NCBI GenBank assembly: GCA_963924565.1
Contig: OZ004608.1
Location: forward strand, 1,178,001 to 1,242,000
Length of the DNA stretch: 64,000 nucleotides
Direction: 5' to 3'
Origin: Ascidiella aspersa
Lineage: Eukaryota
Part shown: positions 1 to 64,000 of the stretch, in pieces
Layout: every line of letters begins with the position of its first letter
Numbering within the stretch: the stretch's first letter is position 1
Notes under the pieces: model-generated
What the model was told of the DNA's origin: nothing
The model's database searches: none
Seen by the model: the letters and a program-made list of their open reading frames with translations, nothing else
Position numbers and translations under genes: made by a program

Positions 1-212
1 GATTTTTTAATATTCCTGTTGAATATTTTCACTGTATAAAATTGTTTTGTTCTCTGTAAATTTTACAAAACTATTTGTGTTTTTACCTAATTGCACCCAA
101 TAAAAATATTAAGCAATGCTTCTTTCTCTTACAAGTCATATTTGCTTGAAGATTTCTATTTAAAATTCAACATGATTTTTTATTTAAACACAAAAAATAA
201 ACATGTAAGTTG

Positions 213-1628
213 CTAAACAACTCTTCCACCAAGATAAATTGCTTTAGGAAAGTCTTTTAAAAGTTGTGGCCACTGAACATAAAATCTGTTTGCAAAAGGA
301 TAAATCAGTCTTCCACTCATAGACATTGAAGTGACGCGACAAATACTTTCAACGTAAACGACATCAACAGAGCAAAGTCCAAAAACCTGGAACAACAAAT
401 AATTGGTTGAACTTGATTATACATTATCACATCTCAATTCATTTGAAAATCTAAACTACACAAACATGGCTGACAATCTTGTTCAAATAACAATGAACAG
501 GTTAAAGTCTACAGAGATGCTTGCAAAATGTACTTTTGTACCACCATGAAACTTTTGTAGATTGAAATGTTGCCACTCAATTTTATTACCTTGTAAAGTA
601 GAGCAACAATGCATATTGGAATACAAGTGCCAGGTCCATTACATAATAAAATATCAGGCTTGGATTTGTAAACCACAATTAATGAAGCAAGACAGGCCAT
701 GAATGTTGTGTAAATCGTGCTCAGCCATGACTGTGCCACCTCTCTACTTCTGCAATTTAAAACATTGTAAGCTTACAGTATCAATCAGTTTGAACACAAA
801 TAACCTTTGTATAATAATTACATACTTTGGAAAATAAGTATAAATTATAAAATATGCATTAAAATTTTACCTGGGTATTTTATAAATACTATAATCAATT
901 TTGTCGTTAAAATGGTTTTCTTCAAATTGTTTAATTTTTTGCAAGCTCATTTGATCACTTGTGGCAACAACATAATGTCTTGGAGAAAACCCATTGGGTA
1001 AACTTTCAAGCAGGCGGATTAGTTCCGAAGTGTGACCACCTAAACATTAAAACAAAACAGAACTTGCTCCATGAAACTACCGCTCTTCCAATGTAACCGA
1101 CTTTTCTGTCAGCAGATACCAGCATTTACCCTGATAAGATCTAAACATTGGGCAATAATGGCTGTATGTTTGCACCAGAAGACCTTTTTTTATTTATTAA
1201 TCAAACAAGTGTAATTTCCTTCATAGGTTACCTTAAATGGAAAACTTATTTGTTTTAATTCCAAGTTATATTTTGCTATTTAGATTAAGATGGGATGATT
1301 AAAACAGTTTAATTTAAGGAACATTTTTTTAAATCTTTATAGTAAAGCGGTATAAGTTATCCAACATATTAATAAAAAGGTTACATAATAACATAAAACA
1401 CTTTTTATCTGGCTAACAATGAAAGTGTAGCTTGTTAGCTAACGTACAATACACAAGAAGTGTGAAAGTTTGTTGAACCTTATAAAGTCAGCACCTACCC
1501 GATCCAGCTATGGCCAGTATACTTCTACGTTGTCGTTTGTTCGTAGCTTTCCGTGATAATGTTAAAAACACGTAAATAGCTCGAGCTATTAGCCCGAAAC
1601 CAACTAACCCTAAAAGACTAAAAAACAT
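213..1628 (-). CDS. ALG14: UDP-N-acetylglucosamine transferase subunit ALG14, 4 exons (1628-1499, 1039-871, 749-590, 386-213)
   Basis: Spliced translation MFFSLLGLVGFGLIARAIYVFL...ILAIAGSGGHTSELIRLL...YKIPRSREVAQSWLST...PDILLCNGPGTCIPIC...VYVESICRVTSMSMSGRLIYPFANRFYVQWPQL. N-terminal hydrophobic segment plus the ALG14 hallmarks GSGGHT, PRSREV.QSW, NGPGTC, YVES.CRV and VQWP. All introns are GT-AG with consistent phases. Confidence 0.95.
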
Positions 1629-1641
1629 GTTTCATTTATCA

Positions 1642-1654
1642 CTACAAAAAAAAA
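1642..1654 (-). promoter_or_regulatory. Unpaired 3' splice acceptor (candidate SL trans-splice site) 13 nt upstream of the ALG14 ATG
   Basis: The minus strand reads T-run-GTAG|TGATAAATGAAAC-ATG. It lies ~100 nt downstream of the AATAAA (1754-1749) that follows the PLA2 stop codon. Confidence 0.55.
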
Positions 1655-1856
1655 TTATGCCACGAATTCCCCTTATGGTAAATTACCTATATACAAATTA
1701 TTTCTAGCTGTTCTGCAGAAACTTTTTTGTTAATAATCTTTAAATACTTTTATTTCCAAAATTAAGCTCATACACGAATACCACAGAACGTTGCTACCAG
1801 AAATAGCGAAATATTTACAACATATATAACTCATAAACAAATTCTACAAAAAGGCA

Positions 1857-2220
1857 TCACAACACTTTTTCTTTCGATTCAAGGAATTTTCGTTTTCTTT
1901 CAGTTGCCCGTTTAATTGCAGATTTAATCACCTGGAAACAAAACAATAGGTTTGCCGTCATTCTATTAAAAGTCCAGCAACTAAAACATTGCTAATAACA
2001 TTCGGTTGCTTTATCGACAAACTTTTGCGATATTAAGTTTTCGCAAATAGCGGTGTCCGAAACGCTGTATTTAATGTGATACCGTTACCCGATATTATTG
2101 GCAAAAATAGGACAAATCCAAAACCAAACAGCGTTATACTGAAACGCCTAATTTATCAGAACGGTAGCGATACCGCCCTATATATAGGGACGTGCAGTCA
2201 GGGGATGCAGGGGGGCACTG

Positions 2221-2259
<39 letters not shown>

Positions 2260-5200
2260 CGATTACCGATACTATAATTAACTCAGGCTCGGGTCCGATT
2301 CGATATTCTCAGGAATCCGCCAGTTACAAACCCAAGTTAAAATAAGCGTTTTTAAACCGTATCCCAGTGTAATAAGCATGCGTGACTAAGCAAGATTGAC
2401 CGATTGTAGACTCACGTGAATGTTACTTGAAACGTTGAAGTACATAAGCTCACGGAGTCGCTCGAAGTCTCTTTCCTGGTAGCAGAGGTTCATCGTCCCA
2501 TAAACCGAGTTCGGGCCGTAAACTGAGAAATCGTTAAAGTTCTTCTCATTTTCTGTGGATTAACAACATTATTGGTGGTTAGTAACTTCTACTTTTACAA
2601 TAATGGGGTGTTGTTGTGACATTGCGCTTGTCGAAACCCCTGCCAAGTAAGTTACTTTGTCCGTCAGGCATGACCACAGTAACAATGTCGTTTCTCCATA
2701 GAGTAATGTGTTACCGGTTTTCCCCGAGGCGTAGTAGTTCGTTTTACCACGAGCGATTATTTTACGTTTTTTGTTGTTTTGGCTTCAGTTTGCCATTTGT
2801 ACAACGGTGGTTACAACTTAAAGAATTTAAAGAAGATTTAGCGGTCATCTCGCACCACCCAACAAATGTATGAAGAAAATAAATTGGCGGTGAATAAATT
2901 TTTTAAGAGGTTTTCTAAGCAGTGTATTTTTATTTAGCCCTTGTATTTTTGTCAGGTTATTTTTATTGGGATTTTTTCCGACACTTATTCCACCAACATT
3001 AAAAATGTGATTTGGTTTACGTGTAACTCACTGAATGCTTCGGCTCTTGGCTTGTAACCTTTGACCTTTCGGAACTTCTTGTTGCAGAGAGTAAACCAGA
3101 GGACGATCGGACACTCGAGGTCGCCCTCCTCCTCCAGAACAAAGCATTCCTTTGGAGGACCTCGAAGGATCTCCTTGAAGTTGAAGTTGGGGAACTTAAG
3201 TCCTTCCTTCCAAGCTCCAGCCGCAGCAGAAACCATTGTCTGTAAAAACATCGTGTTTTAACGCGGGATACGTACGGTATTTAAGCTCTTATTCATCGCT
3301 GAAACGCGTTGTTTAAAACCAATATTGAAACACAGTTGTACATCTAGGGATACAAGAGTCGCTTGGTGTAAAAGCAATGACATTTATGTAATGAATAAAA
3401 GTTGGAGCGGTTAAAATACGACACTTTCAGCAACAAACGCATTCAGGAAATTAGTATGCGAAACTAACTTAAGGAATGTCACAATGTTAAACTGGGTTGT
3501 GTAACAATCAGAAATACTGAGGCTGTTCTTTGAACGTTCAATAATAAATTGTTTTTTTTTCTTGAAAATAACCTTATTATCTTTCTCGATCTCTCAAATA
3601 TTAGTGTAGCACTTCTTACCACAGGCTGGAACTGGTCGTCTGTACGCCACTCTGAGAAGTCGCACACGATGAGCACATTACAACCTCGCTGTGGTCGCAG
3701 AGGGATGTCTACAGCCACGTTGTTGTAACAAGCTGCAATCAACAAACCTAATGTTAAACACCTGGATAAAGTGAATGTGAGCGTATAGGGAATGGTTTTA
3801 TCCCTATTGTTCATAGTGGTAACTAACGTTGAAGTAGGTAAAGGGTGACGTTAAGGTAATTATTGTTTAGTATTTTATAGCCTAAAATTAACACAACATA
3901 ATAGAAGAGTTGGATTTCACTTGTCATTTGCAAACAAAACTATTTTTAGGAGAAATTAGTTTTTGTCCAAGCTTGCAGCTCAAAATAACAAAAAACAAAA
4001 ATAAAACAACGCATTTAAATGTTGTTTTGAGCCACTAGCTGCTTTATGTGCTCTCCCTAACCTGCGTCGACGAGCGAGATTACTTTCCTGTCAACCGACA
4101 TTCCTCGCATCAACTGTTTGCTTCCCCTCTTCATGTAACTAATCAGTTCTTGCTTAGCAGCTGCATAAAAAACGATTAAGCCCTTTAACAATTCATATCT
4201 GTACTTTATTTCAAACTTATTTGAATGTGTGGTCTTATGGGGTTTGATCAGAGATTTTAAAAAGCAAATCATTATTCTCCAACAAACGGTATACTTTAAG
4301 TGATGTAAAGTAAACTTCCATTAATTGGCAAGTAACTAGGTGGGCCCCAAGAACCAAAATGCAATTGAACGACCAAAACTTACAGAATCACAAAAGAAGA
4401 AAAGCCTTCGTTAATTGTAAAACTTAATATAAGCAATCGAGTTGTTTAATTGTTTGTACTCACTGTCAGTATAGTCAGGGACTCCGAACGGGTTTAGTTT
4501 GAAGTTGCGAAGGTTGCTGAGGTTCATTGTGAAGTTGAATATCTTTCCGGTTCTCCCGATCAATCCATCCCTGTCAACCTTCATCGACGTTTTCCTGAAA
4601 CACAAAACCAAAAATATATGGTTTAAACAACTTGTGCGTTTGCCTAATTACTTAACTGAAGATATATTTTGTTATTTTGAATAACATAAACTTATTTACA
4701 TTTACATATTTTAAATAACTGGAACTTTTTCGCACAACCTGAACGCCAACGATTTAATCATATTGTGTGTTAGCTAACTTCATGAAGAGTCTTCGCCGTA
4801 TTGACCTACTTTACCTTGATTTAGTGACTTATCACTTGTTTTGCATCTTGTCACCCACCTGAGGAAGCTCCAGGCAAGCCCAGCCCTGACAAGTTCCGCC
4901 AACGTATGCCCCTGCTCAGCTGTTCCGAACAATCGACTCGGCGCTGACGTCACAAAGGTAAACGCCCGACCTGAAACGAATAAATATAGAAGCTTAAACT
5001 TTCACATTAAATAGTTTTACATGAGAGTGTGTAAGTACTTGAAATTTAATCAAATTACCTCAAACTAAATAATTTTCAACAAAATCCTTGACATGCAATA
5101 AACATGTTTGTGTATTTAATTCAACTGTTAGAACCGGGAGCTTTTTACCCCGGCTTAGCGATTCTTGCGGTTGTTTTTAAATTGATTGGAATAACAAATC

Positions 5201-8200
5201 TTCCAATATGAAAAACGTTTACTGCGAACGCGTTATTGTAACCCACTCAATACTATTAGTGTGTAACACGTATGAGGAAATCGTATAGGTTTTGCGAAAC
5301 AAGTTTCAGATCCAGGTTCGAATCCCGTCCAAGCAAAACTTGAACTGACTCATGATTGACTTTGGAGGAGTGCCGGCTCCCTCCTCATCTCCCTTCTCTC
5401 CCTCCAACGCATCCTTGTACATCTCAAGAGGAGTGAGAGGAGGGGAGCGCTCCGGAGTGGCCAACCTCCCAACACTCCCGAGGTGCAAGTCAGAGAGAGC
5501 GTCCGAGAAGTCCTCCGAGTCGGAAGAAAGATCGGAAGAAAACTGGAAGAGACAAGATGCTGTTTTCACAGGGAAGCTTTCTAACTTAAGTTGTCGGAAC
5601 AAAAGTGAAATCCCAATAATCACTGGCGACGTTTGTCAACGCAAAGTTAACTGATCGATCACGTTGCCGAGATTTTCGATTAGAAATAATTAATAAGATG
5701 TGTTCGTTAAGAATGGTGGGAATGAGAGGGGGAAGTAAGCATTCTGCAAATAAACCTTACTTAACAGAACAGCCATGTTTTGTGTTGATAATTGAAATCA
5801 CATCACTACAAGTTATTTTTCACCATTGCTTAATACAGGACAATTTTTTTGACCTTAGAAATACAAAAATCTCCATGAAAGTTACCTCGAGGCCTTCGTC
5901 TTCTTTCGGTGATTCTGGCAAATTGATCGGCGTCATTGGAGCACTAGATTTTCGTCTTTTTCGCAAAGTATCTGCAAATGTTAAGGTTTGTACGAAAAGT
6001 AAGATATTTAACGTCTGAAAGTACAAGGTTTGTAAACAAGATCTCCAAAGTCTTAAAATATCGAAGGTTTGGTCAGACTTCTCACCCATGTACTTGAGGA
6101 AGTGTTCGTCGACCTCCCCGAAGCCGGGGGTGGCTTGCAGGAGCATGGCCATAGCGGCGCCGGTGACCCCCTGATGGAAGTGTAGGGGGAACTCGGGACA
6201 GCGGCGCACCAGGACCCCAGAGTTCCACATGGAACCAAGGTCCTCTGGACTCATGTTGATCCCAAAACAAGGGAAGGCGATCTCGTAAGGAGAGCATTCC
6301 ATATAAGCTGCAATAAGATGGTGCGTGAGTCGTGATAACATCTCATGTAATAGCATTTCCTTGTGATAGCATTTAATCATGATGAAATTACATAAAACAA
6401 ATCTCATCGTGATAACATTTCATCGTGATAAATTTACGTCACGGTAGCATCTCATGTGGTAAAATTACCTCACGATAGCATCTCATGTGATAACATTTCA
6501 TCATGATAAAGTTACATCACGTTAGCATCTCATGTAACATCATCTCACGGTTATGTTATGTCCTCTTAGTATTATTTCATGTTATTACAACTCACCGTGA
6601 AAGCTGCTCGAAAGGATTGTGTTTTTGACGTGAAGTGACACGAACAATGGGTAAGGAAGCGACGCCTCTTCGATGTATTCCCGCAAGTCGCTCAACTTCC
6701 TGTGCAAGTTCTACCAAATCAATTGAAACATATTTCTAAGAATTCAAGACTGCTTTTGTATGTGAACTTAAACTAGCGGCGACCAATCTACTTCCAAATG
6801 ATGACATGAGGTATATTATTACGGCCCGCGGATATTTACCTGGTGGATTTAAAATACAGTTATATATAGTTTGCGACACTAAAATTTTTGTCATGTTTGG
6901 GAATCAAGTGCATTTAACTATTGGATTTATTTAAATATACTTGCAGCACCTACTTGTTCTCCGAGCAGAGCCAAGCCAAGAGTGTAACCGGCAAAGTCAA
7001 CCAAAGAACTAGGTTGTGAGTATTTGCTCTTGTTCATCTTAATGTACTTCCTAGATAATAATGGTGTGCGAACAGTTATTTAATTTGACCTACAAACAAA
7101 CTTCCCAGGCCTAGCAGCTAATATAAACATAATGAATGGTAGTAAATTGATTTCGTGATTTTTAATTATAACTTACTTATAGTTTGCTGATAAACAATTT
7201 TTTTTATGTTTATTGTGATTTATTTATAATTCATTGCGAATACGTCCCAAATAATACGTAAACCAAGAAAAATAATATTAACTATTTAATGGCTTTTTAG
7301 GTATGAATCGTATGCAACAAATGTACACAAGTAAAGAATTAGCACAAGTACCACATTTTGCAAGTTTGGCGAAATAATTTAGTAGGAGTTTGTTGTTTTT
7401 ATAAAGTTTTGTTTTCTTTACACTTCTGTTAAGTTATCATAATTAAATAAATTAAAAGATAGTTGAAATAAAGGGACTCTGTCGATCCGGACGCCTCACC
7501 AGTAGTCCCTGTAGTGCCACGGATCTACCAACTTCCGATAAAGGTTGGATTTCATGCTGTTTCCCAAGGACGAATGAAGGTCATTTCTCTGGTCTGCTGC
7601 AAAGGAGTGTCGCCCATAGGCAGAAGAAATGTACCTGGAATGATATGGACTAATTTAAACAACTATAGTGAATAAAACACCAAACTAATAGGTTGTTAAA
7701 TCATATTACATTTGCTTAAAATAGATTTTTTATCACTTGCACAGTCATACTGACCAGGCGGACCCGGATAGGCCAGTGATGTAGGACATACAATCTATGA
7801 TCCCTGCATCTTCGAGCGCCTCCACACACCCCATTGTTCCGACCAGAGCTCTGAAACCTCCGCCAGATGTGCACAGCGAGATGATAGGGGTCTGAAGATG
7901 CAAAGCACGATGTTCTAGCGTTCGGTGGAAACGTGCTTGGCAACTCTCACCTCTTTAACAGTTTGCGGGCTTTCTTGCGGGCTGAAGATCTTCTTTAAGT
8001 TCTCAAAAACTGTCGGGATTCGCTTTTTCCTGAATTGTTTTTCTCCTTGACTCAAACCAACTCCGAGACGGAAATCCGGTTTCTCACTAAATTTAAACAA
8101 AGTTCGATAGAATCCTTTCTCGCTTGATTGATAAAATAACTTCGAACTAGTTTGTAAACTAAAGAAACTTACATTGCGGCAAACTTGAATTCAACGTCTA

Positions 8201-9876
8201 TTTGAAAATCCTGTACAAAACATCATTAAAAGTATTTAAACAATTTTTTAGTTTGGTGAAATAAAATCCACAACATTTTCGTTGCGATTATCTAAGGAAT
8301 AGTTTGCATTGGACCGCGTAATGGGACTTAACTAGCCTGAGGCGTCATTTTAAAGATAGGTAAATTAAAAATATGGTAAATATATTATATCGTTGATGGG
8401 GAACTCGTAAAACTTTGGATATGCTAAATCAAACAAATTTTTTCGAACATTTAAATCCAACGTTACTGAATAAATATACTGTTGCTGCCAGGCATAGTTT
8501 CAATTGTGAAACTTGTTCTTCCGGCAAAGTTACTGACCTGATGCTTATCTTTCTTCTGGAGTCTTAGTGTCCGGAAGGTCGCGCAAACCGTTGTGAACTT
8601 TGAGATGTCGACCGAAACTTCGTTGGTGCAAACTCCATCCTTGCAAATCACCATCACCTAAACAAACAACAACAAAGTCCGGTCATATCTTAACCTCCGT
8701 AACATCGTGTACAAAATTATATCAAACTACAACCTTAAGCCAGCGTATTTTGAAGACATTACAAGGTTCAAACCATTGTTAAGAAACATATTGAATAGCC
8801 GCTTCGTATTTTTTAAAAATAGGGAAAGGTTAGATGAGAAAAACAAGGTCAAATGAAGCTGAACCTTAGTTGAAGCGCCCTTAGACACACCCTAGGCCAC
8901 GCCCCTTAATTCCCACACTAAGGTCGCTTTGAATACAAAGATACGATGATGGATAAAGGAAATAAACGAGTTTTGTTAAAACAATTTCAACTAAAATATG
9001 AAAAGTCTGAACATGTTGATTTTATCGGCGGTGCTGGATTCTATAACTCCCTTGAAAAAAATTGTGTAGGTTCGATGTAAGTTTCTGACCTTGCATGGAA
9101 ATTCCTCCCGAAGGTCAACCTCCTCTGTGATCACAAACTTGAACGTCTCGTTCACCTCGCTATTCAACGACAGCTTTGTGACGTAACTATTAAAATCGAG
9201 AAGTTCCGGGCACGTGACCTTCACCTTGACCTTGTCTGAAATAACTTGAGGATTATAAATACACAACCATTATATTGCAGCACATTTAGCAGTTTGGCCG
9301 ATAAAAACAATTCTTTACAAAATTTAAGTTACCAAAAGGCTATAAAAAATTAAAAATTCTATGTTTTGTAACATGGACTACCTTCAACATAACGTTTTAC
9401 AAAAACTGCGCAGCGAGCCTACTGTTAATCTTTTGCTTCAAATGTCAATTTTACCTGTCATTTTGAAGTTTGCTTCGAGTCTACTGCGAAGAATAGTGAC
9501 GTAAAGGACTTTGATTGGTTCGTACTCGATCTAAAAATAAGGTCACCTTAAAGATAAGCATTGTCTCAAAAGGTTGCTGAAATACAAATTTACAAACATC
9601 TTTCAAATCGTTAGTAAAAGATATAAATTAATTTGAGCATTCCTAATAAGAAGAAGTATTTCATCACTTTGTCTAATGCTTTATGCAAAACTAAACTTTT
9701 ATAAAAAAAACGCCATAATTTCGAATAAAAAGGCCTAACTATAATATTCAGCAAAATAACATTCAACTATTAAACTATTATCTTCTTCTATGTAACAAAG
9801 GAGTTATTCAAACCGTTTCGTCGTCAAACTTTTGTTGGAATTCGTCTTCATATTTAACAAACTCGTCAAGCAACAT
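1857..9876 (-). CDS. Cytosolic phospholipase A2 (group IV, PLA2G4-like): divergent C2 domain plus lysophospholipase-type catalytic domain, ~20 exons
   Basis: Exons give KPDFRLGVGLSQGEKQFRKKR, SGGGFRALVG...YITGLSGSAW (Arg and catalytic Ser motifs, ~7890-7754), YMECSPYEI, ISLVDA|A (catalytic Asp, ~4070), PLRPQRGCNVLIVCDFS, PKECFV...CPIVLWF and FERLRELMYFN..NIH|VIKSAIK. Stop TGA at 1859-1857. The first exon (9876-9814) is the least certain part. Confidence 0.92.
2223..2256. repeat. (TA)n microsatellite in the last PLA2 intron
   Basis: Uninterrupted TA run of about 17 units. Confidence 0.95.
6328..6560. repeat. Degenerate short tandem repeat filling a PLA2 intron
   Basis: Recurrent gtgataacat(c/t)tcat, tagcatctcatgt and aattac motifs between the exons at ~6308 and ~6595. 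Confidence 0.7.
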
Positions 9877-11969
9877 TTTCAATATTTACTCCGAACTGCT
9901 TTCCTAACAGACGAGCTTATAATGTAGCCAACACGACTTCGCCGTGCAAAGATTTCCTGGATAAATCGTCACAGCTGCTTTATAACAACAACAACAGCAA
10001 CTTTTAGATGAGCAACTTCACGAAATCGCGTTCCGACTGTGACGTAATCAGGAACATTGTTTGTTCTTCTAGAACTGGTTCATTATGATTCAACATCCGG
10101 AATTAAAATGTGTATGTGTCAGAGAATCTAAATATATATTTTGCAAAGCCCCAGTGTTCCATTTAATTTCACTCTAACATCAACCGAAGACAGTTTAGTG
10201 TTGTTTTACCTATCCACTTTACGCTTAAAACTGTCTCGTGCGAAATCCTGCTAAATACGCATTTAAAAAGCTGCTTAGATGATAAATGAACCACTAATAG
10301 TGGACTTTAGCCGACATTGGAAGTTCTAATTGAACATGAATCTGTGTTACTTTTGTTTAACCAATAAGTTACGTGCCTCGAACGAAACACAGTCACCCAG
10401 ACATCGACCGCTCACCCATGAAAACCCCTTTTGGTGGGTAAAATTGGGCTGGGGGGAGTATTGTTCCACCTAAGGTGCGCAAAACAACACCTGATCATGT
10501 GCGCAGTAATTTTGCTTCTTGGCAATTGCACAATCAGCGATCTCTTAATATTAAGCAATTAAACTGGACAAAGTGAATAAAAGTGAAAAAAAAAAAACGG
10601 AACAAAATGTGTAATTACTTATTTTGATAAATGTTTTAACTAAATATTTTTCACTATTTTCAATAAAGAACATGTAAAAAGCTTGGCAGTAACAACAAAA
10701 TCATCAAGAATATGAGAAATCCCCGGAAAACAGACGCCCTTTTGCGAAAATAGATATCTGAATACGTCAATAGACACCGAGCGGTATGATGACGTCATTC
10801 GTCGTGTTGTGACAAGCGCGATTGCAATAAGGGATCTGCAAAGCGCCATTTAAAGTTGCGGACCTTGTGTTTTAGCGTTGCAGGCGCCATCGACTAAGAG
10901 TGGATGGCACGTTTCGGCGTGTTGTGGGATATAATTAAAATATCGCAAAAAATGGGATTTAGAAGGTCTAAATAAGAAGGAAATGCCCTTATTACTTAAA
11001 AATAAAAAATTATTTTTATTAATGTAATATAATTGTTTAAAAATAGCATTTTTGTTTGTAAAGAATCCGACTCTGAAAATCAAATGTAAATCACTTTACA
11101 TATTAACTTACTTTCTCTGACCTTGACTTTGCTCTGACGCAGTTTTCCCCCAGTTTTTAATGCGGCTCGAATTTAAGTTTTGTGAAGACTTTGCAACCAA
11201 AGACACGGAAAACTAGCATGAAATATGTTAGTTTGTGGGAATTTAGTCAGTTCTTAACAAACAGTTTAAAGTGGTTCAATGGCGTATTACTCCACTGAAC
11301 TATTTGCTAAACTACTTAGCTCCAATAGTTTTCAGTAATCAACTAAAATTAACTTGAACTCATATATGATTTAGTGAAGGAATGGACTTGAATATCGCAA
11401 AAACTGCTTTTAATGCAATAATTCAGCTCATTAAGAAACGAAACCAAATAAATGCGTTTGGTATAATATTTTAGACTAGCGGGGTTGGAACGAACTTGAG
11501 CAAAACGAAAGGTTTCTTGGCAGATTTGAATCGCTCATGTGCAAGCCGTACTCCGAGGACACTGCTCTAAGGTTACGACCCACAAACGTGGAATAACGCG
11601 TCGCTTTTTCTGTCAGGACAGATGACCAGCAGATAATCCCGGTTGCTATGCCAACAGTAACGTCATTTCCTCTTGACTGACAATCGACTTTCCGGTTTTT
11701 ACGTGTTACGTCACAACGAGGTTGTAAGTGTCAATCAACGCGCGATTTGAAAAAAATTACATTTCGGTAAAAACTCACGATGAGTTAAGATCATCGCATC
11801 ATTACAACTGTGTTTTAATTTTGAGTTTTTAGGTAGTTTATCTTTATTTTACGTTTAAACGAAAATTTAAACTGTGTTTTTGAATCCGTTTGAAACAAAT
11901 AAACTTTACAATTGAGTTCGTCTAATCAGGATTGTAGCGCAAGCATGAACAGGATGGAATTCTGTAGTA

Positions 11970-12017
11970 TGCGGTGAGGTCCGAACTCACGACCTCGGCC
12001 ATACCGGGACCGTCGCT
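11970..12017 (-). repeat. Inverted, 5'-truncated second copy of the tRNA-like element
   Basis: Its reverse complement agcgacggtcccggtatggccgaggtcgtgagttcggacctca aligns to 12130-12172 with 4 mismatches. Confidence 0.85.
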
Positions 12018-12107
12018 AAATTAAAGTCTAACGAGTCTGCATCCTGTTCGTACGTACAACTTCGTGTTGGACGGTCAACCGGCCCCAACAGGCACCTGAC
12101 CATCTGA

Positions 12108-12181
12108 GCCTGTGTAGCTGAGTTGGTAGAGCGACGGTCCCGGTTTGACCTAGGTCGTGAGTTCGAACCTCATCACAGGCT
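12108..12181 (+). ncRNA. tRNA-like element (tRNA-derived SINE head or tRNA pseudogene) with A/B boxes and a T5 terminator
   Basis: Acceptor stem GCCTGTG/CACAGGC (7/7). A box TAGCTGAGTTGG. T-arm GTGAG-TTCGAAC-CTCAT. Variable loop AGGTC. Anticodon-like stem GGTC/GACC around a non-canonical loop CCGGTTT. TTTTT at 12183-12187. Confidence 0.7.
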
Positions 12182-13494
12182 ATTTTTCTAGCCTTGCCTT
12201 GTCTGCACCACAACCTGATGAAACCAGTTGGTCTCGGTAATTCGGAAGGCACCCGGTATTAGGGGTGGGTATGGTACATGTGTCCACCCTAAAACTATAT
12301 TTTGGTGTATTTTAACTAGTATGCCGTAATCGTTAGTTAGTATTACTTCAGTAGAGTTAGATCACTGTATAAAACCATCTGATTCTACGTTTTAGTTGCT
12401 GTACACATTAGTTTATATTTTACACTTAAATATAATCATTTATTTCCATAGCCATCTACTTTTCCCTACGTTTGCAGTATGCCTAAGTTGAAATCTCAAG
12501 CGAACTCGCTAGAGCGAATTGTACGCTGTCGTGCTCACACAGCGTGACAGTTGCGCGGTGAAGCGTGTCGTTTAATGATTGACTTGCTTGTTTACATTTG
12601 CTTCGTGCATTGAGCTACTTCTTGCACGAGGCCCGCTTTGTGCAACTTTATGGACCTTTAGAAGTGATAGTTAAGGCGTGTAAAGTCGAAGGGCTCACCT
12701 GTAACCATTAAATAAAGTATCACAGTTCAGTTAACTAGTTGAACTAACTGTTTTGCCACGACCACGAATGTTTGGAATAAATACAACTAGCCTTACCTAA
12801 AATATGATATTCCAGAACTTTTGTAAACCGCTTATTTTGCGTCTTTAGCTAAGGAGACTGATATAACGAAGTGTATTGCCACAGTAAATTATTATCCATG
12901 CACATTCAATAAAAAAAAAATATTATTTTTGTCAAATACTACCAGTACATTTGTTTAAAGCTTTATTAGACAATTGCTTTTATTTTAGTTTTGGCGCTTT
13001 AAGCCTGATTGGAGCTGATATTTTAAAGTTTTAACAGTTTAGAACAAAAAACAAACAAAAAGAACAAAACACACCCGACATAAAAATACGTCAGTTCTCG
13101 TTAAAACCAGAAAAGCGTCGTTCTTTCCACAAGCTCAGTCAGCAGAACGTAAAAAGTGAGAGGAGTGAGAGAAGTGGGAGGAGTGGGAGAAAGGAGCGGA
13201 AATGAGCGTCGCCATTTTAACTTGGGCTGCTTTAAATGTTTCACGTCACTGTACATCGCCTGCACAATCAACAACTTGAACAAAATTTGTTATATAATAA
13301 CCTAAACGCGTGTTTCAAATCGTTTAGAAGAAATTGTTTGTTGCCCCTCACACACATTCAACGGTGTTTTTTATTGGAACGAAAACAAACAATTAGATTG
13401 CGCCTACATGAATATATTTTTTTCTAATTTTGTTCATTTATTCGCCCCCAAATCTTTAAGTTGATGTTTTCATTTGTTGCAGTGTTAAGTCGTA

Positions 13495-15605
13495 ATGGAG
13501 CGACCTGAAAGCCCCAAGAAAAAATGCTACGACGTCCTCAAATATTATTGGATCGCTTACCTTAAAGCGCTCAGATCAAATCCGCTTCTCACCAAAGCGA
13601 TTACAAGGTGAGTTTACATGATCAGGGGAACTAAGTTGTTAGTAAGCGAGTTTAGATATTGTATTTAAGCAACTAGATATTGTAGCATTTCCCTTAGTTC
13701 ACAAACCTCGTTTGGCGTCAAACAGCAACAAACCTCTACAACACCTTTGTGGTTTACAAGTGCTTGACGAACTGTAAAGCTTGGTTTAAGCTGTCATAAC
13801 ACGAAGATTGTTTTTGTTTGTGACGTCACAGTTCGGTTCTTGGGATGGCGGGAAATCTGACAGCTCAGTTGATCAACAAACACAATGGAGTGACAGACGA
13901 GATATGTGGAAAAGCTGTGCGGAGGTGAGAGGGTTGTGGATTCGAATTCCGCCTGACACATTCATCGTCGGGTGTAAATTAATGTAGCCTGGGATTTTTA
14001 ACTTTTGTTGGGCCTTCGCATTTACCGAGGGTTGCAAGTTCGAATCCCGCCTCTGATTTGCTAAGATTGTCACCGTCAGACTTTAGTTGACAGGATATTA
14101 TGATCTTGAATAATAGCAAACCTATAAATACAGTACTCCTTAAACTAGCGCTATGCGTTTAATGATGATTGAAAACACTTTAAGTTACAAAGAATGTTTT
14201 CGAATTCTAACAATAACTGAGTCACAGCTGCATGCATTACCAACCAAGAATAATGACCCCCGCCCCCATATAACCCCCCAACAGTGCCCCCATAGATAAC
14301 CCCCAACATTAACTGTGCACCCCTAGGTACGGCGCGTTTGGTCTGGTTGTGTCAGGTCCAGTTGTCCACTTCTTCTACAAGTTTCTTGATCGCTTGATCC
14401 CTCCATCGAAGAGCAAGGAGGACTCGATCAAGAGGTTCTTCGCAGAGCGGCTTCTCCTCGCTCCATTCTTCTCACTCGTCTTCCACGCATTCATGTCGGC
14501 TCTCCAGGTTCGTCAATCAACTAACAACTTCACTTAGTTAGGGCTAATTGAAGTGGTGTTTGTGTTGTGCAGATGAGCCCACAATACTTGAGGTGGGATG
14601 TGTTGGGGTAAATATGATTGAAGCCACGCTGGGAGATGGTTGCGATGGAAACACCTGCTTGCTATATGCATGTAATTAAACAGAAAGTAATGGGCTATAA
14701 GGCAAACATTTATTCACATTGGGAAACTGATATGTTTTACTGTTGGATTTTTTATTCATTTATAATTTCCTAACCACTAATATGTGCATGAAAGTGCCCT
14801 TCTATTCTAATAAAAATAAACACCTTATGGCAACCATTTTCATGTACAGCACCAAATTATGTTTTAAAATAAAAGTATAGTAAACCGTTGGGCCACACTT
14901 GGCGTATACTCCTCAAAAACGGCCTAAACATTTGTGATGGCTGCTTTAGATTGGTGATAAACATCCATACACCAAACAACCCCATATGTATGCATCGAAC
15001 AAATTAATAACTATATTAAAAGGTCTTGAAACAGTAAAGGATGATTGTTTCAGTACAAGACGATCGCTCCAGTGGCAATGAGCGTTCGAGCTTACTTCTG
15101 GCCGACTCTGCTCATGAACTGGAAGTACTGGACAGTTCTGCAGTTCGTCAACGTCAACTACGTGCCAACTGAAGTAAGTCGCCCATGCGTCACCACTCAT
15201 GACGTAACCTTGCCGCCCGTGCGTCACCACTCGTGACGTAGCATTGCTGATTGATTCGATGACGAAACTACGTCCCATTTGTTACGTTTTGATGCTGTAT
15301 TTTCAACTAGATCAGCGCTTCTTTACCGTTGCGCCGTGGAAAGCCGCCAAGTGCGTCGCGGAAAAACAGAAAACGTGTTTTTATAGTACTTGTTCTACTA
15401 TTTTAATAACACAATTCTTCATTAAAATTTTGTGCGGTCCGCAAAGACCTTTCTGAGTTTGATTTTGGCCCGTGACTTGAAAAAGGTTGCCGACCCCTGG
15501 TTTAAGTGTTTGTTCTTTGTTTTTCAGCTGAAGCCTTTGTTCGGCAGTTTGTGTGGATTCCTGTGGAACATTTTGTTGTCAACCGGAATACTCCAAGCCG
15601 CTTAG
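13495..15605 (+). CDS. PXMP2: Peroxisomal membrane protein 2-like (PXMP2 / Mpv17-PMP22 family), 5 exons (13495-13607, 13832-13924, 14327-14507, 15054-15173, 15528-15605)
   Basis: YLKALRSNPLLTKAITSSVLGMAGNLTAQLI...RYGAFGLVVSGPVVHFFYKFLD...ERLLLAPFF...FWPTLLMNWKYWTVLQFVNVNYVP..LKPLFGSLCGFLWN. Contains family motifs P.LTK..TS, GP..H.FY, ERLL.AP and NW..W...QF.N..YVP. Phases are consistent. Confidence 0.88.
15313..15499. mobile_element. hAT/Charlie-type MITE remnant
   Basis: Ends in ttggcccg...aaaaggttgccgacccctg, a typical CAGGGGT-type terminus. The left end is degenerate and no TSD is seen. Confidence 0.45.
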
Positions 15606-17050
15606 AACTTTGTAGAGTCCTACAACCAGCTGCCATTAATTGATGGAATACGCTTTTTATGGATTTTTGTTACTTATTGCTTTTTGTTACTAACTTCTGG
15701 CCAGGAGAATAATTCCCAATATTTTTTTCATTTTGTATAATTTTTGTATTTTCAGGTTTTTACAAGGGAAATGTTGCAATTTTGTGCCCTAGGTCAGTTG
15801 TATTTAGCGCTGTGTAAACTGATTGCCAAATAAACTGTAAATCTGCCAAGTTCATTTTGTGTTTGCGGTCATGGTTGATTCGTGCCGACTGGGTACCCTT
15901 GCTTTACCAAGCGGTCGGGTTGAACTTGTATATTTCAACAGGGGAGACATGACCACCGTGCTATCTGACTCCACTAAATCGAAACTAAACAAACTGTCAT
16001 AGGATTTCAAAGTGCATACTGTCAGGTCGCTTATAGATTTATTGTACATTCACATAATTTAGCAGAGCTCGCTTTCAATAAAAGAGCTTACAGCGCAGTA
16101 AAAACGGGTCTCGCAAGTAAGGCATGCATCAGTTGACTGTAGTGTTTAAACCAACAGCAGCGTGACACTATATAGCACAAGAGCGACTGCGATGGAGATT
16201 AGCAGAGTCGAATGCGGCTAGATTTGCCAGAACGGCCACGAAAGGAAATGAGTATCTAGGTGAAATATTTAACACTTTACCAGGCGAACACGCTATAATT
16301 ACAAGCACAAACAGACATGCGTCGTTTCTTTACAAACTACTATGCCCATAAAATGCCAGGATTTATTTTAAAACATTATAATTATGCACTGAATTCCAAC
16401 GATAGCATTTCAATCCATTGTCCACCAATCAAAAATTAATTTTGTTAAAAACAAAAATGTCGGCCATTGGGTAGGTCTAAGGCATAATAACGTCTAAAGT
16501 AAAGGTAGGTTACTACTATTGTTAGGTGTCCCGATTTATTTATCTTAAAGCATTTCATTTTCTTTAAGAAGATTTATTTTAATTAATTAGAGTTGTTACA
16601 AAGGATTTTGAATAATTTTATTTTAGCTAAGCGGTCCATTGTTTGTGAAGCCGACTTCAAAACCTAACGTAATATGCTTTTAAAAAACAGAACTTGGCTT
16701 GCAAGAAAATTTTACATTTCAGGATTATTTTTGACTTAAATAAATTCTAGAAAATTATTAAATGCGAACTGAAGAAAATTAAGTATTATGGTTTAATCCT
16801 AACTTGTTTCAAAGCTTTATATAGATGAAATTATATTAGCGCTTGAGCCGGGTGGCGCTGTAAAAAAGTGGTAAGATTCTAGCATCCTACCACCACGTTA
16901 AAACATTTTATAAGGCAACACAGCATTTTTGGATGAGGGTGGGTCAAGTATAACTATTTAATAATAATGCTTAAAAACGCTAAACCCTAGCCCAAATAAT
17001 ATTGGTTGTAGTAGGATTCTAGATCAACACTGTTTTGTTTTAACCTTAAC

Positions 17051-18281
17051 TGGGGTAACACTAATTTACGGAATGATGAATGGTCGGAACGCTCACTAAT
17101 TTACGGAATTGAATGAATAGGGCCGAAATTAATTTGATGAATGGTCGGAACGGAATGAACATCGGAATAGAATCCACTGTCGGAATGGAATAAATGACGC
17201 TGTAGGAGCAGAATGAACTGTCGGAATGAAATGAACGAAGCTGTAGGAACAGAATGAACTGTCGGAATGAAATGAACGAAGCTGTAGGAACAGAATGAAC
17301 TGTCGGAATGAAATGAACGAAGCTGTAGGAACAGAATGAACTGTCGGAATAGAAAACGAAGCTGTTAGGGTTAGGGTTACAGTTCATTCCTAACTAGGGT
17401 TCCTCTCCGGGAATGTTTCGACGGGAAATTCCCGGGATTTCATGCGAATTAACAATCCTGAATCCCGGGAAATTTTTTTTATAATCCCGGGTATTCGGCA
17501 ACCTAGCAAAACTTAAAAAATATTGCCGTTTTTGATTAATATAAAGAAAAAAAATAGTACCAACCATGTTAACGTCGTTGCCTGAGTTGTTTTATTTGCG
17601 CTTACCAGCGGAAAAACCTGATTAAATTTATTTTAACAAAAAAAATGCGTCACAAATAAGGGTCCTGACTCGTATTAGAGAAGGTCTGGCGCTCCTTCAG
17701 TTATGAACGTATAAATTAATAAAAAAAAACGGTCTTTAAATACCGCATACCACAACGCAAATTATGCGGGTTAGCATTTGAGTGAGGGTGGGTCAAGCGG
17801 TATTATTAATAATAAACATAATAATATTTGACCCACGAAAGAAAGAACGCCCATAAATGAGCTAAATTAAATGTTTGAAGCTAAAATAAATAAAAAATAT
17901 CAACCTCAAAATGACATGATTTTATGTATAATTTTTTCGTCGGGATCCCGGGATTCCCGGGAAGTTTCATTTTTCAATCCCGTTTCCTGGGAGTGAAAAA
18001 ATCCGGGAAAAAGAGGAACCCTATTCCTAACCCTAAATGCTTCGTTCATCTCGTTCCGTCAGTTCATTCTAATCCGACAGTTCATTCTGTTCCTACAGCT
18101 TCGTTCATTTCATTTCGACAGTTCATTCTGTTCCTACAGCGTCGTTCATTTCATTCCGACAGTTCATTCTGTTCCTACAGCTTCGTTCATTTCATTCCTC
18201 ATTCCGTTCCGACCATTCATCAAATCAGTTTTGGCCCTATTCATTCAATTCCGACCATTCCGTAAATTAGTGTTACGCCCA
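17051..18281. mobile_element. Foldback/MITE-like element with long inverted arms containing ~39-bp internal tandem repeats and inner TTAGGG motifs
   Basis: Left end ggggtaacactaatttacggaatg matches the right end cattccgtaaattagtgttacgccc. Arms carry repeats of gctgtaggaacagaatgaactgtcggaatgaaatgaacgaa and their reverse complement. gttagggttagggtta at 17364 and ctaaccctaa at 18027. Confidence 0.85.
17395..18023. mobile_element. Non-autonomous hAT-superfamily element nested in the foldback element
   Basis: Perfect TIRs TAGGGTTCCTCT...AGAGGAACCCTA, a perfect 8-bp TSD TTCCTAAC (17387-17394 and 18024-18031) and subterminal CCCGGGA repeats. Confidence 0.9.
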
Positions 18282-18662
18282 TAACTGTAGCCATGTTAGT
18301 TTAAAAACATTGCAAATAACGCTTAGCTTATTGCCTAAAAGAAACCTGTTTCAACTGAACTCCGGAAGAGGCTGTTGGATGGCAACCTTAATTGAACTTC
18401 AACATTTATGCCCAGTAAACAACCTGTATTCCGTAAATGGGAGAATGACCTGGGACCCTAAGTTTGAAGTTCAATAACCCTGCTACCCAATGAAAAGTAT
18501 GGCAAGTGCCGCCGCGGTTTCTTCAACAGACTAAATCTGCACCCCCAATTTTCCCATATGTTATAGTAACATTTTGTACCTTAGTTGCACCCAGTCACCA
18601 GTCACCTTGATTTTTTTACCTTGCACCTATAAGATCTTGAGCGTCAAGATATTGTATGGTTT

Positions 18663-19309
18663 CTAGACAGGTACCCCAGATTGGAAACTTTGGATATTGC
18701 GCGGTGGGAGATGTTTTGCAGCTGAAAAAATGCGCGTCTGAAAATAAAATTTCGACTTGAACTTGCGCGGCTGAAAATAAACCATCAGGCTACCGAAAGT
18801 TGTAAATTGCGAATTTATATTAAACTTACAACGTTCATAGAATACTTGAATCACTGCGCAATTTTTGGTTGGTGTGTGGGCGCAGTGCGCAGGTAAATAT
18901 TTAAAAAGTTGGATAGTATAGCATTTAATATGCAATATTACTCGAAATTGCCTAATTTGACGTCACTAAACACATGACCGTTGTCCACTGATGCGTGACC
19001 AAATTGCCGAACTGTGCGTTTTTAGCGTTTCGCAAGTGATTCTATATGATGCATTATATTATATACGTCTTATAAACTAGCGTTAAAAAATGTTATGCAA
19101 CTTCAGTATGCGGCCCGCCAATTTTTTTTGTGCTTGTTAAGTTTCATACAGAAGTTTGCGCGGCTGAAGTTTTGCGCGTTTGCTCGAGTCAGATTTGCGT
19201 GGCTGAACACATTTTCTATAAAATGCGCGGCTGTGACCGCGGCTGAAAGTGCTACTGCGCGGGGGATTTATCCCAAGCCAAACTTTCCAACCTGGCAGGT
19301 ACCTGGTTA
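18663..19309. mobile_element. MITE with ~30-bp imperfect TIRs
   Basis: ctagacaggtaccccagattggaaactttgg versus the reverse complement of ccaaactttccaacctggcaggtacctggttag. Internal repeated gcgcggctga motifs. Confidence 0.7.
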
Positions 19310-19713
19310 GGAAATTAGTTTGCAACTTAGTAGTACAATTACAGTATGTGTGAGCTAAAGAATGTGTAGAAAAGCTGTTGACAAACATTTCAGATCCAAA
19401 GTGGTGGTTATGTGCTGCGCATACCTGAAGTAAACCCAGACAGAAATAAATGGTCATTCTTCGCAGAGAATGGTAAAGTAAAGTTTGGTATCCTGGTGAG
19501 CTGAACAAATAACCTCTTTCTTGAACTTGTGCACAAAAAGATAACAAATCATCTCTAAATTGATTTTTCCACAGTGTTTATTTGGTTTAAATGGCGAGCT
19601 TTAAAGAAATAGGGCAATAACTAAAAAATGCAAAAGTACCATTGCAACCTGAAAACATATGTAATGTCCAAGTTAAAAATGTGCATTTTTTTAACAGATT
19701 TTACTTGGTTATA

Positions 19714-22700
19714 ATGTCTGATTTTATGAAATTGTTTCGTCGCCAAAAGTCAGTGTCAAAAAATGAACCAAATGAAAATGTTTCAGCAAATAAAAATCAA
19801 AAGCCATCACACGAGGCAGCAGAGCTTAACTTTTCAGCATCAAATAATTCAATCGACTTCAGCGCGTCAAGAATCGATTCCTCGCAGCAAGAAGGTCTGA
19901 GTTTCATCGCTGAAGATAAAAGTGACGATGGTTTCAAGGAGCCAAAGGGTTGGAGGAAATCTCTCCGTAAACTTCGCTGGAAGAAAAAAGGGCCTGGGGT
20001 GAGCGTCTCGTCCGACAACATTTCACAAGTGCCGGCGATGTCGACCGAGAATATCAGCCGGGTGACCCCGGTCACTTCCCCGGGTCGGTTCAACAAGCGA
20101 TGGTCGTACTCTCCCGACCTTTGCGAGGAAAACGTTCCCGGTGCAAAAGAACTTCGAGGAACGCTGGAGAGAAAGTTGAGCGTTAAACTTGAGGTTAGCG
20201 AGGAAACATACGACGATGAACTCGGTCGTTACTCATTCCGACAAGCTCCGAACAATAGAAGCCACCGGAACTCACTCAAGCTGACAAGAGAGTCGAACAT
20301 CGAGGAGGATCGTTACAAACAGCTTCCGAGCATCGCAGGTGACGAGCAGGGATCCGTCCCTTCGATCCCAACCTCGTTAAACCTCCCCCAAGCTCTCAAC
20401 CAGATGTCGCATCTCTCACAAAGTGAACCATTCTTCAGAAACCAGCACGAGCACCTGCATCTGCAGAATAAAGGAAAATCATCCCCGGGTTTGACCGAGT
20501 GGGCTGAAGGAGAATTTGATCGACAGAGAATCAAACACAACTCGCCAAGACCGCATGATAAAGGTTTGTGGGATCTATGGCTTCTTATATATTTTCCTTC
20601 ATCTAAATTTCTAATGATTATATAAGCAAAATATATTATATATACTACCAGCATACTGACAGTAAAATTCGATAATGTTTGTTTCACAATTTTCTGTTAC
20701 AATTAATGCAGGCCTTGGCTTTTGTATTGTATAAGCAGACATAACACAAAAACAAAACTTGTAAAATATAAGTGATATACATTTATCTGGTTTTCACACC
20801 TTTTATATCCTTTTGTTTTTTTATTTTTGTAACTGATGATTAGATTGTTATCTATTAAATTATTTCTTTAGAATTATCTTTCTTGCTTTGCACAAGTAGT
20901 TCATTAATATTAAGATATGATTTTGCGCTATTCGAAAAGCAGACTAATTTTACTTAAAAGGTTGGTAAACAGCGTCATTGTGGTGGTGTGCAGTACGTGC
21001 TATTTTTTCTTATATTTAAGTGATAGGTCTATAAAATATAACCTTCTGTTCGTTGGGCAGCTTATGGAGAGGGAAGTTATCCTTACCAATCAAGCCACCA
21101 GCAGCCAACGTATGTGATGTTGTCACGAGGAGATGGGTCGCAGATGTTGAGCAACGTTGAGCAGGGATACTCGGCTGAAGAAACTCCAGAGGAAGAAGAA
21201 GAACCATATGGACTGCAGGTTAATATATAAGAACCTTATGGACTACAGGTTAATATAAAAACCTTATGGACTGCAGGTTAATATAAGAACCTTATGGACT
21301 GCAGGTTAATATAAAAACCTTATGGACTACAGGTTAATATAAAAACCTTGTGGACTGTAGGATGTATTAAAAAAACATTGAACAATATTTTAACATAATT
21401 TTATTTTAAATATTTAAGCAAACACAACCTTTGTATTGAGTATGACGTAACACTTCCATTGTGATGTAATACAAATGGATTGCAAAATGAGCATTACAAC
21501 AGTACATGTGTACTGCATTTTTGTTTAAATTTATGCTATTGCTATCGTTCGCAAAGATGACATGCGTCTAGCATTGTCAAAAACACAACCACGCATTTCA
21601 AGACTTGCTTCGTAGATGCAGCAGCAGGAACCGCATTGAAGTAAACCTGTGATAATAAAGCAAATTGTTGTTTTCTGTTAGTTTACTCAACATACGGTGC
21701 CCTTCGCAGACAAAAAAATGAACTAAACGCACATATCACACCAGTAAATGTAAGGGGTCCGCAACTATTTAACGGCATCAAAAAGGGCCACTGGTACAAA
21801 AAGGTTGAGAACCACTGATTTAGAGTTTATCAAATTTTATCAAAATAACGTCTTTGAAAACAAAATTAAATGCAAACTTTATTAGGTATTTTTATATAAA
21901 TCCCCTTTACTTTGTTTGTTGGGAGTTCTTACATTTTGCACAAACTATTTCCAGGACATTGATGAAGTGTTGACAAGTGCTGAGTCGAGGTCAGCGACCT
22001 TACGGAGCTTACACGGACAAAACTACGACCGTGTCACGCTTGAAACTCCACGAAGCCCTGAAGAAGACGCACTACACTCTGTGACAGGTAAACTCCTTTC
22101 AACAAACTATTAAAGTTAATTAGTAATGGCAAAATCATGTCACCTGTGCATTTGAATAAGTAGGGTATTTTCACACTAAACATTTTTGTTCACACCTTTA
22201 ATGACATAGTTTTTAACATTTAAAAAGTATAATTATGTGTATTAACAATTTGTGAAACTTTCAGCCACTTAACATGTTTTAATTGTGTGCCACAACTATA
22301 TTGTTTGTTAAATATTTTTTCTTTCCTATCAGGAGAATAATAATTGCAATCTCTTTAAATTATGTGATATACCAAAACCAAAGTTATTTGTCAACTTGTG
22401 AACATGTAATTAGTGTGTGTTGAATTGAAGTAACCTCGGAAATGTGATGGGGTCTTTGAAAGTAACCCCGGTAATGTTATAGGTTGAGTTCAACCAGGGT
22501 CATTGACCTATCAATATCCACAAATATTTGTTGTTTAGTTGTAAATAGTTCATGTTGTTTAAATAGTGACAAGAAAATGGGATCTGTAACACACATAATA
22601 CAACATGTGATTCCCTTTAAAAGAATCTTTGAATATCCTTGTTTTGATAAGCTGATAAGAGTAGGAATAGGTGAGGATGCCTTAATAGAGTAGTATACTC

Positions 22701-25700
22701 AATGAAATATTATGAAATCAATAAAGAAATGTTAAGGCTTAGATGTGCCTAAGAAGTTTAAATGAAAATAAGCCAAGGGCCAGATTATATTGCTTGGTGG
22801 GCTTGATCCGGTCCGCTGGTTGTAGTCTGCCCAGGTCTATGCTATAAGGTCTGTGAAGAACCTGAAAGTAACCCTAGTAATGCTATAGGCCCTGTGATAC
22901 AAGAAGTTGAAAGTAACCTCAGTAATGTTTCAGGCTCGTTGATGAGAGGGAGGGCTGGGACCCAGTTCGAACGAGCTGCTGAAATCGCTCTGGAGAATTA
23001 CAACAACTACAACCAACAACCGGTAGATCATTATTACCAGGACGTGAATGAACAAAACAACACACAACCTTTCAACAATGCTGTATGAAAATATCATTTC
23101 ACTTTTCAAGTTAAAATAAATGAATATAGTATTAGCAATTAGACAAAACTCTAAAAGTTGATTTAAACTGCATTATGATGTTACCCTTAGTGAAATAAAT
23201 GCAGCAAAAAGTGGATAATGTGGCAAAGAGTCTAAGTGTTAGATTTATTGTATGGCTTTTAAAGTATAGCTTAGACGGTAGGGACATGAATTAATCAATT
23301 CAAGTTTATATAAAAACATTTTCTGCCTTTAACCATTTAACCTTGTTGCTGTCATTTGTTTCATATTACCAAACTATTCACTGTTTTTTTGAAATGTTTA
23401 ATGTTCATTGTTCGTTTTTTACAGTATTCCAGTGACAATGAATTGCGTAATACTGACACTGATGATGACGTGTATATCGATTGTGGCGTTAATGTAAGTT
23501 GTGCATTAATATAAGCTAAGATCTAGTGATAACATACAATTAAAATTTTGCCAAAAGGTAAATTGTATTTCTGAACATTGTTGATAACTTCGTTGATTAT
23601 TTGCATTTGAAGATATTTTGAAATTTTATTTAATTGCTTGTCTCCGAAAAATGTCATATACACACTGTACATTTAGTATGTGAACTGGATTGTATTAATT
23701 TGTGGTTTTCACAGCCTTAAATCATTTTAAGTTATCTCCATTAATTTGCCACCACTTTTATCCTGCAGGCGGAAACCTCGCAATGGGACGATCAGGAATT
23801 TGATTCTTTTTCCGACGATTCTGACCAAGAAACATATGAAGATTATAATTCTGTTCAAGAAACTAAAACTGAGCCTCCAAAAACGGATCGGGTAAAATAA
23901 AAACAGTTGTATTTATATTTGTATAATTGAATTGAAACTTGTACAATAGATGTGATTTTTACAAAGTTAAAGAACATTTGGTTTTCCAAGTCTGAAATGA
24001 CTTGTGTATCAGTTCCGCAATGTAACCTGATAAGGTACAAAGCTGTTTGGAGTTTGTCATGCTTCGCCACAGCTGAGCGATCCTCCATAGCTGTGAGGTT
24101 ATAAGTGGCATAAGTGGGCTGACAATAGAAACTAAAGCATTGTGTCCATAACATCTAACAAATACCAGTACATTTCCTAATACAGTTGGATGGTAATTTT
24201 AATGAATCAACTTAACTTACAGTTCAGCAAAGACATTGGAAAGTTAAAATTTTGGGAAAGAACTTCAGTCAAGAAAAAGAATTCTCCTTCAAAATGTAAA
24301 ACCACTCATTTTCATTATATTTACACAAACTTAAAATAATTTTTAATCTTACATATAACAAGAATTTTAAATAAATCTTCACCCATTGTATGTTTTATAT
24401 AATGTTATAACCATACCTCTGCTAAAATATTTCCACATAAATATTGTAACCATTAAAACAAAACTTTATCGTTCATATTTCACAAATTTTAACTCATAGC
24501 TGTGGGCGCTGAAGCGGATCCAAATGTTTTCCTCGGAGTGGACCTCGCAGCTAAACACCAGGTGGCGCAGTTACCGGTGTTGGTTCCTTCGAACCTCGAC
24601 AAGAACCAGCTGAAGCGTCGAAACATCGTCGGATCGATAATTTCAAGCGAACAGGCATACATAGAGTCCTTGGAACGGCTGGAGTCCGACTACAAGTGAG
24701 CACACGTCTCTTTAAACTTACACTTTGCTTTTCTACTTTTGTTATAGATTTTTTATTTTACGTCTACCTTCAACTTTATCATTATCATTTTGTAAAACAG
24801 CTTTAGATAAACAACACACAAACAAACGAATGTTAACTCATAAAAAAGTGTTTTGCTTTGTCAAACAAAGAGTAGAACATTTAGAATAAACATTTTCATC
24901 CCTTGTTGTTGTTAAACAGTTACTAAGCCACTTAAACATTTCTACACATTTTTTAACTGTCCTTTATTTGTCATAACTTCCATTTTTGTGTCACAGGCAT
25001 GCATTGTTAGATCACAAGCCTCAGATAATCCCTTCTGAGATGGTTGAGAAGATCTTCTTTAAGATTCCCTCGCTTCTTCAATGTCATCGACTCTTCCATG
25101 TCGGTCTCGCATCAGCGACTTCAAACTGGGACGAACACGAATGCATCGGGGGAACCTTCGTCGCTTCGGTGGGTTATTGGGGATTTCCCGGGGGGTTATT
25201 GGCACATTGGGAATTCCCCGGGGTTTATGGGAACGAGTCGTGTGTCTTTGCTATAAATATCAATCTTTGTTGGAGGCTGCAGTTGTCTAATTGTAAACCT
25301 TGAAATAAGATTGAACTCTTCAACGACTGATTGTTTTAAAATCTCAACAAGCTTTCGCACATCCAGGCTTAATCAGCCAAATATTTGTCACTAATGTATG
25401 CCCGGTGTGATGGTTTTATAATCCTAATGTTTCAGTTTTCCAACGCTGTTGTGTTGGAATGTTACGGTGATTTCATCAACAACTTCACGACAGCGATGGA
25501 CTTGGTGAGGAAAACCTGCATCAGGAAACCTCAGTTCCTTGCCTTCCTTAAGGAGAGGCAGGTCGAAAGTCCAGACCGACTCAATCTATACGGACTCATG
25601 CTCAAACCGGTGCAGAGGTTTCCACAGTTCATTATGTTTGTACAGGTACGGCAAATATTTGTGGTAGAATGCTTCTAAAAAATCTAGGTCCTACAATTTA

Positions 25701-28700
25701 AATAAATATAGTTAAGTGACTGACCAGACTTTTCTTCTAATTAAACGATTTCAAATAACGTTGTACAATAGCAGCTGTTGTATTTTATCTTTTGCAATAA
25801 TTGGTGTTTTTTAATTTCTTGTGTATTAAACCACAGGTGTTTGGCAGCACTCCTAGTTGGTTGTAAAGGTTGCTTAAAATCAGTTATTTAAAAGTTTATG
25901 CTCTAAACTTTTTTTGGCAAAAGGTTGTTTTGTTGTTTCTGGTACGAAATGCATCAATCCTACAGTTTTGGTCCTTGTGAAGACTTGCTCAATAAATTTC
26001 CGTGTGCAGGATTTGCTTAAGTACACAACGCCCGATCACCCGGACTGCCTCCCTCTGCAACTTGCGCTCACGGAACTTGAGACGCTCGCTGAGCGACTGA
26101 ACCACCGCAAAGCAGAGGACGAGGATGCAGCTGACCTGAGGAACTTGGTGGAGAACAGCAACCTTAAGCTGACTTCGCACACCAAGGATGGGAGGCTGAG
26201 GAAGCTGGTCAAGCAAGGTCGGTGGAACTGTAATTTGCATTGGAGGGACAGAAGCGTTGCTTTATTAGCATGCCTTAAAATTGGTTTATAAAATAACGTT
26301 ATGTTCATTTAGTTAGGATTTTAATGGATAATTGCTTTTAGTCTGAAAAGTTTTTCTTTTAATTACATAATGTGAACTTATGTGTTAGTTGTTGATGTTG
26401 ATTGCAGCCGAGGTTCGCGAGTGTGAACATAACGAGGAGAACTTGATCGAAAAGATGAAGGATTGTCTTCTTGTCCTCACCAACGATATGCTCATCTGCT
26501 GCTCCATAAACAACAGGTCAGACAACTATAACCTTGTCAATGCCAGGCAATAACAAATACGTTATCCACTAAATTTACTACACGCTCCCGTTATATTCCT
26601 ATATGCTTAAACTAATTATCACAGACGCAAAAACTATTCTTTTGTGAATTACAACCAAACATTATCACAACTTATGCTTTACATCTCGTAATTTTAGCTT
26701 GAACTGACACAGCTTTTACCCGTAACACGGCTTTTCAGTAACCTTTAACCCAATCAAAGCTATTTGTGACGGATACCCTACTATGACCTCTAGTAACCTT
26801 TAACCTTACCTAGTGCAAGGGCGCACAATTGTTAGCTACTAACGGCCGCAATAGCATTTGTTTAGTGCCGGATATCTTACTATGAACTGTAGTAGCATTA
26901 AACCTCATTGTGACCTTTAGTAACCGCTAACCCAACCTTGACCTCTAGTAACCTGTTACCCACAGTAGATTCTGATAGCCCCACAGTGGCCTTTGATAAC
27001 CTTTAACCCGACCGTGACCTGTAGTGCCATTGTGGCGGATGAGGAGAGAAAACCTTCAGTTCTTCGATCGCTTTCGACTGGTTCTATTTACGGGACTCTG
27101 CACACGACTGTGCGCCAACTATCACTAACTTGGAGGTGTATCTGTGTTCTGTGTGTGCCTGGCTTGCGTGTGCTGCATGTTGTCCGTAATGGTGCCCCTG
27201 TGCTCAACAACTCATACTACACTCATACTTAGTATGCGGAGTAACTTGCAGATATCGTACCTGCTTGAAAGAAACATTAATTCAGCCACTTGAAGTTGTG
27301 CTTCGCATTGTTGTATCAGCCATTACATTGCTCTTCAATGTTTTCTCATTCAACACATGCATCACAGTTTCCCTTCAAAGTGCATTTCTAGATGATAAAT
27401 ATTGCCCCATTCACTTTTTTTAAAATACGCGATGTTTTATATCCGCTCAGTGTCGGAGACTCAGTTTTGGTGGCATGGACACTGGATAGTTTATAGATTT
27501 GTTAAACTTGGGGACGAGGTTGTAGGAATTTTATGCAAGAAAGTGTAACCTGAGCTGGCACTCGTTAATTGTTGATGAATAAGCGGTTTGTTGGTGTTTT
27601 GGGCGAGTCGGTGTCTGTTGCTTGAAAGCTAAATTGACATTTCGGCAAACTTCAAAAACCAATAATGTAGTAAATGGTTCAACTAGTGTTTGTGTTTTTA
27701 GTAATGGCTGATGCAAGTTTTAGTAATATTGAATCAGGCAACATACTTGGTTAAACTTGGTGGATTTAAGTGCGAAAAACTTTCTGAAATTTAATTTTTT
27801 TATTTGGAAAATGTAATATACAATATACAAGTACCTTGTATACAAGTTATCAGCTGTGTGATGTTCAGGCGTCCGTACCAGCGCAGCGCGTCAGCCACCA
27901 GCAAGGATATGTACAAGATGAAGTGGAGGGTCGGACTCGACGTGGTTGAGGTCATCGACGGATCGCTTCGACCTTCGGGCATCGAGGAGAGGGAGACGCT
28001 ACACGCCGACTTCATTGCATTACAGCAGATAAGTAAGTGCTGGGAATAGCTCATCGATTGTGGTACTATGCAAGTCTATAGACTCCGTGCAATTCGCAAA
28101 TACTGACATACCCCAAGGTATCACTAAATAAGGCTGAGAAATAGTTTATGTATGTAAAGTAATTTTCAACCAATAAATACAAAACTTCTATTTTAGGTTT
28201 TCTTTTGTGTATGTTTTAATGTTTTTATCTTAACTTGATTTTTACACTGATGATGGCTTGAGGTATTGCCTAAACTTTGTAAACAACGAAATGTCGATTG
28301 TATCGAATATAATGGCTCTAGTAATGTATTATTATTAAAATTCTGTTTTAGGTTTTTTAAGTTATACAGTATTTTATTTTCTTAAAAATACAAATGTGAT
28401 TTAAATATTTTATTCTGGAAGTCAAAATTGTTGCGTGTCAGTACATTAGGTTGGGCATCAGCAATGTTAAAGGACCTCCTGCAAATATTAACCAGTGTTG
28501 TGACCCACAGGTAAGTTGGTTGGCCAGCTGCAGATGCAACACGAAGGAATATCAACGCAGGTTGTGGAGAAGTGCCTGACCAACATTGGAACCAAGATAC
28601 GACAAGCAGAACAACTCGCCAGCCAACCTGAGAACGCTTCCTTCACCGTCAGGTTCCCTGGAAAGTAAGTTGAACAAGGATGTTACTCACTGGGGAAAAC

Positions 28701-31700
28701 TAAATATGTTGATTACATGGAGATTGAGCCTGACTGGATGTGTTACTTTGGTGTGTAATGTCACGGCTAGTTGGGCCAAAATTAGAGTGTGTTTGTTAAG
28801 TCAGTTAATTGCTACATTACATTCATTTTTCTAGAAATTTCGGCTTCGTTAAAAATCTATTAGCAATCCGAAAAGCATGTTAAAACGAACGGGTTCAACC
28901 AAATAATCTGCTCATGGTAGATAAATAATCCGTTGTTTATTTCGTCACAGGTCTGACATTGTTACCCGAACACTGGTGTCCACTTATGCGTCACAAAAGG
29001 ATGAATGGCTTGAAGCGGTCACGAGAGCTAAACTGGCGCATTGTAAGTACCTGCTCGTGCACTGAACCATGTTTACGTTGTATTAAATGATGTTTACGTC
29101 ACAGCCCCAGCCAACATCGGCGCTTGGTTCAGTGCTGACATGACAAGCACCGGTAGCGACTGGAAATCCCCTCTCTTCCTGCGAAGTCTATCCGCTCACC
29201 TATCCTACGAGACACTGCAGGTCGGTCAAGGTCAAATATTTTTGGTCAAGGTCACAGTAGTAGCGTGTATCGTCACGTTGTGACACACATTTTGCGAGAT
29301 TACTTACTAGAATTACTCCTGGCTTAATTTATTACGTTGTTCTGACTTGGATTGTCCGATAACATCGGTTGGCGGCCGATACAGATAAAAAGTTGCACCA
29401 AGTAGTGATTATTTCAGATATTGTTTGTGATCGAGAATTTGTTTAAGTTCATTTTCTTACATAATAACAAATTGAATATCGAAGGTAACTATACTTTAAG
29501 TGATAAAGCAAGTTTAGCTTTATAACCCGAAAAATTATTATACATAAATTTTACTTATTTGACCATAGAAATGACGTCGTTTGGTACCGGTTATAGATTT
29601 GCATAAAGTATCGATATTGCAAGACTTCTGACGTTACAATGCATTGGTTCAGGTCCAGTGCGCACACGCCTTCATGTCAGCAGGTCACGTGACACTGCTG
29701 TGGCTTTCTTGCGCGGCGAGCACTGTCCAGTCCATTGTTAGCGTCTATTACATCACAGAGGACCGCGTCGAGAAAGTACACGTCATGCAGGTTTGTGGAT
29801 ATTGTTCACGTCTGTGGATACCATGTTCATTGCATTCAACTAAAGATTGATCGGGTTAGAAATCAACTAGTTAAAGGTTTATTCACCAAGTGCCGTAAAA
29901 TACTTTGTTACTGAAAATAACACGCTATGATGAAATCATCAGTTGAGAGCTGGACTCGGGACTCGACGAAATCTTACATTTGGCCGGAGTCGGACTCGGG
30001 TTATTTTTAACCGAGTCCGCAGCCCTGTTTACTAGTAAGTTGTCTCAATGTGCGCAGGTCGACAGCTCGGTGGAATGCATGCAACACTGGAACCCCAACA
30101 ATGACCCACACTCAATATGGCTCGGGATGGGATCGGCAAGGTGGGTGGGCGATGTTAAGGACATTGTACGCATGCTGTGCAATGCGAATAAACAATCATT
30201 TTCCCAACGTTATCCAATCTATTGATAAAACTACAAATCCCGTTTATTGGCATGGCAAAAACTGCACAATATTTAAACGGGTGATCCTATTACTTTTCTA
30301 TTTACATTTTTGGTTATTTGGCCAAAAGTTTATGCTTTCCTCTGTAAAAATACGTTTGTATTACAATAAACATTTACTCTCGGTGGGTATTTCTGTTTAG
30401 TTACTCTCGGTGGGTATTTCTGTTTAACTTGAAAGCTGAAATTCTATAAATAACATCGTAAATCTTATTTTGGCCTTATGAAGAACTGTTGTGCAAAAGC
30501 TTGTCAATTAAAATACAATTTGTCAACAGTGCCACTTGAATTCAAGCTTTTCAATAATAATAATTAGTTACATTTTTGTCTCGCCATTATTTTCAGCTAA
30601 CGTTTGGTTACATTTTTTCAGTCTCCTGGAATATTCAACTTCGAACGGAATGTATCGCAAAATGAACGACGTTCCCATGCCAACCATGTCGTCTGTGATG
30701 ATCATGGAAGCGAAAAACAACCATTTATATGTTGGTTTATTGGATGGTACACTAGCCACGTACACCAGACCCACAGGTAATAGCCAAAACAACCATTTAT
30801 ATGTTGGTTTATTTGATGGTACGTTAGCCACACACACCAGACCCACAGGTAATAGCCAAAACAACCATTTATATGTTGGTTTATTGGATGGTACACTAGC
30901 CACGTACACCAGACCAACAGGTAATAGCCAAAACAACCATTTATATGTTGGTTTATTGGATGGTACACTAGCCACGTACACCAGACCCACAGGTAATAGC
31001 CAAAACAACAATTTATATGTTGGTTTATTTGATGGCAGACTAGCCACGTACACCAGACCAACCGGTAATGACCAAAAACAACCATTTCTATGTTGGTTTA
31101 TTGGATGGTACACTAGCCACGTACACCAGACCCACAGGTAATAGCCAAAACAACCATTTATATGTTGGTTTATTTGATGGCAGACTAGCCACGTACACCA
31201 GACCAACCGGTAATGACCAAAAACAACCATTTCTATGTTGGTTTATTGGATGGTACACTAGCCACGTACACCAGACCCACAGGTAATAGCCAAAACAACC
31301 ATTTATATGTTGGTTTATTTGATGGCAGACTAGCCACGTACACCAGACCAACTGGTAATGACCAAAAACAACCATTTCTATGTTGGTTTATTGGATGGTA
31401 CACTAGCCACGTACACCAGACCCACAGGTAATAGCCAAAACAACCATTTATATGTTGGTTTATTTGATGGCAGACTAGCCACGTACACCAGACCAACCGG
31501 TAATGACCAAAAACAACCATTTGTATGTTGGTTTATTTGATGGTACGTTAGCCACACACACTAGGCCGACAGGTAATAGCCAAAACAACCATTTATATGT
31601 TGGTTTATTGGATGGTACACTAGCCACGTACACCAGACCAACAGGTAATAGCCAAAACAACCATTTATATGTTGGTTTATTGGATGGTACACTAGCCACG

Positions 31701-34700
31701 TACACCAGACCAACAGGTAATAGCCAAAACAACCATTTGTATGTTGGTTTATTTGATGGTACGTTAGCCACGTACACCAGACCAACAGGTAATAGCCAAA
31801 ACAACCATTTATATGTTGGTTTATTGGATGGTACACTAGCCACGTACACCAGACCAACAGGTAATAGCCAAAACAACCATTTGTATGTTGGTTTATTTGA
31901 TGGTACGTTAGCCACACACACTAGGCCGACAGGTAATAACCAAAACAACCATTTATATGTTGGTTTATTGGATGGTACACTAGACCATTTTTTTGTTTTT
32001 TTAGGAACAACTGATCTTTACCACGTTGCATCAATCGTTGTGAGGACTGGTCCCCTAAAGTGTCTTTCTCCCCTGGGGGACAAACTCTGGGGGTGTTCGG
32101 GAAATAGTGTCGTCACAATAGACGTCGCAACCTTTCAAGAGGAAAGGTGACTTTCCTAAAATTAATATTCTAAATATTTTTAACTTTTCTTCGTTTCTCT
32201 TATGATAAACCTTGCTAAGATTTCAATATAATTTGTCGTTATATAGTGCCACCTGAATAAATTTTTAAGTGTTCTATAAACGCATACATTTCCTAATCAC
32301 CCACCCCTACACTTCCCCCAGTTCCCGTTCGCTGGTGCTTGAGGGCGAGGACCTCGTGGTGAACCTTGTGACGCAGATCGGCAACGGATTGTGGGTGAAC
32401 TTCAGGGAGGAATGCAGTCTCTTCCTCTACCACATCGACTCACTTGATCGTCTGCAGGAGATGAACCTGGCCAGGGCGGTTAGAGATTTCGTGCAAGGTT
32501 TATAAAAAATAAAAGTGTTAACGTTGTTCCTATTGGAGAACGACGACATGTTGCTCCATGCATGCTTTTTGTACTTCAAAAGTATTTTAATAGAAACAGG
32601 AAAAAAGTGTTAAACTTGTTTCTACACAACATTAGGCCGTTTATGTAACTATTGAATTTAACTACTATTGAAGTGTAAATCACATGACATAAAATCTCTG
32701 CCAGATAATGAGCAGCGAACTGCAACTATTATTCTTTACGTCTTTTTAACCTTATTTTAACCAAAAAATTTAATGATACAATCAAAATGTTTTATCATTT
32801 AAAGCAAATTCCCACGCTTTCAAGATCGAATCTCACCCAAGCACACTCTCTTCATGGGCGATCGTTAAATAGTTGAACATGTTATTTCTTAACTATTGTT
32901 GTTTGGTTGTTCTAGGTCTGGAACCTCACGAGCAGATAAGCGAGCATTGTTACGTCACAAGCCTTTGTAGTGGTCACAGTCAGTTGTTTGTTGGCACTAG
33001 CAACGGTTTGATGCTGATCATGCCCCTCCCAAAACTACCGGGATCCGTCCCCAAGATCACAGGCAAGTTGCTCATATTTCATCCCACAAAATAAAGTCAA
33101 CTTTTATCGGGATTTATCATTGAAATAATAAGAAAGTTTTCTATGAAAGTGATTATTTTTATGTTACGGTCGCAAAAATTTTACTTTGTCTGAACTATGG
33201 TGTGCTGAAAAAAAAGCCTACAGCTTAGCAACGCTCTCTAAGCTTTAGTAACTTGCGCAATTAATGGGAAAAGGAATTTGTGGATGACCCTCGACTTTGC
33301 TGTCAAATAATAACTGTATGAGTTGTTGCATTTCATTTGAGAAGTAAAAGTTATTCAAACTGTGAAAAATATAACTTGAAGGGCAAATTAAAATAGGGGA
33401 CAAGAAGCGTGGAAATAAATATTTCAACACAAAACTGAAACGAAACCATTTTTTTTGAGCTGTTTCTATCCCTATGATGTTATTCCAACCCCCCTGTTAT
33501 ACCGAGTAATTCCTCACTGTGTGGGAATTCTCAGGTTCTTACCCTCGTTTTTATTCCAGGCCCGATAAAGATCAGTCGTCACTCGCTCCTTGGACCCCTC
33601 ACCTTCCTCTTCGCGCCCTCCCTCCCTTTGTTACACCATAGTGACGTCACAGAGGACGAGCCGGAAGAGGTGTTCGACGCGGATTCCCCTCCTCCCCTCC
33701 CCGAGCGAGACGACCTCGACAAAACGATTGTTGACGAAACAAACGAAGATAATGACCAGTACATCAACATACGCGAGAAGGCGGCCAGTCCCAGGGGTGT
33801 CAGCTGCCCCAAAAGTCCCCCGATACCCCCCAGACCAGGGGCGCTACCTCTTAATGACGTCAGTAGTGCGTCATGCGAGAAATTGCCTGAAGACCGAACG
33901 GTTTATGAGAACATGACGCTTCAGTCGATCGAAAGCCCCAGGAAGGTTTGTACTTGTGTACAGTAGTTGCCGTTCATTGTGTGTGTAGTGTACAGCAGTT
34001 GCTAGTTATTGTGTGTGTAGTGTACAGCAGTTGCTAGTCATTGTATGTTTAGTCGTTGCAGCAGTTGCTAGTCATTGTATGTTTAGTCGTTGCACCAGCT
34101 GCTAGTTATTGTGTGTGTAGTGTACAGCAGTTGCTAGTTATTGTGTGTGTAGTCGTTACAGCAGTTGCTAGTTATAGTGTGTGTAGTGTACAGCAGTTGT
34201 TAGTTATTGTGTGTGTAGTCGTTACAGCAGTTGCTAGTTATTGTGTGTGTAGTCGTTACAGCAGTTGCTAGTTATTGTGTGTGTAGTCGTTACAGCAGTT
34301 GCTAGTTATTGTGTGTGTAGTCGTTACAGGAGTTGCTAGTTATTGTGTGTGTAGTCGTTACAACAGTTGCTAGTTATTGTGCGTGTAGTCGTTACAACAG
34401 TTGCTAGTTATTGTGCGTGTAGTCGTTAAAGCAGTTGCTAGTTATTGTGTGTGTAGTGTACAGTAGTTGCTAGTCATTGCATGTTTAGTCGTTGCAGCAG
34501 TTGCTAGTTATTGTGCGTGTAGTCGTTAAAGCAGTTGCTAGTTATTGTGTGTGTAGTGTACAGTAGTTGCTAGTCATTGTATGTTTGGTCGTTGCAGCAG
34601 TTGCTAGTTATTGTGTGTGTAGTCGTTACAGCAGTTGCTAGTTATTGTGTGTGTAGTGTACAGCAGTTGCTAGTCATTGTATGTTTAGTCGTTGCACCAG

Positions 34701-37700
34701 CTGCTAGTTATTGTGTGTGTAGTGTACAGCAGTTGCTAGTTATTGTGTGTGTAGTCGTTACAGCAGTTGCTGGTTATTGTGTGTGTAGTCGTTACAGCAG
34801 TTCCTAGTTATAGTGTGTGGTGTACAGCAGTTGCTAGTCATTGTATGTTTAGTCGTTGCAGCAGTTGCTAGTCATTGTATGTTTAGTCGTTGCACCAGCT
34901 GCTAGTTATTGTGTGTGTAGTGTACAGCAGTTGCTAGTTATTGTGTGTGTGTAGTCGTTACAGCAGTTCCTAGTTATAGTGTGTGGTGTACAGCAGTTGC
35001 TAGTTATAGTGTGTGTAGTGTACAGCAGTTGTTAGTTATTGTGTGTGTAGTCGTTACAGCAGTTGCTAGTTATTGTGTGTGTAGTCGTTACAGCAGTTGC
35101 TAGTTATTGTGTGTGTAGTCGTTACAGCAGTTGCTAGTTATTGTGTGTGTAGTCGTTACAGCAGTTGCTAGTTATTGTGTGTGTGTAGTCGTTACAGCAG
35201 TTGCTAGTTATTGTGTGTGTAGTCGTTACAGGAGTTGCTAGTTATTGTGTGTGTAGTCGTTACAGGAGTTGCTAGTTATTGTGTGTGTAGTGTACAGCAG
35301 TTGCTAGTTATTGTGTGTGTAGTCGTTACAGCAGTTGCTAGTTATTGTGTGTGTAGTCGTTACAGCAGTTCCTAGTTATAGTGTGTGGTGTACAGCAGTT
35401 GCTAGTCATTGTATGTTTAGTCGTTGCAGCAGTTGCTAGTCATTGTATGTTTAGTCGTTGCACCAGCTGCTAGTTATTGTGTGTGTAGTGTACAGCAGTT
35501 GCTAGTTATTGTGTGTGTAGTCGTTACAGCAGTTCCTAGTTATAGTGTGTGGTGTACAGCAGTTGCTAGTTATAGTGTGTGTAGTGTACAGCAGTTGTTA
35601 GTTATTGTGTGTGTAGTCGTTACAGCAGTTGCTAGTTATTGTGTGTGTAGTCGTTACAGCAGTTGCTAGTTATTGTGTGTGTAGTCGTTACAGCAGTTGC
35701 TAGTTATTGTGTGTGTAGTCGTTACAGGAGTTGCTAGTTATTGTGTGTGTAGTCGTTACAGGAGTTGCTAGTTATTGTGTGTGTAGTGTACAGCAGTTGC
35801 TAGTTATTGTGTGTGTAGTCGTTACAGCAGTTGCTAGTTATTGTGTGTGTAGTCGTTACAGCAGTTCCTAGTTATAGTGTGTGGTGTACAGCAGTTGCTA
35901 GTCATTGTATGTTTAGTCGTTGCAGCAGTTGCTAGTCATTGTATGTTTAGTCGTTGCACCAGCTGCTAGTTATTGTGTGTGTAGTGTACAGCAGTTGCTA
36001 GTTATTGTGTGTGTAGTCGTTACAGCAGTTCCTAGTTATAGTGTGTGGTGTACAGCAGTTGCTAGTTATAGTGTGTGTAGTGTACAGCAGTTGTTAGTTA
36101 TTGTGTATGTAGTCGTTACAGCAGTTGCTAGTTATTGTGTGTGTAGTCGTTACAGCAGTTGCTAGTTATTGTGTGTGTAGTCGTTACAGCAGTTGCTAGT
36201 TATTGTGTGTGTAGTCGTTACAGGAGTTGCTAGTTATTGTGTGTGTAGTCGTTACAGGAGTTGCTAGTTATTGTGTGTGTAGTCGTTACAACAGTTGCTA
36301 GTTATTGTGCGTGTAGTCGTTAAAGCAGTTGCTAGTTATTGTGTGTGTAGTGTACAGTAGTTGCTAGTCATTGTATGTTTAGTCGTTGCAGCAGTTGCTA
36401 GTTATTGTGCGTGTAGTCGTTAAAGCAGTTGCTAGTTATTGTGTGTGTAGTGTACAGTAGTTGCTAGTCATTGTATGTTTGGTCGTTGCAGCAGTTGCTA
36501 GTTATTGTGTGTGTAGTCGTTACAGCAGTTGCTAGTTATTGTGTGTGTAGTGTACAGCAGTTGCTAGTTATTGTGTGTGTAGTCGTTACAGCAGTTGCTA
36601 GTTATTGTGTGTATAGTGTACCGCAGTTGCTAGTTATATTGTGTGAAGTGTACAGCAGTTGCTAGTTATTGTGTGTGTAGTCGTTACAGCAGTTGCTAGT
36701 TATTGTGTGTGTGATCGTTGCAGCAGTTGCTAGTTATTGTGTGTGTAGTCGTTACAGCAGTTGCTAGTTATTGTGTGTGTAGTCGTTACAGCAGTTCCTA
36801 GTTATAGTGTGTGGTGTACAGCAGTTGCTAGTCATTGTATGTTTAGTCGTTGCAGCAGTTGCTAGTCATTGTATGTTTAGTCGTTGCACCAGCTGCTAGT
36901 TATTGTGTGTGTAGTCGTTACAGCAGTTGCTAGTTATTGTGTGTGTAGTCGTTACAGCAGTTCCTAGTTATAGTGTGTGGTGTACAGCAGTTGCTAGTTA
37001 TAGTGTGTGTAGTGTACAGCAGTTGTTAGTTATTGTGTATGTAGTCGTTACAGCAGTTGCTAGTTATTGTGTGTGTAGTCGTTACAGCAGTTGCTAGTTA
37101 TTGTGTGTGTAGTCGTTACAGCAGTTGCTAGTTATTGTGTGTGTAGTCGTTACAGGAGTTGCTAGTTATTGTGTGTGTAGTCGTTACAGGAGTTGCTAGT
37201 TATTGTGTGTGTAGTCGTTACAACAGTTGCTAGTTATTGTGCGTGTAGTCGTTAAAGCAGTTGCTAGTTATTGTGTGTGTAGTGTACAGTAGTTGCTAGT
37301 CATTGTATGTTTAGTCGTTGCAGCAGTTGCTAGTTATTGTGCGTGTAGTCGTTAAAGCAGTTTCTAGTTATTGTGTGTGTAGTGTACAGTAGTTGCTAGT
37401 CATTGTATGTTTGGTCGTTGCAGCAGTTGCTAGTTATTGTGTGTGTAGTCGTTACAGCAGTTGCTAGTTATTGTGTGTGTAGTGTACAGCAGTTGCTAGT
37501 TATTGTGTGTGTAGTCGTTACAGCAGTTGCTAGTTATTGTGTGTATAGTGTACCGCAGTTGCTAGTTATATTGTGTGAAGTGTACAGCAGTTGCTAGTTA
37601 TTGTGTGTGTAGTCGTTACAGCAGTTGCTAGTTATTGTGTGTGTGATCGTTGCAGCAGTTGCTAGTTATTGTATGTGTAGTCGTTGCAACAGTTGCTAGT

Positions 37701-40700
37701 TATAGTGTGTGTAGTCGTTACAGCAGTTGATAGTTATAGTGTGTGTAGTGTACACCAGTTGCTAGTTATTGTGTGTGTAGTCTTTTACAGCAGTTGCTAG
37801 TTATTGTGTGTGTAGTCTTTTACAGCAGTTGCTAGTTATTGTGTGTGTAGTGTACAGCAGTTGCTAGTTATTGTGTGTGTAGTGTACAGCAGTTACTAGT
37901 TATTGTGTGTGTAGTCGTTACAGCAGTTGCTAGTTATTGTGTGTGTAGTCGTTACAGCGGTTGCTGGTTATTGTGTGTGTAGTCGTTACAGCGGTTGCTA
38001 GTTATTGTATGTGTGGTCGTTACAGCAGTTGCTAGTTATTATGTGTGTAGTCGTTACAGCAGTTGCTGGTTATTGTGCGTGTAGTCGTTACAGCAGTTGC
38101 TAGTTATTGTGTGTATAGTGTACCGCAGTTGCTAGTTATATTGTGTGAAGTGTACAGCAGTTGCTAGTTATTGTGTGTGTAGTCGTTACAGCAGTTGCTA
38201 TTTATTGTGTGTGTGATCGTTGCAGCAGTTGCTAGTTATTGTGTGTGTAGTCGTTACAGCAGTTGCTAGTTATTGTGTGTGTAGTCGTTACAGCAGTTCC
38301 TAGTTATAGTGTGTGGTGTACAGCAGTTGCTAGTCATTGTATGTTTAGTCGTTGCAGCAGTTGCTAGTCATTGTATGTTTAGTCGTTGCACCAGCTGCTA
38401 GTTATTGTGTGTGTAGTCGTTACAGCAGTTGCTAGTTATTGTGTGTGTAGTCGTTACAGCAGTTGCTAGTTATAGTGTGTGTAGTGTACAGCAGTTGTTA
38501 GTTATTGTGTATGTAGTCGTTACAGCAGTTGCTAGTTATTGTGTGTGTAGTCGTTACAGCAGTTGCTAGTTATTGTGTGTGTAGTCGTTACAGCAGTTGC
38601 TAGTTATTGTGTGTGTAGTCGTTACAGGAGTTGCTAGTTATTGTGTGTGTAGTCGTTACAGGAGTTGCTAGTTATTGTGTGTGTAGTCGTTACAACAGTT
38701 GCTAGTTATTGTGCGTGTAGTCGTTAAAGCAGTTGCTAGTTATTGTGTGTGTAGTGTACAGTAGTTGCTAGTCATTGTATGTTTAGTCGTTGCAGCAGTT
38801 GCTAGTTATTGTGCGTGTAGTCGTTAAAGCAGTTGCTAGTTATTGTGTGTGTAGTGTACAGTAGTTGCTAGTCATTGTATGTTTGGTCGTTGCAGCAGTT
38901 GCTAGTTATTGTGTGTGTAGTCGTTACAGCAGTTGCTAGTTATTGTGTGTGTAGTGTACAGCAGTTGCTAGTTATTGTGTGTGTAGTCGTTACAGCAGTT
39001 GCTAGTTATTGTGTGTATAGTGTACCGCAGTTGCTAGTTATATTGTGTGAAGTGTACAGCAGTTGCTAGTTATTGTGTGTGTAGTCGTTACAGCAGTTGC
39101 TAGTTATTGTGTGTGTGATCGTTGCAGCAGTTGCTAGTTATTGTGTGTGTAGTCGTTACAGCAGTTGCTAGTTATTGTGTGTGTAGTCGTTACAGCAGTT
39201 CCTAGTTATAGTGTGTGGTGTACAGCAGTTGCTAGTCATTGTATGTTTAGTCGTTGCAGCAGTTGCTAGTCATTGTATGTTTAGTCGTTGCACCAGCTGC
39301 TAGTTATTGTGTGTGTAGTCGTTACAGCAGTTGCTAGTTATTGTGTGTGTAGTCGTTACAGCAGTTCCTAGTTATAGTGTGTGGTGTACAGCAGTTGCTA
39401 GTTATAGTGTGTGTAGTGTACAGCAGTTGTTAGTTATTGTGTATGTAGTCGTTACAGCAGTTGCTAGTTATTGTGTGTGTAGTCGTTACAGCAGTTGCTA
39501 GTTATTGTGTGTGTAGTCGTTACAGCAGTTGCTAGTTATTGTGTGTGTAGTCGTTACAGGAGTTGCTAGTTATTGTGTGTGTAGTCGTTACAGGAGTTGC
39601 TAGTTATTGTGTGTGTAGTCGTTACAACAGTTGCTAGTTATTGTGCGTGTAGTCGTTAAAGCAGTTGCTAGTTATTGTGTGTGTAGTGTACAGTAGTTGC
39701 TAGTCATTGTATGTTTAGTCGTTGCAGCAGTTGCTAGTTATTGTGCGTGTAGTCGTTAAAGCAGTTTCTAGTTATTGTGTGTGTAGTGTACAGTAGTTGC
39801 TAGTCATTGTATGTTTGGTCGTTGCAGCAGTTGCTAGTTATTGTGTGTGTAGTCGTTACAGCAGTTGCTAGTTATTGTGTGTGTAGTGTACAGCAGTTGC
39901 TAGTTATTCTGTGTGTAGTCGTTACAGCAGTTGCTAGTTATTGTGTGTATAGTGTACCGCAGTTGCTAGTTATATTGTGTGAAGTGTACAGCAGTTGCTA
40001 GTTATTGTGTGTGTAGTCGTTACAGCAGTTGCTAGTTATTGTGTGTGTGATCGTTGCAGCAGTTGCTAGTTATTGTATGTGTAGTCGTTGCAACAGTTGC
40101 TAGTTATAGTGTGTGTAGTCGTTACAGCAGTTGATAGTTATAGTGTGTGTAGTGTACACCAGTTGCTAGTTATTGTGTGTGTAGTCTTTTACAGCAGTTG
40201 CTAGTTATTGTGTGTGTAGTCTTTTACAGCAGTTGCTAGTTATTGTGTGTGTAGTGTACAGCAGTTGCTAGTTATTGTGTGTGTAGTGTACAGCAGTTAC
40301 TAGTTATTGTGTGTGTAGTCGTTACAGCAGTTGCTAGTTATTGTGTGTGTAGTCGTTACAGCGGTTGCTGGTTTTTGTGTGTGTAGTCGTTACAGCGGTT
40401 GCTAGTTATTGTATGTGTGGTCGTTACAGCAGTTGCTAGTTATTATGTGTGTAGTCGTTACAGCAGTTGCTGGTTATTGTGCGTGTAGTCGTTACAGCAG
40501 TTCCTAGTTATTGTGTGTGTAGTGTACAGCAGTTGCTAGTTATTATGTGTGTAGTCGTTACAGCAGTTGCTAGTTATTATGTGTGTAGTCGGTACAGCAG
40601 TTGCTGGTTATTGTGTGTGTAGTCGTTACAGCAGTTGCTAGTTATTGTATGTGTGTAGTCGTTACAGCAGTTGCTAGTTATTGTATGTGTAGTGTACAGC

Positions 40701-42085
40701 AGTTGCTAGTTATTATGTGTGTAGTCGTTACAGCAGTTACTAGTTATTATGTGTGTAGTCGTTACAGCAGTTGCTGGTAATTGTGTGTGTAGTGTACAGC
40801 AGTTGCTAGTTATTATGTGTGTAGTCGTTACAGCAGTTGCTAGTTATTATGTGTGTAGTCGTTACAGCAGTTGCTGGTTATTGTGTGTGTAGTCGTTACA
40901 GCAGTTGCTAGTTATTGTATGTGTGGTCGTTGCACCAGTTGCTAGTTATTGTGTGTGTAGTGTACAGCAGTTACTAGTTATTGTGTGTGTAGTCGTTACA
41001 GCAGTTGCTAGTTATTATGTGTGTAGTCGTTACAGCAGTTGCTGGTTATTGTGTGTGTAGTCGTTACAGCGGTTGCTAGTTATTGTATGTGTGGTCGTTA
41101 CAGCAGTTGCTAGTTATTATGTGTGTAGTCGTTACAGCAGTTGCTGGTTATTGTGCGTGTAGTCGTTACAGCAGTTGCTAGTTATTGTGTGTGTAGTGTA
41201 CAGCAGTTGCTAGTTATCATGTGTGTAGTCGTTACAGCAGTTGCTAGTTATTATGTGTGTAGTCGTTACAGCAGTTGCTGGTTATTGTGTGTGTAGTCGT
41301 TACAGCAGTTGCTAGTTATTGTATGTGTAGTCGTTGCACCAGTTGCTAGTTATTGTGTGTGTAGTGTACAGCAGTTACTAGTTATTGTGTGTGTAGTCGT
41401 TACAGCAGTTGCTAGTTATTGTGTGTGTAGTCGTTTTTCGTGATTTTCCACAGATTTATAGGACGTTTGTATGTTAGTTTAAGATTATTTTTTCTCGCCT
41501 AATTTAATTTATTTCCGTTTGCTCTTTTAATTTAATTATCAGACGCTTGTAAAATTTAAGAACCACTAAATTAAAAGTTTTAACTAACTATAATCCTGCT
41601 CAAAACCTGTGGTGTGTGTAATACCAGCACCTCTTGGAGCTCAGTTGTAAATGTGTCACTAATATAAACGATTAAAAGCCTTGTTCTTGGAAACTGTATT
41701 CTTTTAAATTTTAAGAAGGCCGCATTTTATACATTTTGTTTCAATGAGGTTTACAACCCCGACACTAAAAACTTTGTGCATTCAAAATCTCAAAATCATA
41801 GTTGGGTTTTAATCTTGTTGTTCGTCTTTTTAAAACCTCCAGCCATTGTTTTCTAAGAGTCATGTGTGATTCGTGACCTCAGTGAAGCGTAGCCCATTAT
41901 GACGTTATTGTTTGACCTTGCAGCTGACCTTCGTTCACTGGCGTGACGACAAGAAATCGCGTCAATGTCCAGTCGTCATCGCTTGTGGAGAAGGATACCA
42001 ACACTTCGGCGCAAAATCCCTTACTCGGGAATCCCCTACTACGCAACCCAACGCACCAACCATCGTCTGCTGGAAAGTTGTTTAA
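19714..42085 (+). CDS. ARHGEF10: Rho guanine nucleotide exchange factor 10/10L-like (DH, PH-like, C-terminal WD40-like beta-propeller), >20 exons
   Basis: DH domain: [23 protein letters not shown]...[16 protein letters not shown]...[21 protein letters not shown]...[55 protein letters not shown]. Then [66 protein letters not shown] and C-terminal VVIACGEGY...IVCWKVV*. Stop at 42083-42085. ARHGEF10 versus ARHGEF10L cannot be resolved (likely a pro-orthologue). Confidence 0.9.
21202..21370 (+). repeat. ~6 x 27-30 bp tandem repeat copying an exon end plus its splice donor
   Basis: Unit aaccttatggact(g/a)cag|gttaatataa. The first copy is the real exon end (donor after 21218). Confidence 0.92.
30711..31983 (+). 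repeat. ~17.5 x 72/73-bp minisatellite made of the exon 3' end plus donor; it makes up almost the whole intron 30777-32004
   Basis: The unit encodes [25 protein letters not shown]|GTAAT donors recur at 30777, 30849, 30921, 30993, 31065 ... 31933. Confidence 0.97.
33950..41435 (+). repeat. ~7.5-kb satellite of 32/34-bp units (>200 copies) in the last ARHGEF10 intron
   Basis: Unit cagcagttgctagttattgtgtgtgtagt(cgtta/gta). It begins immediately after the donor at 33946. Higher-order blocks are visible. Confidence 0.98.
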
Positions 42086-42412
42086 ACACGTGAATGAATA
42101 ACCCCGTCTGATTGGTCGGATCCGAGGTTATCTGAACACGTGACTGAATAACCCCGTCCGATTGGCCGGGTCCTTGATTATCTGAACACGTGACTGAATA
42201 ACCGCGTTTGATTGGTCGGATCATAGGTTATCTAAACACGTGACTGAATAACCGCGTCTGATTGGTCGGGTCCTAGGTTATCTAAACACGTGACTGAATA
42301 ACCGCGTCTGATTGGTAGGATCCTAGGTTATCTGAACACGTAACTGAATAACCGCGTCTGATTGGTCGGATCCTAGGTTATCTGAACACGTGACTGAATA
42401 ACCGCACCTGAT
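42084..42412 (+). repeat. ~6.5 x 50-bp tandem repeat starting at the ARHGEF10 stop codon (3' UTR)
   Basis: Unit aacacgtgactgaataaccgcgtctgattggtcggatcctaggttatctg. aacacg ends at 42090, 42140 ... 42390. Confidence 0.95.
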
Positions 42413-43597
42413 TCGACAAAGTTATCGAGACTATACCTAGAGCTTTGCACGAATCACTTTCAAGCCTGGCATTTAATGCTTTGGAAGGTGAGTGATTTTA
42501 TTGGTTGATTCGGAGTCATGTGACCAAAACGTTGTTGGTGTGAATGTTTCTTATTGGTCCGTTGTAGATTCCAAAAACAATTGCCTTTTTTACGTTAAAC
42601 TGCCCATTGTGTTTTATGGGTTATTATAGGCCAGGTTGAATTGCTAATAATTAGCTTAATCTTTTTTTCAAACGATTAGTTTTTTGGCATTAAATGTCTT
42701 CGGTGCAATTGAAAAGTTCCTTCGTGACTTTAAATTTACCTTTTTATATTAAGACCACATTTCACAGAGTTAGGTAATGATCTGATACACTTGTCAATTA
42801 GCTCACTTGTTAGGCGAATGTTTGTAGGGCCAAGCTTAAAGCTGTATTTTATTATGTTTTCTTGCTGAGGTGATATATATCCGCTGTATTTCAACCAACA
42901 ATGTTTTAAACAAACGCGATTTTACGCCTAAGGCCTTGAAACTGTCCGATAGTATCGGATCGTAACCGATAGCAAATACCGAACTAAATGTATTTCAGCC
43001 ATAAGGTGTTGAAGTTCTGTTGCTATCTATTAATAAATGCTGTATTTGGTCGACCGAAATTTTCACCCAAACATTTATGGATTGCAATAAACTGCGAATT
43101 ATCGATGGTCCAACTTGCTTAATGTTATGTTTTCCGCCAAGTAGTTTACATCGGCTTACAATTATCTGCGCCACTTTATTGTTGTTCAACAAACTCTGCC
43201 TTTCTTACCGAAGTTACTACTGTATGTCTTTTGTCGCTCGCTTCATATAGTTACTAAATATCTGACCAAAGTTTTTCCAATGTTACTAAAATGTTAGCAT
43301 CTTATGTTGTGCCACCTGGTGCCTGTTTTAATATTAACTGTGTTTTTAATTGTTGGTGCTTTATTACTGGCTTTTTTCACTTACGCGATTTTACTGATTT
43401 TTTCATTTATGTGATCTTTTAATTGTTTTCGTTTAAATACATTGACTGGTTGATTAATCCTGAGCTGTAGCGTAATATTATCCTCGACTAAACGGTTCAA
43501 GTCACGTGATCAAGGCGCGGGCGTTTTTGGTCACGTGCTTACAATATAAATTGTTTTTGTTTACTTTTCGCCTCTCTTTGTTACGTAGCAGATCGTA

Positions 43598-43690
43598 TCG
43601 TGACGCAATAGATCTAATTGTGACGCAATTGATCTAATTGTGACGCGATAGATCTTATTGTGACGCATTATATTTTATTATGACGTAACT
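43598..43690 (+). repeat. ~5 x 20-bp degenerate repeat
   Basis: Repeated gtgacgcaatagatctaatt-like units. Confidence 0.75.
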
Positions 43691-46600
43691 GTTATGTGTT
43701 TTTATTTAAACCGAGGTGGTATATTATAGCATTACCGTCAATAAGCTTGCATTACGACGTCATAACAGCACAAATAGATGACGTCACCCATTGTCAACCG
43801 ATTGTTCCTCTTTTTTTTGTAGTGTTCTGTAGTTCGCACTTGTTTTGTTGATTGTTTGTAATAATTTGCATTGTTACGTATTTGACGCTGTGCAATTCTA
43901 TTGGCTGATTGTAAATAATAATGGCCTTATTATGACGTTTACCTAACGTGACGTAACAATGCTTACTTTGTGTGTGGAATAACTGAAGTTTAAAACATTG
44001 ACAGTTTGTCGTGAAATAAACAAACATCGTTACCCACTTCGCGTTTGTATTGTTTGATTTTGTTAGAACTATTGTTAGATATTGAAGTACATTTAAAAGC
44101 TTTAATGACGCAAATTAAATATGGGAATTTTTCGAGTGGTGGTATGTCCATAATATTACTTAGAATTATCTTTCACCAAACACCAAGCCTGGCCAGATAG
44201 TTTAAAAAGCAAAATTTGTGTAAATTCACAAAATCAATCTGTCAATTAAACGTTAAATTACAAAAAAAACAGATGCTTTGATAAGAAATTTAAAAACACT
44301 ATATATTATTCGTTTAACCCCATAACTAAGTAACCTAAAGATAATGTTATTTATAAGTTGGTTTCTCTGTAAAGTTTGTTAAATTTGTCGCCGCCCAGGT
44401 TTGAAGTGCCCTTGTTACGTCAAGAGTCCTCGCTTGTTAAGTTCGAACGTCCCTTTGTTGTCCATTGTTTCTTGCTTTACTAGCATTATGGCGTCACTAA
44501 TAGCAACAGTGGTGTTGTAGGTCATGTGACATGTTTAAATCAAACTTTTGATTTAGTTTCATGGATTCATGCGATTTAACTGTGGACATGACCCAGTTGT
44601 TAGTTAAAGAACTGTTTTGAGTAAGAGTTGTTTTTACAGTGATAAGTTTGTGATACATTTTGAGTTATTTCAGTTGAAATGTGCTGCATAATGTGTTACA
44701 AGTAATATGAGGTCTAATTACTCGGTAGCTCCAGACAACATATTGCCTCAATGTAAAAGCTGCTACTGATTTGAATTTGCCTTGAAGTTTAGAACAAAGT
44801 AAATGTTGTTGTTCCTCGGTCTACGTTGTGAAAGTGTGGCGCGTCACAACGTAAACAATATCTTGGTTTAAGTAATGCCCTGAGGCAAAATATAGCTCAC
44901 CTTTTCTGGATTCTGAATTTGCTTTATAAAACTGATAACGTGATCTGATTTTTATATTTCTATAAAAAATGGATTAATCTTTCTTTATGGTAGTTCAATT
45001 AAATATTAGAACATATTGACATTTTAAAAATAACTCCTGTTTGCGTGCACACAATAAATTAATTTTTTAAAAGAGTTATACTAAGGAAAAACGAATTATT
45101 ATTATTTGTCCGAAGTTCCCTCACATATGCAGCAATAAGATAAACAGAAATCTCTTTTAACACTATTTCAGTGGCTGAAACATCATTTAGAAGCAAAGTA
45201 ATTTTTGATTCTTTGAAAAACCGCGATAAGATCGATTTTATTATTTTTCTCGACTTCAAACATCTTGGTTTCGTTAGATAGACGTATAAATTCACGTAGG
45301 CTATAGATGTTGTTTCAATTGATTCTCTTTTTAAAACTCATTTATGTTAGTTTTATTCATTGTTATATCTGTATTTTAAGTTCATGGTCGTTTGGACTAC
45401 AATATTTTAACAGAGTCATCACAATTATATATTTTTTCTAAATCTCGATAAACTTCGCCTCGCTTGATTTTTCTTAAGTATCTACGTCATCAAATCAATT
45501 TCGCAATTCAATCGAAATAAAAGTGCTTGAAAACTTCCGCGATTGCCTCTCAACATTTTAGTTGGATGAATTAACAGCAGTGAGCGAAGAATTTAGCCAC
45601 TCATTGTTGCTTTTATTATTAAAAAGCTTTCCGGGAAATTCCACGTTTTTAGGGAAGGTGTTTTGTTTCATGTTTATTGTTGAAAGTGTTGAAACGTTAA
45701 CTCAGAGTTACTTTTAAGCGATGAAAGTTGTTTTCACCTGGAAGAAAAACCGAACTCCTGCCGATAAATAATTAATTTTAATGCAGCTTATGGACGCTCA
45801 AAAAGAGCGCTTGTCTCATTGTGACGTTTGAATTATGCATCGCGCGAGCCACGAACGCCAGGTGTTTGTGTGAGATGTGGAGAGACCAACATCAGAAAGT
45901 CAGATGCTTGATACAAGCGATTAGAATTGTTAAAAGCAGCGTGGTTGAAAGTTATCATCGTTGGATGTTTTCATTGCTGAACTTTCGCTGGTTTACCAAA
46001 TTATTTGGATATTAAGTCTTGTATCAGAAATTATCGTTTTGAACGCATTAGAATTTGAAGTTCATTTTTCTTAATTTAAAGCTATAACCCAACGAAAATA
46101 ATGTGTATTGCCAACTCAGTACAAAGTTGTTATTAAGTAAAATGGCATATCGAACTAGTTACATTCTAAATAGTATTTGTCGCAAATATGATGCAAAGGT
46201 TTGCATTAATTTCTTACATTTGTACATTTAATGAATAGAAGGTTTAGATTTTATTGAGGTGTCGTAATCCAGTTCAAAACATGATTTTTTGTTAAAATGG
46301 TGTTACTTTTATAATAAACTGTAACACGTTATCTATAATATTCCCGCGATATTGTAGTTTGATTAAAATTGCGACATCTCGGTTATGTTTTCCAACTCAT
46401 GTGCTGCAATTGTATTGATGTTGAATTGCTTAGCGGTTTTACGCGCAGTAGAAATAGGTGCTACCATTGGGCATTTGCTGTGGATAAATCTAATGAAAGC
46501 ATCTAAAAAATGTTTAATAAAAACGATTCTTAGAAACAGCAATTTATGTTTTTAGTAGAATTACCTTTTTTTTTTCCACGGTAGTTGTTCGCAAAACTTG

Positions 46601-46797
46601 TCATTTTCCAATTCGTTTTAAAATTTTATTCTGTGACTATTTAAGGTTTTTACAGCTTCTAATAACTATTTACGAAAGGTTGAGTCGCAGAAATTTGATT
46701 TCATAGGCGAATCACAAGTAATAAACAGTTTCCAAATATTCAAGTTGCCACTTAACTTACTGCGAGGAATGTTCCAGCTCACCCCAGTTGTTTAAAG

Positions 46798-49700
46798 ATG
46801 CTGCGGATCACAACATTCATCCTGGGTCTGCTACTAGCCGTGGGGATTCCCCCGGGGATGTCCCAGGACCCCGAGGTGGGTAGTTATCCCCCTCTAGTGG
46901 ACATCGCGAAGTTCAAGCGCCCCTCAGTTGCCCCAGACACTGGGACCTGTGGGGTCAAGGCCCCCTCACCCTTCTGTGCTCCCGTGGACTCTGCTGAGGG
47001 GCTGGAGAAGCGATCTTGTAACATCCGGACTTGCAGCCAGAGATGTCCGGGAAGAGACAGGGACGAGGATCCGCACACCAGGTGCCGCTATGTGCAACAC
47101 TTAGCTGTGGTGGTTTTTAAAACCATTTAAATCTTTTATTACTTCAGGGCCGTGGTAGCGTTATCGCGAAATAAATTATTTTTAGCTGCACCTTCCTCAC
47201 AGATCCGAGTGTTAGAACAACTTCACTTCTGGGTTGCCATGTTTTGAACATCATACCAGGGGTGGGCGACTTTTCCTAGCCGCAGCCCCAAACCAATCTC
47301 AATAAGCCCATGTTACACTCGCTGCAGGAACAAGATGTGCGCTAAGCATAAACAAATTTTGCTTTTCATGTTGTCCAGAAGTTTGTAAAATACTTCGTAG
47401 GACTTGCTCTGGCGGGCCGGATATGGCCTGCGGGCCGAAGATTACCCCTGTTCCAGGACGTTGTTTATGACAATCGTGTCTATTGTTTGCAGCGATCCTT
47501 CTCGCTTCATCGAGTTGTTGGACGGTGAGAAAGGCCGATGCATCGATTACGACCACGTGGACACCAAGATCCGGGGAACCCCCTCGCTGCGGTTCTACAA
47601 CGACCCTGCTTGTGGGTTTTCCCCCGACCGAATCGTCAAGATGTCGAGGAGGGGTCAGTTCACAGCAACTGTGTGGCTCAAGCAGATGCCGAGGAACGCA
47701 GGGTGGGTGTGTTTTCGCTACAGTGTTCGCATAGGTAGTGACAGTTAAACAATAGGCATGTTGTTTAACCCCAATTCCATTGTTCAATCCCTCTTTTCAT
47801 TTGTTAAATTCGTCTATTCCATTGTAGAAATGGTTTGATCAAAATTTGCCAATGACGGATCAGAAACATGTTTTCGTGTTCTTATTTTAAGTTTGTTTGT
47901 TTGGTCCTTTATAAATTGTTTTTCCTTTTAACACTTGTGTCACTCTTATCCCACTAGTTATGAGCAGTTTTCACCCCATTGTTTAATTCTTCTTTTCCAT
48001 TGTTTCCTCTCCAGAGTGATCTTTGAGAAGGCTGCTGGTCGCCCGGGGCAACGCAAGGAGATAATCCTGACTATCATGGTCGGAAGCTTCAGCCTAATGA
48101 TCCAATACTGGGGGGTAAACGGTCGCCCCAACATCAAGGGGTTCCGGGCGCCGTTTCCCCCGGGCCAGTGGCACCACCTTGCCATCCAGGTGAGATGGTA
48201 GCAACACTTTGCTCGTGGAGTGCTAGGTTTAGATGCTTTTAGTAACCCCCAGTAGACGTATTTACCGACGATTCTTATTATTGTTGAAAGTTCAGATGCA
48301 CAACTTGGGAAAGTATTTAATTTCGAAAACAATAACTTCAAATTACAGGCTAAAATAAGTTAGGTAAAACGTCATTTTATAATTTATTGTAGGCTCCTGC
48401 CCAATTGTTGTGATGGTATCATAAAATTAACCTGTGTATTGAGCGCAAAAAGGGTTGCTAGAATAAAACTATAAAGATGTTTACTTTTACCATAATGACT
48501 ACAGCTTTATTTCCACTTAACCGGAACTTTTTCCCGAGGTTTACGGTCGTGACATCAGCATCTTTATCGACGGTCCTGGTCCGGATGGAACTCCATTTCT
48601 GGTCGATAAACTCCCCGTTGCTATGCAAGACGTCAACATCATGCCGGTTATCAGGATCGGGCAGCGGTTTGGAGGTGAAATATGTGACCTTGAATTTAAC
48701 TTAACAGGATATATAACCAATTTGACCTTGGAACGCACTTTAACATAATATATGACCTTACACGTCTTGTGACCTTAAAATTGAATTAAGTTAGACATAT
48801 GCCTTTAAAGTTTGTGGCGAGATTTGTTCAATACTGCATCCCTGATATTTAAAACCAGGGTAAAATTATAGGTTTAAAATATAAGCAGTACTTTTATAAT
48901 TGAAGTTTTAGTGTTTTGCAATACAAGATATTATTTGGCGTCGTTGTACAAATCCTTATTATCCACCAACAATGATTTACTCGTGACGATTAAAGCGTCC
49001 GTAAAATTAACCTTAATAAAATGTTTGACCTTGAAATACTGTATTTCCTGCCTCGACCTTCAGCGTGGAACGAATCTTCAGAACTGGCGACTTTTCTTAA
49101 GAGGGAATTCCCCTCTGTGAACAGTAAGTGCGCATGTCACCACTTGGTGTCGCTACATGTCATGTATTCCTATTGTCAGCTGGACCGCCATTTTGTGTCA
49201 GAAATTTGACATTTTGTTTCTATTCTGAAGAAAGTACAAATGTGTTCAATGTCCATTTTGTTTGGTGGTTTGTGGTTTCGGGTGTCATATAGTAGAATAT
49301 GTGTATTTGTTACGTCATTTACATCGTATAATGTCATTGTTGTTACGTCATTATGGTGACTGGCATAATTTTCCGAAATAGTAGATTTTTGCAAGATTGA
49401 AATGCAAAAACAATGGAATTTGTAATCCCATCGTGTTATATCATGTTAAGGTTACCAACAGGTTAACAAAGATCCCTCTTAATAGAATAGACCAGTAAAC
49501 ATCTAAGGCGAGTTAACGCACTTTGTAATTATTCTACGGTGTTGGTAGATGGAATTTATCGCAGTAATAACCCTGTAAGTACCGTAGGGCAACCAGGTGG
49601 CACTATATGATTACAAATTGTGCTTCATCAGGTCAAAGCAGAAATATAAGCAATTAAAATGCACGAAGCAGAAGCGCAAGTAAAAGGCGATAAGAATGGT

Positions 49701-52700
49701 GACGTCTAACATAACCACAGGCACATGCTCGCAAAGACGTGTGTGACTGATGCAAAACAATAATAACTGGAGGTTTGCGCTTCAAAGTACGCTGGGTGTA
49801 AAAGCGTGCTATGAGGAGTAATGTGGCATAAAGCCCAAATCTCGATTGAGCCCGACATTGATGGCATCAAACTTTTTGATTATGTTTTGTTCGACTGTGA
49901 GCCTCGCTCGTGTGCCATTCCTTATTTTGTTGATCAATTTAATTTGAAAGTCTTTTATACTTTGTTCATAAGCACTTTTATCGAACTGCAAAAACAATGG
50001 AATTTAATACTCTTAAATCATGTTACATTATGTCAAGATCACCAACAGATGATTCCTAAGTATTATAGACCAGCAAACATTGCATCTAAAGCAATTTAAC
50101 GCACTTTATCAATATTATACGATGCTAATAGATGGAATTTACCGTTGTGACAAGCTTAAGTTGGATGGTGACCCTATATTACCGTGTTTCAGGCTCGAGC
50201 CAGTATGTTGGCTGGATGCAGGACTTCCGTTGGTACGACAAGGTTCTAACAAACCGTGAGATACAAGAAGTAGCTACCGGTACTTTCCCCCATATCAACA
50301 TTGTGTCAAGGTGCTTGTGTCCAGCTGGATTCCCAAGGGTTCATCCAATAGAAGAAAGGTTTGTTGCTGAGCGCCAACTAACAGTTTGTGTTATTTAAAT
50401 AATATTTTTGTTATTTGTTTTTTAAACTTCTTATAAACTTGCGTTTCACAACGAATTGATTTTCCGACCATTGACATTAAATTTCCTAAATGCCACGATT
50501 TAAAACTTGTACTGTCCTGTAACGCTTTTAATACATAATTTAAAACGTTTACTTACGCCTTTTACCCAGTAGTTGTTTTGACCTTGAAACAGCCATCTGT
50601 AACCTTCAACCAGTGGCTTTTGAATTTGAAACAGTAACTTGTGCCCTTGCCTCTCTTTAGATTTTGTATTCCCAACGGCGTTCCTGACACGGATACGTCA
50701 CAACGTGAATTACGTCTCGACATCGACGCACATCCGCTTGATTACATCACCGATGATGACGCAAGCACCACGTGGATTTCGTCATCGGATATTTACATGC
50801 CAGGAGGCCTCACGATCACAATCGACCTTGAGAACGGGGAATACCAGGTGAGACATTCAGTAGCTCAGCAAAACTTGATGTTTCTGTGCTGATAGGAACT
50901 TTTGTCGAAGCAGGTTGATAGTTTAATGAAGTCAACTATAATAGAATAACAGTCAAATATACTAGAATAAAAAGTTTAGCTTTTATTAACCCAGATATTC
51001 TATGTGGTGATGCACTTCTACAGCTTAAACCATATCGTTATTTTTTCTGCCTTGCTGATATATTTATCGACGTCCTTAATGCGTTCTTTGCCTCAGATCT
51101 TCTACGTGGTGATGCACTTCTACAGCCCACAACCGAAGATGATCACCATCAGTCGGATGTCAAACTCGACCGGGGGAGACATGGAGGTCTGGGGATACTT
51201 TGCAGACGACTGTGACATCCGCTTCTCACTGGAGAACAATGTTCCTCTCTACACTTCAACCTCCATCGGATGCCAGCAGTTTCCTCCGTAAGTAAAACTT
51301 AATATTACATAAGTTTTAGACCATATTTAACCAAAAAACTTGGGATGCACTGCATAATTTGCCTTTATATGATTTATTGGTTTACGTCTGCTTTAGATAA
51401 AGACAAGCGCTACCTTAGGAATACCTAGCTTGTCTTATTTTAAAAGCTTTTCTTTCCTTGGTTATATATTATGTTATTTCCAGATATAACGTTCCACATG
51501 GTCATAGCTTGTGTCATTTCAAGACCCGGTCTATCACTTGGTCATACCTTGTGTTATTCACAGAATGGACGAGATCTTGTACCGGAACAGCACGGTGAGG
51601 TTCACTTTGCTGCAGAAGGATCCAACTCCAAGACCTGGTCACCACGATTTTTACGGAACTCCTGAACTTATGGACTTTGTTGAGGCGACAAAGGTTTGGC
51701 AGATTCGACGTTATTTGGTTCATTTATCATGGAGCAAATACAGGGTTTCTTAGTATTTCGGAGCCGACCTTTTTAGAGCGACTTTTCTAACGAATGTAAT
51801 TGCTAAAATCTTGTGGGAAATAGGTTGTTAAACTAATTGATTTATGTAAAAATTAAAATATGTTTTCATTGTTGGTTGTTTTACATTACTGCAGCACTTG
51901 TAGCTCCAGGGCGCTCGGCAGAACTTACAGAAATTGATAAATTTCCAACTGTTTTGTAGATATGAGCTTATTAAGCGATTTTAACGAAGCGATCATTTTA
52001 CTCAGGTCCAAGTTCGCTTCCAATACCAATACTTCACACAAGCGCCCGAAGTTCATGTTCAACATCAATATTACGGACTTACTGGGATCCAAGTCGTCGG
52101 GAAGTAAGACGACTTTATGTTACGACTGGACAGTCCTCAGCCGGTCAGCTAAGCATTATAATTAACAAAATCCCAAACAATAACCTTTAAAAATGAACAC
52201 GACACTAGTGTCTGACGATTCACCACTTTGCACCGGGTTTGACTTCGATTCGGTATTATCGGACATCATAAGTTAAATTAATAATTAATGAAAACGAAAA
52301 TAAAAGCTAAATCTAAGCGTTTATTATTTTTGTGGCCCGACATTGACTTTAAACCTGTTGTTATTATCCTAGATGCAACTGCCACGGTCATGCTAAAACA
52401 TGCGACATCGATGCTAAACCCTACAAATGCAACTGCCTTGAAAGCAGCTTCACTGAGGGGAACATGGTGAGTGGATCAAAACTAAGCTCGAACTGTTCAT
52501 CAACCTATTAAAAATCGCTTTATAGCCGTAGAGAAGCCAAACAAATATTAAAGTCTTATGTTTTTGTCTGAGCTAACGTTTATGTCAACTTCTGTGATAT
52601 AATAACAGGTAGAAAGTAGAAAATGGAAGATAAATATTTGTGAAAATACTAAAATAGACCAAATGGTAACGACAGCGTGGGACGAATGATGACGTTTATA

Positions 52701-55700
52701 ACATAGGTCAAGATTGTTTACAGAGACCTATCGTTTAAATTCAGATTTAGAATAGTTTTGTGTTGTGCTTAAGTTGCCCACTTATATTTCAGTGCGAGCG
52801 CTGCATGCCTCTGTACAACAACAAGCCTTACCACCAAGGTGACAACACCTCGCCGTACAAGTGCCAGAAGTGCAACTGCCACGGGCATGCTGACAGTTGC
52901 CACTACCAACCTGCCATTGACACCCACCCTGGCGATTATACACAGGGAGGAGGCGGGGTTTGCGACAACTGTAAGCATCACACAACAGGTTGGTGTACAT
53001 ATGAACACCTAAGGTGCTCCTATATTATCAACTGTAGGCATCACACAACAGGTGAGCTCAATATTTGTAACGACAGGAGGTGGTCGAGTTTTTACCTTAC
53101 CTACTGAGATGTGGTGATCTCCAACTTTAACCTGAAGTAACCCCACTTATTGGGTTGTCATTTTAACCTACGATGACCATTTGACATAAAGTAACCCCAC
53201 CCATTGACATGTAATTTTAACCTACGCTTACCTTTTGACCTATAGTAACCCCTACCTTTCCAGGGCTCCACTGCGAGGAATGTACAGAGTTGTTCTTCCG
53301 TGAACCCGACAAGGATTTAAACGCCCGAGATCTTTGCAAACCTTGCGCTTGTAGAAAGGCTGGAACGGTCAATGGAACAAGCTTGTGTGAACAGGTGACG
53401 CATTGTAATTCACACGACATAACGGTAATTGACTCACAACAATAGTAACTTCAGTGTTACCATTAAACCAAATGATGATATATTTAAATATCATAATGAT
53501 AATCAAAGCACCACAATTGAAACTAATGCATTGGCGATCGAATAATTTTCGCAAAAGTTCTCAAAATATTTATATCTTGTTGTTTATTACGTCATTTTCA
53601 TAACTAATTACGTCATTCCACCAGATCGGAGGTCAGTGCTTGTGCAAGCCGAAAGTGACGTCGCGCAGATGCAACGTGTGCGTCGATGGATTCTACAAAC
53701 TTCAAATGGAAAACCTGGACGGATGCGAGGAATGCGAATGTTTCCAAGCTGGGACCGTTAACAGGAGCTTCACTTGTGACCAGGTGAAGTTGCCCCTTTA
53801 GCTTGTGACCAAGTGAGACAACCTCTTTAGCTTGTGACCAAGTGAGACAACCTCTTTACCTTGTTACCAAGTGAGACAACCTCTTTAGCTTGTGACCAAG
53901 TGTGACAACCTCTTTAGCTTGTAACCAAGTGAAACATCCTCTTTAGCTTGTAACCAAGTGAGACAACCTCTTTAGCTTGTGACCAAGTGAGATTGTCCCA
54001 TTAGCTTGTGACCAAGTGAGACAACCTCTTTAGCTTGTGACCAAGTGAGATTGCCTCTTTAGCTTGTGACCAAGTGAGACAACCTCTTTAGCTTGTAACC
54101 AAGTGAAACATCCTCTTTAGCTTGTAACCAAGTGAGACAACCTCTTTAGCTTGTGATCAAGTGAGATTGCCTCTTTAGCTTGTGACCAAGTGAGACAACC
54201 TCTTTAGCTTGTGACCAAGTGAGACAACCTCTTTAGCTTGTGACCAAGTGTGACAACCTCTTTAGCTTGTAACCAAGTGAAACATCCTCTTTAGCTTGTA
54301 ACCAAGTGAGACAACCTCTTTAGCTTGTGACCAAGTGAGATTGTCCCATTAGCTTGTGACCAAGTGAGATAACCTCTTTAGCTTGTGACCAAGTGAGATT
54401 GCCTCTTTAGCTTGTGACCAAGTGAGATAACCTCTTTAGCTTGTGACCAAGTGAGACAACCTCTTTAGCTTGTAACCAGGTGAGACAACCTCTTTAGCTT
54501 GTGACCAAGTGAGACAACTTCTTTAGCTTGTGACCAAGTGAGACAACCTCTTTAGCTTGTGACCAAGTGAAACAACCTCTTTAGCTTGTGACCAAGTGAG
54601 ACAACCTCTTTAGCTTGTAACCAAGTGAGACAACCTCTTTAGCTTGTAACCAAGTGAGACAACCTCTTTAGCTTGTGACCAAGTGAGATTGCCCTTTAAG
54701 CTTGTGACCAAGTGAGATAACCTCTTTAGCTTGTAACCAAGTGAGACAACCTCTTTAGCTTGTAACCAAGTGAGATTGCCCTTTAAGCTTGTGACCAAGT
54801 GAGATAACCTCTTTAGCTTGTAACCAAGTGAGACAACCTCTTTAGCTTGTAACCAAGTGAAACAACCTCTTTAGCTTGTGACCAAGTGAGATAACCTCTT
54901 TAGCTTGTGACCAAGTGAGACAACCTCTTTAGCTTGTGACCAAGTGAGACAACCTCTTCAGCTTGTAACCAAGTGAGACAACCTCTTTAGCTTGTGACCA
55001 AGTGAAACAACCTCTTTAGCTTGTGACCAAGTGAGACAACCTCTTTAGCTTGTAACCAAGTGAAACAACCTCTTTAGCTTGTAACCAAGTGAGATAACCT
55101 CTTTAGCTTGTAACCAAGTGAGACAACCTCTTTAGCTTGTAACCAAGTGAAACAACCTCTTTAGCTTGTGACCAAGTGAGATAACCTCTTTAGCTTGTGA
55201 CCAAGTGAGACAACCTCTTTAGCTTGTGACCAAGTGAGACAACCTCTTCAGCTTGTAACCAAGTGAGACAACCTCTTTAGCTTGTGACCAAGTGAAACAA
55301 CCTCTTTAGCTTGTAACCAAGTGAGACAACCTCTTTAGCTTGTGACCAAGTGAGACAACCTCTTTAGCTTGTGACCAAGTGAGATAACCTCTTTAGCTTG
55401 TGACCAAGTGAGACAACCTCTTTAGCTTGTGACCAAGTGAGACAACCTCTTTAGCTTGTGACCAAGTGAGATTGCCCTTTAAGCTTGTGACCAAGTGAGA
55501 TAACCTCTTTAGCTTGTAACCAAGTGAGACAACCTCTTTAGCTTGTGGCCAAGTGAGACAACCTCTTTAGCTTGTGACCAAGTGAGATTGCCTCTTTAGC
55601 TTGTGACCAAGTGAGATAACCTCTTTAGCTTGTGACCAAGTGAGATTGCCTCTTTAGCTTGTAACCAAATGAGACAACCTCTTTAGCTTGTAACCAAGTG

Positions 55701-58700
55701 AGACAACCTCTTTAGCTTGTGACCAAGTGAGATTGCCCCTTTAGCTTGTGACCAAGTGAGATAACCTCTTTAGCTTGTGACCAAGTGAGACAACCGCTTT
55801 AGCTTGTGACCAAGTATACAACCTCTTTAGCTTGTAACCAAGTGAGACAACCTCTTTAGCTTGTGACCAAGTGAGATTGCCCCTTTAGCTTGTGACCAAG
55901 TGAGATAACCTCTTTAGCTTGTAACCAAGTGAGACAACCTCTTTAGCTTGTGACCAAGTGAGATTGCCCCTTTAGCTTGTGACCAAGTGAGATAACCTCT
56001 TTAGCTTGTGACCAAGTGAGACAACCTCTTTAGCTTGTGACCAAGTGAGACAACCTCTTTAGATTGTAACCAAGTGAGACAACCTCTTTAGCTTGTGACC
56101 AAGTGAGATTGCCCCTTTAGCTTGTGACCAAGTGAGATAACCTCTTTAGCTTGTCACCAAGTGAGATAACCTCTTTAGCTTGTGACCAAGTGAGACAACC
56201 TCTTTAGCTTGTAACCAGGTGAGACAACCTCTTTAGCTTCTAACCAAGTGAAACAACCTCTTTAGCTTCTAACCAAGTGAGATTGCCCCTTTAGCTTGTG
56301 ACCAAGTGAGATAACCTCTTTAGCTTGTGACCAAGTGAGATTGCCTCTTTAGCTTGTGACCAAGTGAGACAACCTCTTTAGCTTGTGACCAAGTGAGACA
56401 ACCTCTTTAGCTTTTGACCAAGTCAGACAACCCCTTTAGCTTGTGACCAAGTGAGACAACCTCTTTAGCTTGTGACCAAGTGAGATAACCTCTTTAGCTT
56501 GTGACCAAGTGAGACAACCTCTTTAGCTTGTGACCAAGTGAGACAACCTCTTTAGCTTGTGACCAAGTGAGATTGCCCTTTAAGCTTGTGACCAAGTGAG
56601 ATAACCTCTTTAGCTTGTAACCAAGTGAGACAACCTCTTTAGCTTGTGGCCAAGTGAGACAACCTCTTTAGCTTGTGACCAAGTGAGATTGCCTCTTTAG
56701 CTTGTGACCAAGTGAGATAACCTCTTTAGCTTGTGACCAAGTGAGATTGCCTCTTTAGCTTGTAACCAAATGAGACAACCTCTTTAGCTTGTAACCAAGT
56801 GAGACAACCTCTTTAGCTTGTGACCAAGTGAGATTGCCCCTTTAGCTTGTGACCAAGTGAGATAACCTCTTTAGCTTGTGACCAAGTGAGACAACCGCTT
56901 TAGCTTGTGACCAAGTATACAACCTCTTTAGCTTGTAACCAAGTGAGACAACCTCTTTAGCTTGTGACCAAGTGAGATTGCCCCTTTAGCTTGTGACCAA
57001 GTGAGATAACCTCTTTAGCTTGTAACCAAGTGAGACAACCTCTTTAGCTTGTGACCAAGTGAGATTGCCCCTTTAGCTTGTGACCAAGTGAGATAACCTC
57101 TTTAGCTTGTGACCAAGTGAGACAACCTCTTTAGCTTGTGACCAAGTGAGACAACCTCTTTAGATTGTAACCAAGTGAGACAACCTCTTTAGCTTGTGAC
57201 CAAGTGAGATTGCCCCTTTAGCTTGTGACCAAGTGAGATAACCTCTTTAGCTTGTCACCAAGTGAGATAACCTCTTTAGCTTGTGACCAAGTGAGACAAC
57301 CTCTTTAGCTTGTAACCAGGTGAGACAACCTCTTTAGCTTCTAACCAAGTGAAACAACCTCTTTAGCTTCTAACCAAGTGAGATTGCCCCTTTAGCTTGT
57401 GACCAAGTGAGATAACCTCTTTAGCTTGTGACCAAGTGAGATTGCCTCTTTAGCTTGTGACCAAGTGAGACAACCTCTTTAGCTTGTGACCAAGTGAGAC
57501 AACCTCTTTAGCTTTTGACCAAGTCAGACAACCCCTTTAGCTTGTGACCAAGTGAGACAACCTCTTTAGCTTGTAACCAGGTGAGACAACCTCTTTAGCT
57601 TGTAACCAAGTGAGACAACCTCTTTAGCTTGTGACCAAGTGAGACAACCTCTTTAGCTTGTGACCAAGTGAGATTGTCTCTTAAGCTTGTGACCAAGTGA
57701 GACAACCTCTTTAGCTTGTGACCAAGTGAGACAACCTCTTTAGCTTGTGACCAAGTGAGACAACCTCTTTAGCTTGTGACCAAGTGAGATAACCTCTTTA
57801 GCTTGTGACCAAGTGAGATTGCCCCTTTAGCTTGTGACCAAGTGAGACAACCTCTTTAGCTTGTGACCAAGTGAGACAACCTCTTTAGCTTGTGACCAAG
57901 TGAGACAACCTCTTTAGCTTGTGACCAAGTGAGATAACCTCTTTAGCTTGTGACCAAGTGAGATTGCCTCTTTAGCTTGTGACCAAGTGAGATTGCCTCT
58001 TAAGCTTGTGACTACAAACTAAAACCAGCGTTTTTCAACCTGTGCACCATAAAATGTTTTTTGGTGTAACGATGGCAACGGAAAATGTATTTAAAAACAT
58101 AAATATACTCGCTTCGCTTGCTTGCCCGATGCCCAGACATAAAAAAGGTTTTGAAACACTGAACTAACATGCAACTTTAAAAGTTTTGCATCTAAACTTT
58201 GTTACCCGCAGCGAACAGGAAAGTGCGATTGTCGAGGAAATGTTCGCGGCCGGAAGTGCTCCGATTGTCTCTTTGGGTTCAAGAACTTGACCGATAGTAA
58301 CCCCGATGGTTGCGAGGAGTGCAACTGCAACAGGACGGGGTCAGTGAACCAGTTCTGCAACCCACACAACGGGCAGTGCGTCTGCAAGAACAATGTGCAG
58401 GGTGAGTCTACCAACGTTATATGGGGAAGTCCCTGGTTGGGTGGGTATAAACGTTTTCTTAAACCTGATTAAATAATATTGGAAAATCAATAAAGCCAAC
58501 AATAAATCACAATTAGATTTCATTGAAACATGCATGACGCATTTAAAACAAAATTAACGTCATGGGTCGCCGATTTGTAAAAAATATTCAAAGAAAGTGA
58601 TTTTTTTATTCAAAGAAAGTGATTAACAGCACATTTTAAATCAATCAATAACTATACATTGATTACAATACTGTAGCAATTCTAAGAACGTTTTGAATTT

Positions 58701-61700
58701 TAGACGTTTTGTATTTTAAACAACTATACTTGGTGTTTTAAATCCGCGTGTTTGAACATGTGGCCGCCAAAAGCACAACTTTTGTTTCCTTCAGGAATAT
58801 TTTGCGACGAGTGCCAGGACGGGTTTTGGGGACTTTCTCTCGCCGGATGTCGTCCTTGCGGATGTGACGTTGCCGGAAGTGAGTCACGCACCGTTTGCGA
58901 CAAGGTCACGGGTCAGTGCGTTTGCAAGGCGCACACTCAAGGACGAACTTGCAACGAATGTGTCGATGAGTTTTACAACTTGGACGCGAACAACAGGATG
59001 GTTAGTTGGTTGGAATGCTCTATGTGGGAAGCAAGTTACAACATTCAATTGTCAAACTTTCAATGTTTTTTTTAGTTTTTACACACGTTTTCTTTTGTGT
59101 AGTTCAGTGGTCACTCTTTAGAACCTAAGGGCTGTAGAGTACTAAGAACAACCTGTTAAAACAGTCTTCTGAAATAACTTATCTGCTCCGCTTGCTTTTA
59201 GTTGATTGATTATTTATAATACTCACCTATGTGAAGACACTGACTATTTTTACAACTGAGGTGCTTTAATTAATAAATTATATTTTAAATGGAAAACATT
59301 TTTATTCTTTTTCTGATGAGCCTTGCTGTGAACAAACCTCCAACGTTGCAGTTTTACTCCGCCATTGTTTAGCATGTGTGACGTAACACAGGGTTGCGAG
59401 TCGTGCACGTGTGACGATCGAGGAACTGTGAATGGGTCGCTGGTGTGCGACAAGGTTCAAGGTCAATGCAGCTGCAAGGTCAACGTCAAGGGCAGGGTTT
59501 GCAACTTGTGCCGGGGAAACACATTCGGGTTAAAGTTCAACCTGGGGTCAGGATGTGAACCCTGCAACTGTGACCCCAAAGGTCAGTGAACTCAAATAAA
59601 CACAAACATGAATACATTAACTTAAAGGAATAAGTTGTATTTGACCAATGGTAAAGTTGTGGACCCCAAAACTATGACCCAAAGATGAATTGTTGTGATG
59701 TCAACGTTTTCACTTGTATAAACTAACAAGTTGCAATACAATATCCGGTGCTAATGAACCTGATATTTATCACCTTAGAATTATATTTTTAAAGCAATTT
59801 ACAAACGACCGATGTTGTATTAAAGTTTGGAGAGCTGTTTTGGCTCCACATTTTTTTACCAAAGTTGAGTTTGCGAAGAAATGCCGACTTCGGGTCGGCA
59901 GCGATACCTTAGTATCGGACGGTAAGCGATACAACCATCTTAATCCCCTAATAGCATCCTTCACTCCTTAATACAACTGTACACCCCCTAATATCACCCT
60001 ACATCCCCAGGAACGGCGTTGGGCGACCAGCTGTCCCCCCATGAGCTTGTGTGCGATTCCAACAGTGGTCAGTGCGCGTGTTTGGCGAGCAGAGAAGGAA
60101 GAAGGTGCGACCAGTGCTCGCCCGGTAAGCTCAAGGCAATATATTTTACTATCTCCCTTGTATTTTTATATTGATATGCGATATTTGTTGTTTCGGCACT
60201 CGCCCGAGAAGAATATTTAAACGCAACCATGGTAAAAATGAAAACACATGCTTCAAAACTTTATGCGAGTCTAAGTTTTATGTCAGGATCCACGGCAAAT
60301 CCATATTTACAAGCCAAGAATGTTCCAAAAGCTTAAATGTCTATTAAACAAGAACTTCGTTCGATCAAGATTATTTCTTATTCATTAAAGTCGATTATAT
60401 CCCTACATTTCCTCCCAGGCTTCTACCTCCCATCGAAGAACGAAACGGGATGTCTGGTGTGCGACTGCCACCCAGTGGGGAGCACGAGTCCTGTTTGTAA
60501 CAATGAGACCGGGATGTGTCCTTGCAAACCACACGATACTGGGGCAGGTATGATGTACATAGCTGTAATACTTCGTTAATAGATGTGCCCTTGCACAGGG
60601 GCAGGTAAAACTTGTTTTAATAAAAAGTAGTTGATTTTATTTCTTCACAGTTATTTGTTAATGAGAACTAACTACATGTGTAGCTCTGAGTTTCATTATG
60701 GTAAAATTAACTACTTTAATTATTTAATGGCTCAAGAACGTTAAGTAAATACCAACATTTTTGGCGAAGGTTTAATTTACAAGGATTCCAGTTTAATTAT
60801 AAATTTGTCCTATTATGTTGGTTAAAACACAATATATTAAACCCTCAGGTACTCAATTTAAAGAGAATAAATTTAAAATTACGAGGTACCTGAAGGTCAC
60901 TTAAACACCGCCAAGGTCAGTATCGTTTCGCTCTACGGATCACATGACGCCACTTCCTGCAGGTTTGACCGGAAGGAGGTGCGACCAGTGTGACGTCACA
61001 TTCTGGAACTTCCACTCTTTGTTCGGATCGTGCGAATCTTGTGGATGTGACGTAGCCGGAAGTGAAAACGACGAGTGCAACGTCATCACAGGTACCAGAT
61101 GACGTAATTGTTTCGTAATTTCCGCCTTTTGCAAAAAATATAGATGTAATAAAATTGATTCAACCTCGCGCTTGAGTATTTATCAGTGTTTTCAAGTTTA
61201 TTGCAAAATCCAATGGATTGCTTAATTTAAATATTATTCGAATAGAATCACAAATTAATACAAATTATTAATGGTATAAAGCATCAGTGTAAATTAATCA
61301 TCATCCCTAGAAAGGTAACTTCTACCACGACAAGGCAACTGAAGTAAGGTCAATTACAATGTCAATAAACCACCTTCTTTGACATAGATTATAATTTATT
61401 CTTATAGTACTTAATGTAATGCGCAAATATCCAGGTCAGTGCAGTTGCAAGGGGAATGTTGTTGGAAAGCAGTGTGACTCGTGCCGACCCGGATCAAGCC
61501 AACTGAGCGCCTCCAACCCGATGGGTTGTTATTCTCACCCCGAGCAACAAGCTGCCCCCTCAGAAGTAAGTGGGAACACAAACACTAGTGGTGTATTGAG
61601 AATCTACACCCGGGAAGTTCTTCGCATTTCTTTTATCTTTCTTGGTTTGCTTTTATCATTTTTATTTCTCAAACGGCTAAACTCAGGTCAACTTTTCCCC

Positions 61701-63725
61701 ATTTGACTTGCTGATAAAAGCATGATTGAATAATTGTTTCAATTGTTCTAAGTGTTTCTATTTTTCTCCTTTTTAAAAACACTCAAGTGTTTTTCTGAGA
61801 TGCCCTGAGTTTTAAGCAAGCTTATGCCAGGGTTTATCAAACAGTTGTCGAGGTTTGGTTTTGGCACAAAGTTTGCGCAACTCAGCACATCAGGTTTGCG
61901 CAATACTGACTCAGCACACCGCGCTCTGAACCCTAATGATGTTTGTTTGGTTGCAGAAAGAGGTGAATCCCCGTTGGGTGGTTGTTGAGTGGAACCCACC
62001 AGATCACCCAAACGGGGACCAACTCATCTACAAGTTGTTCAGGAATAACGAGGTGGCGAAATCAATCAACGATACAACGTAAGAACTCCATAAATATATC
62101 GTTGCTACCAAGCATAGAATACTGAAAAGAAGCTATTTTGGTACTTGGCTATTTTATTCAAAGTTTCGTCTGCCTACACAGGATGCCTTCATGAGGGAAA
62201 GCATGAATGCCTTCATGAAATGAAATGATCCTGCTAGGCAGACGAAACGTCCGATCAAATAAATAAGTACCAGAAGAGCTTCTATTAAGCAAAAACGTCA
62301 TTTTTAATTTGAGTGTATGCTAAAGACAATTTTTATAATACTACCAAAATATTTATGTTTTAGCCAGTAAACTAATTGTCGCTCTACCGAGATAGAAGAA
62401 ATCTAAAGGGTCGGGGTTTGTTTTTCTAACAATAAATTTATTTGTATCAAGATCAATTCGTTTACTTTAATAATTCCTAAATTTATAAACCGTTCATTTG
62501 ATTTTATTTGCCATCCCCAGTATAAGACAAGTTTATGTGTTATTTAATTTGTTTGTTTGTGATTGCAGCCCATTCACTCCGACTTACACGTTCAACGACA
62601 CCGGGCTCCTTCCATACACAGACTACGACTACTACGTCGAGACAAGCAACATCGGAGGGTCGGTGGAAAGCCCAGGGTTGCGGGTTCGAACCCTGGCCGG
62701 GGTGCCGACCGGTGTTCCACCCCTCACAGTGTCAAGTGTGGAAGCACACCAGGCAACTTTCGAGTGGGCAGAGCCAAGCGTAGCCCACGGGCCTATAGAG
62801 ACATACGTGCTGCAAGTAAGTGGCTCGTATCTCGTGCGACTATTGGGAGTAGGTATTTGCCTGATAATCACTGCTCCGCTGACGCTTTATGACGCGAAAT
62901 TATGCATTCCGTAATACCAACTTGTGATCAAGTCTTTTCTTGAATTTAAATTTTGTGTTTTACTTTTGAGTTTTACAAAAAAAATAAAGTCAATATGTTT
63001 TAGTTAAATTGTAGGGGGTCATAGTTGGTTACAACCACAGCCCCTCAAAACCCACAATCCTTATAGTCAACGCAGTTCTGTGATGAATAATCATGTTCGT
63101 TTATAAGGAAATTTCTATGTATAGATACTCACTAGATAAACCGCTTCTATCCATTATCTGCGTGGTTGTTAAAACTAATGTCGTAAGCAAGCTGCATAAA
63201 TGACGTAATAGAACAAATAGACATTTGTATTAGACTTTTCTGTAAAAGAACATTTCTTATCTTGATTATGTGTGTCTAAGCCAAATGACTTATGTAAATC
63301 GACATCACCTATTAAGATGTTCCGATACGTTCTTATTGTTATTAGTAAGAAACCAAAGAGCGAAGAAGTAATTAACACTTTTTCCAAAACAAGTCTTGTT
63401 TTGGTAAAATCTACCAGATCCTGGTTTTGACATAACTGCTTCTTAACAGTTTTTCTCGCGTTTCAGTCTGTGACGACCGAGGACGACGATTCAGTTGAGG
63501 TTCACTACAGAGGACTGGACACGAAAGTGACAGCTGATCAACTGAGAGCTTTCACCAACTACAGCTTCACTGTGAGGGCGTGTACAAGTGGGGGGTGCGG
63601 GAACAGCCGGCCTGTGGTCGTGATCACCCCCGAGGACAAACCCAGGGACCAGAGGCCCCCGGTAATTACCCCGATATCGAACACGTCACTCGAAGTTTCC
63701 TGGGAGCCTCCGGTGGAAGCTAATG
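46798..63725 (+). CDS. USH2A: Usherin, 5' portion (signal peptide, LamG-like N-terminal domain, laminin N-terminal domain, ~10 laminin EGF repeats, first FN3 repeats); continues beyond the window
   Basis: Signal peptide MLRITTFILGLLLAVG. YPPLVDIAKFK..SVAP..GTCG...SPFC, FTATVWLKQ, GQWHHLAIQV, RIGQ..G..QYVGWMQDFRWY..VLTNREI.EV, CLCPAGFPRVHP...RFCIPNG, TITIDLENGEYQ.FYV..HFYSPQP, TPRPGH..FYGTPELMDFVEAT, many laminin EGF Cys patterns, then FN3 repeats (WNPPDHPNG, DTGLLPYTDYDYYVETSN, LRAFTNYSFTVRACTSGGC). The domain order is diagnostic of usherin. Confidence 0.95.
47257..47450. mobile_element. hAT-type MITE remnant in usherin intron 1
   Basis: Termini CAGGGGTGGGCGAC ... TACCCCTG with subterminal gcgggccg repeats. 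No TSD seen. Confidence 0.55.
49396..50142 (+). repeat. Diverged ~160-bp direct repeat pair (49396-49560 and 49980-50142)
   Basis: Shared colinear blocks tgcaaaaacaatggaattt, accaacag, tagaccag.aaacat, ttaacgcacttt and tagatggaattta. Confidence 0.75.
53770..58012 (+). repeat. ~4.2-kb satellite of 29-bp units (~145 copies) derived from an usherin exon end plus donor
   Basis: Unit agcttgtgaccaagtgagacaacctcttt. The first copy is the exon end cttgtgaccag|gtgaagttgcccctttag (donor after 53783). Confidence 0.98.
58026..58161. mobile_element. Short hAT-type MITE remnant
   Basis: Imperfect TIRs CAGCGTTTTTCAACCT ... AGGTTTTGAAACACTG. Confidence 0.5.
62130..62283. repeat. Palindromic element (long inverted repeat) in an usherin intron
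   Basis: gaagctattttggtactt...gtttcgtctgccta..caggat is paired with atcctg.taggcagacgaaac...aagtaccagaagagcttc. Confidence 0.85.
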
Positions 63726-64000
63726 GTAAGGGTTAAGGGTTTCGCGTTTTATTGTTACTTAATAACTGAATTATGGATATTTTCAATATGAATGCTTTCT
63801 ATTGTTTTCTTTAAAAAACGAATTTATGACAAATAATTATTACACGGCCAGATAACGAATTGGCGGATCATCGTTCCATTTTTAAATTGTAAATAAAAAA
63901 TCGCATTAAAATGATATTGCAAAAAAAACCTAAAAAGGATACTCACCAGCGAAATTAAATTATCATCCCTCCAGTTAATTTACACTTCACAAACTATTTG

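Follow-up and report, generated by a model that had tools for sequence, protein, structure and literature searches.

Mirages, tandem repeats that copy a splice junction, were reportedly first described by Canestro et al. in 2002. Within lancelets they have been described gene by gene, in Adh3, TnC, globin and PGBD5, with duplicated sites that are silent (available portions of PMC3087553 and PMC3902484), and their origin was termed unclear (PMC3087553). A human parallel is the 37-bp VNTR of F7 intron 7, in which the first unit spans the exon 7 donor and splicing selects the donor lying farthest upstream (abstract of PMC1557585). Two further ideas are relevant: the Rogers model, as cited in PMC3087553, in which an intron is gained through tandem duplication of an AGGT-containing exon segment, and, in human segmental duplications, the internal tandem repeats at exon-intron boundaries, which, according to the accessible part of PMC2812944, can give rise to new introns or switch on cryptic sites. 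No report of mirages in a tunicate was found in a full-text literature search of a limited collection.

The window considered here is the whole stretch of Ascidiella aspersa DNA that was analysed, 64 kb located about 1.2 Mb from the contig end, within which the median intron is 354 nt. Tandem duplications that copy splice junctions are real and recurrent in this window, and they are best read, with a probability of roughly 0.6, as locus-specific intronic minisatellites together with short tandem duplications of the mirage type. The repeats were established by TRF, repeat search, blastn and shuffles (2000 per test), and head-to-tail repeated units are present inside genes by TRF, repeat search and shuffle tests. 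The exon map of an ARHGEF10-like gene was derived by alignment with the Phallusia mammillata protein P0154, and a spliced contig of 3529 nt bears out eight of its introns as well. The transcript data consist of one spliced contig, plus 0-4 raw RNA reads per junction. On those eight introns a splice heuristic ranked the right pair first for five, tied first for one and second for one, and it missed the array-bearing intron 30777-32004. The exon map of a second, usherin-like (laminin-domain) gene is a heuristic placement without RNA or homologue support, and the exons of a minus-strand gene near 5972-6535 are open reading frames only. The repeats at exon edges and at the stop codon of the ARHGEF10-like gene are the following.

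21199-21361, plus strand: 28-bp array of 5.6 copies on the donor side (TRF, sequence, Phallusia alignment, motif count); the first unit holds the last 20 nt of exon 2, which ends at 21218 by the Phallusia alignment (residues continue /DIDEVL), and the donor CAG/GTTAAT, found five times (one authentic, four decoys).
22856-22943, plus strand: two-copy acceptor duplication, 45 nt apart (repeat search, 0/2000 shuffles); the copies at 22856 and 22901 comprise 33 nt of intron, the acceptor and 10 nt of exon 4 (start 22934), with older copies at 22428-22491.
30714-31983, plus strand: 72/73-bp array of 17.6 copies on the donor side (TRF, repeat search, spliced contig, motif count); every unit repeats the final 63 nt of exon 19, followed by GTAATAGCC, giving 13 identical CAGGTAAT donor sites, 12 of them decoys.
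33959-41435, plus strand: 34-bp satellite of 224 copies, about 7.5 kb (TRF, exon map), which begins 13 nt past the donor of exon 23 (exon end 33945) and is followed by 488 nt of ordinary intron; its units contain neither exon sequence nor GTRAG and have no significant match to the exon end.
42085-42413, plus strand: 50-bp array of 6.6 copies (TRF, sequence, exon map), which starts on the last base of the stop codon (TAA, 42083-42085) and lies in 3' UTR or intergenic DNA, with no splice site involved.

The 72-bp array provides the one direct view of splicing. Its intron (30777-32004, 1228 nt) is made up almost entirely of copied exon sequence and closes with the acceptor TTTAG/GAACAAC, and the spliced contig has the joint 30774>32003 (cut +2), so that the first of the 13 donors is used and all 1228 nt are skipped; raw RNA reads over this joint number 0. 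One DNA contig (run X2) goes from 30979 straight to 31492, leaving out 512 nt, which may represent either a shorter allele or an assembly collapse. The remaining genes carry repeats of the same general kind, with the entries from 50992 onwards belonging to the usherin-like gene.

5972-6085, minus strand: 114-nt intron that consists of some 2.7 copies of a 40-43-nt unit ending in the acceptor (ORF-based exons), with an out-of-frame decoy AG at 6016-6015.
6330-6535, minus strand: 16/31-bp array (TRF, repeat search), ending about 22 nt ahead of the acceptor of the next, ORF-based exon (first base 6307).
14262-14329, plus strand: 24-bp array of 1.9 copies (TRF, shuffles) with a third, diverged copy lying across the acceptor of an Mpv17/PMP22-like exon (start 14327; 3 exon nt in the unit), the family assignment resting on the next exon.
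15180-15247, plus strand: 34-bp array of two copies (TRF), beginning 6 nt past the exon end at 15173, right behind GTAAGT; Mpv17_PMP22 match on 15054-15173.
47774-48012, plus strand: family of a 21-nt unit, with an array at 47774-47825 and related copies up to the acceptor (TRF; heuristic exon start 48015).
50992-51126, plus strand: acceptor duplication, 102 nt apart (repeat search, shuffles, Pfam); the copies at 50992 and 51094 hold the acceptor and first 30 nt of a Laminin_N exon (start 51097) and are 31/33 identical.
51495-51558, plus strand: two 24-nt copies, 40 nt apart (21/24 identical, 0/2000 shuffles), the second ending 5 nt ahead of the heuristic exon start 51564.
52966-53053, plus strand: shuffle-tested donor duplication, 63 nt apart and 24/25 identical, copying a donor and the 23 nt of laminin-EGF exon that precede it (exon end 52988).
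53126-53252, plus strand: 54-bp array of 2.2 copies (TRF, repeat search), stopping 11 nt ahead of the heuristic exon start 53264.
53773-58012, plus strand: 29-bp satellite of 145 copies, about 4.2 kb, on the donor side (TRF, shuffles, motif count), whose unit goes back to the donor GTGAAGTTGCC and the 11 nt of exon in front of it (exon end 53783; 19/22 identical, score reached by 0/2000 shuffles), with 122 AAGTGAG decoys and 199 nt of ordinary intron behind it.
59945-60008, plus strand: weak 20-bp array of 3.2 copies (65% matches; TRF), ending 2 nt ahead of the heuristic exon start 60011.
60513-60607, plus strand: internally deleted second copy, on the donor side, of an exon end (exon ends 60547) and donor, about 60-68 nt downstream, the two copies lying at 60513 and 60581 (13/14 core, 1/2000 shuffles).

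Exon sequence and splice signal are thus directly seen to be copied together in at least seven repeats (21199, 30714, 53773, 22856, 50992, 52966 and 60513), and the arrays at 33959, 15180, 53126 and 59945 only abut the junction, their units lacking the exon and splice signal. The edges reported by TRF can conceal such copies, since a diverged copy lies over the junction in both the 29-bp and the 24-bp array. A preliminary description had listed 16 repeats at junctions, and 14 lie where it put them, on or beside an exon boundary that is supported or plausible. They include the donor copies placed at 21202, 30711, 52968/53031, 53770 and 60522/60582, the acceptor copies at 5972/6015 (genuine, though on the minus strand, the exact core of 10 nt being reached by 23/2000 shuffles), 14250-14326 (third copy 15/19 identical, 1/2000 shuffles), 22427-22933 and 50991/51094, the acceptor-proximal repeat at 51471-51563, though with a 40-nt spacing, and the repeats at 53130-53263 and 59940-60010, which abut an acceptor by TRF and the heuristic exon map. 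The start of the 7.5-kb satellite just past a donor and of the 50-bp array at a stop codon was likewise accurately described, as was the generation of decoy sites, which number 4, 12 and about 122 in the 28-bp, 72-bp and 29-bp donor arrays, respectively. At 50560-50660 there is a weak repeat (4/2000 shuffles), but it ends 27 nt short of the heuristic acceptor. The proposed acceptor copies at 26740-27024 are a genuine repeat with no junction: both the spliced contig and the Phallusia protein run from 26516 straight to 27869, which rules out the exon suggested at 27025. The wider statement that nearly every repeat lies at a junction was overstated, as it left out five mid-intron and five intergenic arrays. 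The 21 arrays of the TRF list for the window (minimum period 10, minimum score 50) comprise 9-10 lying no more than about 22 nt from a junction, 5 mid-intron, 5 intergenic and 1 at the stop codon. Duplications away from junctions are as follows.

26737-27025, plus strand: mid-intron family of 28-nt repeats (intron 26517-27868), at a distance of 220 nt from the donor (repeat search, spliced contig).
30374-30426, plus strand: exact 27-bp duplication in two copies, 195 nt from the nearest junction (TRF, contig).
50930-50970, plus strand: 21-bp array of two copies, 82 nt from the nearest junction (TRF).
58688-58718, plus strand: 16-bp array of 1.9 copies, 73-76 nt from the acceptor (TRF).
61731-61767, plus strand: 18-bp array of 2.1 copies, 165 nt from the nearest junction (TRF).

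One question concerning these repeats is whether they lie closer to junctions than chance would place them. Because the introns are short, about a third (~35%) of local duplications are expected near a junction under a null model of uniform placement in which junction-spanning copies are allowed, and the visual impression of the sequence therefore greatly overstates targeting. This expectation, together with the spurious exon at 27025, the unlisted mid-intron and intergenic arrays and the counts of junction-spanning clusters (7/19 against 5.5 expected and 5/17 against 4.3; Fisher combination P=0.35), favours the reading that no real association exists and that the pattern arose from guessed exons and a selective list, in a window with dense genes and short introns. 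That reading is nonetheless quite improbable, as an exon-blind uniform scan still places 12/19 duplications within 13 nt of a junction against 6.7 expected (P~0.004), and the copied exon content is a matter of direct observation. An alternative count gives 11/17 against 5.4 (P=0.0013), and the roughly twofold excess holds at all four score thresholds tried (P 0.0003-0.008).

The same excess is the main argument for a junction-focused mutational process, in which breaks or slippage would occur preferentially where exon meets intron, possibly through a link with transcription, splicing or chromatin. It is found in the RNA- and homology-mapped ARHGEF10-like gene alone (7/10 against 3.5, P=0.006), the near-junction events fall on both the donor (7) and acceptor (5) sides, and two junction-adjacent arrays, at 15180 and 47774-48012, add to those first listed. 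However, the claim of greater proximity than chance holds only in part: the excess is confined to 7-13 nt, with none for strict overlap or distances of 6 nt or less, the 13-nt threshold was picked after seeing the data, and the usherin-like gene alone gives no significant excess. One event in the 7-13 nt class (24331/24453) is AT-rich, about 65% identical and probably due to chance, five duplications are clearly mid-intron, and no mechanism-specific signature was found. Such a process is not demonstrated by the window data, and we regard it as unlikely.

Could the copies instead be kept for what they do, as splicing enhancers or decoys, as in-frame alternative sites or as a tunable beta-propeller repeat? 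Three duplications do provide in-frame, stop-free sites: the decoy acceptor at 22888/22889 (45 nt), the second donor at 53051/53052 (63 nt, 21 aa extra), which has a better consensus than the first (GTGAGC against GTTGGT), and the decoy acceptor at 50995 (102 nt, 34 aa extra). G-run-rich repeats also lie 7 nt past a donor at 25176. Yet spacings that are multiples of 3 occur at chance level (5/12 near-junction, P=0.37; 4/7 junction-spanning, P=0.17), which goes against the proposed selection for in-frame survivors, and the fourth such spacing claimed, 72 nt, fails as the period alternates between 72 and 73 nt and the frame is not kept. The additional 21 and 34 residues would disrupt the laminin EGF and Laminin_N domains; the Pfam Laminin_N match starts at residue 1 of the 51097 exon, with the 34 extra residues outside it. 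Read-through of the 28-bp array meets stops, and the use of duplicated sites that had been anticipated was not seen, the sole transcript contig taking the authentic first donor at the 72-bp array. Functional selection is therefore very improbable.

The origin of the arrays is local. Queries with the 29-, 34-, 72- and 54-bp units match only their own loci in the 308-Mb genome (counts being lower bounds), and a dispersed repeat, transposon or introner was rejected for these four. The 64 kb contain 7 arrays expanded to at least four copies, compared with 3 in a systematic genome sample of 300 kb (P=0.0004), an unannotated sample that informs on array density only and not on junction association. 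In the preferred reading, of minisatellites and mirage-type duplications, replication slippage and unequal exchange would start duplications of 20-100 nt at any point along a gene and selection would purge those wholly inside exons. Copies within introns or across a junction would survive, because splicing keeps to the site contiguous with the exon (first donor or last acceptor), with the extra copies becoming intron. Given short introns and long units, a large share of the surviving duplications would touch or abut a junction, and as the stretch is unusually rich in expanded arrays, several seeds would have grown to 6-224 copies. The within-13-nt excess is not predicted by this geometry alone; the residual at 7-13 nt may reflect diverged edge copies and slower decay beside constrained splice signals, causes that are seen for two arrays and inferred for the rest.

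A dozen mirages in 64 kb of ascidian DNA suggests that the phenomenon is wider among invertebrate chordates, and the arrays are natural test cases of a spliceosome choosing one of 5, 13 or about 120 near-identical sites. It is decidedly unlikely that lancelets and this ascidian share a genuine junction-targeted duplication process, perhaps coupled to co-transcriptional splicing; if they did, it would keep seeding decoy splice sites at exon edges and feed new exons, intron growth and intron sliding, and the twofold excess at 13 nt or less would be its footprint.

The kind of repeat is already known, and a new junction-targeted mutation system is not demonstrated by these data; what had been put forward as an undescribed system is the same thing as the lancelet mirages (PMC3087553, PMC3902484) and the human F7 VNTR (PMC1557585), as far as the available text of these sources extends. 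As with the 72-bp array, the F7 repeat presents an authentic donor followed by identical pseudo-donors, the first being used, although the F7 evidence comes from 50 minigene constructs and that from Ascidiella from one assembled transcript; the acceptor-side duplications have no counterpart in the F7 abstract (PMC1557585). The human repeats of PMC2812944 similarly have minisatellite-sized units at exon-intron boundaries but, in the part available, were found by paralogue comparison, often with alternative transcripts, whereas the Ascidiella repeats are known from the loci of one genome. Intron 30777-32004, being almost entirely copied exon sequence, resembles a Rogers-type intron. Such an origin was rejected, as its acceptor is AG/GA and not AG/GT and the 9 nt after each donor are non-exonic. 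The closest likeness is to the lancelet mirages, where, in the accessible portions of PMC3087553 and PMC3902484, tandem units of tens to about 150 bp similarly straddle the edge between exon and intron and carry its AG or GT signal along, this happens at 5' as well as 3' boundaries, and edge copies escape homogenisation. In those lancelet genes the authentic site is used and the copies are silent, which may also hold for the 72-bp array, whose one transcript takes the first donor. The differences lie in the host, an ascidian as opposed to a cephalochordate, and in scale, with two Ascidiella arrays, of 145 and 224 copies and 4.2 and 7.5 kb, being far larger than the lancelet mirages.

The repeats that a preliminary description placed at the exon boundaries of this window exist, as TRF, repeat finding, blastn and shuffle tests agree, and at least seven of them are strictly junction-spanning, such that the repeated unit carries exon sequence and the splice site next to it. 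The spanning repeats, together with an array in which one copy covers an acceptor, are as follows.

Repeats that cover a splice junction
21199, plus strand: array of 28 bp x5.6, with an exon part of 20 nt and then CAG|GTTAAT (five such sites)
30714, plus strand: array of 72/73 bp x17.6, with an exon part of 63 nt and then the donor (CAGGTAAT, 13 sites)
Plus strand: array of 29 bp x145, its unit matching the last 11 exon nt and the donor at 19/22 positions (0/2000 shuffles; 122 AAGTGAG sites)
52966/53029, 50992/51094, 22856/22901 and 60513/60581, plus strand: two-copy junction duplications
14262, plus strand: 24-bp array whose third, diverged copy covers the acceptor

The second of these arrays had been described as having a spacing of 72 nt; the array itself stands, but its units alternate between 72 and 73 nt.

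The junctions are those of the genes listed next, mapped in 64 kb without any N, at 1,178,001-1,242,000 on a contig of 39.8 Mb (genome 308.6 Mb), with the exon matches coming from searches made exon by exon rather than from a joined gene model.

Genes of the window
19714 (start codon) to 42083-42085 (stop), plus strand: ARHGEF10-like gene, from ascidian protein matches
46.8 kb to the window end, plus strand: usherin/laminin-like gene, with Laminin_N, laminin EGF and fn3 matches
About 14.3-15.6 kb: Mpv17/PMP22-like gene
4.5-8 kb, minus strand: gene for a putative phospholipase A2, judged by motifs

The best full-length protein matches of the ARHGEF10-like product are all ascidian, and include Ciona P0152, Clavelina P0153 and Styela P0004/P0151 as well as the Phallusia mammillata protein P0154, to which identity is 49-89% across the main exons with a minimum of 39% in one short N-terminal exon. 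By these matches the DNA comes from a sea squirt whose nearest match is Phallusia, though from a different species. The map of 24 exons was obtained by tblastn with P0154 and phase-aware GT/AG refinement, and eight consecutive introns, 26516>27869 through 30776>32005, are confirmed by a 3,529-nt spliced contig from sequencing run X3. On those eight the refinement ranked the correct pair first in five, tied first in one and second in one, and missed the array intron. The usherin-like map, 18 exons from 50662 on, draws on domain logic, open reading frames and the splice heuristic used for the other gene; these exons are less certain than the ARHGEF10-like ones. Donors of the form GTRAGT make up only about a fifth of those mapped in the window, and the ARHGEF10-like gene has a GC-AG intron (CAG|GCAAGT, 33063-33559) demanded by the reading frame and the Phallusia alignment. 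A segmental duplication, 49399-49558 / 49983-50141, with a spacing of 583 bp, holds a second copy of the usherin-like LamG-like exon (81% identical over 59 nt), which could be one of a mutually exclusive exon pair or a pseudo-exon. Nearby, at 50168-50192, a 25-nt GT...AG stretch interrupts the LamG-like reading frame with a shift of one. Introns are usually longer than this, so the stretch represents a frameshift, a slip in the assembly or an intron of exceptionally small size. An Rfam search of the window returned nothing beyond one tRNA gene (12108-12181, RF00005, 43.4 bits).

Other repeats only adjoin a junction, and the last two of those listed below were absent from the preliminary description.

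Repeats that adjoin a splice junction
33959-41435, plus strand: 34-bp x224 satellite, beginning 13 nt downstream of a donor
53126-53252, plus strand: array ending 11 nt from an acceptor
59945-60008, plus strand: array ending 2 nt from an acceptor
51495/51535, plus strand: copies ending 5 nt from an acceptor
15173 (exon end): 34 bp x2 array beginning 6 nt past it
48014 (acceptor): 21-nt repeat family extending up to it

The claim that nearly every repeat sits at an exon boundary holds for about half of the arrays: among the 21 TRF arrays (period >=10, score >=50), 9 or 10 lie no more than about 22 nt from a junction, but five are mid-intron (26959, 30374, 50930, 58688, 61731), five intergenic (13154, 16533, 17164, 18044, 43600) and one is at a stop codon. 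For instance, the repeats at 26740-27024, read as acceptor-side copies, are real but lie within an intron, since 26516 is joined directly to 27869 in the transcript contig as well as in the Phallusia protein. Two high-copy dispersed repeats, 28091-28489 and 29946-30027, have a word depth of 10^4-10^5 in the DNA runs and also occur in RNA reads; the latter stops about 30 nt short of the acceptor of the exon at 30058. Two intergenic 41-bp arrays, 17164-17365 and 18044-18199, are mutual reverse complements (local score 249) and form a foldback or transposon-like structure. Two more intergenic arrays, 42085-42413 and 43600-43685, which follow the ARHGEF10-like 3' end and precede the usherin-like start, carry motifs resembling transcription-factor sites in every unit (CACGTGAC and GATTGG; TGACGCAA).

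How much of this placement is owed to chance? Median length is 354 nt for the 40 introns mapped. Under the null model every array, reduced to two units, is placed uniformly in its own intron and may extend into the exon by as much as one unit minus one base, given that copies spanning a junction are viable. The model was applied to 17 events compiled by hand and, to remove the analyst's choices, to a uniform scan of both genes for ungapped self-similarity (offsets 12-150), which gave 19 intronic clusters at a score of at least 24.

Observed and expected numbers of repeats at junctions
17 events, junction overlap: observed 5, expected 4.3, P = 0.41
17 events, within 6 nt: observed 8, expected 4.8, P = 0.04
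17 events, within 13 nt: observed 11, expected 5.4, P = 0.0013
19 clusters, junction overlap: observed 7, expected 5.5, P = 0.25
19 clusters, within 6 nt: observed 7, expected 6.1, P = 0.38
19 clusters, within 13 nt: observed 12, expected 6.7, P = 0.004

At the other three score thresholds the 13-nt class gave P values from 0.0003 to 0.008, and the well-mapped ARHGEF10-like gene by itself had 7/10 within that distance against 3.5 expected (P = 0.006); the usherin-like gene by itself had no significant excess. For the 17 events compiled by hand, Fisher's combination of the per-event probabilities was P = 0.35. Repeats thus exceed chance about twofold within 13 nt but not in junction overlap, the excess being borne by events at 7-13 nt, with a cut-off picked post hoc and one event in that range resembling chance. 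Geometry by itself explains a third of the events and the entire junction-spanning class. A mutation process targeted to junctions, as originally proposed, is possible, if rather improbable.

It had further been suggested that selection may favour copies that keep the reading frame. The 45-, 63- and 102-nt duplications do yield in-frame, stop-free alternative sites, but spacings divisible by 3 show no excess: 5/12 near-junction events (P = 0.37) and 4/7 junction-spanning ones (P = 0.17), with 3/7 among the distant; the copies at 51471-51563 are 40 nt apart and so no multiple of 3. The extra residues from decoy (duplicated) sites would break domains; the first residue of the authentic exon is where the Pfam Laminin_N match begins, so that the 34 decoy residues lie outside it. 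Reads and contigs were mapped to 26300-32250 only, so the 72-bp array is the sole array covered. There the spliced contig runs from 30776, the first donor, straight to 32005, skipping the entire array; in the raw RNA run X4 a junction is crossed by 0-4 reads, and this joint by none. One contig from DNA run X2 omits 512 nt within the array, which may reflect a shorter allele or assembly collapse.

With respect to origin, four arrays used as genome queries matched only their own locus, which removes a dispersed satellite or transposon as their source. The recurrence of AGTAACC in acceptor-side repeats was considered as a branch point and rejected: TAAC occurs 0.45 times in the final 60 nt against 0.44 per 60 nt of interior (40 introns). 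Intron gain by the Rogers model is ruled out for the 72-bp-array intron by its acceptor AG|GA. When derivation from exons was considered, the 34-bp satellite, the array of 34 bp x2 (15180) and the 54-bp and 20-bp arrays gave no significant similarity, and neither did the 50-bp array when compared with the stop region. GC skew is strong in the 34-bp satellite (+0.42 to +0.45), and this satellite contains exact 341-nt copies at distances of 932 and 3336 nt, which indicates recent higher-order amplification.

The window lies 1.2 Mb from the contig end. It holds seven arrays of at least four copies in 64 kb, whereas a systematic 300-kb sample from three contigs, which lacks annotation and is thus uninformative on junctions, holds three among its 63 arrays (P = 0.0004); this stretch is therefore unusually rich in expanded arrays. 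Individual pieces of the sample contain a 28-bp array of seven units that all include GTAAGT (L018:7214-7410), a 22-nt unit that starts GTGGGT and finishes TTTCAG (L024:5966-6006) and a 429-bp satellite occupying an entire 10-kb piece (L028:1-10000).

Repeats of this kind are already known, as the "mirages" of lancelet genes (PMC3087553), and their occurrence in a tunicate seems to be new, as full-text literature searches gave no tunicate report of such junction repeats. The intron-7 VNTR of human F7 is the best-studied analogue. In F7 the donor chosen is the most upstream of the identical donors (PMC1557585), and this first-donor choice agrees with the one transcript that crosses the 72-bp array here.
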